NCBI GenBank assembly: GCA_003971905.1 | Contig: RSEE01000009.1 | Span: forward strand, 372,001-436,000 | Reading direction: 5' to 3' | Source: Moniliella sp. 'wahieum' | Lineage: Eukaryota | DNA: 64,000 bases | Shown here: positions 1 to 64,000 of the stretch, one piece after another | Layout of the letters: each line of letters starts with the position of its first letter | Numbering within the stretch: the stretch's first letter is position 1 | Translations under genes and position numbers: made by a program | The notes under the pieces: model-generated | Told to the model about the DNA's origin: nothing | Database searches by the model: none | What the model saw: only the letters and a program-made list of their open reading frames with translations

Positions 1-243
1 CCCTTCGGCTAGGATTGAAGGCTGGACCGAAAAGGACGAGCCACCATCCTATTGGAGTGGCAACGAGTCCTCTTCTGCGGCTACGACCGCCCCAGCCCCC
101 GCTCCCACCCCCGCCTCTGCAACCACCCCGCTCCTGCCAGCAAGGGCGGTGTGATTGCCTCGGCGGCACCAGTGCTACGGGACCTGCAGAAGGAGGCGGC
201 TGTTTTTACGCCTGCCAGTGTACGCCGGAAGGCACGGGAATAG
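1..243 (+). CDS. 3' end of WBP11-like (WW-domain-binding protein 11 / mRNA biogenesis factor) gene, partial
   Basis: ORF 52..243 ends VIASAAPVLRDLQKEAAVFTPASVRRKARE*, resembling the 'AAPxLRDLxKEAxxFxPxxxxRK' C-terminal motif of fungal Wbp11 homologues. A poly-Pro stretch lies just upstream in another frame. Recognised from memory, not searched. Confidence 0.5.
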
Positions 244-575
244 CTTGAGTCATGCATTGTAACGCCATCAGCGACTATGCCGTCCCAAAGAGCAGCAGGA
301 AATGGACCGAGCGAACTGTGGGTAGTTGAGCGCTCGCAACCAGGTTGGTACAGTTTGGCCAGTCCACGCTCCCCCGCCAGAAATGGCTGATGGATGGGGG
401 AGTCACTCTACGCGGCAAGCAGAAGCTCGTCACTTGGGCGGAGTAGTATTTTGACCCCCTCGGTACAGCGATTCGCGTCGGAGTTTTGAGATGGTTGGCC
501 TCGATGCCCGATGGGCCTCTTGTGCAATATGAAATGGTCCATGTGACACGAGAAATTGAAATTGAGCGGAAGGGA

Positions 576-718
576 CATGATGCATGATGCATGATGCATG
601 AGATCTGGGACAGTTCTCACTTGAGTGTGATATTCCGTGTCGTGATGCTTGTGACATGTGACATGTGTCATGTGACGCCGCATGTCACATGTGACACACC
701 CTGGAGACTGAACGTTCA
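576..718. repeat. Heptamer palindrome arrays (ATGCAT-G)3, (ACATGT-G/C)n and TGAACGTTCA upstream of JAC1
   Basis: catgatgcatgatgcatgatgcatgagatct at 576-606; gtgacatgtgacatgtgtcatgtgac...tgtcacatgtgaca at 651-696; tgaacgttca at 709-718. Confidence 0.9.
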
Positions 719-815
719 AATTGAACGTGGGTGGCTTGGGCTGGGGCTACGCTGAGCAACATCAGCCTCGGTCGCAGGCTCGGCCGCGTTCAGCAAGACC
801 CGCATCCTCCCCGCC

Positions 816-1511
816 ATGCTGCCTTTCCGCCTCGCACGCCCGGCGCTGGCGCTGGAGGCGCGTGTAGCGCTGGTGCGCGCGCTGCATGCGACACTCCGCG
901 TCGGGACTCCCCCCGACTACTACCAGCTGCTGGCGCCCCACCTCGCCAACGCCTCGCTCGGCGCCAAATGGGCGGTGGACGCCGGGGCGCTCAAGGCAGC
1001 CTGGCGCCGCGCCCAGGCGCTCACCCACCCCGATCGCATGGTCAACGCCACCCCCGCCGAACAGCAGGCTGCAGCAGAGCGCTCAGCCGTTGTCAACCGA
1101 GCGTACGAAACACTACGGGACCCCCTGCCCCGCGCTACCTACCTTGTACGCACCCCTCTCCCCTCCCCCCACCCCCCGCATCACGCATTGCCTAACTCCT
1201 TTGCTCTCTTTTAGCTCGAGACCTACACTCCTGCCAACATTGACGAAGAGGCGCGTCTGACCGATCCGGTGCTGTTGGCGCATGTGTTCGAGTTGCAAGA
1301 GCAGTTGGAGGAGGCGGAGGACAAGGAAGCGTTCCAGGATGTCTTGGCAACCGCCCAACCGCCCCTGGCCGAGGCGGAACAGGCCATTGCCGACCAACTG
1401 GCCGCCGAGGCCCCCGATTGGGAGGTGATCAAGAGCCAAATCGCTAGCCTCAAGTACTTTGGCAACATTATCCAGCAAGCCCGCCAGGGCTTGAGTCAAT
1501 TCGACGAATAA
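816..1511 (+). CDS. JAC1: Mitochondrial Fe-S cluster co-chaperone Hsc20/HscB (J-domain protein); intron 1146-1214
   Basis: Arg/Ala/Leu-rich presequence, then a J-domain with THPD and 'SAVVNRAYETLRDPLPRATYL'. A GTACGC...CCTAAC...TTAG intron joins in frame to an HscB-like C-terminus (TDPVLLAHVFELQEQLEEA...LKYFGNI). Confidence 0.92.
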
Positions 1512-2469
1512 GGTCTCTCCTCCCCGCCCGCAACCAACGACTGAACGTTCTGTGTCTGTCTCTTTTCCTCTTTCCACTATAATGTGTCGTATATCCCTTC
1601 GGCTCTCTACACCACTATTGCATACTCGGCAACTAGTTACGGCCCCAGCTTGACTGGGGCCCGAACAAGGATGACATCCTAGCTCCCTCGGTAAACGGAG
1701 TCCAATTCAAATGAGACGCAAGTGCCACAGACTGCAGGGAGGGAAAAGGGGTGAGTTGTTGTTGCAGGAGGTAGAGCCTCCATCTGATTGCCTTGCCAGT
1801 TGCCTTGCCTCATGGGATATAGCAAGTCATGCTGCCCTCGACGAGCAGTATTATTGAGCCCTCTCGTCCGCGCGACATCCTTGTTCACGCTAGGCCATGA
1901 TCGTCGAAGCAAAGCTTGAACCACCACTGCATGATCGAGCCAGATCGAGGCGTTCAAAGGCGCCTCTGATGCCAAGTGGCGAGAAGCATACGGTCAGATA
2001 TGGTGGACGCAGTACGCGCATATCAAACAGGTCTTCTACCACCCACACACACGCCACCCAAGCTGGGTTTGGCTACAAGTGTTGGTGTTCCAAAACGATG
2101 GCACGATCTCATATCTCAACTCACTTTCAACACAACCGGACGAAATAGAACTGAGTACTGATTGCTGCGACCCCAGTATGAATCCAAGTAACGGGAAGCG
2201 AACATGGCCGTGACTCCATGGTATACCATTCCATTCGTCCCCTCCACCCCCTCCCCCGCCGGCCCAAAGAATGTTACAAATGAGAGTCGTACGTGCTTTA
2301 ATTCTTTTTCTCATAGGGAACGAGACGCGTAAATGGATTCAAGGGCACAGAGCGACACCAACACCAACCTGTACGGGCCGTGCGGAGCAGCAGGGCGCGG
2401 AAATCCGACATAATACCAGCCCCTTGAGGCGGCTGTCCAGGGTCAGGCCCGGTTATGCGCTGGCCACCG

Positions 2470-4339
2470 TCATGTTAAGGCGGGAGGAAGCAAAGAGCTC
2501 AGGACGACGATCCGGTTAAAGATGGTCCATGCCGAGGTAATGATAGCCAAGCAGACCAAGATCAAGAACCGAGCAAAGGTGCAGGGACCCGTAGCGTCTT
2601 TAGGAACAAACCGCCCGACTTGCGGGGGTGTGGGAAAAGTCGGGTCGGTTCATTCTGATCTCGGTAAAGACAATGGGCAAAAGACGGTGGTAGCCGTGTA
2701 GAGAACCATGATGCTGCGCAGGAAGAAGGCAGGGTACTCAGCCAAGGTAGCTTTGCGCACCACCGTCTTGCCCCGTTCCACGTGCCGATGCGGGAGGAAG
2801 AAGAGGGCATAGATGCTGTAGAGAGCCACGTTGAAAAATGGTAAAAGAGCAGTGCAGGCGAAGGCGTGGTACCCGACAAGAGACGGACCGGACCGTCAAC
2901 GTAGCTACCCCCCGCTCAAAGTACCTGAAGCAGCCTTCGCGCAGGACGCGCAAGTTATCGTCGGACGCGCCAAAGAGACTGTAGAGCGCGATAGCCAGTA
3001 CGTTGATCACGCTGGCCAAATTTTTACGGTCCCAGTGCCACTGGAGCAAAGCCGGGCGGACTTGAGGATCCCAACGGCGAAGATCCAGCTTACCGGGTTT
3101 GCGCTCGAGTGGGCTGCCCTTGCCGGGGTACCAGGCGCCGCCATTGAGAATGTTGGTGAGCAGTACCACGTCCCAGAATGCGACAGTCATACCGCCACCG
3201 GTCAAGGGGTGGCGCATGTTCATCGCATCTCCTACCACGACGCAGCCGGCGGAAACGGGACTGACCTTGTACGCTCGGGGGGAGGAAAGAGTTAGGCATG
3301 GTGCGCAACCGATTGGATCCTTTGCCCTGCTCGATCAGATCGAGTTCTTTGAGAAGAGCTTGGTCGAGGCCGGTAGGTAGGTAGGGCGCGACGTGATGAC
3401 GAATGTACTGGGCAAATCACCCTTGGTCGCACTGGGCTTTTGGTCGCCCGGGAAATCGATCAAGATTCGAGTGGAGTGGACAGCGATGGTGCCATCGGCA
3501 GCAGGCTTGGATTCGGCGATTTGATAGAGCAGAACGGGTCCACTGGGCGCCAGAACGACGTGGCCGTGGTGCGGTTGAGGCATGGGCGCGTGGTCCAACT
3601 CGAGCCCGACAAAGTGGCTGCGCAATGAGGTTTGATGGTGGTACCATAGGCACCGCGGAACTTGCTAAAGATGCCATCGGCCACGATGGTCATATCGGCC
3701 CGGATAGCCAGCTGTTCTTCCGTCTTGGTCTGGCCAGTCTTGCGCACCGCATTCACCCTGTGACATGGCCCAACGACGGGTCCTCTTCCAAGTCGCGCAC
3801 GGTAGCCTCGATACACGTGACGTTCTCCTGAGCCAACGCCTTAGCGCGGAGTTTCTGGATGAACCGACCGTGGTGGAACGCACGGCCTTCCAACCGACCA
3901 TCCTTTCCGACCAACCCACGTGTGGGGCTTGAGGTGCGCGACGGCGTCAGCGGAAGGGTACGGGATATGGACGCTCTCCTCGCCATTGAACACTTGGTAC
4001 CCGTGACGGGAACAGCTTCGATTCCTTCCATGGTGTCCAGCAAATCGAGGCACGCGAGTGCGCGCACTCCCCCGGGCTGCAACAGCTCCCCTACAATCCG
4101 ATCGGGCTCGCTCCAGTCCCGTTCGACCACGGCCACGGTGCGTCCGCTACGGCCGAGGGCGTAGGCGAGCGAAGCACCAACCACACCAGCTCCTACGATG
4201 GCAATGTCAAAGTGGGTGCTGGCGAGGTCCGAGGCGGCCACTGCAGGGGGGTGGCCAGCGAGGGGCTGATTTGGCCGCTAGGAACGGCCGGGATGGGGAA
4301 GTCAGGGTTAGCTTGCGGGTCGTCGAGGTAGTCGGTCAT
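2470..4339 (-). CDS. ERG1: Squalene epoxidase (frameshifted in this assembly; 3' end approximate)
   Basis: IVGAGVVG FAD motif, EPDRIVGELLQPGG, GRAFHHGRFIQKLR, IVADGIFSKFR, SHFVGLEL, GDAMNMRHPLTGGGMTVA, INVLAIALYSLF and LREGCFRYF, spread over several minus-strand ORFs. Likely ATG at 4339. Confidence 0.95.
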
Positions 4340-4799
4340 GGCGGTGGGGTGGTGGGGGGTGGTGGGTGGAGGGAGCCAAGCGACGGAGTTTTGACCCAAA
4401 GGCCAAGAAGAGGAAGATGCAAGAGGCGAAGAGGCGGTAGAAAGTGCTCGTCGGCGCCCCAAGGCAGAAGAGGCAATAATTGCTCCACCTGGCCCTGTCT
4501 ATCATGCATCAAATGCGCGGCTGGCTGCTATGGGGCGATGCCGGCCAGCGCGGCGGGGGCAGTGTGGCGGGTTGGGTCATGACCCCCTGGGGTGGAACGA
4601 GATTCTCACTTAAATTGCGGCTGCTTTTGAGAAGCTGACACTCTGGCAATCCGAGATCAGCGAAACGACGGGTGATACTTTCTTTCAACGGCCAGCGCCC
4701 AGCGGCCATCGCCTCTCCTTGCCACCGGCCCCCTGATGTATTCAATCGGGCCATCGCAGACGCACACCTCCCTACGAATCATTAAAAAACAATCATTAA

Positions 4800-5700
4800 T
4801 GAACGTTCAACGAACGCCACAGTGAGATGGGACGGTGGCAGAAACTCACAGGATGGGCTGCTATGCACCTCTGGATGTGCGGCGGCGATCATCACGCGCG
4901 TCACGCATCGACCCATCGATCACTATTACTGTCGTTGGAAGCAGTTCAAGTCCCTCACAGGCCTGAGCGCCTGAGCCTCAGGGCCTCAGGATCCCACTTG
5001 CGCGTAGCGCGTATCCCAGAGGTCTCTCTTTCAAACGCGAATGAAAACGGATGTCTCCTACAGAATATTGCCACAAGGAATGGCGGGTACTGAGGCTGAG
5101 GCCCTCTGAGGCGGCTTGAAGCTTGAGGCCCCTGAGGCCCAACCCTAACCCTGAGGCTCAGGCCTGAGGAGGCCAGATGTACCTCTCAATAGACGCATTT
5201 CGTCCATGTTGTTGATGAAGTGATCGACACATGGATAAACTGGAAGCTTTTCACTTATTGAAGCCTCCAGCTTGGCAGTGGTGCCACCGGGGGGGGGGGG
5301 GGGGTGCGGCGGGCGAAAACGATGTGCTTCGAAGAGGCGCATAACATTTCCTCTGGTCTCAGATCTCAGTTCGTATGGTAGACACGGTTGCTGCACCTTC
5401 TGATGCACAGACCGCACAGTGGCTCAAACGAAAGGTACCTACGATCCTAATATGTGGCCACATGTCCTCAGTATCCCACAGCTCGGCCTCGACCGGATTT
5501 CCTTAAGCTTAATTGGTGCTGCCTAATACGAGCGTCACTCGCGTCACTAGTTACTATAGTGCCTGTATAAATAGCCTTTTTTGCTCACAAAAGATGAGGG
5601 GGGCTACTGCACTCTCCACAGCAGAGGTGCGTCAGAGAGAAAACTGTTGTTGACCACCAGTGGTCTAGAGCCCATCGACCTTCAGTGACATGTGACACGT
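4800..5700. promoter_or_regulatory. Cluster of TGA/TCA-heptamer palindromes upstream of ERG1
   Basis: TGAACGTTCA 4800; CTGAG-rich tracts 4960-4990 and 5090-5170 (CTCAGGCCTGAG 5157-5168); CTTGAAGCTTGAGG 5115; TCTCAGATCTCAG 5357; GTGACATGTGAC 5685. Regulatory role inferred from position only. Confidence 0.55.
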
Positions 5701-7805
5701 GGCCCGATGCAATGCACACAGTACACCGGGCAGTGGGTCCAGGTCCTTCCACATATGCTTCCACTGGCCTCCGAGCCCGGAGCCTCTCGCGGCCCATAGT
5801 CTATCTCTCCTTACCTCTCTGGAATACAATCTCCACTCCCCATGGCCAGCATCGCTAGCTAGGCCCGCGATAACTGTCGTGAATGTTTGGCAAAAGAGTT
5901 GATGTAGGGTCAGCTAAGAATCGAAGGGACCGATGAGAAGACAAGGAGGAGAGTGTAACTTTGTGCGGAGAAGGGAAAAGCCGCAGCCCAGGTTAGTAGG
6001 GGCTCCGATCCAAACGGGTGGAGAGGAGAAGGACGGCTGGGGTACTACAGGGTCATACGACAATGATATTGGTATCAGAGAAGCAGGACGCGGACCCCGT
6101 CTCGTGAGCTATACTCTGACATTAGCCATATGCCAGCCGAACACCATACACGTCATATATATTAGTCCCCGAGCTCGGTTACGAGACTCAGCCCTCAAAA
6201 GCTGGTTCGGTCCGGGATCGAGGGGAAGCTAGTGAAGTGTAACGTTGTTAATCTACTGACTATACATACTCTGTGTAGACCGCCTGTTTTTGCTTAACCC
6301 GGTATATACCGTCCTTGACTTGCTCCGGCTAGCCGTCCAATAGTTTCTATATATCCCCTCCCGAGAGCTACAATAAGGAGGGGGGGTTCCACCTTTTCCC
6401 ACGCCGGATGAGCACGACAGGTGGCAGCCAGGGATGGAGTTGCGATCATGCCATCATCTCATCGGGGGGGGACTACTTTTGATTAATCACATCTGGAGAG
6501 GTACCTGCGCGCCGTAGGAGGGGTTGCTGCTGTATCCACACTGAGTATTGAGGGGAAAGGGGATGGGGACCAAAATGGCTCGAATGGGAGTTGAAAAATC
6601 GAACGGATCGCAGGATTAGCTTTTATTGGTCAGAGAGACGCGTAAATAACGCGTACTATGGGCGATCGGGATGGGAGCTGCTGCAGACGATCCGTATTAC
6701 AAGCACAGCATATATAGAAGTAGAAGTACCACACTCTCAGGCCCTGCGCTCATATATAATCGCACGTCTTTTTCGCTCTTCTTGTCCTGTCCTTTTGGCT
6801 TGTTCCAGACCTGTGCTTAATTGCTGTGGTGCTGATGGATGTGTTGCCTTATTGCCCACAAACTGCAGCAGTGCTGCTGTCTGCCGAGCAAGGCCGAGCT
6901 TGGTCTGTTGCCTTGGCGCGGGACGAGGGGATGAAAATGATTATAAGATTAACGTTTAACCCCCGCCTTCAAGCTTCCAACTTCTTCGCCCGCTATGCTC
7001 TTCCCCCCTGGGACAGTTGTTTTGGACCACTATTCATCCGCTTTTATTGGGCGTTGGACAAACATCAACGGCTTTAATCGGATGCATGATTGCCCAGAAA
7101 AAACCTTAAGCTTAAAGATAAGCTGGTAACCTTGGGTGCGTACTGGGCGCCTAAAACGCGCAAATGCACACAGCCTACTGCCAGGGACATTTCGGCGAGG
7201 CAGTCACCGGCCACCGGACGAGCAGCATGCTCACCGGTTGCTGCGTACATGGAAGCCAGGTATGGGCCGCGAGAGGAGGCAGTGATGATGCTTGATAGCA
7301 GGAGAGCCCTCGGTTGCGTCGGCGCCGAAGGCTGCGTTGAACGTTGAAGCTGTTGAAGGTGGGCGTGCCAGCCAGCGCCCAGCATGCAGGAAGCGAGTGG
7401 GCCAACGGGTACGTACTGCCGGCTGCTGGGCCTCATCTGGATCTGGGCGTGTAGGGTCCTGCGGCGTCGCCTGCCTGCCCAGTGCGTGCGCGAGCGTCCC
7501 CGCAGGCCCAGGCGCCGCCGGCACAGCGCGCCGGTGTGTGCTGCGCCAAGCCACCTGGCCGGTCGCAGCCGGGGTAAACAAACAAAGGGGCGCCCACCCA
7601 CACCTGCGCCGTGCCGCGGCGGGGTGCTGCGGGGGGGCGCTGCTGCGGGTATTGGAGCTTCGGCGGCATCCAAGCGCTGGGGAGCGTCTGCTGGGCGGCG
7701 CTGGGCGTGGGCCTGCCGTGGCTGCCTTTGCCTCTGCTGGGGGCGGAGCAGCCCGCCCACCCCCCCCCTCCACCACCTCCGCCGTTACCGCCGCCGCCTC
7801 CCACC

Positions 7806-10800
7806 ATGGCCGCTGCCGACGCCGCTGCCGAGAGGCTGCTCGCCACCTACTTCGCCCCCCAGCCCTCCGAGGTAATCGCCGCCCTTCTCCCCGCCCCGCC
7901 CGAGCGCCCCCCCGCCCTGCTCCACGACATCCAGCTTGCCCCCCTCCTCGACGTGGCCAGCACCGTACCCACCCTCGCGACAGACCAGGCAGCCGACTGG
8001 CGCACCCTTGGCTCCGCCCTCCCGCCGCTCCCACGGTACGAATGTCCCCTGCAGCCCACGCCCACGCCCACGCCCACGCCTGCACCCACACCCACACCTT
8101 CGTCCCGCCACTCAAAAGCTGCCCCATCCCTCCACCCTACCTCGCCTCCTTCGAAGCCCACCTCTCCCGCTCACGACCGAGCTGCCAATCAGCCCAAATC
8201 TCGTGGCGGTTGGAGACGCATGCTGGGCATCAGCGAGCCACCCCCTTCGTCCCACCCTGACACCTCTTCGTCGGCCCGTCGCTTTTTTGGCCGCAAAAAG
8301 CCCGCCTCGCTTCTCCCCATCATTCCCCCCGCGCCCCCACAGACGGACAAGTCCAAGATGTCGCCCGCGACGGACGCCAAGCTTCCCTCTTCCCCCATCA
8401 CTCCCACTTCCTCATACCCTCCAGTACCGGCTCCAGTGTACCGACCGGCATCACCACCGCCCCCTCTTCCGCCAACAGCCTCTTCACTCTGGCGCCGCCG
8501 GCGCTGCTTCTGCCGCCTCTGCCGTGAGCGCCTCCCCACCCCATCCCAAGCGGACCACCCTTCCCCCCACCCCCCCTCGTCCTACCGCCCCCAACCAACT
8601 ACGACTGCTGCCTTCCCCGCCCAACCGCAAAACCGGTTCGACCGGTTCGACATTTGTGTTCGACATGGAAGCAGCGCGGACCAAAGCAGCCCCTTCCTGG
8701 GCTCACCTAGCCAGCATCCACAACCGCTTTCCTGCGTTGAACCCAGTGGAGCCGACTCATCCTGGTTCCACCCCAACCTCCACCTCCGCCTCACCCTCAA
8801 CTCCAACGCACCCCCTACGTGCCCACACTACGCTACACCCCCCCGCAGGCCCAGGGAGGCAGTTTTCTATGCCAACTGAGCAAAGCAGAGCTTTTGCTTC
8901 TCTATAGTCTCGGCGTCTTGGACGCCAATGATTTGCCCCCCTTTCCAGAGGAAGGGACTCCTGTCCCAGCCGACAGTGGGGATGAAGGCATGCCCCACCC
9001 AACCGAGTACGCCAGTACTCTCCTCGAGGTGGCAGCTGCCTCCGTGGTAGAAAAGTTCATGATGGCCCGTGGGACGTTTCAACGCCACGCCTCAACGCGA
9101 GCGGGACGGTACGCCAGTGCAGCTTCGCAAGCTGGGTCCGAATTTGGCTCTCAAGCAGGACCCAGCACACGTCTTGCTTCTTCGATTGACACGCCCCTTG
9201 ATGACACTGAATCGTTTGCTGATGCGCTGGAGGACGCAACGGCCAGTACCGTGTTCCGGACACACATTGAACTAATACGAGAGCTGGCCTCCCTCCCGGA
9301 TCCTAGAATCCCGGCTCCGCTTTTGATGTACGCACGACTCTTTTGGTTCTGTTTGCGCTGGCCATCACAGGCGACTGACTTTTTACCATTTTTTTTCTGC
9401 TCAGATGGGAGCGCCGGCGTGTGGCTCAGATGCACCTCCATCGCCCCCTGCGCGCATTGTACGACCGTGCATCTGCCTCTGCCCTTCCCCCTCCCCTCGC
9501 CTTTCCCAACTCAAATCTGCCACCGAAACTGTATACTCAACGCTCCAAACGATTTTGGCCCAGCTAGAGACCCATTGGCCAGCGGCACAAGGGACGGCCT
9601 ATCTGGCTGTGGTGGATGACCGTCAAGCTGTTCCGCTTGTCTCTGGGCTTGGTCCCGCCTCGACCCTGACAAGCACTCGTCGTTCTCGGCTCTTCAGTCC
9701 CGAGGCGCATACGCTGCTCAATCAGGAGGCCGGCTTGGTGGTGCCGGATCTCAGGTCGGACTGTCGCTTTGCTCATCCTTCCATTGGGAAGGAAGAAGGA
9801 AGCAGCGGTTCTGGCGTGGATGAGGCACGTTTCTTTGCGTCTCTTCCTATTTTGGCTTCGTCAGGAGAAGTAGTGGCGATGGTATGCGTGACGGGGACCC
9901 AACCCTGGGTAAACCAAAGCAACAGTGGCCCAATGTGGTGGTCCGCGGACCACGTCACGGCGCTGGCCAAGGCAGCGATGGACGTGTCGACGGTGCTGGA
10001 GCATGCGGATCTGAGTTGGGCCCAGTTGACCAAGCAACGGATGCTAGATCGTATGTATCCATCCTTGTCCTCTTTCCCAATGTGTGGTCTGGCAATTCCA
10101 TTGACACGTCTCACCACCACGTCTGTGGCCTGTTCCTTACTTTGCTGCTTGTAGAATCCATCCGTCTCCAAGCCGGGATCAGCTCGTTGGGGTTCATGCA
10201 CGATGCGCCCTTGTTGGCCTCAGGCGTACGCCGGTCTGTGGTCCGGCTGGGTCTCCCCTCGATAGTCTCCCCGCTGGCCTGGACGAGGAAGTGGAAGCCG
10301 AGTTGGAGCAGGAACACGTTCGCTCCGCCTTTCAAGAACGGATGGGGTCCCAGGGGGAGCCCAGCGGTCCTCCCAACCTGCGCCCGCGCTGAACCAAGTG
10401 GGTACACTTCTTACCCGTGCGCTCTGCCACGGCCTGGGTGCCGACCTGGTCTACCTTGCCCGTAAGCCCGTCTCTCGGCGTGGTCCTCACTTGCTTCCCA
10501 CCGGCACGCCCTGGACCATGGTGGCGCATACCTGGGGTCCATCGCCCGCTATGGGAAGTGACCTGCTTACCATTCTGCCCCTTAACGCAGAAGCGCATGA
10601 CCTCTCGGACCACCGAGGCCTTCCTGCGTTCTTTTACCACCTTCCCGCCTCCGGGGGGGCTCCTACAGTCCCGTGGGCCGTTCCACCCGGCTCCGAACGG
10701 CTGTTCCGAGCTGGGGCAATGGTCAATAGTGGATTGATCAAAACCACCCTACCACCTTGTCGCAATTCACTTTGGTTGCTGTATTTCAGTCAAGCACGCA

Positions 10801-11286
10801 TCTGCTTTCCGCGTCCGAGCAAGCCTTCCTTGCCTTTCTCGCCACCTCGGCCCCGACTTGGCTCCGTCAAGCCGACGGCCTCGACACCCACCTCCGCACT
10901 TGGGAGAACCAAGGCGAACGACCGACGACGCTTCCGCCGCCGCCACCTCGATCGTCGGTGCGTGCCTCGGCCGCACGATCGGTTCGATCTCAACGCTCCC
11001 AGCGCTCCCAACCCCCCCAACCCCCGCAACCTACTTGGTCCAACCACCTCACCACCTCGCCCATGCACCCTCCAACTCGAATTTTCCCCTGGCAGGGTCA
11101 GGCAGCCCACCTTCGTCCCATTCCCAGCCGCCGCCCGATGCGGCGGCGGCAGCGGCGGCGGTATTTGCGCCGGCGGCGGCGCGAACGCGGCAGGAAGAAG
11201 CCATGTTGGGGCTGGCGGCGGCCAAGATGATGCAGAGTGCCTATACCCGTCGGCGGGAAGCGCAGAATGAAGCGTCGGCGTCGTAA
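7806..11286 (+). CDS. Large Pro/Ser-rich protein with one clear and one probable GAF domain; introns 9328-9404 and 10051-10154; frameshifted
   Basis: Spliced 'PAPLLIWERRRVAQMH' precedes the GAF hallmark 'VVPDLRSDCRFAHP...ARFFASLPILASSGEVVAMVCV'. A second GAF-like segment reads 'LCHGLGADLVYLA...FTLVAVFQSSTHLLSASEQAFLAFLA'. GT-AG introns are canonical. Confidence 0.65.
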
Positions 11287-11351
11287 ACTCCTCTTGGAAC
11301 CCAAAACGAAAGTAACAAACAAAACAAAGAACCGCGGATACCCTCCGTCGT

Positions 11352-11422
11352 TCTTGCTCTTGCTCTTGCTCTTGCTCTTGCTCTTGCTCTTGCTCTGCTC
11401 TTGCTCTTGCTCTTGCTTTTGC
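11352..11422. repeat. (TCTTGC)n hexanucleotide microsatellite, ~11 copies
   Basis: Read directly; lies just 3' of the GAF gene stop. Confidence 0.95.
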
Positions 11423-13381
11423 TAGTGCAGCCTTGGACCTCTTTTTCACTTTTTTCTCCCATGGTTCCCTACCTATTTTTTCTCTCCTACCTAGTACCTC
11501 CTCTACCTCTCCTACTTCCGCGATTCCCTACCTCATCACCTACGTCTCCCTTGTTCGGGATGGCTTATTTGCAACCCCAACGTTCGTTGTCCTAGAAGTA
11601 TGCTATGTGTTTTTGCTTTGAGGAGTTTTGCCTTACCATGTGCCACATGTTCTCCCATCATCTTTCATTCGTGCTTCCGTTCGTCCGCTGATGCAGATGT
11701 ACAGAGGGCCTTTCTCTGTGATCTCGGCCCCTGCAACGTACGAACGTGGGAAGGAAGAACGGAGAACGCGTAGGAGGTGGACTTTTGAGAGCGGCTTGAA
11801 TCTTGAGGCTCTCTCTCTCGTATCTATCTATCTGTCTATTCAGTCACACACTCTCAGCCTTAGACTGAGGCCCTCAGCTTCGCAGAAGGGACATCCAATG
11901 GTTGGCCATGCATTGGCATGTATCAGGGGGCCACCCAGCACGCGCCAAAAGCACGCAAGCAAAAGCAGGTAGTAGAGGAGGCAAAACACAGGCCAAAAGT
12001 AGCAGGTCGAGGACGATAGACTGAGGGGGCGAATGCCGCATATGTGGGCAGGGCACAAGGAGAAATATATAGATATACTGTGTACTCTGTGGGCCAGCAT
12101 CGCATCTGGAAGGAGCAGAGGGGGAGGTACAAGAAGAAAACACCCAACAGCGGGCGAAGAAAGTGGAGAAAGAGGGTTGTGTTTATTATATTACACTGTT
12201 TTTGCCGTCAGCGAGTACCTGAGTACGGGGGAGGTGCTATCCGAGCTACGGAGTGACCGAGGCATGGTGCCGGAAGGAGAAGTCACCCTCCTCCCACACT
12301 GGCCAGGCGCCAGCATCCGTATCGTTGTGCCTGTCGGGTGGCGCAACAGCAACCCGCCCCCCCGAGTCGAAGAGGTGGCGGCTCTGCACCACCCTCTCCA
12401 ATCCAGCGTTTGGTCAGCATCCGCACGTGAATCGAGCGCATATACCCAGATGCCGGACGCAAGCGTCAGGTCCCGACGGATGCCACACACCAGAGAGGTT
12501 CTCTGTGTTGAGAGAGAAGACGTGCTTGTGTGCGAGTAAAAAAGAGGACGTGCTGTTTGGCACACAAGCGCCGGGTCATCGAGGCCATCGACCACGATGA
12601 TCCGATGACCCCTTCTCCACACTGCCCGTGTCGCCCTCTCCGACCTTCAATAGGTTAATTAAGGGAGGCTTGCTGCAACTCAGACTGAGTACTCACTGTG
12701 TGCCATTGGAAGTACGGGCAGTTGCATTTCCTCAGCGATGAGCCTAACTTGATGAGCTTGATGGCGGGCGGGCGGGGGGTTCGCCCGAATCATCGATCAT
12801 CACGCCAATGACGAGCTTGAGATTAAAAAAGTGTCACATGTCAGCCGGTTGCGCAATTGCTTCGGGAGGACAAAAATGTGGGGCAAATCCCACCGGGGCG
12901 CCACCGGCGCCACCAGCCCAGTCTCGTTTCGCTATTCAATCTCTTCCACTGCCCACCGCGCCCCCTTCTCCCGTCACGGACATTGGTCCTGAAGCCTGAA
13001 GCTTGAAGCTTGGCTGGTGCACCGGCATCACCATCTTCGCCGCCGAGCACGCACAGCCAACAGAGTACTGATGCAAAACGAGCAGCAAGGTATATGATCC
13101 CCAGGAACAGTCTCAAAAAAAGATAACCAACCCTTGCGCCCATCGGATGTCCATTGGAGACACTCTCCTCTCCGTCGGCTACGGGCAAACCGTGGAGCGA
13201 GGGGGCTTGTTTCAGAACGAATTCCTCTCCTGTCGCCATATACAAAGCACCAGTGCTTATTTAACTGGAAGATCCACCTCTGACGCCGCGTGCTCTCCTT
13301 TTCCTTCGCATCCATCTTCTTCTTGCCCTCCTTCTCATCCTTCTGCCCTTCCAACCTACAACAGTCACGACACACTGTGGC

Positions 13382-15133
13382 ATGGTGAAGCTTCCTTGGT
13401 CCAACCCTCCCTCCGACGCTGGCGTGGTGTCTAATACGCCAACGGCTCCGCAGCCCGATTCAGACGAAAATTGGCCACCACGTCGCCCGATGTTGCCTCG
13501 CTTGCGGGCACCGGGGAGGCCATTGAGCCCGATCGTGCGCTAAGCCGTCTCAAGCCAGACGGCACTTACCGCGTCACTTTTTACCGTTCGGTCTTTTGGA
13601 ACATTACCGTTCTTGGCATTTGCTCTTTTTTGGCCCCAGGTCTCTGGGGCGGTCTCTCCCTCCTCGGTGCCGGGGAGGAATGGACATTAGTACAGTCAAT
13701 GCATCCAACTCCATCACGTACGTTCTCTCCTCCTCTTGTAAAGTGTGATGCCCCCCCCCCCACCTGTGAAACTGACCAACCTCAATGCTTGATGGGCCTA
13801 ATAGGTTTTGTTTGATGGTCGTCACCTGTTTCCTGCAGCCCGCGCTGGTCAAGATCACGAACATCAAGTTTGCTCTCATCTTTGGTACATGCGGGTACGC
13901 TCCGTATGCGGCCGGTCTCTACGTTCTTTCCAAATATAACAAGAACTGGCTCGTGCTCCTTGGTGCCGCCCTCTGTGGTATTACGGCAGGTACGTTTTGG
14001 GCAACCGAGGGGGCATTGGTGATGGGCTACCCGGAACGGAAGAAGCAAGGCCGGTACTTATCGTATTGGCTGTGCTACCGCGTAGCGGGCCAAGTACTCG
14101 CTGGGCTCATCTCACTGGGCCTGAACCACAACTCCCAATCGTCTGGTGGCGGTGCCATCTCCTTCACCACATACAAGGTCTTCATTGCCTTGCAGGCAGC
14201 AGGACCCTTGGCGGGATGCCTTCTCTCCATGCCAAAGAAAGTGCAGCGCAAAGATGGGACCCCCGTCGAGCTCACTACGACGCAGCATCCTTTGGTAGAG
14301 AGAAATTGATGGTCAAGACGCTGCTTCAGCCCAAGGTCCTCCTTCTCTTGCCCATGATTTGGACGTCAACCTTTTCCGAGTCGTTATGCGGCACGTTCAA
14401 TGCCACCTACTTACCGTGCGTAGCCGTGCGCTTGCATCCCTCATGGGGGCGATTGTATCCATGATTTCAAACCTGCTGCTGGGTGTTTGCTCGATTACAG
14501 CAAGTGGACAATCAACCGCCGCGCCAAAGCTGGCTTTGCCTTGGTGTATGGGTGCGCCATGGGATACTGGATCTACGCCATTGTTGTCATGAACCAGTTC
14601 CACAAGAACCATGCACCGCACTACGATTGGGTTGATGGCAGCTCGACTGGGGCAAAGGGTTCGGTGTCTACCTCATGTTGGAAATCCTCTTTTCAACCAT
14701 GTATGAGTATGTTTTCCCCTCTTCACGTTGTGCCTGAAACAACCGAAATACTGACCCAGCGACAGTGAACTATTGGATTGCCTCAGGCTTGTCGGACAAC
14801 CCAGCTGATCTGATCCGGCTCACTGCCATCATTCGCGGTGTCGAGTCTGCAGGGCAGGCTGTATCGTACGGGCTCAACTCGACGGGTTTCCGACTCGATG
14901 GTGTGGCAGGGCTCAACATGGCCTTGTTGGGAGCCAGTTTACCGTTTTGCTATGCGGTGGTACACAAGCTTGGCGTCAAGCCGTCAGGGGAGAAGATTCA
15001 CGAGTTTGCCATGTACGCTTCGGACAAACAGAGGGAAGAACTCATTGCCCGCGGGGTGCCACAAGCCGCAGCAGACGAGAAGGGCGACCAGGTTACCAAG
15101 GAAGCGGTTTGGGCAGACGAGCCGCACTTGTAG
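13382..15133 (+). CDS. UNC-93-like / DUF895 MFS-type membrane protein; introns near 13718-13785 and 14701-14765; frameshifted
   Basis: YRSVFWNITVLGICSFLAPGLWGGLSLLGAG, FGTCGYAPYAAGLY, AGTFWATEGALVMGYPERKKQGRYLSYW and NYWIASGLSD...IRGVESAGQAVSYGL match fungal UNC-93-like proteins. Multiple TM segments. Confidence 0.85.
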
Positions 15134-15738
15134 TCGCCTGAGGCGATCTGAGGACACGACCCCTTCACCGAGTTTATACCCCTTCCCCCACGGGCGTATT
15201 CCAACTCTCTCTCTGCAACGAGATTCCACCAAGATTGACCTTTCTTTTGGACGCATCACTGCAACGTTTAATCCTGCATTACGTTTATCTCACGCGATTT
15301 CTGCTTCCGGTCCAGTGAAGCCAACCGACCTGGTGTGATGATGTGTACAACTTGCGGCAGGATTGCCCATCTCAAAATGTATTTGAGAGCGTATTACGAA
15401 CATCTTTTGGTGGGATCAAGACAGTTAATCTCAAGTCCATGTTAGTACATCTCTTCCTTGGCTTCATCAGTGCTGCCCACGTCACCCAAGATTGTTTCTT
15501 CTCCGTGTTAAAACGTAGGGCTAATAGGCGGCTTGAGCCCTACAGAATGTCCATCCCCAGTAGATCGACCCGTCGACATTCAGTCGGTGTCGGGCGGCAG
15601 CTCCGCAAATCTCCTTACATTGCTGTATCTGGCAGCACTATAGCCTTTCGCATGGAGAGTGTGGTTCGAACTGCTGTCCAGAAAAGGCGAGTAGAGCGGT
15701 GGTAGTCAATGGCATGTAATGGCGTGCAAACTCAACCA

Positions 15739-16580
15739 CTACTGTTCCCGCCACGGGTAAGTAAACGGGGGGCTGTCTTTACGCCGCCACAGTAGCTTCT
15801 TTTTACCATCGCGGCTCTCGGTCCAGACCTGGACCGCATGGGCCGCCTTAAAGGTACGAATGAAGCGTGGGTCCCACAGTTCTGACGCAATGCCCAAGTC
15901 TTTGCAACAGCGCATCAGCGCGTTCGACTTGGCTCCCTCTGCCGCGGTAGGAATCCCATCCGGGTCAAAGTAATTCTGTTCCCCACGGGCCACAGCAACC
16001 AGACGCCCGAGGCAGAGCATTGCCCATTCCCGACTTACCACCTTGGCCGACACCACGCTCTGACCGCGCGGGGCCAAGCCCCAGCCACCCGGACCGAAAG
16101 CGCGGTTGAGGATGCGGCGGTACTTGATCTCCGGTAGGTACAGCAGGCCGTCTGGATGACATAGCACGCAGTTCCACCACCAGCAAAGGGTTAGCTTTCG
16201 GCAAGGCAGAGCGAGTAGGGCAGACATGGCGGGTAACGTACCGGGCGTGATCTCGACATCCTTAGAATCGAGTGGCGCCATCAGCACATCGGCCGTTTCG
16301 CGCGGAAAGGGTTGCTGAGACATGCCGGAAAAGTCATTGGCAACCCACTCAGGCCCTTGGGCGTGGGACACAGGTGGCTGGGTACCCGAAGGCCTGCCTG
16401 ACTGGCGGTGGTGACGGCGGCGGATTTGGCTGCTGCTGGGGAGGATGCAGCAGGGGCTGTGGAGGAGGGGAAAGAGTAGGCGGCCAGCATCCGACCCGAC
16501 CCGTGGGCCAAACGGATGTGCATGTGGACCGGCAAGCGGCTGGGCGACGCAACCGCCTGGCGAAGTAGATGTGACGCCAT
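15739..16580 (-). CDS. MGM101: Mitochondrial genome maintenance protein Mgm101 (Rad52-like); intron 16152-16241; one frameshift near 16370
   Basis: DVEITP|DGLLYLPEIKYRRILNRAFGPGGWGLAPRG and AEGAKSNALMRCCKDLGIASELWDPRFIRTFK. The N-terminal presequence MASHLLRQAVASPSRL starts at ATG 16580. Confidence 0.95.
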
Positions 16581-18036
16581 TCTGTGCAGGACAGATGGAG
16601 GAAGGGAGATACGGTCATCGATTTTAACGACACCGCGTCGCTGTCCCCCCGCAGGGGCGGAAAGGGCGACTGACGTAAGCTGTCCTTCCCGTGTCAGATT
16701 TATAGTCGTCAACTAGGGTTGGCCCTTCGGAAGCAGCACTCAAAAGATGACGAGTGCATACGGCCAACTCGTGCTGCAGGCACTAAGTACTAACTTCCCT
16801 CCAAAAATGAGGTGGACTCAACTCAATGGTGGCAACAGTACAGAACTCGGCCGGGCAGAGGTGATCGAACAGATAGTCGAGCTGGAGGGCCTCCCCCGGC
16901 TGGGGCAAACAGTGTGTGGTAGCGCTTTTATAATGACGCAGCTTTGCTGACTGCGGCGCGTTTTGCTATATTTGGCGACCGGGATGCTGCTGGTGAGCCG
17001 TGTCTGCTCGGGCTGAGAATCGGTGGAAATAATATCGTGTTTCGGGAACGGATAAGCTATGGGGAGGTGTTAGTGGCGCCACTACTGCCTGCATGATGCA
17101 TGACATATGGCAAAAACGTTACCCATAGAGCTGAGTGGCTGGCTGAGCGCTGCCCTAAGACGCTCAGGCTGAGCAGGCCGCGAGCCGTTGTAGTAGTAAG
17201 GCAATTTACCCCATCCCATTTCTACCTTGGCTTTTGGCTTGTGGATAGTTCGAATGCGTTCAATGAAAACGCAATGAGTTGAATAGACTGAGTATCCTGA
17301 GATCTGGGAATTGGCTCCAGACACTTGGCGCCCAGGCGCACTTACGCTTGACTCAGTGATAGGAGGGGAGCCAGAGCGCCTGAACTGAGCGTAGTGAACG
17401 CAGCGCTCAGAATCGAGAATCAGTTCTGTCCGAGTATACCAAGGATCGATATCGATTCAGAGGCAGTAGGCAGTCGCCAGACCCCACACAAACAAGTGGA
17501 TGGCTGCGCTCTGATCTCAGATCTTACTGTAGCGTGTGACTAGGGTGACTCAGGGTCACTGGTCACTGGTCACTCTAGTCACCAGCTCAATAGGAAGTAC
17601 AGGAGGCTGTAGGGCGATACCGCTTGAAAGGGGAAAGAAGGGCCTCCGGATAGCAATATAGGGGGTTGGCACACACACATCATTGACGCAGAGCTATACA
17701 GCACTATGTGGAGAACTGATGCGCTGTCTGTACGCAGGGAGGGATTCAGGACCCTCTCTTGGTGCGCCTGCTCTCAGCCAATTGGTGTGGGGGTTTCCGA
17801 GACACATCGTCATCCGCGTCATCGGACCAATTTGCGGGGGTGCAACAGCCCACTATATACATAACCGATACCCCTCTCACTCACCTATCAAGCGAAGTGT
17901 TGTTTGATTGCACCCCGCCATTCGACTATTCAGCCAGTCAACTATTCGGCCATTTAGCCATTCAGCCAGCAATCCCTTCTTTTATCCAACCATCATCCAT
18001 CCCACCTTCATCTCCACACACAGCAGCATATCAGCA

Positions 18037-18609
18037 ATGGTTCTCCACTCACAATGCTTTCGTCCCCTACCTTCCAGAGCATCGTCCGCGCTCCCAAGCC
18101 CGGCCAGTCAATACCCCTTTTTCGTCATGCGGCCCGGTAAGCTAGAGAAGGCACGTCGCAGTTCAGCTGCCTATCGCCACCGCGCGTTGCCTACAGCCAT
18201 CTGGCGCAAGAAGCGCTTCCCCAAGCGCAACCTTCGTCCTCTCATGCCTCCTGCGTTAAGTGCAAAACACCTCAGCGACTTTCCATTTCCAAGTAGGTTC
18301 CTAGGCTTCTATTTCAAGCTGTGGTCGGTCGATCGAGGGGACCGCACCGGCGGATGCGGATCGTCTCGTTGGTGGGATATGCTAACGAGAATCTGCCTTG
18401 TCTCGCGATGGGTTTTCACATCCAAACGAGTAGTTTCTCACTGTGTTGATGTCCCTCTTGCCTCCAAAAACGCCTGCCCCCGGGAAGCCATTGCTGATGG
18501 AATGCTCGCGCCCACTTGGCACGCCCTCCAACCGGGTCAAGTGCCGATGAAGAGAGGAAAGTTGGAGAAGGCTCGCCGTAATCGCCGCACTCCTGCATCG
18601 TCCATCTAA
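18037..18609 (+). CDS. Small basic hypothetical protein with duplicated GKLEKARR motif; probable intron ~18293-18408
   Basis: TATA-like element ~17854 and ATG 18037. The GTAGGT...GCTAAC intron signals have an imperfect acceptor. The repeated peptide is encoded by synonymously diverged codons. Confidence 0.45.
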   Translation: MVLHSQCFRPLPSRASSALPSPASQYPFFVMRPGKLEKARRSSAAYRHRALPTAIWRKKRFPKRNLRPLMPPALSAKHLSDFPFPSRFLGFYFKLWSVDRGDRTGGCGSSRWWDMLTRICLVSRWVFTSKRVVSHCVDVPLASKNACPREAIADGMLAPTWHALQPGQVPMKRGKLEKARRNRRTPASSI

Positions 18610-19457
18610 TTTCTCTCTCTTTCTCTCTTTCGACCGCACGACTCTCATATGACCAGATAACCACACAACCGCGTGACTCGGTGCCCTTTGGCTTTGGCGT
18701 CGATTCGCTTTCTCATCCAGGATCTGGATCTTTGTTTTGTATAAGAAATTGCGCTGTTACATGTTATTTTGTTTGGGGGGGATGGCTGGCGATGAGGGCA
18801 TGAGGACGTTGAGGACGCTGAGGACGTTGAGGACAGCGGGCGTAGTAACGTCGCGCCACATAATGGCGCTAGTCTTTCAATGGCGGCAGACTTGGTCGGC
18901 AGAGGCCCAAAATTGAAATTGTTCGTATAAGGGGGACAGATTGGCAACGTGGCGGCGTCGATTTCCTAATTACAAACGCCCCCTAAGTCGTAGCGGCCAA
19001 TGGAAAGGCTTAGCTAGTTGTTGATTCGACCTGGGTGAGGGGCGGGGGGAGGCTCACTACGCTCACTTCGCTTGAAGAGACCGACCAATCGAAGCGTCGA
19101 CCGTATCAGCCCCTTCCAAAGGCTTGATGAGTATGGACGCCAAATACACATCTTTCGAGGGCCTGAGTTCGCCTAGTATAGAAAAGGCACATAGAGGAGA
19201 AGTCTGGGGCTGATGCGGCCGCAAACTGCAGCGTTCAACACGTTCAACACAAGAAACCAACAAGAAACGTGGGGTGACGTGCACGTGGACCTGAAGGTGT
19301 TGGGCGTTGGTAATGAAACCCACGTCTGTCGATAGCGGCTGCTGCCACCTCTATAACTCCAAACATGCGGGACTAAACGATGCAAACCCGAAAGGCTATA
19401 CATAGTGAACGATTAACAAGAGACGAGACTAAGTGGTCTCACAGAAGCAAGCATGAC

Positions 19458-20115
19458 TTAGAAGCCACCGTTGCCACCGTAGCCGCCTGGTTGCCCGAGC
19501 CGTACGAGTCGCCGCCCGAGTTGCCGCCGAAGCCGGGAGGCGTGGCCGACGAGTCAACCGCCCGAGTTGCCGCCAAAGCCGCCACCCGACTGGTTGCCCG
19601 AGCCGAACGAGTCACCGCCCTGATTGCCCGAGCCGTAGGAGTCACCGCCCGAGTTGCCGCCAAAGCCGCCGCCGGACTGGTTGCCCGAGCCGTACGAGTC
19701 ACCGCCCGAGTTGCCGCCAAAGCCGCCGCCGGACTGGTTGCCGAGCCGTAGAGTCGCCGCCCGAGTGCCGCCGAAGCACCGACTGACTGTCGTTGGAGCC
19801 GTACGAGTCCGAGCCGGAGTTGCCGCCAAAGCCGCCACCCGACTGGTTGCCCGAGCCGAACGAGTCACCGCCCTGGTTGCCCGAACCGTACGAGTCAGAG
19901 CCCGAGTTGCCGCCAAAGCCGCCAGATTGGTTGTTGTTGCCACCACCAAGCTGCTGTTCAGTTGTTTTCGGCGAATTGCTTAGCCTAGAGAGAAAAGAGA
20001 AGAGGAAATGGTTAGGCAAACCGATGGGAGGCAGGGCAGGGAAGAAATGAATGCGGATGGAAAGGAAGGTAAAGGACACGGAGAGGTAGTAACGTACAGA
20101 GTCGAAAAGGCCCAT
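19458..20115 (-). CDS. Gly/Ser/Asn-rich tandem-repeat (hydrophilin-like) protein; intron 19985-20097; frameshifted
   Basis: MGLFDS|AKQFAE...QQLGGGNNNQSGGFGGNSGSDSYGSGN. 57-nt repeats encode GGDSYGSGNQSGGGFGGNS and the protein ends GGYGGNGGF*. TATATAA on the minus strand at ~20205-20211. Confidence 0.75.
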
Positions 20116-20699
20116 GATAGTTGTGTTGGTTCAAGAGGAAGTGAGGGGTGGAGAGGGGTTGGTTGGAGGTGATGAGAGTGGGGCGGTCGGTGCGGAAGAG
20201 GGGGTTATATATGCTTCCCCAGTTCGGTAGCTGGTCCCTGGGCCACCTGAAAGCGTACATTGCATGCACCCCAAGCTTCCAGCTTTCAACGGGGATTGGA
20301 GCAGGCTGTGCATCAGGGGAAGCAAGCATGCTCAGCGCTGCACAGGCCCAGTGTGTTGAGACTGTTGAAGTGCTTTGTGTCTTCTGACGCCATCGCCCGG
20401 GCGCACGGACGTCTGCATGGAGAACGAAGATGCGGTGAGGCGGGGGGATAGGATGGGTAGTGGAATGGCGACGGGATTGTGCATGTGATGCATGATGATC
20501 AATGAGATTCCGAGAGGCATCGTTGGGATGCCGGCTGGTGCCGTTCTGGGAAGACAAAGAAGGGGGAAGTAGACACGTAGTTGGATATCTGAGACCGTTG
20601 AGATCTGAGAGCTGCGATGCGATGCGTGCAGGCAGGCCACCGCGGAGCGCCCCAGGCGTGAGGGCAGTGAGTGCGTGAGCGATGAGCGAGTATCCGTTA

Positions 20700-22160
20700 C
20701 TGCCACTGTGACATGTGACTAGTCTGTATACTCTGTTGTCAGAGTAGCAGAAATGGCCGTGCCACCGCAGCCACAGCACGCACAGCAGCAGTTGGATGGT
20801 GCCGCCATGCGTGTTGGCTGTTCCCTTGGCTCGACATGGGCTCCAGCGGGTGGCGGGGACAAGGGCGCTGTGCGGATCGAACTCTGAGGCCTGAGCTCGT
20901 ACTCGGTTGTGTTTGGGGCGGCGTGGTAGGAACGGCGTGCGAGTGCACAGTCGTGGATCGCAGGCGATGGGACTGAGTGTGCTGAGTTCTGAAGGTACTG
21001 CGTAACTAGTAACTAGAACTGGGCTTGAGGACTGAGGCACTGAGGTACCGTGAGCAACGCGGTAACGAAGCGCCCAAAGGCAGATTGCACATCTCAGACC
21101 AGAGATGCATGACCGGTGACCAGAGATGCATTTGATGAATGGAGATCTGAGATTCTGAGATGTGAGATGGAGAGGCGAGACGTGCGCAACGAGGACAGCG
21201 CACCCATGCCTCTGACCAGAGCACAAATTGCGCACGGACGCCGAGTCTCGGCCGACCGCACAGGTCCCCTCGTCTGTCCCGTCTCCCAACAGCACAACGA
21301 CGCGTGACGTAGCGAGGAGACGAGGCGTGTCGTATGTGGACGCTCGAGAGTGCCATCCCACACTGCCTGCCACTCGTGCTCTCCTGCTCTGCGCCCGCAC
21401 AGGGGGGCAGCCGAGGCAGCTAGTGTTGCATGATGCGGTGACGCAAGGGATATGAGGTGACCGGTGACTGGTGGGCAGCAAGTCACTACCCACTAATAGC
21501 CACTAGCATTAGCACTGCCTCACAGCATGGCGTAGTGCATAGCCTCGCATCATGCATAGCGTGCTATCGCCGGCAGGTACGCCAGCCGAGCGCGAAGCAC
21601 CGCCTCAAACTCCACAGTATGTTAGCCTCATCACCGCCTCGCCCACCACTCCCCCTGTCCCGGTTCCATGCAGCCAACGCAGCCGTGGGCCCGTGCACCT
21701 GCTACTCCTGTACCTGCATGTGGCCCGTGCACCGCCAGCTCTGCGATCTGCCAGGTGGCATTAATGCGTGGTCTTCGAGCTTCACCGGTCACTAGCTTCA
21801 CTCTCACTGGTCGCATCGTCACATGTCCCAAGTGGGATCGAGTGGGTGAGTGGAGGGTGATCCATGACCGGTGATGAATCCGGTTATCGGTTATCGATTG
21901 ATTGGGGGCGTCGATAATAAGTGAAAGGTAAAAAAGAAACGATATGCAGTTGAATCACCGGTGAGCACCCGCCTCCCTGGCACTAGCCCACCGGGGATAT
22001 CGGGGATGCTCGCCCCCAAGCTCTTACGCTCTGAATCTTTCAAGCTTCAGGCCCCTCAGAGAAGCCTCAGATCCACCGATTGCAGTCTCATGCGCCACGT
22101 CACGTCACGCGTCACGCGTTTTACTGCGTATGAATAGCGTAACGCGTAACGCGCACTGCG
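20700..22160. repeat. Dispersed heptamer palindrome arrays upstream of the Gly-rich gene
   Basis: TGTGACATGTGACTAGT 20707; GTAACTAGTAACTAG 21002; ATGCATGACCGGTGACC 21105; GGTGACCGGTGACT 21456; CGTCACGCGTCACGCGT 22103; CGTAACGCGTAACGCG 22138. Confidence 0.85.
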
Positions 22161-23478
22161 TCATAATAAAACTCGCTAATATTATCCACCCTGTGTGCGA
22201 AAATGATGAAGACGCACAACGAAGATGAAGCTCGAAAACAGATGAAGTCGATGAAGAGGAGGCAAGAAAGGGCGGGTCTAGCTAGCCCGGATCCCGTGCC
22301 TAACGGTGGACTAGTATAATAGGAGTAGAGTAGAAGGGAGGTTGGGAGTAGGGCGGGAGTAGGTCATTATAGATTTTTGGGAGAAGTGAGAGATTCTTTC
22401 GAGACTTAATACTTCAAGACTGGACTACGGCCAAGGCAATTGGTAAGTCACCAGCCTGCAATAATGGGGCAGAACATAAGGAGTACGTTCGGAGGGATCG
22501 GCGGGTGTGGACAAGGAGGCAGGCAGTCACGAGAAAGCGCTCTCTGAAGATTGACTGCGGCTACTATGCGTCACACGCCGGAGAATAGCTATGTGTAGGA
22601 CCGAAAGAACTTGTGTGGCGAACCTCTGGAGATGTAGCAATGCAATCACAATGATGGTGGTGATCGTTCAGCTCAGCTCTAAGCCTTCTGCCACACCTGG
22701 AAAGGACAGGGGTTCAAACAAGCCCGAGAGGATATTCACGTGGGGGCTTCGGAGGTCAAATCCGGGGGAAAGGATGATAAAATGCCTTGATGGCCTGTGT
22801 ACGGGACCGCGGGTCCCAACATTACGAACTTCCAAATTAGCTCAAGGAGCGTGTCCGACACGACCTGTACGTTGTGCACGCAGTGAAGAGAAGGAAACAG
22901 ACAGAAAAAGAACCTCTTGTAAAAAAGCTCCTGATGCGGCCTGACGCTAGTCCAATCTTGAGTGCAACAGGGAGAGACGGAAAGTGTGGAAAATGAGGCG
23001 CGATACACCAAGTGAAACGGGGTGGCCTCCGGGAAATGAATATCTTGCCTGGCGGAGGCCGAAAGGGAGGCAGCCCTTTAGTTCGTCGGGCAAGGGGACC
23101 ACAGACGTAGGCCTGAAGCGCAAGCTTCGGACTAAAGAGTCGTCGTCCCTGTTCCTTATGTAGTTGATATAATAGAGGTATCATATATCATCCCCGAGCT
23201 GAGTCCTAGCGAGGCTGGTATTGAGGGAGGATGTAGAACAAAACGATTGGTCGCTGGCCTCCAATGCATTCTTAGTCCAGAGCGGCTTTATGGGGGTTGA
23301 TCGTGGGCACTGACCTGAGGAGATGACCGCACTAGTAGTCATGGCGGTTGCTCTCTGTGTGGCGCACTGACTACCTGTCAGTATCGGTTGCCTTAGAACT
23401 AATAAATCCTGTTGGCGTGCAACTTGGGCGCCGGATATGTGGGTAGGGGGATCGAACCCTGCGCACTGGCGCCCAGTT

Positions 23479-23519
23479 GGTTTCGCTACGTCCTGGTTTC
23501 GCTACGTCCTGGTCTCGCT
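23479..23519. repeat. 16-bp tandem direct repeat GGTTTCGCTACGTCCT x2.5
   Basis: Read directly at 23479-23494 and 23495-23510, with a partial copy at 23511-23519. Confidence 0.9.
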
Positions 23520-24217
23520 TTTGTCCACTGGCTGCCGGCGCCATGCTGCTTGTGTCAACATGCCAACCAACGTTCCACGTCAAGTATATCTATTAGTTTG
23601 CCAGGATATCAGGTGATATGCATGATGTAACCGACACATTTGGGTTAGGTTGGCCCGTTACCGGTTGCCCCACATCAGATACGTTGGGTATCAGGTACCC
23701 GGCACTCGGTAAGCAACCTGCTTGCATATAGGGGCATGCCCGCGACTAGAAACATCGGCAAGGCTACCGTCCCACAGCGAAAACAGTGACGCCTGAGGCG
23801 TGAGGCTTCGTTCAAGCTTCATCCTCATTGATCGTGCAACGACAGAGACGTATCAAAGGAAACTTTGAGCGGAGTACATGTTTCTTTTGGAGATAGATCG
23901 CCCGAGGAAGAGGTACAAAGAAAGATGCAGGCAACCAACACCCTCCGCTCGAAAGAGAAAAACAAAAATCATGGATGACCCCATTGTGATCGACGTGCTG
24001 GATCCAACAGCCAACGTTCCTTGACGAAGAGGCGGGAGAGGATACAAAGCACAGGCGGGGTGTCCTTGACTAGTGACGAGTGACGCGTGTTGCACAACGG
24101 TGGAGAGAACAAGGATTGAGGCTTCAGCTAAGGCACTGAGGGGGAAAAGAAATGGGGGAGGGGGGGGCGTAGAGGGTAAATGTTGGGCCCCCCATTAAAG
24201 GTGATGTGTGAGGTATT

Positions 24218-25624
24218 TTAAAGAAGGATGGCCATCGCTATCACCATGAGGAGGGTGATGGGCCCCAAGAGGATTGGGCCAGGCGATTTGCTGGGCTAAG
24301 GTGAACGACTTGCCCTTGACAGAGGAGAAGGAGTCTCCGGCAAACAGCTAAGCAAACGTCAGCAACCCCAAATCTCAATCGCCAATTCGCTATGCAGGGA
24401 AAAGAAGAAAAAACTGTGTCAAGGGGACGTACCGCGATATCTTTAAAGTAAGTTTGGGTGGCAGGTGTGGCCCATGAAGACGAAGCACCACCAAAGAATG
24501 AAGTAAAACATGATCTTGTCTACCCACGTCTGACCGTTGTTATCCCACATGTCACGGCGTGCGTGGGAGGCGATATTGTTCGGTGAGGAGGCCGAGCCGG
24601 CATTGATGGTGGCAGTGCGGAAGACGACACCACTGAGCGAAACAGCGGGACGTAGAAGCTCCATTGACATTACAATTCAATTACACCATTGGCAACGTTG
24701 GGCTCATTGACCTGAACGTAGAGCGCCAAGTTGGTCCAGCTGCCTTTGCTGAACTGAAGGAGCCACGTCCGAGCGAGACGCCATAGTCGGAATTGCAAAT
24801 GATGCTGGTACCCTTGGGCGTTGCCTTCTTGGCTGGGCAAAGTTTGTACCCTCCCCCCAACTTTTGGGGGATGTAGGCATAGATCTCGCCTTGGCGCCTG
24901 CGCCACATCACCCGAGCCGACCAGCAGGAGGTGCCGGTCCCGTCGAGCGACCCACCTTCACGCCGGAGGTAGAAGCATTGATCGGCACATTGCCTGATGC
25001 CCCGACGGAGGAGTACAGTCGGGCAGCTTACCTCCCTGGACAAAGTTAAAGTCTGAGGGGAAGTACATGAGTAGGTAAGCGCGAGTTGCGGACGGGACGG
25101 GTCGGACGCATTGGTCTGGCCAGCAGTGCGGGAAGCAACGACATAGGGCGTGCTGCTGGAGGAAGGTCCACCGTTACTGCCAAGGAAAGGCTGGGGGTAG
25201 AATGCAGTGCCGCCAGAAGGATTCGAATGAAGGCCATATGAATTGGCGCCATAGGTGACAGAGAGGACTTGGCTGTCGCTCCCGAGCTGGAGCTGGAGGC
25301 GGCAGGATCGGGTGTGAGAACGAGGTTTCCAGGGTTGGAAGAAGCGGCCATTGAACAGGTTGAGGCTGCTCCCTGGCCCAGCGCCGACTGGTTCGCGGCG
25401 CGTGGGCTCAGGCTCCGCCGGGAGGCAGGAGCGGAGGCGGCCAGGTCCCACGCCCAGCCATTGGGGCGATGCCACGCTGGGAGAGGGTGGATGCGGTGCC
25501 TGAGCCGGCGGTCTGAGAGGGTAGTGGTGGTGTTGGCAAATCCGGCCGCTGAACAGCAGCAGCAGGCGGGCTGCTGCGCCGAGGAGAGCAAGCGCAGCGG
25601 CAACAGGGGGGATGCGCAGCGCAT
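24218..25624 (-). CDS. Polysaccharide lyase family 14 protein with hydrophobic (GPI-signal-like) C-terminus; intron 24348-24432; frameshifted; start approximate
   Basis: VLSVTYGANSY, GGTAFY, F-P-S-D-F-N-F-V-Q-G-G-K-L-P (across a frameshift), RVMWRRR.GEIYAYIP, CNSDYGVSLGRGSF, WTNLALYVQVN...NGVIEL and MFTSFFGG...WATP...YFKD. The tail reads PILLGPITLLMVIAMAILL*. Confidence 0.85.
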
Positions 25625-25819
25625 TCGAAGGTGGTGGTGGTGGCGAGACGCATCCTGCGGGACAAGGATCGCCCACTGGCGCCGCGCCTCTGGCGCGCCG
25701 ATCGGCAGCGCTGCTGCTGCGCCCGCGGCGCCAGCCAGCAGGGTACCACCTGCTGCCAGCTATCCACCCGCCACAGCTCTTGCAATTTCACGAGCACGTC
25801 GAGCACGTGACCGCTTGCC

Positions 25820-27000
25820 CCCACATGTGACTGACGTGTGACATGTGACGCCCCGAATGTTGCACGAGTGCGGTCTGTCTCACGTGGCGGGCGCATATTT
25901 TTGTTGCGGGCTCTGACGCCGTGGAGGACAGGGAACAGGAAAACCAGATGAGCCGGGTGTTGCCTGTTACATGTTACGCAATATTAGGCAATGGCCGCAT
26001 GGACCCATCTCGAAGGCAGTGGCCGGGAGGAACCGGGGGGCGCGTATTGTTGCCTGGTGCTGTCGTCGACGAGGGACAGTGGCTCAGCTCAGTATAGTAC
26101 GTTCAGTCCGGTCAGCAGATGTCAAGGTCAGCGCTCACAGCAGGGGCCGGTCAGCTTGTCTTTGGCAATGTTGACAACGTTGACATGCGCGACAGTCACA
26201 TGTGACTGGCTGGGTGCACCCTATAAGAAAAAATTGAATCGCACGACTCTGGTCCTCGGTCCTCCTTCTGTGAATATACATGTGAATCAATCAACCTGAT
26301 CTGCCCCTGAGGCCTGGGAGGCCTCACGCGTCACACGTCACGCCCTCAACGTCACCGATCACTTCAGCCTCAGAGACTCGCCCGTTTCGAAAAGTAGAAA
26401 GTTTTGGGGAAGCTGCAAGAGCGGCACTGGTTAATGGCCCATCCATTGGGTCTGGGGAATGGGTGGTATACGCAGGGGGGGTGATAGTGAACGTGTTGAA
26501 GCTTGAACCTTGAGATGAGGTTTTCAGCGGAAGACAGGGATCGTCGATGGTCGATGGATGGAGACAGTGGGGTCAATGGGAGAATGGGCGATGGCGGAGA
26601 CTGTGTCAGGAGGGCTGACACGCTGAGACGCCCAGCAGATATGCACAGAGCCACAGTTGTGCTGATACTGAGGTGGAACATGTAAGTGAAGCTCTCACTC
26701 AGATCTCAGATCTCTCAGTGCTGATGCGGATGCTGAGGCACTGATTGCGGGGGCTGGCTGGCTGGTCACAGTGGCTATAGTGTTGACTGAGGCTGACGCG
26801 CTGACCCGTGACGCGTGACGGCGCTAATGCCCTTGAAGCTTGAAGCTTGATGTATCAAGTAACATGTAACAGTTCGTATAATCGCGGGACATCAGGAGGA
26901 GCTTCAAGCTTCATGCTTCAAGCTTCATGCCTTCAAGCTCTTCACAAGCTTCCGTGACTTCACGCTTCACCCCAAAGTTCAAGAACATCGACAGAGGTTG
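25820..27000. repeat. Dense heptamer palindrome arrays in the divergent region between PL14 and the next gene
   Basis: CAGTCACATGTGACTG 26193-26208; AGGCCTCACGCGTCA 26319; CTCAGATCTCAGATCT 26698; CGTGACGCGTGACG 26807; CTTGAAGCTTGAAGCTTGA 26832; GTAACATGTAAC 26859; AGCTTCAAGCTTCATGCTTCAAGCTTCATG 26900. Confidence 0.9.
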
Positions 27001-27123
27001 ACATAGGATGGAGGTCGCGATTCGTGTCGCCGTCCGAGGCGCTTTAATGTTTACCCACTCAGTGTACTGAACTCGGTGTGCTCAGGAGCTGAGTGTACTC
27101 TCGCAGTACTCCATATACTCACA

Positions 27124-29227
27124 ATGCCCAACAGCACTGCAGTACTCAATATTCACCGGACTCACCCTCCTATTATACCCTAGTGATGCGATCAACCCAT
27201 TCTTCCACATCGCGCTGGCCATGGCAGCAGTGCCTGTCGGTTCCTCGGAGTATGTTCCTGCGGCCGGTAGGTCAGCCAAACCCGAGACAGACATCAGCGC
27301 CTCTGTTGCCCCCGCCCCTCCTCCGGAACAGCCCGCAGCTGGGGACGTGCAAGACACAGGGGGTTACCACACTGCCCCTGTGCCAGGGGCAGACTGGCCT
27401 AAGAAATGGCCTGTTTGTCCAGCGGCAATTGATTATTTTGCCGAGTAAGTACCCCCTGCTTTTCTACATCCTTCTCTTCTGCTCTCCCTTTGTCTTCCCC
27501 GCCACTCCCACCGCCACCAACATTGACGCTGCCGCTACCACCCCATCATCCCCCATGAGCACAAGCCATCACACCTCCCCCACCTTCTCCGCCGCTGGCC
27601 TCCCCCGTCGAATGGGCGACAAATTTGCCACGCCCAGTCTTGCTGCCTACTCGTTGCGCGACAATGTCCTTCCGGCCCAGCCCTTGCGCCCACTCGCACC
27701 CGCCCGCGCAGTGCCACCACCTCTATGTTCCCCCTCCTTCGTTGCGGAACATTTACAATGCGGTCCCCCGCACTACGGCGACGACAACTTTGCACCCGAA
27801 CCGCAAACGCGGTAATACCTTCTCCATGACCTCAGCACCTTCTTCGTCTGCCTCTCGCACCACCTCGCCCCCGGCGGTGCGGCGCTCTTCATACCCACAC
27901 CCCGCTTCCCTCACCTTCGGACCTGTCCCGGTTTACTGCGGAGCGGTACCTCCAACCGACATCTACCGGGTCGGGGTTGTACCACAAGCCCCGGTCTCGC
28001 GCTGGATCACGGCAAGAGTCCGTATCCGAGATGAATCGAGCGACGCTCGACGACCGTGCCTCGTCCTCCGTTTCACCCACACCTCATTCACCCGTGTTGC
28101 CTACGATCCAAGGTACGAGGTATACCGTGTCGCAACCGGCCGCGCCACAATCCACCCCACCGCAAGAGATGGGCAACATCTTTTCTCGCATTGAGACCAT
28201 CACGCGGCCGGTGGAACTGACAATCCAAACGTTGCTCTTTCGTATCTTCCGCACACTCCAGGTCGAGTTTTTACGCTACCCTACCCAGCCCGACTCGCCC
28301 AAGCCGTCTGAACAAGCAGCGCCCGAAGCCGAATCCAAGTCCGCCCACCCCAACGCCCTCCCCCTCTGCTCCTGCTCCTCCTCAACCTTCAGGACCTTCG
28401 CCTCAAACGGCTACCAGTGGGTACATGTGTCTTCTCCTCCTTGGCCATATCCCGCCTCAAAACCAATTTGACGCTGCCTGGGTCGCGCGTGTGCAAGAGC
28501 GGATGCAAGCTGTCCACGCGCATCCCGAGCTGCTCAATGCGGAAGAAGGCGGGGTGAGCTCGGTACGCGATATTGAGGATATGTTCCAGATGTTGCGCGT
28601 GCTCGTTGGGTGCATCCGTCGTGTATCGGATGTGATGGTGCGCAGTGGAGTGTTGCGACCACCTGGAGCTGGAGCTGGAGCTGGCACAGTGACCGATGTC
28701 AATAACAACATTAAGTCCCAACGTACGTCTTTAGTTATCCCCCACCCCATGCGCTGTACTACCCATCTGTTGGACTAGTGTCTGTGCCTAACCCCACTCT
28801 CGCCTCTTTCATTTTCCCTTTGTCAGCTCCTACACCCGCTCTCCACCCATCCGACCCTACTGTGGCGGGGACGAATGGCACAGCAAGCCAAACCTCCTGT
28901 GACATGGGCTTTGCCCTGCCGCCCACGGACCCGAACCTCGAACTGATCGCACCAGAGATGGCGCATGCGATGCAATCCCTTGCTTCGTCTGGCGTGGCTG
29001 GACATCCACCGTTTGCCAGCACAGCCAACGCGGCCAGCGCGGAACCACCTTTGAAGCGCGCACGACCCATGCCGCCACACCCGCGTCAGTCGTCCCCGCA
29101 CGAAACACCGGTAGCGGAAGAAGAAGGGATGGATGGGGTCAACAAGACCCGCGCTTGGCTTTCCTCTCAAGCGGGCTACCAACCTGATGGAGCGAATTCG
29201 AAACGGCCTCTAGCACCGGAAGCATGA
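27124..29227 (+). CDS. Hypothetical Pro/Ser-rich protein (multi-exon, frameshifted; boundaries uncertain)
   Basis: Chain of coding-like ORFs (27093-27815, 27977-28471, 28425-28778, 28778-29227) with a helical segment FDAAWVARVQERMQAVH...IEDMFQMLRVLVGCIRRVSDVM. Probable intron ~28722-28778. No family recognised. Confidence 0.45.
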
Positions 29228-30099
29228 GCCGTTTTATTGGTTTCGACTCCCTTTTCTCGTCTCTACAACCTTGCTGCACTCTCTACCTTCTTCCCCTTGC
29301 CATCTCTACGTGGGACGTCGTGGTTCATTCGTACCATACGATTCCCATTCCCTAGGGACCTATGGATCATTGATCCCAAATCCCAGGTTACAGTATACCT
29401 TACGACGACACTGCTCTTAACGATCCGCACTGCACTTCTGTTTTCTCCTTTGCGTTTTTCCCTGTCGTATCATAGTCGTTCTACAGACAGGTGATGGTTA
29501 GGCAGTTATTACCATTGCAGATGGAGCTCTACTTCCTCGAGCTTCGTGGGGCACATGTCACGGCCAAGCCGCCCTGCACCCTATGCATGCCTGTCCGAGG
29601 GGTACAGCTAGGGGCGGGGGAGGAACGAAGAGAGGGTGGGAAACGAACTTATTTTCAGTGATTTTTCGTAAGAGAACTTAAGACGACCCCCTCCTCTTGA
29701 CTCGTGTCATCTCCTGTGTGTGGTTGCATGCCACGCAAATCCAATAGGGGGGCACAGAGCGAAGGGGTGGCGTGTATAGAATTGTGGTGCCGTATTAGTG
29801 TGTGTAGGAGAAACTAGCCGACTATAAGCGTCATAAATACAGTGTTTGCAGGAGCGTTTGTGTGTCCTGCCCATCAGCATTGGTCGAGGGTGCCAGAAAG
29901 AGGACACAGCATTTTGGTCCTTTTTTCTCATTCGCTCTTAGAGCAGGGACTAGCGAGGGTGCCATGTGGGAGAGAGGAGCACAGCGACACATCCCACTCC
30001 CTCCTTTCCCCAATTTGCACGTCTCAGCATGCAGCACGAGACAGACCCGCTCACCACCGTTCCCCAACAGGCATGCGATCCGATGCAATACGCTCTTAA

Positions 30100-32320
30100 C
30101 AATTAGACACATCTGTTCCGGTAAGGCGTAGGAAGGAGCTGGCGCAGGCATCTGTGCCGAGCTTCTCCTCGCCCTGATACTCTGCGTGCGGTGGCCCATG
30201 CTGCAAGTACGCCTCGATAAGGAGAAGGCAGGCTGGTTGAGGAATTGGTCTTGTGGCTGCAGCACGCTGGAGGCATTACAGTGGCGCTCCTGGTGCACTG
30301 TGTGCGTTTCTTGCGTTTCGTGCGCCTCTTGTGCCAAGCGGGCAGAAAGCAGGAGCCCCCCTCTGCGCGTTGTACCCAATCGTCCTCCTGTCCGAGGCGA
30401 AGAGAGCACACTACGCGCTTGCTTCGCGCTCAAGTGGGGAGCGAGGAATGAAAGAACGCTAGCACGCACGTGAGGCGGGAGGGTAACCCACCACGAGGGG
30501 TGGCACCAGCAGAACGAACGCAACAGCCCAATACCCGCGCTTTGCCTACCATGCTTAATGCTTCGGACCGCACCGTGCTGCTCGCCTTGGCGTTGAACGA
30601 GCCCATGGGTGTAGTACGGTAAGCGAGTACCGGAGGACAAAAGAAAGTCAAAACGTTTCTGGAGGATGCGTGCAGACTTGTCCAACCATTCGGATTGGTT
30701 CTTGATAGGTTGAGCTCGGGCCTTGGAAGGACACAGGATATGGTAGGCCTTTGCGACCAGCCTAGAGACGAGCGGAGCGTTCCTTCGGAACCAGAGGAGT
30801 GTTCGTCCTTGTCTTCCGACAGGGACGCCGCGTCCACCTCGGGACCAGTATCGGCGCCCAACACTACTCCAGCACCATCTACAATGGTAGGAAGCGAACT
30901 TGGAGCCCATTCGATCGTCGTGTTGCCCAACAAAATACTTGCTTCGCTACCGCCATCGACATGGCCATAGCCATCGTCGTCGCCATCGCTATCACCATCC
31001 CTTCCATCCCCTTTCCCCCACCACCGCAGCCTCATACACGCCATCATCAACACCACCTCGGCACGTGTCCAATCATTGCCCTGGAGCACGAGGGCGCGAA
31101 GGCGGGGACATCCAGGTCGAAGTGCTCCCCCAGCCCAAAGGGGATGTAGGACGGAACAGCGGGGCAAATGTCTGCTGTGGGTGTGGAACGGCCGGCCATG
31201 AGGTGCAAAGCTAGGTGTGGATCGATGGGGCTGGAACGCAAGATGAACATGGCAAAGAGGTAGGCGACGTACCCCCCACCGTGGTCAGATGCGTAGGCAT
31301 ATCTCCGTTTCCGTCTAGGGGAGAGAAGGGTAGGACATTGTCCCGGTCTTCGAAGCCAAGGTTGCTCAGATGCAGGTGAGTGAGGGTGGAGGCATGTAGG
31401 TTCTCCAGAAACGCTTCGAGCGACGGGATTTGCTTGCCAGTCAAGCCCAGTGAGCTGAGCTTGAGCGTCTGCAGTGCCGAGTACCCGATTGCGTTGCTGA
31501 ACTGGGCCACGCATTCTGGGTCGGTCTGTGGCAAAAAAACCAAAGAATTAGAACCCACCTCGTACCTCGTGCCTGGTACCCTCCTCCCTTTGACTCGCTA
31601 TCCCTATACCCCTACCCTCCGAGAGAAAAGGACGTACAAAGAGTTCGCTGTTGGCACTCAGACTGAGTATGCTGAGGGTAGCGTTGCCCATAAGAACCGG
31701 GAAAGGGAATCAAGTGCGTCGGAAGCGAGGCTTGCATTGTTCATGTTTAACTCAAACAAGGTGGCGATTGGGCGAACGTCCCACCGTCGTGGAAGGGTGG
31801 GACAAAGTAGCTGGTCCAGCTCGGGCTGAGATGGAATTCCGGCCCATAAATCTCTCCCTGGAGTGTCCTGCTCAATCTTGCGTGCGGCCATCTTATGAAG
31901 GAAGATGACAGGAAAGTACGTGGCGCATACGCTCATGTTGCGAAGGATGGTGCGGTGGTACTTGGTCAACACCGAGCTGCTGCCCCGCCAGACAAGGAGG
32001 ATCATGTCCCTTCCCTGCGCCGGATCGGAAGCGGAAGAGGCAGAAGGGTCTGTCCCTTCAGGATGAGTGGGGCGGACAATATGAAAGGTACCCGCGCCGC
32101 GAGCCTGAGAGCAAGCTCGGAGTTGGTCCTGCAAGCTTTCGCTGAGCAGGTGGAGGTCCGCGCGGGTTCGCACGGTGCCAATGCGCTCCTCATGCTCGCG
32201 CAAGGGGATAAAGACAGGACCAGTGTCCCAGTCGAATACCAGGCCTCGCCCCTCTGCGTACGGCGTAGCGGGGAGGTGGAGAGCCCAGTCGGGTGGCGAG
32301 GATAGGTCGGCCTGGGCCAT
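30100..32320 (-). CDS. RNI-like leucine-rich-repeat protein; intron 31526-31637; frameshifted; 3' end approximate
   Basis: LQTLKLSSLGL, LTHLHLSNLGF and LRALVLQGNDW...GNTTIEW LRR-like repeats. The C-terminal 'WVTLPPHVRASVLSFLAPHLSAKQARSVL' is a pattern I recall from basidiomycete RNI-like proteins. Confidence 0.6.
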
Positions 32321-32694
32321 GCTGGGCCGCAGGTGGTGGTGGGGTGAGTGGAATCGCGAGCTTCATCACCCCCGCATGTGAGTGAACATTTCACATACGC
32401 ATGTCCACCATCGTTTGCTACGTGACATGTGACGTCACCGCGTCACCATTGCCATCACAGCCTCCATTTCCTCAAGCACGCGAACACGCTGATCAATCCT
32501 ACATCCTACTCTCAGCGTCTCACAGCTCAGGCCAGCATCATCCGCAGTTCTGCGTACTCCGTACTACTGACTCTGTCCCGTCAGATCGAGTTGACGCTTA
32601 GCCTCACGCTTCCAGCTGGAGAACAAACAAAACATAGCATTCGCATCGGCCCCTCGCATCTCACAAAAGCAAGCATACTCGGCAGGTCCATCGT

Positions 32695-32800
32695 CCTCTT
32701 CCTCTTCCTCTTCCTCTTCCTCTTCCTCTTCCTCTTCCTCTTCCTCTTCCTCTTCCTCTTCCTCTTCCTCTTCCTCTTCCTCTTCCTCTTCCTCTTCCTC
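32695..32800. repeat. (CCTCTT)~17 perfect polypurine/polypyrimidine microsatellite
   Basis: Read directly; would read as ~36 Glu on the minus strand. Confidence 0.97.
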
Positions 32801-32943
32801 CTCGCTCCGCGGGGTAACATTTAAAAGTACATCGGTGGCGCTTCCCTCTGACGTCCATCCCACATCGTCACACGTCACAGGATCCCACCATCCCACGCTT
32901 TCCCGTCGTGCTGCGCACGGCACGCCTGATTACAGATTGGCGT

Positions 32944-34875
32944 TTAAGCCTGAGGGGTAATTTCCTCCTCCTCGGTCCGCTTGGGCTTTTTACTGCTCTT
33001 GGGCTTGAGCAGCGGCAACCAATCCGGGTGTCCACGCTGGAAGCGGGGATGGGCAAAGCAGTGGTGGGGTCCATAGAGCGTAGCGGCCGTTAAGCCTGGG
33101 GTGAGGGCCGCGGCGGCGCTCTGTGCGGTGGATGCTTCCGACGCCAAGGTGGCAGCCAAAGCCGAAACCGGGTTCAATGCAGCTTCGGCATCGGCCTTGC
33201 TTTGAGCAGTGTGCGCACGTACCGCCGCTTCGACCGCCGCTGGCGCCGCCGAAGGCGAGAGCAAGTTCTTGCTCACTGCCAAGTGAATCTCCTCGGGATC
33301 GAGCGGGCGGGTGTTGCTGATTCGTTGGAAGCCATACAGCTGATATCCATCAAAAGGGAGATCCCTGACGGTCAGCGCTAAGCTCTGCACAGGTCATAAT
33401 AACCCCACCAACACAAGCGTAAACGGAGAAGGGGGGGACGTACGTTCAACTGACGAATGAAGGAAGCATTGTTATTGTGACGATAGAGGGTGGGAAGGAC
33501 ATGCGTGGCAAATTCGGCACTCGTCGCGGTATCGGCAGCAAGTAAGATCTTGTCGCCAGCATGCGACCAACAAATGTACTTTTGGTACGACGCTGGCGTA
33601 TCGAGCAAATACCACAGCTTGGTTACAAACGCAGGGCAGTTGGCGCTGCCCCCCATGGCCGATCGTAGTGCATTGACTGCCTTGGCCGCACTGGCCGAGT
33701 CGGCCTGTGCAGGCGGAGGGGCGGGGGCACTTGTGGTGCCAACGAGGGGAGGACGAGGAGCTCCAGGAAGAGGTACGAACTCTTCGCTGCCCGAAATGGA
33801 GTCACTATCGTCCTCGCTCTGGGGGGGAAAGCATCCAGGAATCGGAGCAGGGATGGAGGCAAAGGAGGAAGAGGAAGCAGGGTAGCTGAGCGAGTGCGAC
33901 AACCCCGAGGGCCGTGTTGCGCTGTAATTCCAAGTAGGGGTAGGTGGGGCGTTGGGGTGAGCCGGGGCACTAGGGTGTCGGGCCAATGCAACCGTCTCGG
34001 TATCCGATGGGTTCCCAAGGCACACGGGCACCTCCTCGTCTGTCTCATCACCGTCAAGCGAGGTGCACCGCCGTGCACTCGAACTGGCCAAGATGGTGGC
34101 TGCCGACATGGCCTCTGCATCGGCGTCACGGGGGAAGGGATGCCCCTGCATCCAGCGTAGGAATAGCGTCGTGGGGAATATGGGGCTGGGTACTTGTAGT
34201 TGGAATAGCTAGGGCGCTTGCCTTGCTTGAACAACCGATAGCTCACTTCTTTACCCCGGAGCAGATCGTATGACGAAGGCGATCCAGGGCCACGAAGACT
34301 GCGGGACAAGGACATGCGCTTGGGCACCGACGTGCCTGGGGTACCTAGCGAGCCAGCACTGAAGCTGAGGGTGGTGCTGCTTTCGCTCCGTCCTCCGCGG
34401 TCGGGGAGACAGAAAGGCCCCAGCCAGGGTACGAGGGACGACGGTATGTTATCGGCTGGGCCGAGGAGCGAGGCCAGTCCTCCTCCTCCTCCTCCACACT
34501 CACAAGCGGTTCTTCGTCGTCGGGCTCGATCTGCATGCCCTCCAAGCCATACTCGAGCGCATCCACCTCGTCCTCCGTCTCCATAGGGCCGCGCATGGCA
34601 GACGTTTTGAAGCGGTGCCCACGGAAGGGGGGGGTGTACTCGCCTAGGCTGGGGAGGTAGGACACGGGGGAGGAGCCCAGACTGCCGGCGCGGGGGGGGT
34701 AGGAGGGCAAGGAGCGGCCGGAGCGGGGGCTGCGCAACGCGCCGCGGATGGGACGCGGGATGGAGTGGGGGCCGGCGTAGGTGACGGTGACGGTGCTGCT
34801 GACGGTGCCGGCGGGGCTGGCGGGAGGGGGATGGGGCGGCTGGGCGGGGGGGTGTGGGCGGGGGAGCGGGTGCAT
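32944..34875 (-). CDS. HSF-type winged-helix DNA-binding-domain protein (domain at C-terminus); intron 33340-33443; frameshifted
   Basis: PAFVTKLWYLLD...ICWSHAGDKI...FATHVLPTLYRHNNNASFIRQLN|LYGFQRI...FAHPRFQRGHPDWLPLLKPK. A long low-complexity N-terminus starts from the probable ATG at 34875. Confidence 0.85.
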
Positions 34876-34967
34876 GGCGGGCGGGGGGGGGGAGGCGCAG
34901 GAGAAGGTGGTGGCGGCAGAAGAAGCGCAGCTGCGACGCGTGCTGGATGCTGTTCTTCCAGCCGGCC

Positions 34968-35008
34968 AGACAGACAGACAGACAGACTGACAGACAGACA
35001 GACAGACA
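34968..35008. repeat. (GACA)n tetranucleotide microsatellite
   Basis: agacagacagacagacagactgacagacagacagacagaca, upstream of the HSF-like ATG. Confidence 0.9.
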
Positions 35009-35599
35009 GGGGCTCGGCTGGCTCGGCTGGCGGCGGAGGCAGAGTGTGGGTGGCGGAGCGTCAGTGCCTCAGCGCTGATATGCCCAACCGATAGTCGATA
35101 GCCAGCGCCAGCGCCGCAGCCACCCGCCCGCTGCGACTGCCCCACCCACACTGGCGCCGTGCGCTCCTTGCCCCTGCCAGGCCGGTGCCCGAGGAGCCTT
35201 GCAGTGCCGACAAGGATAGGCAGACTCCCAGCTAGAGCTTAACGCCGCGCCGCTCGGGCGCTGGCGTCTGAGGGCCTGAGCAGCACTGGCCCTGTCCCCG
35301 CCCTCCCGCCCTCAGAGTCAGCCCAGTCACCAGCGCGACCAAAAAAGTCACGTCTCGGATCGCGAGTCGTAGTCACCACTAGTCACCTAGTCACCACTAA
35401 TAACGAACAGCTTCGCTGGCCTGTACTAGCACTAGCCATACTGCATTCCCCCACCAGTCTCTCCCGCAGCACCTGACGTCAGTACTCAGTGCCCCATGGG
35501 CAACGTGCAATTTCAAATGCTAGCTTTGCCCCCTTGCAGGCCCTGGGGGCACAGGGGCAGTCTGGGGCAGTGCGCATGCCATTCCAACTCTCGTCCCGC

Positions 35600-38188
35600 G
35601 CCTCTTCTCCGCCGGCGCCCAACGCCGTCGACAGCCTCAGCGGCGCTCAGCCGGGATGGCCATCCGACGGCGCCGATCCATCAAACGGAGTCCACAGCAG
35701 GTCGCCCGCCCAGCCCATCGGCACCTGCATCTGGGCATGTATCTGTGCTTGTGCTTGGGCTTGGGCTTGGGCGTGGGCTTGTGCTTGAGCTTGGGCTTGC
35801 GCGTGGGCTTGCACTTGCGCTTGCACTTGCGCTTGCACTTGCGCTTGGGCAGCGGCAGCCGCTACCAGCTGGGCCTCAGGCACCGATGCAGGCGGGGAGA
35901 CGTGTGAAGCGCCCGGGTAAATGGAGAAGTGGCGTAAGGCGACGTGTGCGGGGGAAAAGGGGAGTGGGAGTGGAGTGGGAATGAGAGTGAGAGTGAGAGT
36001 GAGAAGGAGTATGGGTGAGAGTGAGTGAGAGTGGTTATGGGGAGGATATGGCGACGCATGCGACGAAGGCGGTGCTGCGGCCACCGACCCCGACCCCGAC
36101 CCCGATCCAGGAGACCTCGTCTCCCCCGCCGACGCCGGCGACTGGTACCATCTCTGTACCTCCCACGGGGCAGCGAGGACATGTGCGTCAGCCAGTCTGG
36201 ATTGGTAGGGAGAACAGCGTCCGCTTGCGAAGCCGGATGCGCTGAGCTGCCTTCTGGGGCAACATGCGATCCCACCGCGGCCAGTGTTGCTCCTACCGCG
36301 TCCATCTCGTCCTTTCCTTGGATCCGTTCGATCCAAGCAACCAGTGCTTCGTCGTCCCCAGCGACTGGCATGCCAAGTGGCCCAGGCACGGCAGAAACGA
36401 CGTCAGGTGCAGGTATTGATGGTCCAGGCTCGAGTACTGGTTGGCTAGGCATTGGTTGGCTGGACACCGGTTGGCCCAGCCCGGCTCGGCAAGGCCAAGG
36501 TCCAACGCATCGTGTCTTACCACCTCCCCTGCGTCGGAGCCTGGGTCAGCGTCGGCATGGTGGGCATCAGCCCACGTCGCAGCAACTGAGTAGGGGTAAG
36601 TCCCATCTCAGCCGCCATTCTTGCGAAAAAGTCGAGCATCGTTTCGTCCATTCGCATGCCCATGCTCCAGCTCGCTCCTCCACCGGCATCGGTGCCATCG
36701 GTTGTCTCCCCCGCGCGTACAGGACCGAGCGGGTTGGGTCTCCTGGAAGGGCTGGCCGGGGGAGGCTGCACGACGGTAGGAACCGAGGGCAGGAAGGTAT
36801 CCGCCCGTTCGAGCGAGTGGACCGTCGCGTGTCGCGCCAACTTGCGTTCACCCTCGCCTTGCATGGTGAGGGTGCGCGTGCGCAACTCGTGCGCTTGGGA
36901 AGAACGCTGGTGCCAGGCCTCGTCATCCTCACCATCCGAGTCGTACTCGTCATCCTCCTCTTCTCCCGATCCATGTTGTTCCTCCTCGCCTGCGTCATCC
37001 AAGCCATCGAGGAGTTGCGCTTGGAGCTGCATGGCAATCTGCATCTGCATCTCGCTTAGCCACGGGAATCCACCCGCCGGCGGCGCATCGACGGATCCCA
37101 TGGGTGAGCCGCCCGAACGAAGTGTATGCGGTTTTCGTCGTTTGTTGCTCCCAGAGGAACGACTGGGCCCCGAGGGCCCCAAGCCCGCACTTCCACTTCC
37201 ACTCGGGGCCACATCGGACAAAGCCGAGAACCATTCCCCACCAGCCGAGTCGACATCCACCTTAGCGGGGTACAAGCCCGCTGCAGGCGGCTGGAGCGAA
37301 AGGCCTTGCAATGCGCGCGTCGCCCGTGGGAAAGGGACCCAGGTTCGGACCCGGCCAGCGCGGCCAAGTGCGAGTCGCCCGACGCATCCGACAGTACTGC
37401 CGCCCAATCCGATCCTCCAACCGACGCGCCCGACACGGACGAAGAGGAGATCCATCCCGATCCCGAGTCGGAGTACGAAGGCGGAGCAGGAGGAAAGGCA
37501 GCTACCAAGCTGGCTGCCGCAGCATCGCCCTGTTGGTCCAGGGAGGGGGGGGGGCCTCGGAGCGAGCCGCACCGCGTCGCCGCTGCCGTGTACGCGCCTT
37601 AAACCCTGCCTGTTCGTATTCCTGTGGAAAGGCATTTCGAAACCGATCGCGCAAGTCGGTCGCAGTTCGCATCCCTTCAAACGGTGGCAATCGAGCAATC
37701 TTGCTCCAATGGGAACCATGTTCTTTCCACCCATCGTACAATGCTTGCGTCTCTTCGGACGAGAACGCCCTTTTGGGGCGGAACAGGCCACGCTCAAAAA
37801 TCGATCTGCCTTGGGCGTTGCGGCCACGGACTTTGTGCCCATGATGCGTTTTGGCATTCGGGTAAAGTTCGTGGTACGCATCGGGAAAGTAGGTACGGAA
37901 GCGGTCCTTGAGGTCGCCAGCGGACCGGTGGTCAAAGTGCGCGCGCAGTTGCGGGTCTTCCAAAATCTTTTTCCATTGGCCGACACCGTGCTTGTTGCAT
38001 CCGTCCACCAACGCCTGCGTCTCAGCATCGGTCCAGCGGTGTTTGGTGTTGGAGGCACTGCTAGGCCCGCCGCGGGAACTGCCCGAGGCAGCGGACGAGG
38101 TCGAAGGATGCCGCTGCGGATGCGGAGGGAGAGTGGTCGACATGCCCAGCACACCAAAGGGCGGGGCGGAGGGGGGCACGTGGTCCAT
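35600..38188 (-). CDS. TAY1: Tandem Myb/telobox telomere-repeat-binding protein, Tay1/Teb1-like; frameshifted; 3' end approximate
   Basis: KHRWTDAETQALVDGCNKHGVGQWKKIL...RSAGDLKDRFRT and KRAFSSEETQALYDGWKEHGSHWSKIA...RTATDLRDRFRNAFP are two TRF-type Myb domains. They are followed by a long low-complexity tail with a (QA)n repeat. Confidence 0.8.
35745..35850 (-). repeat. Hexanucleotide repeat encoding (Gln-Ala/Val/His)n in the Tay1-like tail
   Basis: gcttgg/gcttgc/acttgc units on the + strand; AQAQVQAQVQAQVQAHAQAQAQAQAHAQAQAQAQAQ in ORF 35647..36336. Confidence 0.85.
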
Positions 38189-41100
38189 CCTGCTCTCACC
38201 GTACCTTGGAGCAGCCCGGTGGAGAGGGGGAGGCAGTTCTCAGGTGGCAGGAACAGACCACGTTGAAAACCAACGAGTGGAGTCTGCCGGCGACAGCATG
38301 GGACTGCTGAGGTAATGCGTTTTGACGTGAAGCATGATGTGCGTGACCGGCGGCCATCGCATGCGGCAACTACCGGCCGTTCTTTCCCCGACTGGGTTTT
38401 CATGCGTCGATGGCTGATCAGCGATCGGCGATCAGCGCTCAGCACGCTCACCCTCGCCCCGCAGTCTCGATCAGAGTCCCTCTCGGCCCGCCTTCGGTTT
38501 CCGCTTCCTCCTCCTTCTGTGTAATGCGGCCATCCCCACGGCATTTGGCCCCCACTCTGCATACAGCGCTCCCTTCGCCTCCCCTCCTCCCCTCCCCTTC
38601 TGTCCTCTTCGATCTCTGTAGTATATATCTATCTCGACAGCAAAAAATGGCTTCGGACAAATTATAGTACGAGAGCCTCTGCAGACCACGCACAGAGAAC
38701 TCGCTATGATGTGCACTGTGCCCGCAAGAGCCTGGATACTCTTGCTCTTCCTCCCATGCGAGCGACGAAGACAAATGATTGTTCTATCTTCTGCTCCATC
38801 TCGACCGCCACCAGAATGAGTTTTTGCCACTTGAGTCGGTGGGAAACGACAGAAAATATACCCGGGGCGAGGGCTGATGTGGGGGAGAGTAATCAATAGC
38901 CCAGTCACAAATGCAACAGGTTTACAAGACCTTCCCTTCCGTTTGATTGACTCACCACAAACCAAAGGACGACGATGGTGCACTCACAATGGTCTAGGTC
39001 TCTCGCATTTAACGAGTGTGGTGTGCCAAAAGTGCGACCTTCCTGAGAATGGAACATCGGCCTACACAGTCATTTCGGGATGGAAGGTGGGGAGGAGATT
39101 CCTCCTCTTCCCCATGGCAAGTGCGCCGTTGTTCCTTTACGTTTCTGCCGCCGGGCCTAAGGAGGGAGGCTCTACATCCTGAACAAAACGTTAGAGGAGA
39201 ATGCTTGGCGAATGGCGCTCCAATCTGAAGCACATTGTTTAACTCCTATAGATGGCCCTCCCGCCTTTACATTGAATATAATCCCGAAGAGAGAGATAAA
39301 TGGGGAAACCAATCCGGATATTCAGAGAGGGCAGGTCAGATCGTCGCATTTCCGTCAATAGCCTAAACGAGTAGGGCATAACGGCCTCTCTCTACCGTCT
39401 CGTGATGTTGGGAATCAGCCCCTTTGTTGATGGCAATGATTGGCCACCGCCCCCCACGTCTCGTTTTCGGGCCGTATCAGGTCATGACCAGTATCATGAT
39501 GGAGCTGTTTTTGGTAGCATTACGTAGCTTACTTCCCATCCCCCAGGATGGGAAGGGTTCTTCAAGTGCGTCTCCTTTCTGCCTGGCGATATTATACAGC
39601 TGTGATCAGGCTTACCCTGTGGTGGCAAAACTTATTGGCGTCCACCTTGGGCCATCTGTTGAAGAGGGCGTATAGTGATAAGTTGGTCGCACTTTGCGTT
39701 CAATCCAGATAGAGCAGATCACCGTTGTGCTGTACCGCCGCTTCCCCTTGAGCGCCCCCTTTTGGGGTCACCGTCCCCAAGGCGCCACAGGACGACAAAA
39801 CACACTCATGCCTGACACCATTTGATGGGGCCCGAGTGCGTTCGCCAATCGAGGTTCATCAGAAGATACACCCGGAGCATGCGCGCTGCACCGTGGACTC
39901 TCTCCTGTGGCGGCTGGAGTACAGTCTCATCTCCAAAGTACGTCAAGGGTGAGGAACCCATGCCCCCCGCGCAATGTAGGCAGTGCCCCGTGCGACTAGG
40001 ACATGGATCCGGCGATTACTTGAACGGACCGTGGTGTGGTAAATATTCCACGCTGTGGTGATGACAGCACATGCTCTGGTTGATGAGAGGCGGTCATTGT
40101 TCATGCAATTGCCAATGTGCTCATCGTCGGCGGTTACATTCGTCTGGGGGTACCAGTCATGTGGGAAAGCCACCCTCAGACCCTTCTCACTTCCTCCACC
40201 GCAGCAGAGTATGTGGCGAATGGCGAGGGTCTGCAAAGGCATAGTATCTCCGCAACGTCCTAGTCGAGTTTGATGTCTTACCTTCCGCTCATCCCATTCA
40301 CATCTGCAGCGACTGCCAAGCCGCCTACGATGTTGTCCGTGTTGGCACGAAACGGGTCGTTTGCGCCACCTCGATTATACCGAGCTGCCATGCGGTCGGG
40401 CCACTCTTGAGCACATACCTGGCACCGCCAACGCCGCGGATGTGCTAATCAAGGCGCTACCCCGTCCATTTCTTCAGCGCTCCCACAACGCATGATTCGC
40501 TTGTCAGGAGGCTGATTTCTCTTCCTCTCTCTCTCTCCAATGATCTTCCTTCCCCTACGTCTCCCGGATCCATTGCATCGGCGGGAGGAGCCTAGCCTTA
40601 CTTGTCTTGGCCATGTCGAGACCCAAAGGCTCAAAGGCTATAATACCGGTGGAAGTGAAGGGGGTCACACACGCTTACCCACCCGCTGTGCGTATGACCC
40701 TCTGTTCCAGATCCTCCTTGACCCTTTTGTGCCTCTCTCCCTCATCAAGCGTGGTTTACCGTGCGATTGCTTCTCCTTTTCCTCTGGTATATAAGGCACC
40801 ATTCCTTGCACCCTGAATGAATACCATCGGCATCCAAAACAATCTCGTCGTTCCTACACACACTATCACAAAAGGGTACGGCAGAGCAGAGTCAGTCCTG
40901 TAAACTAAGTGGTATATTGTGTCAAAGGGCTCATGAACTGGCCAGTGGGCACGGTGGTATGCGGTCCAAAAATGACAGAGGGGTGCCGCCGAACGCAAGT
41001 GGTGATAATGCAACCGAGGGAAGGCGCGCGCGCAATCTTCAGCACAGGGGGGGACGGAGCATAAAGCTCGAGGTCGTGAATGCCGGGGCGGCCTCGCGCA

Positions 41101-42078
41101 CGATAAACTTGATAAACACTGGACGTGCTTCACGCGACTGCAACGCAACCGTGTCATATGCCCCGTACTCAGGCTATCAGTAACATGTATGTCAGGAGAC
41201 GGAGATGGGGGAAAGGGTGCAGATGGATTGCATACATCTATGGACGCAGAGGAGGTATATGACCTCCTCAGGAAGGGGGCACAGTCGAGAGGTGGACACA
41301 GGATCTCCCAACTGATAGGAATCACGCCATAGTGCCCATACGGGCCTAGTGGCAAGGCCCCCTAGCACGGTGTGATTCTGACAATGTACAGGTCATCATG
41401 GGGACGGGCAGCAGTCAGCTAGTCAGGGGAGAAAAGTGGAGTTGACGTTGGGTTCCAGATCTGATAGAAAGAAGGTATTGTATCTAGAGAGACTCTCGCC
41501 CGGATCGATTTATCCGCGTCCACTTGTCCCATGTCATTATTTTTGGCAAGTCAATGGCGTCCCTTGTTCCATCTATGCCACCACCGGCCACCACTCTGGA
41601 ATAGTCCGAGTCATTAGCGTTGCTTGCTATGCCTCTGGCGCCTAGCAGCCCTTGAACGTAACCTGGTATACACGTGGTTGGTACTTGACACGTGTGCTTT
41701 CCAGACCCTTTCAGACCCTGGCGGCACGAGATGCCAGGAGATGCCGCGCTGTTTGGCCGCGTCTGGATCTGATGATCGATGATCCAATTACCCGGATGAT
41801 CGATGAAGCTTCCAGCTTAGCTTAGCGCTTACTTCCGCTTCAAGGCAGTGGATGGCAGTGGCCAGTGGGCGCTTGGAGGCGGCAGGGCAGAGGAGCAGGC
41901 AAGGAGGATGCGAGGATCCTGCTCGGGTTGTGGCGTTGCAACGTTGGAAGGGCAGGCCATCCGGGCATATCGCCTGCGTATGCCTTGCTGATCGCGCAGG
42001 GTGCGCCTGACCGGCTGACCTGAGCGCCTGAGCGCTCGTTCGTGCTCGCGCACTCACCAGCACTAGCTTTAGAGCCAC

Positions 42079-42136
42079 TGTGACATGTGACATGTGGCAT
42101 GTGACATGTGACATGTGACATGTGACATGTGACATG
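42079..42136. repeat. (TGTGACA)8 heptamer tandem array (one TGTGGCA variant)
   Basis: Read directly; the longest pure array of the ACATGT-G family in the window. Confidence 0.97.
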
Positions 42137-43205
42137 CTCACTAGCGGCCACCCAGCCCACCCAGCCCACCCACCTACCTGCTACGGCCTCCTACCACCTC
42201 CCGTTGACCATTCCCAGAATGCAACAGCGGTGCCAGGCGTGTCATGTGACGTGTGTGAAAAGACCGCTTGACCCCTGAGCGCCTCAGCGCCTCAGCGCCA
42301 ACGCTGACCGGTGACCGGTGTTTGTACATGAGGTGCCCCTGGTTTTTTCTTCCTTTTTCTCAAAAGGGTAACCGGTTACGCGCCGGCACCTGCCGGCACG
42401 CTTGGGTTGCATGTTACACGTTCAACGTATGCTAAACTTCGGCGATCCAAAGGGCCGAGGCACGGAGGGGCACGGCGCCAGTCTCTGCTCCGCTTTCCAG
42501 CTCAGCGCTCACTTCTTCTGCCGGCTTGCCTCACACAGTGCTGGTGGCGGGGTTGGGTGGGCCATCACATTGACGTTGCCCCAACTGGCAGGATGCAGTG
42601 CCTAGTTCTAGCTACCTAGCGGGTGCCACATGTTGCCACTGTCCAACTCGACCGCCCAACGTATCCAACACACCCTGTCCCGTTTCTTTTCCTGCTTGCC
42701 TCGTTCCCATGGCCCCTCCTTCGTCTTTGGGTTGCCATCCCATCCCATCTCAGACTCATCTCGGGCTCAGCGCTCATTGATCATCGAGCATTGCACAAGC
42801 CACATCCATGCAAAACTCTGCCGTAGCGCCAGAGCGCGCATTTTGTCTGCTCTCGGCATCCGGTCACACATACATTTGCCCACCCTGCTGCCCGCGTGGA
42901 TGCTCGCGTCTTTCAGGATGGATGATTGCGTTATTACCAACCCAGATCTGATTTCGGACTTCCGATGGGCCAGTCGCCATGCCAGGCACATGGCACTTCA
43001 ACTCAACCGTCGCGCCTCAGCGCCTCAGCTCAGCTTCAAGCTTCACGCTTCAACGTCTTTAGCCTTCAATAGTCCCCCCAACTTCAAGGTACACGCGAAA
43101 CCTCCAGCAAAGCTGGCGTGCCCTTTTTGGCTCCGTCTTGCCACCACCTTGTTCAGCCCCACAGCTCTCTCACCTCCGCCTCCCACTCCCTCCGTTCCCG
43201 TCGTC

Positions 43206-44939
43206 ATGTCGGCTTTCCCTTCACAAGGCTCGTCTCCCGACGGCACACCTCGCACGACCACCGACCTGGACGACAAAACGACGTCGAACGTCGGCTTGCT
43301 CCCTCTAGACCCGTTGAACGCGGATGGTGCCGCCTCCTCTCCTTTTACGGAGCAAGGCACACACCCTCTTTCGGCCTCCACCCGGCGCAAGCGCATCTAC
43401 ATTTTCTCAGCGGTTGTCGCCACCGTCATTGTGCTGGCCATCGCGCTGGGTGTAGGTCTGGGGGTTGGACTGAGTCACCACAAACACAAAGATTCGGATG
43501 AACAACATCGCCCTGGCTCCAGCCCCAAACGTTCTCTTCCCCCTTCTCCGGTGGGAGCCACGTTTTTGCGATTTGCCCCGTGTCCTAACGTCACCCAGGC
43601 CACTGTACCCCTCATGCACTCCTCCCTGTGGGCCGACCCAGAAGGCACAGCACCCAGCAACGCAACGATGGCTGTCGTGGTCCAACATGGGATTGGGCGT
43701 AACTTTGATGTCGCCTTTGCCGCATTGGCCCCCATTCTTGACCTTGACACGACGGTGCTCGTCTCGCCCAACTTTTATTACCCTACCGACGTGCCTCGGT
43801 TGCACAAGAATGGCGCTTACTCCAACTGGTTTAATGCTCGCAGACGCTGGCATGGGACCAGTTTGATTCTTGGGTGGGCGGGGGAGATCCAGTGGCGCCC
43901 AACGCGTCGGTCGCTGCTTCCCCCGAGGTGGTGGGGAAAGGTGCGGCATGCAGCACATACGATGTGCATGACCGCTTCTTTGATCTGTTTACCAATACCT
44001 CCCTCTACCCCAACATGCAACGCATCGTCTTTGCTGGCCATTCGGGCGGTGCAGCGCTCATGAGCCGATACGCTATGGTCAGTTCCGACCCGCCCCATGG
44101 ATCCAACATCACCCTCCGCTTTGTCCATGCCAACGCGCCCAACTTTGCCTACTGGACCTCCCAACGACCCAATGCTACCCATACGGAGAATTGCCCAGGA
44201 TGGGATGATTGGGACTATGGCATGCAAGGAACCAAGACGCGTTATGGCCTCCAAGCTCACCTTGCCCAAGTCAATGCTCTACAGGTATGCCCTCCCCCCC
44301 TCCCTCCCTCCGCCTACAACCCCACCACGTGACCCCTTTTGGCCGATGCACTAACCATCCACCTATTTTAGGCGCTACCTCGCTCGGGACATCATCGCCC
44401 TCCAGGGCAACATGGACACTCGTCGTTGGTTCCCTGTCGGGGACTACGATTGCTCTGTCGAAGCCCAAGGTGGAGACGACCGACGGGACCGGAACTATGC
44501 CTGGTGGGTCTACAAGAACTTGCTTGCCGGTTCCCCCACCAACGTGACCCAGTTCCCGTTTTACAACGAACTGCGAGCCCTCCTCCCTCCTCATACGTCA
44601 TTGCAAAACTCCACCTTGCCCGTGGGTGCTTTGCTCAACCAGACGGCCGGCTATACGTATACGGCCCATACGCCTGTGAGCGACGTTCGTGCGCGCGCGC
44701 ACTTGTTCCGGCACCGATTTTGTGTCGTTCCCGATGTAGGGCACGTGGCGGGGTTGATGTGGAACTCGTCGTGTGGCATTCAATCGTTTTCGTTGGAAGG
44801 TGTGCCGCCCACGCCGGCGTTTGCTTCGCTCCCGCCCCTGCAGCCCGACCACTTCACTCACCCCCTGGCGAACACTTCGCACCCCAGTAAGGGCCGCGCA
44901 AGGGGAATCAACTACTTAGGGGGCTGCATGTGCCCTTGA
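43206..44939 (+). CDS. Type II membrane-anchored alpha/beta hydrolase; intron 44285-44371; frameshifted
   Basis: RRKR followed by a TM helix (IYIFSAVVATVIVLAIALGVGLGVGL). Then AVVVQHGIGRN, the nucleophile elbow IVFAGHSGGA, RFVHANAP, YLARDIIALQGNMDT, DCSVEAQG and VVPDVGH. Confidence 0.75.
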
Positions 44940-46041
44940 CGTCCGTCAAAGAAGGCTCCATACATCATGCATCCCGGTCGGCCTTTGTTTCTCCACATCA
45001 CTATATTTACCGGCATCCCGATGCCAGAGCCCACTCTCCCTATCTCCTTCAGTACATCAGTACTACTCCGCGTGTTACCCCCAATTCCTCCTCCTTTCAT
45101 CGACTTGTCGTTGGTTGATCGCATCTCTTCGCTGTTTTGCTGTTCCGTCACCCCCCATCCCATCTTTTTGTGCCTACTTTCCCCCACCCACCCCTTACAT
45201 GACTTGCCTGGGGAGGTCACTGCTTGTCTCTTCAATTCCTTATGCATACCTATAATGTCGCGAATTGTTGCTGTCGTGTACCACGACACGGATGCGTTCT
45301 TTTTCTTTCGTGCAAGTGACGAAGAGGACCGAGAGGACTCAGTTCAGTACTCACGAGGATCCCTTGGCCAGTACCACGGCGACGGACCCACGCAAATCCC
45401 TTCTTCCCCCGTGACCATCACCCTACCCGCGCCCATTCCCACTGTAGTGGCTGTGCCTCTTGCGTTTACCCGAAGAATATTGTGGTTGAGAGAGGTTGGG
45501 GTTAAGGATGGCTGTGAGAGGGGAAATGGTCTACAATACCTGAGGCCTGAGACCTGAGAGTCGACTTCCCCTTGGGTCTCCGCAGACAACATAATTCTTT
45601 CCAAGCAGCTACCTAGCTCAGGCGGAAGAGCGGTGGGCTCATAAGTTGTCGTGTGACCCACAGGTCGTCGGATCAAGACCGACGGTAGCTACTTTTTTCA
45701 CGTTCAACTCTGGCAATAATGGCTGTGCATGTCAAGCAGGTTTCCGGCTTGGCTTAGTCCGATCAGCTCATCGACTACCGTCTGGTTCCCTCCCAAATGG
45801 CACCATGTAATATCCTACCGCGGAACCTGTTCCAGCCTTTCTTCAGTCGCATAGACAGGTCTGGTCAGTTACTAGGTAAATCGTAAGCATCAGTAGCATT
45901 GTCAGGCCGTAGGCCAACGAACCCCGCCATCGAGCACCATGAACATCATGCATCAAGCATCAATCATCAAGCTTCAAAGGCCAAGTACAGCCGATGGGGA
46001 AGTCCAAGATAGAAGAGGTGCATACATACGGCACTTCGTAC

Positions 46042-46561
46042 TCACTTGGCCTGCTGGGCAAGGTAGTACTGGTAACCATAGTACGCAGCGAGATGCCAAT
46101 GGGAATGAACATTAGCAACGAATTCCTGTGGGGATGGAAATTGAAGGGTCATATCTTGATGCAGAGAGGAGGTGAGAGAAAGGGGACGAACGATCGCCTT
46201 TGCTTGGGAGCCGTGGCAACCGTGGGAGAGGGGCCGGACTTCTGTAAAGAGGAAACGGAAAAGAGAGATCAGTATCCCATACAGGTTTTGTTTGGTCTCC
46301 CAATATTTTCACAAAACGTACCGCCACCCATCCAGCTGGCCCACCTTCATCGGGTCTAGCAACTGCCGCGCATCATCCGAGTGGCCCACATCGTCGAATG
46401 CTTCGGTCGCGTCCTTCCAGCCTCGGCCAGCAGCACTCATCGCCCCCCGGGTGCTCGTCGATAAAGTCAGTGACATTGTACACATTTCCATGGATCGCCA
46501 TCCAACAGTCGGACGCCTTGTTGTGTTCCGCAAGGGACGATGCGGCAATCTTGGTGGCCAT
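46042..46561 (-). CDS. CYB5: Cytochrome b5 (tail-anchored); probable introns in the 3' half; frameshifted
   Basis: EHNKASDCWMAIHGNVYNVTDFIDEHPGG...DATEAFDDVGHSDDARQLL heme-binding motifs. The C-terminal TM segment ends YYGYQYYLAQQAK*. Confidence 0.93.
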
Positions 46562-46709
46562 ATTGGATGTACTGGGTGGTGGGGGAAAGAGCAAGGCAGC
46601 TGGGTCCCAGCGCGCGGCTAAGAGTCAAGCTTCAAGCTCAAGGCTAGTAGAACGGAACGGGGAATGCGCACTGCACCACACACGCTATCGGTGCAAGCAG
46701 TTGGTGATC

Positions 46710-47290
46710 AATGATGTATGATGCACGATGCATGATGCATGATGCTGCCGCGCAATTTCACTTGTGGGTTGGAAATGAGCACGGGGGAGGCTGGCGCCGT
46801 GCTGGGCCCATTAATTTCATTATTAATGGCTGCTGGTGACCGGCCGTGGCCGGTGAATGGTCGGGCAGGGGGAGGCAACCACAATCGGCCGATGACATGT
46901 GAGCCCCACCATTCTCACTTCTCACCACCCGCCTCACCCTCAGCGTTGTTGGAACTTCATGGTGGTTCAATACATTGGATGTTGGCGCGTACTGACGCGC
47001 GTGACGGCGTGACGTTAGTGGCATGTTCAAGTTGACCTTCCCCGTTGTCACGGTCCTCTTAGCTAATCAGGTAAATTTTCTCGACTCGATCTTACTAGTT
47101 ACTCTTCACCGATAATGTTTTCCTACCCGCTACCGGCGCTACCAGTGCATCATGTAAGTAACTTCCCTTGGTACTTGGTCTCACCGTATCGCCCGACCGC
47201 CATTGAGTTGTTTGAATATTGACTTCAATAGTGACTAGTGACTTTGAGCTTCAAGCTTCAGGTTTCAAGCTTCAAGCTCTTCAAGTTGCT
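46710..47290. repeat. Heptamer palindrome arrays between divergent CYB5 and HMG-box genes
   Basis: GATGCATGATGCATGATGC 46727; AGTGACTAGTGACT 47230; AGCTTCAAGCTTCA 47247; TTCAAGCTTCAAGCT 47264. Confidence 0.9.
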
Positions 47291-47961
47291 TCAGAGGAGG
47301 GCAAACTTGCTCGTTTTGCGCAACGCATTCTAAGTATCTGGGTGAGCGCGTGAGCCATGGGAAGGCGCCAATGCCGTTAAGCGCATCGGCGGCGAGCCAA
47401 ATGACCATGAAGAGGTCGCGCTGAGACCATCGCCGGATTGGCCGCCCATGTCTCGTACAGCTGGGGGACCGGTGAGGAGGCCAGGATCCAGGACGCGATG
47501 GATACCAACGCCACCGGCGCTTTCGAGCACCTCACCCTCACCATCAAGCCAAGAGGAGGGATGGTCGACGGCGGCAGAAAGACCAGAGACGCGCCACCAA
47601 AAAGACCCAGCATTGCGCTGGGATGGACATTTAACCCGCGTTTATCAATGCCAAATCCCATTGATGCACGCATAACCGGCCCCTATCGGCCCCAACAGGC
47701 CAAGTGGAGAAGGGCGGAATAGCGATGGGAGGAATGTAGCTGGCTCGGCTATTATTCCTGGCCGAGGCGGAGGCCCAGCCTGCGCGCTGAGGCTTACGAT
47801 ACACTCCCCCCGCTGCCCACGGCACGGGACAGTGGGTTACGTCACAACTCGACGCGTCTCTCAGCGGGGGCCGATTGGATCGTCAGAGCAACAACAGGCC
47901 AGCCGCGGCGGCAGCCTGTACCCTCCTCACCACCACTTTCACCCCGGTTGACGTTGCTGCC

Positions 47962-48236
47962 ATGCTCTTTGCCCCTGCCCTCCGCTCCACCGCGCGCGCC
48001 ACGCCTGCCGCCGTCCGCTCCCTCCACCTCTCCGCTCCGGCGCTTCTGCCCAAGAAGGCCGCCAGTCGACGTACGACGCCAAGCCCAAGCGCGAGCCGAC
48101 GCAGTACAACCTCTTCGTCAAGAAGACGTACCCGATCATCAAGGCGGAGCATCCCGACCTTGAGGCCAAGTCCATCTCAAAGCACATTGCCGCTCGTTGG
48201 GCTGTCGCTCCTGAGAACAAGAACAGGAAGGCGTAA
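47962..48236 (+). CDS. Small HMG-box/YABBY-like protein with mitochondrial-type presequence; one frameshift
   Basis: MLFAPALRSTARATPAAVRSLHLSAPALLPKK, then in the shifted frame KPKREPTQYNLFVKKTYPIIKAEHPDLEAKSISKHIAARWAVAPENKNRKA*. Confidence 0.75.
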
Positions 48237-49041
48237 GAACCTCCTAATCGACATGTTCTATAGGAGCGCGTTCGCCATGGATTAGATGTGCCCAGCGTCT
48301 CCTCGGAGGCTATGAATACGCAGGAGCATGTGCCATGGATGATGGGTACGTGGCTATCAACGCCCTTACTTTCCGATACATTCCACTGACTTGAGCCGAC
48401 CTTCGCTTGCACAGCTACAGGGCATCTGATAGTTCATCCTTTGTGAGAACGCGCTTTGATTCAAGTTTCTTAAGGGTCCCCGGTTGCTGTTAGCTCTTTT
48501 TTCACCAAGTTCCTCTGTTCTTTGGTGTAAATGTTGTTGTCCATAGGGTACCTGTAGTGCGGCGGGCGCTAGGAAGCCGGTTCCCATTATGAGATCAATC
48601 GCAGTGCTGCTGAAGTCCTGTGCATGTACTGAACAGTACGCCGCCCCCTGTTACAAATATAACACTCGGCGAAAATCTGGCACCACTATTGGCGTGTTGT
48701 CTTAGAAGACTCCCGATGGCATTGGTGGTGTTTTCGTGAGGACCTCAATTCTTCCAGATGTCCTACCAGTTCATATGATGGCCAAGGAGGTGGATAGAGC
48801 CACGAACTTGGCGGCTGGAGTCTGTAGAAGGAACGGGGGGAAGCCAATGGTTGACATCAACACACCCGCTTTGACTGGACTATTAGCGTGAGGCTGCAAG
48901 CTGTGACATGTACTAACCGTTTGAAGGAAGCCCAACCAATCTTGCTTCGCCTGCAATCTGTGGTGTCGAAAACGGACATGATGTGTCGCTCGATAGTGGG
49001 CTAAAACGCAACAAATAAAATACAGTGCACAAGTAGTCTTT

Positions 49042-51442
49042 CTAGTCGGCTTGGCCGGCACTGGCGTCGACAGCCAAGCGACAACGATGAATCTCTGTGC
49101 GGAAGAGCCGGTAGAGGGGGAAGACCTTGGATCCGTGACCGAGGGTTGCCTCACAAAACGCCATATTGCTGACAGCCTCGCGTTTGCGCCAGGTGCCCTT
49201 GCGCATCGCCGAACTCATCTCTCCCGGGCGCGAGGTATTGGCAGCAACCATGACCACATACGCATAGGATGCCACCATCTGGCAGCAGCCCCAGATCGGC
49301 CAATGGATCGGGAGAAAGTTCAAGTCGGAAGGATTGGCTGCCTGCGCGGTGACCCGCTCAAAGGCCCGTTGTGAGTCGAGCTGGGTGAGGAGGAGGATGC
49401 TATCCGCTGCCTCCACCATGATCTGGACGCTGGATTGGAGCGACTTGGGGTCCGGTACGTACGTCCCATCTCCCTGAACCGGAGCTCCCCCTTCCAGCGG
49501 AAGGAGCAACTATCCAAGTCCAAAGGCAATCGCCGAACCAAGCACGGCGGTGGAGATGAATGCGGCTAGCATGGGCAGCGAAAGGAATCGAACAGAATTA
49601 CTTGGCGCGTTCCATGTGCATGCAGTCCGGTTTGGGAGGTGACCGTACACACGCCATCCAGCCCTGCTGCGCATCGCTGATCAAGTTCTGTAGCATGCGG
49701 TCCAGGGAGGCAAGTCGACCCAGATCGGGCGCGCCCGATGGGAACATGCTCGGACCGCGCACCGCTTCGTACATTATCGTCACCGCCGTCGAGCGAGCGC
49801 GGTACGCCGCATCGGCATCGTCTGCGTCTTTTTCAAATCCCACATCCACGCCCCATCAATACGGACCGCCTGTTGCTCGGAAGGAAGGAACTGCCGTTCC
49901 ATCCGCCCCGACGTCGAAATGTGCATCATCACGTCGGCGGCGAAAAAGTCGGCCCAAAGGCGACGGGCAGTCAGGTCCATCCCCGTCCGATGAGCCCAGA
50001 TGGCAAATTCCCCTTGCTCATTTGGGTCGTCGAGCTGAGTCAAACGACAAGCGAGGGCAAGTTCGAGGAACCGTGCCATGCATTGTTCCGCCTCTGCAAG
50101 CGAGTGTCGGCCGTAATGTCCGTATGCCAGGACGAGTGTGCAAGCAAGCACATCTAGCGCTTGTCAGGGAGAGTGAAGAGCAGCCCCCATTGTGGGCTCT
50201 GTACCAACCGACTCCATTGCCCATGTGCCAAAATAAGGGCTTTTTGGTCTCCGGTGCTTCGGCACCGAGGACACAGTTATGGCCCATAAACGCAATGGCC
50301 AGCGTAGACAATCCACGCTCCTCCCACTCCAGAAAGTCAGACTGAGAGCCAAAGATGGGGAGGGAAAGAGCAAAACTGCTGAAAAAACGGTCGATTCTAA
50401 TAAGGGCACATGAGTAAGTGCGCGTCCGCAATACCAAGGGAACAAACAGAAGACAAAGACATACCCTGTACTGGTCTCGTCATCTGATCCGATCTGCAGA
50501 GCCTGAGGGGTAGAGAGCTCCGACAGCGAGGATGCGTTCGTGCAGTGCTTTGAGAGGGTTAGACTGTGAGGCAGCGCGGCCGGAATCCGTTTCCTCTGCT
50601 GATGGTGAGGTAAGTGGTGTAGACGGTTGCAGTTGCGTCTGGCAACTCTCTGCCGTCCCTTGGGATAAAGTGGAAAGAACGGACAAACCAAGATCGTGGC
50701 TTGTTCTCGTGCTGGATGGCCCAACATCGGCGATTCGCTCTCTTTCCTCCATGTGCTGGAGGAAGCGCTTCCAGGAGAAGGTCCATTTTCGTTTCCTGGC
50801 GCAGTGGCGGGGAAGAGAGCATGGAGGGAACGCCCGTCCTGGCATCTGGGACGGCCAGAGAAGAGAATGTGTCGGGGGTAGGCCAAAACAGAGACTGGAG
50901 CAGGTCCACTTGGGGTTGGCCTCCATCCAGCGGGTAGCTGGGGCCAAGGAGCCAGCAGGGGCGGTACCGACTTCCGTAAGAGTGTAGAAAGGGCCGTTAG
51001 CTCCCATTCCCGCCAAGGCTTGTCCGTCTGGAGCAACTCTGATCCACTCATGACAGGGTTAGGGGTGGATGTCACGGGCGGGCTGAGGTCTGGCGTGGTC
51101 GAGGTCGCTGTCCTGGAAGTGAAGCCGATTAAGGGGGGAAGCGCAGGAGGCCTTGCGGGGTACACTGGCTGATGCGTCTTCCAGAGGAGATGGAGACGGG
51201 GCGTTTGCGTGGTCGGCCCGTCCGAGAGCAAGGCTTCCACGTGCAGGTAATCCGTGCTGAGCACAACGCGGACACGGCGTCTCAGCCGGGATGGCGGGCT
51301 GGCCTTGCCGGACGCTCTTGTTGCACGGCAGAACAGCACATCGGGCGGGATCAGGCCAATGCAGCGCATTTTGGCAGCTCGGCAGGGGAGGCAGCCAAGG
51401 CGCCCGGACAGGGCCAGAGCTACTGACGGGGGATGGGTCCAT
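49042..51442 (-). CDS. Zn(II)2Cys6 fungal transcription factor; multi-exon, frameshifted
   Basis: GCLPCRAAKMRC...PCPRCAQHGLP(C)TWKPCSRTGRPRKRP, reconstructed across frameshifts. A helical C-terminal region (ARRLWADFFAADVMMHIS, LPIHWPIWGCCQMVASYA) runs to the stop at 49042. Confidence 0.75.
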
Positions 51443-52225
51443 AGTGCCAAAGAGGTGACGGGCGGTTGTGGTGTGGTGGGGTTGGAAGGAGGGAGAACCA
51501 AGTGCGAGGCGTCGCTTTCTGCGTGGGTTGTGGTTAGGTTGGAAACCCTTTGCCTAGGCAAGCGTGACGCGTGACTCCGGCTCGGCCATTTTATCTTGCT
51601 TTGCCCAAAAGTGCCCGAGACATGCCTGGACGATAGAAGATCGATGATAGGTGCCGGCGGTGGGTGATCCGTGATCGACGGGGATGATTTTGAGTACCAG
51701 TAGTACGATGAGTCGATGAGGCTGATCAGGTGAAGGAGGTTGCAGCTGGCCCATACCACAGATCTCCGAAGACGTGGCCGATCTGGTCCTTGAGCTGGAC
51801 GCGGCCATGGTTTGGTATGGCCCTCTGACTTTTTCTACTGTGCACCTCCTCTTCTTCAGAGGCTCTGGCTACTGAGTTTAAGCGCGCCACTGAGTAACTA
51901 GAACCACCACTCATGAAGGACCATTTATTATCAACTCCCGTGGCGGCCGTCCCCACCAGCTTGCTCTTCTTCTGGCCTCGGGTATCTTTCTGAGAGACGC
52001 TGCTAGCTGAGACTATGGCAAGGTCAATGCCATTGACTAGACATTGGTACAATTACACGGGCATGCACGGCCCGTTCACGGAGCCACCTTGATTTTTGGT
52101 AACGGCTTGGTTGCGGCGTTGAGGGTTAGATGTTCGGGGTGGGCTTGGCCTGGCCAAAGAGGCACGCGGCCGAGAGATGAAGACAAAGTTAGAACGGTTG
52201 TAGAGAGTGGGGTTGAAGGGAAATC

Positions 52226-53930
52226 TCAGGCACTGTGCTTGCTCTTCTTTTCTTCTCGCTTTTACTCTCGTCCCCATCCTCACCGGCAGCACGCTTCTTG
52301 GCCTTCTTGGCCGCCTTGCGCTCCTCCTGGAAAGCTTCTTGCTCTCATCCGCCTCGGAAGTTGCCATAGAGACGTCGCCTTCCTTAGCGGCCTTCTTAGC
52401 GGCCTTCTTGGCGGCCTTGCGCTCCTCTTTGGAAAGTTCATTCTTCTCTTCCCCTGACGTGGTCGTGACAGGAGCATCAACACCCGCATTGTACGTCCGT
52501 GGGGCAGAGGCAAGTTCGGGCTGGTAAGCATTCTGCTTTGCTGCTCCGAAGGATCGGTCCTTCTTGAGAGCACCCGAAAAGTTCCCACTTTCCAGCGCGT
52601 GGAGTCGGTGCTCCAAAAGTTGCGCGCCTCAATACCGATCGAGGCGTGACCAGTGTTGTCGTTGCCTGTGGACGTAGCATGAGCTTCGTCCGTCTGGTCG
52701 TCGGCCAGAGCATCAAGGCGACCGAAAGGGCCGTCTTGGTTGCCACCATCCGCGCCATCTTGCCCTTCAGCTTGTTGGGTGCTTGCCCAACGAGCGAGGC
52801 ATGGTACAACAGACCGTACTTGGGCGTATCGTGCTTTGTCTTGAGCGCACGGAAGAGAGCCTTCTCAGCACCAAGAATCTGAATCGTTGAAGCCGGCGCC
52901 TTGGCCAAGTTCATCAGCGATCCCGCATGTGAGATGAGACGTGCCCCACCAGCTCGCCAACAAGCGCGGTGAGGTTGGGTGCAATGTGCGACATGCGTTG
53001 CTGGAGGTAGCTGTACAGTTGTGCACGGTAGGCCGAGATGTTGATCACCTGCTCGGCAAGTTCTTGGATGTGCGCCAGATCCGAGTCGGAAATTTCCGTG
53101 CCCATCGAGATCTCGGCAGCGGCCTTGAGCGTTTCCTCAATCTCCGTGGGCAGGATCTCAGAAAAGTCAGTCGAGTGCGCGTTGGTTCGGAATCCCATGG
53201 CGCGGATCGCCTTGGCGTAGGCTACATTGTCGTTTACAATTTTGCCCATTTCAGGGAAATGCCAGCCGTACCACTCCTTGACACGCATGGCGTAAATGTT
53301 GACTTCCTTGTCCAAGTCGTCCAGCAGGCCAATGGCCTGCACAATCATCGTGTCCACCTTGTCCGGGCTAAACTTGAGCTTGTAGCGAGACAGACTGTGG
53401 GACAGACCGAGCGCCATAGTCGAGATGTCCCGAGCGTCGACGGTGCCCGATCCATCGGCGGCACCCGAGGCCGACAGGAGGCCAGCAAGGTGCTCCCGAA
53501 TGCCACGGTACAGGTCCATTACGGATGAGTCCGAGTAGACATCGATACCTACCTTCTTGCTGATTGCACCACCCAGCTTGGGGTCAATCACCACAAGCTG
53601 CTCCGGCCCACCCTTGGCCGCCTTGTCCTTGATCTCGGCGGTGAGGAACTTCTTGAGCGACTTGGACACCTTGCCCTCGCCAATATCAGAGGCATCCTGC
53701 ACCGCTTCGGCAGTGGAGGTGAAGCGGTGAATGGCCTGGAGCTTAATCAGGCTCGCAACATCGTCGGCCGACTTGAGTTTCTTGGCCAGGTCACCATTCT
53801 TGATTGCCGATGTGGGGGCGAGCTGGAAAAGGCAGAAGCCCACTGGAGAGACGAGGGGAAGCGTCAGTGGTTGCACACTTTTACATTCCGGTAGCTACGC
53901 ACCAGCCGTCTCGAAGAGGACGAGAACCAT
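52226..53930 (-). CDS. NOP58: Box C/D snoRNP protein Nop58; intron 53843-53902; frameshifted
   Basis: [70 protein letters not shown] and [44 protein letters not shown], with a KKE-rich tail. Confidence 0.97.
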
Positions 53931-54918
53931 AGTGGCCAAGGAGAACGCCGGTGACGATGTCGAAGGGAGAGAGCAAGGTACGCTACCAGACCGCCCACCT
54001 ATCCACTTCCCACCAGAAAAAAAACGGGAGGAAATTTATCTTGTGCTTCCGCTCCCTGGGGGGATTCCGCTGATGCCACCCATATTACGTCAGGGTGACC
54101 GGTGACGTCAGGTGACGCCTGAGACGACTGAGGTGGGCACCCCACGGCTTTCAGCGCCGCCCCAAGTGGGCGCCAAGAGAGAACAGGTGGCTGGCTGTCT
54201 ATTCAGTTGAATATGAAGCAGCCTCGTTTCCCACACGTTCTACTACAAAGTTGCGGGGGATGGTGGGAACCATCCTATTTCTCCTGCCCTCTGTCGGCAG
54301 TTGGAGCCAGAAACCGCCCATGGGCGGATGGGGGTCTTTCTACACCACCCCCTTGCCTCATCGACACTGCAACCAGGTGTTCTCGTCAGGGCTGTTCTCC
54401 CCCTCCAGCCAGCGCCACTGCAATGCATTACATTTGATGTTCTGCTCACTTTAAAAAGCCGTTATGGCCGTGTGCACTGGCACCACAGTGTGCTATACAT
54501 TATCGGAGTTGAGCCAAGGGTCATCCCCTTGGCGTCACAGCGCCGTGCGACACACGGATCGTGTCATGACAGGGATGCACCTAGCCCGTTGTTATCGCGA
54601 TTGACTTGGCCCGCTCGCCTACTATGAAGATAAAGGCGGGGGGAACGAAAGCGGATAAGGCTAACAGTTGGCTCAGAGGGGCATCGACTCGGACACAAGA
54701 TCGCCCCCAAGCCCATCAATTACACCAAAGGAGAACCATATTTCCTTGTTGCGCGGTAGCTCGCGCCGTTCTCTTCCCTGCCTCTGACAAGCAATCCTGG
54801 TGAGCAACTACACGCTTTTAGATATCTTCCCGGAGGAGGAGGAGGCTCTACCTGCCTTCCTGCCTTCTGTAGACGAGCTGGTGGGTTTGGGAAATTTTCG
54901 GAAGAAGGAGGCAGTGAA

Positions 54919-56113
54919 TCAAGATCGGTCCGCGGGGCTTCTTTGTGGCCTTGATTGATCGCAGGTCAATACCACGGGGAACCGGTAGAGGCGCTGGGTC
55001 TCCTGAGCATCCTTTTCATCCACCTTCACAGGAAACGAACCCGGTTCCGGTGGAGGGCACCGGTACACGTCCCGCTCGACAAAGGTTGCTTCCTTCGTCG
55101 GTCACGAGGAACAAGAAGCACTGTCGATACGCGTGTTGCGTACCATTTCCGCTGCTCCTCCTCGTCCACTGTTCCAGGGGGTCATGAACATGGGCCGTAC
55201 ACATACGCTGGCATGCAATTCATGTCTGGCCTCAGGGCGAACGGGAAAGTAATTTGGTGGAGGGGCGTCGGGACCAATATGATCTGGGTGAGCCGTATCC
55301 ATCACCCGGAATGTTTTCTCGATTATTTGTTCCTCTGTCAAGGGGCATGCCAAGGCACTTTGTAATGCCTCTTGCCCAATGAGGACTTTGCGCCAAGGGT
55401 CATCGAGGGTGGAATTGCTCATCCCTGATACTTGGGTCGTAGAACTGTCGGTAGCGAGTATCCTCCCCCCTTCGGGTAAGAGCGTATGGGTAGGGTACGG
55501 ATGTCTTCCCTCCCCATGCTCGGCATGGCGGTTGGTCAAGTACCCCAGCACCGCCCGTCTCTGGCCTGTCTCGTCCAACTCCAACGCCCCGATCAGGAGG
55601 TTGAATCCTGCATAGTCATCCCGCTGGGGGCCAGTTCTTCCAAGTAGGCGCTCACCCTCTCTGCACCTACCATAGTAGCAGTAAGAGATGCCTCACGCTC
55701 AAGCCAGGTCTTGGCCAACATGCCCCTTGTCTTCATGCGAGGGCGACCGAGGACTTCCTCCACGTTGGTTAGGAACCCAAATGAGCCGGAGACGGTGGCG
55801 CCAAACCAAGTCCCGCCCCCGCCTTCTTGGGCATCGAGACCACTGACTACGCGGAGGTTCTGGCTCGGAAAGGACGCAGAGAACGATGCCGGTGAAACTC
55901 GCTTGTGTGGCTTGGTGCGATTGCTTGACCAGGAGCTCGGTGGGGGAAAGTTGTGCCAGGCAGCCTGCGTCGAGGGTCGCTCCAGCCACTCGTCCCGGTT
56001 GTCGGCGGCAATGCTAGGGAAGAAGAGTCAGGAGCACTGAGAGACAAGATTCTGGTGGAGAAAACGCACAGAGCATAGTCGGGATGGCTCGTTGAGAAGA
56101 GCAGGATGCACAT
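54919..56113 (-). CDS. TANGO2 / NRDE (DUF833) family protein; intron after MCILLFSTSHPDYAL; frameshifted
   Basis: MCILLF...IAADNRDEWLERPSTQAAWH, GGTWFG...FGFLTNV, YAGFNLLIG, GMSNSTLDDPWRKV and WYATRVSTVLLV. Confidence 0.88.
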
Positions 56114-56355
56114 GGTGGTGGCCGCCTCCTGTGGGGTACGCTGCTTGCCTGCATTGCCGCCCAAGTCTGAGTGTACTGAATCCTGAATCCAGCCTTCAAT
56201 ATCCAGTGCAACGTAACGATTGAAATTAACCCCACAGGGCTCGTGAGTTGAAATGTACAAAGTGCAAGGGGCAGACAGAGCATACGGTGGGCCGACGGCA
56301 GTGGCAGCGCGCGGTGCAAAGCAAGGACTCCACCACCTCTTCTATCCCAGCCAGC

Positions 56356-58396
56356 ATGCTGGCCCTGGCCCTGGTCCTGATCGGCCTCGCCTTGCTGGCG
56401 TCTGTGCTGGTCGTCGGTTTCCTCTTTCACATTGTCCTCGTCGGCTCCCGTCGCACCACCAGGCCCGGCTCCACACAGCGCTCGCCGCCGTTGTGGTGCT
56501 GGGCGACATTGGGCGCAGTCCGCGGATGTGCTACCACGTCTCGTCACTTGCCTCGCACGGGTGGAAGGTATCAGTGGTGGCGTATGCGGGCGTTGGTTTG
56601 CCCCCCACACTACGCAGGGCGAACATCAAGCACTACCCTCTTCTACCACCCCCCGGATGGATCACCCGTCTGCCCAAAGTCCTTTTCGTGCTCGCTGCCC
56701 CCTTTAAGCTGGCTTGGCAGACTTGGGGTCTCTTTTCTGCGTTGGCCGTGTACAGTAACCCACCTCCCGAGGTGATATTGGTGCAAAATCCGCCTGCCCT
56801 ACCAACCCTCTTTGTTGTCCAATTCGTTGCTATCCTTCTTGGCTCCCGGATCATTATCGACTGGCACAACCTAGGGTACACCATTCTTGGTCTACGTCTC
56901 GGCGCCTCATCTCCGCTTGTCAAATTTGCTGCGCTCCTCGAGCGAATTGGGGGCACATTTGCTTTTGCTCACTTGTTTGTCACCCGGGCCATGCGCGATC
57001 ACTTGCGTCAGGATTGGCATTTGCGCGGGCACTCTCGCGTCCTCTATGATCGTCCTCCCTCGAATTTCCACAGGGCTACCGTCGATGAGACCCACCATCT
57101 CTTTTTATCACTTTCAGAGCGACTGAGTCGGCCCATGCCTGGTACCTTGGCCTTGTCCCGCACGGCCAGCGAACAATCCCTCCCTCAAGCTGAGAAACAG
57201 TCTCTGTCAGCGGGCATGTCGGCCTTCTGGCCTGCTTACTCGTCCTTCTTCTACCCCCTTTACCCGGCGCAGAAGCAGTAGTATCGAAAATCACCCCCTC
57301 TCTGTTACTCCTTCAAGCAGGCCCAGTCAGGGTGGGGAAGAGGAACGTTTGGTTGTACCTACTCTACCCATACGTCGATCCAGCTCACCTTCTCTCTCCG
57401 GGAGAAGGCATGCCAACCTGCGCCCTGCGACCCCGAGCGAGACGGATGTTCACGGAAGAGAGGAAGACCAGGTGGTTCTCCGCAACGATCGTCCTGCTTT
57501 AGCTGTGAGCTCAACAAGCTGGACCGCAGATGAGGACTTTGACATGCTGCTCGCCGCGGTTGATGCATACGAGAAGCAGGCTCGGCACGCCAATTCTTCC
57601 GCCTCCTCTTCCCTCCGTCTGCCTCGGCTGTTGGTCGTCGTGACGGGGAAGGGAGATTTAAGGGCACACTACGAACGCTTGATTGACCTCCGCGAACATC
57701 AAGAACAGTATCGATGGGTCCGGATTCGCACCGCGTGGCTTGAGCCGGAAGAGTATCCCATACTTCTTGGTACGTCCCGCGCCATCTAATTGGAAGGAAG
57801 GCTAACTCGTTTCAGGATCGGCCGACATTGGTATTTCGTTGCACAGCTCCTCGTCCGGGCTGGATTTGCCGATGAAGGTGGTAGATATGCTTGGGTGTGG
57901 GTTGCCGGTGCTCGCACTTGATTTTCCGTGCTTGGACGAGCTGGTGCAAGAAGGGCGGAACGGGATCAAGTTTTCCAACGCTGCAGGGCTGAGCGACGCT
58001 GGTATCAGTCCTAGCAGGGTTCCCTCAATCAGACTCCAACTCACTCCGCGCAGGAATCACCATGGGTGGTGCTTTCCCCGCAGCACACGAGGGTGCGATA
58101 CCTGGGACACTAATTGGGATGCGGTGGTGCTGCCTCTGCTGGATGCCAAGGTGGAAGAAGCGGCAGTGCCTGTATCAGAGGTCATGCAGGACTCGGACCC
58201 AAGCGTGGAGCAACTGGACATTCCCCTCACCCCGACACAGGGCACATCTGCGACTTACAACCGGACAGGAAAGCTGCGTCGGCGCAGCGGGTGGGACGCA
58301 GCCACAACGGGCTCTTCCCCGGTTGGGGCCCCGACAACGAACAAGCCTGGAGCGATGCTCCACGGATTAACGTGGGGAAGAGGACAACGTAGGTAA
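56356..58396 (+). CDS. ALG1: Chitobiosyldiphosphodolichol beta-1,4-mannosyltransferase; intron 57770-57815; frameshifted
   Basis: N-terminal TM segment, VVVLGDIGRSPRMCYH, LVQNPPALPTL, IIDWHNLGYTIL, VSSTSWTADEDF and ADIGISLHSSSSGLDLPMKVVDMLGCGLPV. Confidence 0.96.
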
Positions 58397-58717
58397 TCAT
58401 GGTGCAAATTGGCACCTGACTGCTGCCACCGAGGACAGTCTAATCATTTTCTGGTTTGGAAAGGTCACCGTGGAGGCCACCGAAAGCTGCCATCCGTCGC
58501 CACATAGAAATGATGAAGAGAGATTACGTCATCGCGGGCCCCAACCCAACCCCAATCTTAATCACCCACATGTGGGGTTCCAACCCACTCAGTACTCACC
58601 ACACCAATCGCCCTCGGTTACTTGCTATTTCGCACGCTGCTGGCCGGTCCACTCATTCCGTCCTTTCCTCGCTGCTGATCTCTGCCCCGAACCGGCCGCA
58701 TCAGACCAGTCCGCTGC

Positions 58718-59530
58718 ATGCCGCTCCCTGTACATTCGGTGCTATTCGACATTGGTGGCGTCGTCTTGGGAAGTCCCATCCACGGCGCTACCGATGTGGA
58801 GCGGCAACTAGGCCTTCCACCTGACTGGATCGGGGTCGCCATCGGTTCGCGTGGGGCCAGCGGTGTGTGGGCTCGATTGGAGCGCGGGGAACTGAGACTG
58901 CCCGAAGCATATGGCCTGTTGGAGGAAGAACTGAACGACGTTCCGTTCATCCGGGCTGCGTATCAAGCCTATCTGGCCCGTCGAGGGCAGACGCAGACGC
59001 AAGGGATCGCAGCAGAGACGTTTCAACCCGTGTACATCAACGCGCGCGAGCTGTAGGTAGCATGATGCGCGTGCAGGGACACCTAATCACGGATGCTGGG
59101 TGCGATCCGGCGTCTGCGCCAAGCTGGACTGCACGTTGCCGCCTTAACCAACACCTTCCTCCCACCTGCCAACGAGACTGAGGCGCAGCACATTGGCGTT
59201 TCGCTTGCCCGCACAGCCCAGCTGAAGAAGGAATTCGAGTGGTGGTTTGACTCGGCAGAGCTAGGCATGCGCAAGCCGGAAGAACGGTTCTACGCGCATG
59301 CGCTGCAAACACTCCAAGGTGATCCAGTGGACACGGTACTACTGGATGACATTGGAGCCAACTTGAAGCCTGCACGGCGGATGGGAATGCAGACCATCCT
59401 CGTCGACTCGTCTAACCTGACGGCGGCGCTAGCCAAGTTGGAAACGCTGACAGGCGTGAACCTGGGCTTGGACGAGGAGGATAACATACCTGTTCGGCCA
59501 ACGTCAGTCCCTCTGCAACTCGAGATTGTG
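58718..59530 (+). CDS. HAD-superfamily hydrolase (epoxide hydrolase N-terminal / ACAD10-like phosphatase); frameshifted; 3' end approximate
   Basis: VLFDIGGVVLGSP (motif I), VAALTNTF (II), SAELGMRKPEERFY (III) and VLLDDIGANLKPARRMGMQTILV (IV). Confidence 0.88.
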
Positions 59531-60215
59531 AGGCCGTGGCTAGCTCAAGCGCAGCTCCCTCGGTTCCCTCCCCGGGCATGCTTCCCAGAGGATCATATTT
59601 CTGGAAGGGTCGAAATATTCTCTAGCCTCTGTGCCCGTGTAAACAATGCAATTGACTCCCAACGCTGGCTTTCTACGCAACACGTAATGGGGGGGAGCAC
59701 ATGGCCAAGGCAAGGGGGCACAAGGGTGGTCGGATGCGGTGCAGTCATGCCATACACCAGCAAGGTGTGAGTGATGTAGGATGATCATGCATCAGATGCA
59801 CAGAGACGGGGAGCGCGCATGCGCGGCAGATGCTGACACTGCCCCCACGCGAGGTGTTGCTCTCTCTGTGGGTGCGGCAGGGGACGAGTGTGCAGCAGTG
59901 CTGCGCCGTGCTGCATCTGCATCACTCTCATGACCAAGTGGCTGGTGACCGGTGATGCAGATGCATGATGGCAGAGCACCGCAGAGCACCGTCCGTGCCT
60001 GCTTTTTTTCAGCGCTACACACGCTGTCTGATGCACATTCAGGCGGTCAGCTTCAGGCCCCTCAGGCCTCGTGCCGGCCCCAGGACTTCAAGCCCTAGGA
60101 CGTCAACCTCAATTCAACACATCGAGGCTGGCCGACACGCCAGCTGCCCCTCCCCCTCCCACCAGCACCCCCAATACCCCCACCCGCGTCCCCGTCCATA
60201 CCCGCCTCCCCTTCC

Positions 60216-63200
60216 ATGGGCATCTTCTCCCGCCTGTGGCACCGCGCCACCGCCAACCAAACCGAGCCCGCCTCGCCCGCCCCCGCCCCCGTGCCCGCGG
60301 CGACGACCGATGCCCCGCAGCCGTCCATCCCAACGCCTGCTGCGTCCGAGTCTGCATACGAAGAGGCCCACACTGGCTCTTCCGATGCCCCGGAACCGCC
60401 CGCTGCCGATCCCCCTCGTGCCAACTCGGCCTCGTCCACCCTTTGGGCGGGCTGAAGCGGGCCGCATCCGTACGGGGCACCCGCATCGGCGAGCGGGCGT
60501 CTACGCCCCCTGACCATTCGGCTGCAAAGCCTACCGAGACGACGGGCAAGAAACGCGGCCATGCTACCACAGGCAGCATCAGCCGTTTGATGCGTCGTGC
60601 CATGGCTCCGTCCAAGGCCAAGGAGACTCTCACCTCGGCCGATGCCCCGTGGATGAGCATGCAGAGGAGGAGCAAACGACTCCCCGAATGACAGCCCCAT
60701 CCCCAAACACCCCAGTGCACACGACGATCTCGCCCGTATTTGGCTGAGTACGTACCTCTTTCCTTCTCCCCTTAGACGTCAGAACGGTGAATTAACAGTC
60801 ACATCCAGAGGCGATGCACACAGATCCACTGCGCCTGCACCCGCGCTGACGGAGTCAGATGAGGACGCCGCGCCGTTGGAGCAGCAGCTTGACCGTGCCC
60901 TGGATCAATTCGGGGACCAAGACTTGACCTTGGACAAGTTCCCTCTTCCTGCGGCAAGGACTCGCCGCCAAAGGAGGAAGGGAAGAAGCTCCAGCTTCCC
61001 TGGCGCCGCGCTGGTCGTCTCGGAAGTTCGCGTGAGACGGGACAGGCCAAGAAATCTGAGGAGCCGGACAGGAGGAACTGCAAGAGGAACCACTGCCCCT
61101 CCGGAGCTGGGACGTATCCCGCACGTTTCCTTTTCTGGGAGCAGTCTGCAGGGCTACATGTCCGCCGAGACCAAGGACGACCCACTTCGGCCCACCGAAG
61201 AGAGCGAGACAAAGGATGCAGTTGAGGCGACGAGCGCACTGCTCTTCCCACCCCCAAGTACCGTTCCGGAAGATGCTCCTTCCGAGCGGTCCTTTGGCAC
61301 GACAACGCCCACGCCAAGGGAACAGGCCAAGCCCCCTGTACCTGTGGGGGGGTGACACCTGTCGATCCTGTCATCAAGGTGTCCACGCCCTCCGCCCTGT
61401 TGCAGAGGAGATCAAGACTGCAGAGCCGCAGTTGAGGTAGCCAAAGGTGCTCAACCTGAGGTCGAGGAGGCCACTCGTGCCGAGCCGACCACGGAGGAGC
61501 CTAATGTTACCCCAAGCCCCCGTTGATGAGCTCAAACCTTCCGACGCTACCGTCGAGGAGCATGTACCTGCCGAGCTCACCGAGCTCGTCCCCAGGAACC
61601 GATGCCCGTCGAGCCTTCCGCGGCGGACGCAGAGGCCAAGGTTGTTGAGCCTGCTGTTAGTGACACCACCACTGCCGAGCCTATTGCGGAGGAGACTAAA
61701 GTTGCCGAGCACACCATAGAAAAGCCCAATCCCGCGGAGTCTTCCGTCGAAAAACATCAAGGCTGCTGAGACTGTTGTGAAGGAGGACAAAGTTGCCGAC
61801 CTCGCCCTGATGGCACCCCAATCCGCCGAGCCGGCTACCGATGACACCAAGGCTCCCGAGCCCGTTGTCGAGAAGGCCACAGTTGCAGAGCACACTGTGG
61901 AGGAGACTAAGGATGCCAAGCTCGCCGTCCAGGAGGACAAAGCCGTCGAGGAGGCTAAGACTCGTGAACTCGCCATCCAGGAACCTACGCCCATCGAAAA
62001 CCCGGCGGCCAAGGCCACCACCGCTGAGACTGCTGCGGAGGAGACTGAGGTAACCGAGCCCATTGCCGAGGTGGCTGAGCCTACTAAGGAAGAAACCGAT
62101 ATTTTGGAACCCGTCGTCAAGGAGACCCAGATCACTAAGCCTACTACGGAGGAGGCTACGGTTGACCCGCTGTCGAAGAGGCCAAGGTATCCGAGTCTGC
62201 CGTTGAGAAGGCTGCAGTTACTGAGCCTACCCTCGAAGATGCCAAGTTGGCCGAGCCTACCACGGAGGAGCCCGAAGTTTGTCAATCCCATCCTTACCGA
62301 GACCAAGGTGGCCGAACCGCCATCGAAGACACCAAGGTTGCTGAACCTGCCACTAAGCAAACTCCGGCTGTCGACCCCAGCGTCGAGGAAGCTAAGTCTT
62401 CTGAGCCTGCAGCCGTGGGGCCCGTTTCCCCTCCGAGCCCACTGTTCAGAGGCTAAACCTGCAGAGGCCGCATCCGAGGAGCCTGCGCTTGCGCAACCTG
62501 CTTTAGAAGATGCCAAACCTGCTGAAGCGGCCGTCACGGTGGTCCCCCCTGCCGCCCCTGCTGTGGAGGCGGCTGAGGGTACCAAACCCACCGTGGAGGA
62601 AACTAAGGCTTCCGAGGCCGTCGCCAAGGAGCCCACTCCCGTCGAGCCGACTGGGTCCATTGCCGAGAAATCCACGGCTATCAAGCCCACAGGGACAGAG
62701 GCCGAGGTTGTTACGCCTGTTGTTGAGGAGGCGGCCGCAGCTACGCCTATCGTGCAACAGACGGCTGAACATGCTGAGCCCACCATCGAAGAGTCCAAAG
62801 CCACTGAGCCTTCTGGCGAGGATGTCGAGGCTGCAGAGCCTGTTATGGAGGATGCCAAGGTTGCCGCTGCCGAGCCTGTCGTAGGGGGGGCCACTGTTGC
62901 CGAGCCCACAATGGAGGATACCAAATCTGCCGAGCCTACGGTGGAGGAGACCAAAGCTGCCGATCCCGCGGTGGAGGAGATCAAAGCTGCCGAGCCCACA
63001 GTGGAGGAAACCGAAGCTGCCGAACCCACGGTGGAGGAGACGAAGGTTGACAACCCTCCCCTCGAGGAAACCAAGGAGATCAAGGAGACCGAGCCCGTTA
63101 TCCAGGAACCCATCGCTGCCCAGCCCGCTGTCCCGGAGCTTGCCAATTCTGCCGCCGAGGAGGCTAAGCCTTCCGAACTCCCTACTGAAGTGCTTATGCC

Positions 63201-64000
63201 CATGCAGGCCGCTCCGGCGGAGCCCTTGCCTAGCGAACCGGTAGCGCAGGAGACTCAGATGTCTGAGCCTGCCACCGTGGACCCTGCGCCCGTCGAGCCC
63301 CTTGTTGAGGAGTCTAAGTTTTCTGACCCGTCGAGCCTGTTGCTAAGGAGAAGAAGGCGGTCAAGCAAGACATCTCGGAGGACAAGCCGGCCGAATCTAT
63401 CGCCCGGAATGCAGTGCCTGCTGAACCTGCGACGGTGGAGGACACCCCCACCGAGCCGGTCGCGGAGGAAGCCAAGGTTGCAGAGCCAATCGTTGATGAG
63501 GTGAAACAGACAGAGTCTGCAGCCGTGGAGCCCACGTCCGTCGGGGCCACGCCTGCCGAGCCAACTGCTGACCCCATCAATGTCCAGGAGGTCGGTGAGG
63601 AGAATAAGGTTGTCGAGCCTGCCGCCAAGGTGGTTACCCCGGTCGACCTCGCAGTCGAGAAGGCTAAAACTGCTGATCCCACCGCCGAGGCGGCCACGCC
63701 TGAGGAGATCGCTGTAGCAGAGGCCACTGTCACTGAACCTACCATTGAGGCCATCGCTCCCAAGCCCACAGACGACGAAGAGGCCCGGATTGCCGAACCT
63801 GCTACGGAGGAGACTAAAGTTGTTGACCCAGCGATCGAGGAGACTAAGGTGGCTGAGCCTACCATCGAGGAGGCCCAGGCTGTTAAGCCAAATGTCGAGG
63901 AGATCGAGGTGGCCCCACCTCCTACGAAGAAGACCGAGGTTGAAAAGCCCACGATCGATCAAGCGACGGTGGCTGGGCCCGCTGTGGAGCACGCCAATCT
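60216..64000 (+). CDS. Very large acidic Glu/Ala/Pro/Thr/Val-rich protein with ~10-aa repeats (AEPTVEETKA); runs off the window; frameshifted
   Basis: Starts MGIFSRLW. 30-nt repeats such as gccgagcccacagtggaggaaaccgaagct occur at 62929-63048 and as degenerate copies over 61700-64000. Probable intron ~60748-60798. Confidence 0.7.

Follow-up and report, generated by a model that had tools for sequence, protein, structure and literature searches.

Heptamer sites and their neighbouring genes

The 64-kb window, by which we mean the whole stretch of DNA that was analysed and to which all counts refer, comes from a basidiomycete to which none of the proteins searched was closely related (best identity 64% among the 120 matches listed). 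Along this window, the DNA near genes carries arrays of 7-bp repeats and shorter 10-mers in which two T-N-A trinucleotides (TNA) enclose a 4-bp palindromic core, and these 10-mers are called sites here. All 12 of the cores that the original prediction had located in the window were found where it had placed them.

The first cluster (576..718) was located upstream of JAC1, which runs on the + strand from about 816, with six 10-mers in 575 nt. It contains the arrays (CATGATG)x3.7 at 576-601 and (TGTGACA)x3.9 at 650-676, as well as a perfect 10-bp palindrome, TGAACGTTCA, at 709-718. Upstream of ERG1 on the - strand, nine 10-mers at 4502..5695 had the cores TGCA, TTAA, ACGT, AGCT, GGCC, GATC, AGCT, CTAG, and CATG. 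The cluster upstream of a UNC-93-like gene on the + strand (12686..13012) had the cores GTAC, TCGA, CATG, and AGCT and included a TGAAGCT array at 12990-13012. For MGM101 on the - strand, the upstream sites (16784..17574) had the cores GTAC, TGCA, and GATC, and a non-palindromic TCA array, (GGTCACT)x3, was present at 17554-17574.

A long non-coding stretch at 20486..22153 contained 13 10-mers, in which TGACCGGTGA or variants of it occurred five times, together with a 21-bp duplication (three heptads) around 21110 and the ACGCGTC and ACGCGTA arrays at 22103-22153. The densest cluster of the window (25839..27155, 14 10-mers) was located between PL14 on the - strand and the next + strand gene, and its neighbouring arrays differed in core (GATC, CGCG, AGCT, CATG, and AGCT). 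Upstream of a + strand gene with a likely start near 43224, another 13 10-mers were found at 41773..43053, including the longest array, (TGTGACA)x8.3 at 42079-42136, and TGACCGG x2.3 at 42305-42320. Two clusters upstream of the CYB5/HMG-box genes on the + strand (45344-45977 and 46625-47278; overall 45344..47278) had the cores GTAC, GGCC, TGCA, AGCT, CATG, CTAG, and ATAT, and a TGA pair around a 14-nt near-palindrome was observed at 46837-46856. Single units were present as well: GGTGACCGGTGAC at 54094..54106, about 200 nt upstream of NOP58 on the - strand, illustrates a 13-nt run that stands alone, and ACTCAGTACTCA (58587), ATCATGCATCA (59784), and GGTGACCGGTGA (59944), all within 58587..59955, flank the HAD hydrolase gene (+ strand) on both sides.

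Period-7 arrays and the elementary 10-mer

Period 7 accounted for 35 of the 138 rows returned by Tandem Repeats Finder (TRF) for the window. There were 43 exact period-7 arrays of at least two copies, compared to 4.6 ± 2.3 expected from 20 order-3 Markov simulations of the window. The repeated unit was a palindrome plus one base in 23 of these 43 arrays (0.6 ± 0.9 expected from the order-3 simulations), and the outer pair of the palindrome was A..T in all 23, no other pair being seen in the window. TGA and TCA recurred at a distance of 7 at 5.0x and 4.0x expectation, which was in agreement with the predicted recurrence of these trinucleotides every 7 bp. The idea that the spacer base is mostly G or C failed as an intrinsic rule, because the TTA and TAA versions were enriched as much (5.6x and 4.4x), TGA and TCA being three times commoner here. 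The reported lack of all-AT cores held for the arrays, where none was found, but not for the 10-mers, where six of 94 had such cores (ATAT 2, TATA 2, TTAA 2, and AATT 0).

These arrays might be an ordinary microsatellite that needs no special enzyme, in which self-complementary heptamers slip via hairpins, expand, and later shrink to single units. The 58-nt array had a predicted fold of -17.6 kcal/mol (z -2.8) and a 19-nt AGCT array reached z -2.3, which is consistent with slippage, and so is the rarity of all-AT cores, expected if pairing strength matters. Arrays of other periods were also in excess (period 6, 61 vs 13.4 expected; period 8, 16 vs 0.8), and (TSACATG)x3 occurred in at least 120 metagenome stretches, suggesting that simple repeats of this type also form elsewhere. 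However, the isolated units had a predicted fold of 0 kcal/mol, and thermodynamics favours C..G or G..C closing pairs, not the A..T seen in all 23 palindromic arrays. The metagenome stretches with CATG arrays also lacked the multi-core grammar: the 120 stretches listed, which cover 360 kb, had 36 sites with other cores, a density of 0.1 per kb compared to about 1.0 per kb here. With the results on specificity and phase given below, we consider slippage quite unlikely as the source of the units. Among the matches listed, the metagenome stretches L005 and L007 were AT-rich with sites at about chance level (an estimate), and L030 contained four sites, a weak signal.

The basic element of the pattern is the 10-mer of TNA, a 4-bp palindrome, and TNA, and not the array. 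TNA-N4-TNA with any N4 occurred 197 times in the window, compared to 95.3 ± 9.3 expected. With a palindromic N4 it occurred 94 times, compared to 6.5 ± 2.2 (order 3) or 14.3 ± 3.2 (order 5), which establishes the enrichment over background that the original prediction had called for. The twelve 5ʹ segments contained 71 of these sites, and 300 dinucleotide shuffles of the same segments gave 2.2 ± 1.5 with a maximum of 8. When all 64 trinucleotides were placed on both sides of a 4-bp palindrome, TNA alone was enriched (TGA, 40 vs 0.8 expected; TCA, 28 vs 0.8; TTA, 5 vs 0.1; TAA, 4 vs 0.1), a specificity that slippage does not predict. When the palindromic filler between pairs of TGA, TCA, TTA, or TAA was 2 or 6 bases long, no enrichment was seen in the window, and longer palindromic fillers between TNA were found there only as the arrays and one 14-nt case. 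The fixed letters of the unit were T and A only, and 15 of the 16 possible 4-bp palindromes were used across the 94 sites. The 71 runs in which the two TNA had the same middle base contained 14 different palindromes, whose first base was C in 28, A in 17, G in 15, and T in 11.

The middle base was the same in both TNA at 77 of the 94 sites (1.5 ± 1.2 expected), complementary at 13 (1.4 expected), and neither at 4. The same-N majority indicates that the two TNA are a direct repeat, and the 7-bp phasing is the result of duplication, not of independent half-sites, which need no same N.

Isolated TNA-core-TNA 10-mers made up 68 of the 94 sites, compared to a single isolated core-TNA-core in the window. 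As this phase is fixed, the 10-mers are not random remnants of long arrays, and decay of long arrays as their source is ruled out; slippage would be expected to leave an arbitrary end phase. The commonest length among the 68 single-site runs was 12 bases (21 runs), which is below the two units that a slipped repeat would comprise, and a length of exactly 14 was found in nine. The direct repeat was thus mostly 5 bases, and the period was always 7.

The core was linked to the flanking bases. In the left flank, period-7 identity fell from 0.72 at the first base and 0.63 at the second to 0.31 at the third; the first and second bases of the right flank had 0.60 and 0.50, with a background of 0.27. 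Of 61 P-TNA..P-TNA repeats, 44 had a 2-base filler complementary to P, compared to 17 of 332 non-TNA controls. Full left and full right flank matches were mildly exclusive (8 sites with both vs 12.4 expected; chi-square about 5), which matches neither pure model cleanly. When one-mismatch sites were compared with the ideal 14-mer, 29 mismatches fell in the four outer positions and nine in the ten inner positions. Same-N sites with one broken core pair numbered 38, compared to 11 expected, and perfect ones numbered 77, compared to 2 expected; broken-pair cores, at about a third the number of perfect ones, fit what is expected for drifting scars. TNA-centred pseudo-palindromic 7-mers outside the sites numbered 184, a mild excess, where the expectation of 160 ± 11 covers all such 7-mers in the window.

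Distribution of the sites relative to genes

None of the 94 sites fell within the 9.9 kb of Pfam-confirmed reading frames, which was consistent with the predicted scarcity in coding DNA. Site density was 4.8 per kb in the 5ʹ segments (71 sites in 14.8 kb) and 0.3 per kb in the 3ʹ segments (one site in 3.35 kb), so that the promoter bias was upheld, with gene orientations partly inferred. The statement that nearly every upstream region is marked was true in part: 8 of the 12 inferred 5ʹ segments had 3 to 13 sites each, but the other four, those of HSF, TAY1, NOP58, and TANGO2/GT4, had one or none. As proxies for coding DNA, reading frames of at least 100 codons were of no use, covering 86% of the window, and a GC3 filter and a self-trained coding model were weak. 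Because the coding model missed one confirmed ERG1 exon, orientations outside the Pfam-confirmed genes are tentative. By eye, no orientation was apparent in the site list, either in phase relative to genes or in the choice between TGA and TCA.

The 5ʹ bias is what would be seen if the units were cis-acting promoter elements under selection, with a factor or a DNA-structural property reading TNA direct repeats 7 bp apart, the palindromic spacer serving shape and duplication only creating the copies. The dense clusters in some promoters (up to 14 sites in 1.3 kb) and the covariation of x with x' and y with y' at arbitrary bases point the same way, and purifying selection on the 10-mer could have kept its ten inner positions cleaner than the outer ones. 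On the other hand, T and A alone are fixed and nearly every palindromic core is used, leaving no constant recognition sequence; a loopless 6-bp palindrome cannot fold; cores with one broken pair are common relative to perfect ones; four of the 12 5ʹ segments do without the units almost entirely; and, by eye, the site list shows no orientation. We regard selection on the units as unlikely to explain them, and a promoter code read by a protein is unlikely because the cores are arbitrary. The original prediction had offered both a promoter or chromatin code, read by a factor or through hairpin shape, and a lineage-specific mutational process in promoter DNA. The latter fits the anatomy, namely the same-N TNA, the varied cores, the complementarity of core and flank, and the drift, but nothing specific spoke for the former.

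Three functional readings were rejected. Stop codons in all frames would leave the palindrome unexplained, and isolated units cover two frames only; the cores are too varied for bZIP, heat-shock-element, or E-box sites; and start-stop mini reading frames (ATG TGA) could be provided by the CATG core only. That the sites are an assembly, polishing, or sequencing artefact is hardly credible, since the units are many and diverse, spare the coding DNA that was confirmed, are unequally distributed between 5ʹ and 3ʹ segments, and show graded decay.

A candidate break-and-repair process and its known relatives

We tentatively favour, at somewhat less than an even chance, the reading that the sites are scars left by staggered breaks at TNA or by a transposase-type process with the same specificity, and that arrays grew from them later. 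A lineage-specific mutational process would work on T-N-A trinucleotides in accessible promoter DNA, and each event would add exactly 7 bp, consisting of a second TNA copy and four bases that form the palindrome. The second TNA copy may arise as it does when a cut is staggered or when a transposon duplicates its target site, and one half of the palindrome would in most cases complement the dinucleotide next to the TNA. The product, TNA-xyy'x'-TNA, would usually be visible as a 12- or 13-base run, y'x'TNAxyy'x'TNA. Homogeneous arrays might then result from repeated events at the new TNA and from replication slippage once several units exist, and patches of arrays with different cores from events at neighbouring TNA. 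The most likely agent would be an enzyme of transposase type that targets TNA, as PIF/Harbinger (PHIS) elements do, or another TNA-specific nuclease, and the break would be repaired by short templated synthesis. Targeting of open DNA, together with selection against 7-bp insertions elsewhere, may account for the promoter bias.

Some results count against the scar reading. No simple cut-and-repair scheme was derived that gives a 5-base direct copy together with a 2-base inverted copy, and none of the 320 reading frames scanned in the window, out of 335 with a length of 90 aa or more, contained a transposase domain. If the footprint came from the ends of an element, its core would be expected to have a single fixed sequence or very few, not 14. 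The four 5ʹ segments with one site or none also count against it, and all of the evidence comes from this single window. Two scans of the window for TIR elements or MITEs flanked by TNA or short duplications returned only chance-level pairs.

Other routes to the same unit were considered and rejected. Had a 7-mer already present been duplicated in tandem, or had the duplicated target been 7 bp long, all runs would be at least 14 bases, and the mode was 12. The reverse arrangement, in which the target duplication is the palindrome and the footprint is TNA, was represented by only one isolated case. The two-fold symmetric hairpin schemes that were considered, and quasi-palindrome template switching, predict complementary N, which was seen at 13 sites compared to 77 with the same N.

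In its boldest form, the proposal is that a basidiomycete lineage possesses an undescribed T-N-A-specific break-and-repair or mobile-element activity. This activity would place exact 7-bp insertions, in which the TNA copy is joined by a 4-bp palindrome templated from the flank, roughly once per kilobase of open promoter DNA. Promoter tandem repeats, and with them built-in variation in expression, would be created throughout the genome, and the inserted units may since have taken on a structural role in promoters. We give this full version a fairly low probability. If the scar reading is true, the promoters of this fungus contain stereotyped 7-bp insertions at a density of roughly one per kilobase and preserve a legible history of a sequence-specific mutational process aimed at regulatory DNA. 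The signature, a TNA duplication plus a flank-derived palindrome, would be clean enough to search for in other genomes and would provide a concrete target for finding the enzyme or transposon responsible. Promoter tandem repeats tune expression, and the process would be a candidate mechanism for making them. If the units are selected instead, the promoter element that they form would owe its identity to symmetry and not to a particular sequence, an unusual case.

Searches of the literature returned no account of TNA-palindrome-TNA units or of a heptamer grammar in fungal promoters, and the heptamer repeats in Ustilago mentioned in the original prediction were not found there either.

Among known systems, the PIF target is 9 bp, and mPing favours gene-proximal DNA, as the sites here do. 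PIF/Harbinger (PHIS) elements, including NuwaII and mPing, resemble the sites in that they duplicate 3 bp, TNA, of which the middle base is free, and the 77 same-N sites match the TNA/TWA target-site duplication that characterizes these elements. According to PMC4482050, PHIS transposons of the NuwaII group target C|TNA|G and are present in two basidiomycetes, so that occurrence in this phylum is a further likeness; the free middle base of the mPing duplication is described in PMC4561436. An extended target preference of PIF/Harbinger elements is reported in PMC2836001, and an extended symmetric target around TNA may be a further likeness: the flanking bases here continue the symmetry but vary from site to site. 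Excision of mPing, a member of the PIF/Harbinger family, is reported as precise in 109 of 110 events (PMC2836001), whereas the sites here keep both TNA and four bases. PHIS TIRs mostly begin with A or G, or with GG (PMC4482050), whereas the first core base here was most often C (28 of 71). The 4-bp palindrome has no counterpart in PHIS elements, and neither a transposase in the scanned frames of the window nor a TIR pair above chance was detected.

An example of a Tc1 footprint is TA-CA-TG-TA. Footprints of mariner/Stowaway elements retain both duplications together with element-end bases (PMC4561436). Tc1/mariner and Stowaway footprints thus share with the sites a short direct repeat around a very short palindrome and a stereotyped length. 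In the Tc1/mariner case, the repeat is TA and the element-end bases are fixed, whereas the repeat here is TNA with 14 or 15 cores that track the flanks; no element was found in the window.

Ac/Ds footprints are palindromes built from flanking DNA (PMC4561436), and the footprints of hAT (Ac/Ds), MULE, and Transib elements and the P-nucleotide hairpins of V(D)J recombination resemble the sites in an inverted copy of about two bases of adjacent host DNA (PMC4561436 and PMC5499845). The hAT, MULE, and Transib palindromes are centred on the boundary of element and flank and vary in length, whereas the inverted copy here lies 3 bases off, across the TNA. The duplication is 8-9 bp for hAT and MULE and 5 bp for Transib, compared to 3 to 5 bases here, with always 7 bp added.

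Unstable tandem repeats in yeast promoters were reportedly described by Vinces et al. in 2009. Like the units in this window, they are short tandem repeats concentrated in promoter DNA and a likely source of expression variation; the yeast repeats are said to be mostly AT-rich and of many unit types, whereas those here follow one strict grammar of TNA and palindrome and occur mostly as single units.

Seven-base arrays and the ten-base unit

A period of 7 accounted for 35 of the 138 TRF rows in the window. Exact period-7 arrays with at least two copies numbered 43, compared to 4.6 ± 2.3 in order-3 Markov simulations, and in 23 of these the unit was a 6-bp palindrome plus one base (0.6 ± 0.9 expected). 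All 23 palindromes were of the type A-N4-T, with no C..G, G..C or T..A case. The heptamer grammar of the original prediction thus stood well above background, and each core that it named was located in the window, coordinates included. At a distance of 7, TGA recurred 5.0 times, TCA 4.0 times, TTA 5.6 times and TAA 4.4 times as often as expected, and at a distance of 14 TGA and TCA recurred at about 2.4 times expectation. The base between palindromes had been described as mostly G/C; TGA and TCA do recur, but TTA and TAA are enriched alike, and since TGA and TCA are three times commoner in the window DNA than TTA and TAA, the G/C spacer is mostly a matter of supply.

The basic unit, rather than the array, is a 10-mer composed of TNA, a 4-bp palindrome (the core) and TNA. 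TNA-N4-TNA was found 197 times, compared to about 95 expected, and the form with palindromic N4 94 times, compared to 6.5 ± 2.2 (order 3) or 14.3 ± 3.2 (order 5). All unit statistics describe one 64-kb window of one genome. When W-palindrome-W was counted for all 64 trinucleotides W with fillers of 2, 4 and 6 bases, only TGA (40 vs 0.8 expected), TCA (28 vs 0.8), TTA (5 vs 0.1) and TAA (4 vs 0.1) were enriched, and solely with the 4-base palindromic filler, the 2- and 6-base fillers being at background. Longer palindromic fillers between TNA were confined to arrays and a single 14-nt case, a near-palindrome (CCGGCC-GT-GGCCGG) inside a TGA pair at 46837–46856.

The two middle bases of the TNA pair were the same in 77 of the 94 sites (1.5 expected), complementary in 13 (1.4) and otherwise different in 4 (2.5), indicating that TNA is mostly repeated directly and that perfect 10-bp palindromes form a minor class. 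Hairpin or template-switch routes with two-fold symmetry were rejected, as they would give complementary middle bases, the minority here. Most sites (68 of 94) were isolated, with the core repeated in neither adjoining 4-mer, and a palindrome-TNA-palindrome figure, shifted and lacking the outer TNA, occurred once, indicating that the phase is fixed and that random decay of long arrays does not account for the units. A long array had a predicted fold of −17.6 kcal/mol (z −2.8). Simple hairpin-driven slippage was nevertheless rejected, as no stable fold was predicted for isolated 16- and 17-mers, the stronger C..G closing pairs were never seen and the phase is fixed.

Several variants accompany these units. 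The 17-mer TGA-CGCC-TGA-GGCG-TGA at 23787–23803 is palindromic throughout save the three middle G of TGA, showing the symmetry-except-at-N rule on a larger scale. The period-8 arrays CCTCAGCG (42274–42299), CCTGAGCG (42019–42035) and GCGCCTCA (43012–43029), with TCA/TGA, GCGC and an extra C, are a rarer 8-bp version of the theme. At 21099–21131 the 11-mer CCAGAGATGCA flanks TGACCGGTGA on both sides, a 21-bp, three-heptad duplication around 21110, indicating that duplication of several units at once is another way in which arrays grow. Outside the TNA-palindrome grammar lie (TCTTGC)x12.2 at 11352–11423, (CAGA)x10.8 at 34967–35009 and a run of 16 G at 5289–5304.

Flanks and cores of the units

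In 71 maximal runs of same-N units (both TNA with one middle base), period-7 identity mostly reached 1–2 bases past the 10-mer and then ended. Extensions of 0, 1, 2, 3, 4 and 6 bases were seen on the left in 19, 14, 26, 6, 5 and 1 runs, and extensions of 0 to 6 bases on the right in 29, 17, 13, 1, 5, 1 and 5 runs, respectively. The length of single-site runs (n = 68) peaked at 12 (21 runs) and was exactly 14 in 9; a 7-bp duplication of existing sequence was rejected, as most runs fall below 14 bases. Period-7 identity was 0.72, 0.63 and 0.31 at the first three bases to the left and, to the right, 0.60 at the first base and 0.50 at the second (background 0.27), giving the full figure y'x'-TNA-xy-y'x'-TNA-xy, where x and y are core bases and x' and y' their complements. 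Its inner ten positions are almost always perfect, while the outer four match about two-thirds of the time. The ideal 14-mer was matched perfectly by 15 windows and with a single mismatch by 38 (0.4 expected), that mismatch falling in the four outer positions in 29 and in the ten inner positions in 9. When a 5-mer made of TNA and the two preceding bases was repeated at period 7, the two intervening bases were the complement of those preceding bases in 44 of 61 cases, compared to 17 of 332 for 5-mers without TNA.

The cores in the 71 runs were AGCT (13), CATG (12), TGCA and CCGG (7 each), GTAC, CGCG and GCGC (5 each), CTAG (4), GATC and TCGA (3 each), ACGT, GGCC and ATAT (2 each) and TATA (1); all-AT cores were rare yet present (6 of 94 sites). 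Pairs within 100 bp shared a core in 7 of 29 cases, compared to 2.3 with shuffled labels (p about 0.008). A conventional binding site was rejected because T and A are the sole constants, and the proposed reading of the grammar as a promoter code found no support for the same reason.

Position relative to genes

The window has a G+C content of 58% and is gene-dense, with genes broken into short reading frames. Pfam matches to these frames placed, on the + strand, JAC1 (756–1508), an UNC-93-like gene (from 13776), an HMG-box gene (47952–48233), a GT4 glycosyltransferase (56247–57278) and a HAD hydrolase (59087–59767), and on the − strand ERG1 (2741–4277), MGM101 (15742–16614), a PL14 lyase (24684–25787), HSF (33381–34208), a Myb/TAY1-like gene (37505–38239), NOP58 (52480–53894) and TANGO2 (55105–56027). 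The MGM101 frame matched basidiomycete proteins of several classes at no more than 64% identity among the 120 matches listed, indicating a basidiomycete without a close relative among the proteins searched.

The scarcity of units in coding DNA, earlier judged by eye, was confirmed: none of the 94 sites lay within the 9.9 kb of Pfam-confirmed frames. Twelve 5ʹ segments (14.8 kb) held 71 sites, or 4.8 per kb, compared to one site, or 0.3 per kb, in five 3ʹ segments (3.35 kb); this contrast is supported rather than proven, because outside the genes confirmed by Pfam the orientations were assigned by a self-trained coding model that performed weakly. In 300 dinucleotide shuffles, the twelve 5ʹ segments yielded 2.2 ± 1.5 sites. 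A chance or composition effect was thus ruled out by the site count (94 vs 6.5), the TNA-only specificity and the segment shuffles (71 vs 2.2). Units had been claimed for nearly every upstream region, which applied to eight 5ʹ segments with 13 (PL14/next gene), 13 (20131–22554), 11, 10, 9, 6, 4 and 3 sites, but not to those of HSF, TAY1, NOP58 and TANGO2/GT4, with 0 or 1 each. Inspected by eye, the site list did not favor TGA over TCA, or the reverse, in relation to the direction of genes.

The 483-codon frame at 42612–44060 seemingly contains two sites. Its first ~200 codons (42612–43223) are unlike protein and the likely start is a Met near 43224, downstream of both sites, so ORF-based annotation would misplace two heptamer arrays inside the gene. 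Other repeats also lie near or in genes. A perfect (TCCTCT)x17.8 pyrimidine tract at 32694–32800, between a − strand gene (31661–32362) and the HSF 3ʹ end, is plausibly a CT-rich promoter tract. Nested 30/57/87-bp GCC/GGC-rich repeats at 19545–19924, in two overlapping opposite-strand frames of ambiguous strand in the coding model, are probably the Gly-rich repeat protein of the original prediction. Tandem repeats of 30 bp (10 codons) at 62898–63074 and 63807–63872 are in a long + strand frame (61720–63501), which has the top coding score in the window and no Pfam family match.

Origin of the units and known systems

The fixed phase, the TNA specificity and the link between core and flank favor the other reading put forward originally, a lineage-specific mutational process in promoters, with the mechanism resolved in part. 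We consider a mutational origin probable. As for lineage, metagenome contigs with three TSACATG units (at least 120 stretches, 360 kb) did not contain the multi-core grammar, with other-core sites numbering 36 (0.1 per kb, compared to about 1.0 here). Such arrays can thus arise elsewhere as plain repeats, and within this small sample the grammar looks lineage-specific.

The TNA repeat, the addition of exactly 7 bases, the flank-complement palindrome and the 5ʹ restriction point to a staggered event made at TNA by an enzyme. Such an enzyme would act in accessible 5ʹ DNA, and repair by very short templated fill would produce a short direct repeat of the symmetric trinucleotide and a palindrome with one half complementary to the adjacent host bases. 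That the units are scars of a TNA-specific nuclease or transposase is a tentative proposal, which we hold somewhat short of even. Possibly they are footprints left by elements with end bases similar to their preferred target flank. This accounts both for the perfect 10-mer inside and for the partial match of the outer bases, but 14 cores would require many element families. Neither a transposase, in the 320 of 335 window reading frames of at least 90 aa that were scanned, nor a TIR element, in the window, was found, which counts against a transposon. A flank-templated event, with a 5-base direct copy and a 2-base inverted copy, accounts for the arbitrary choice of core as well as for the 12-base mode, and its repetition could build homogeneous arrays; however, we could not derive a simple known chemistry that yields this pattern. 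Full left- and right-flank matches were mildly exclusive (8 joint sites vs 12.4 expected), which leans towards the flank-templated event.

Same-N sites with a perfect core numbered 77 (2 expected), with one core pair broken 38 (11 expected) and with both broken 19 (16 expected). The single-hit excess (about 27 vs 75) suggests, if neutral, about 6–9% divergence per site since origin. Drifting scars fit this excess, and weak selection is compatible too.

A full-text literature search found no description of TNA-palindrome-TNA units or a heptamer grammar in fungal promoters, nor of the Ustilago heptamer repeats mentioned in the original prediction, and there is a fair chance that the activity behind the units is new. 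Among known systems, PHIS transposons create target duplications of 3 bp; C|TNA|G is the target of the NuwaII group, which is recorded in two basidiomycetes (PMC4482050), and this TNA duplication is comparable to the TNA repeat of the units. PHIS TIRs mostly begin with A or G (PMC4482050), but 28 of the 71 runs have C as the first core base, which counts against the transposon version. For mPing, the middle base of the duplication is free and the overhangs left by excision derive from the duplication (PMC4561436). PIF/Harbinger elements, to which mPing belongs, prefer an extended target, and mPing excision was precise in 109 of 110 events (PMC2836001), which counts against the transposon version. 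In mariner/Stowaway footprints, both duplications are retained together with bases from the element ends, and those of Ac/Ds are palindromes built from flanking DNA (PMC4561436). By likeness, the units resemble such transposon footprints and promoter tandem repeats.
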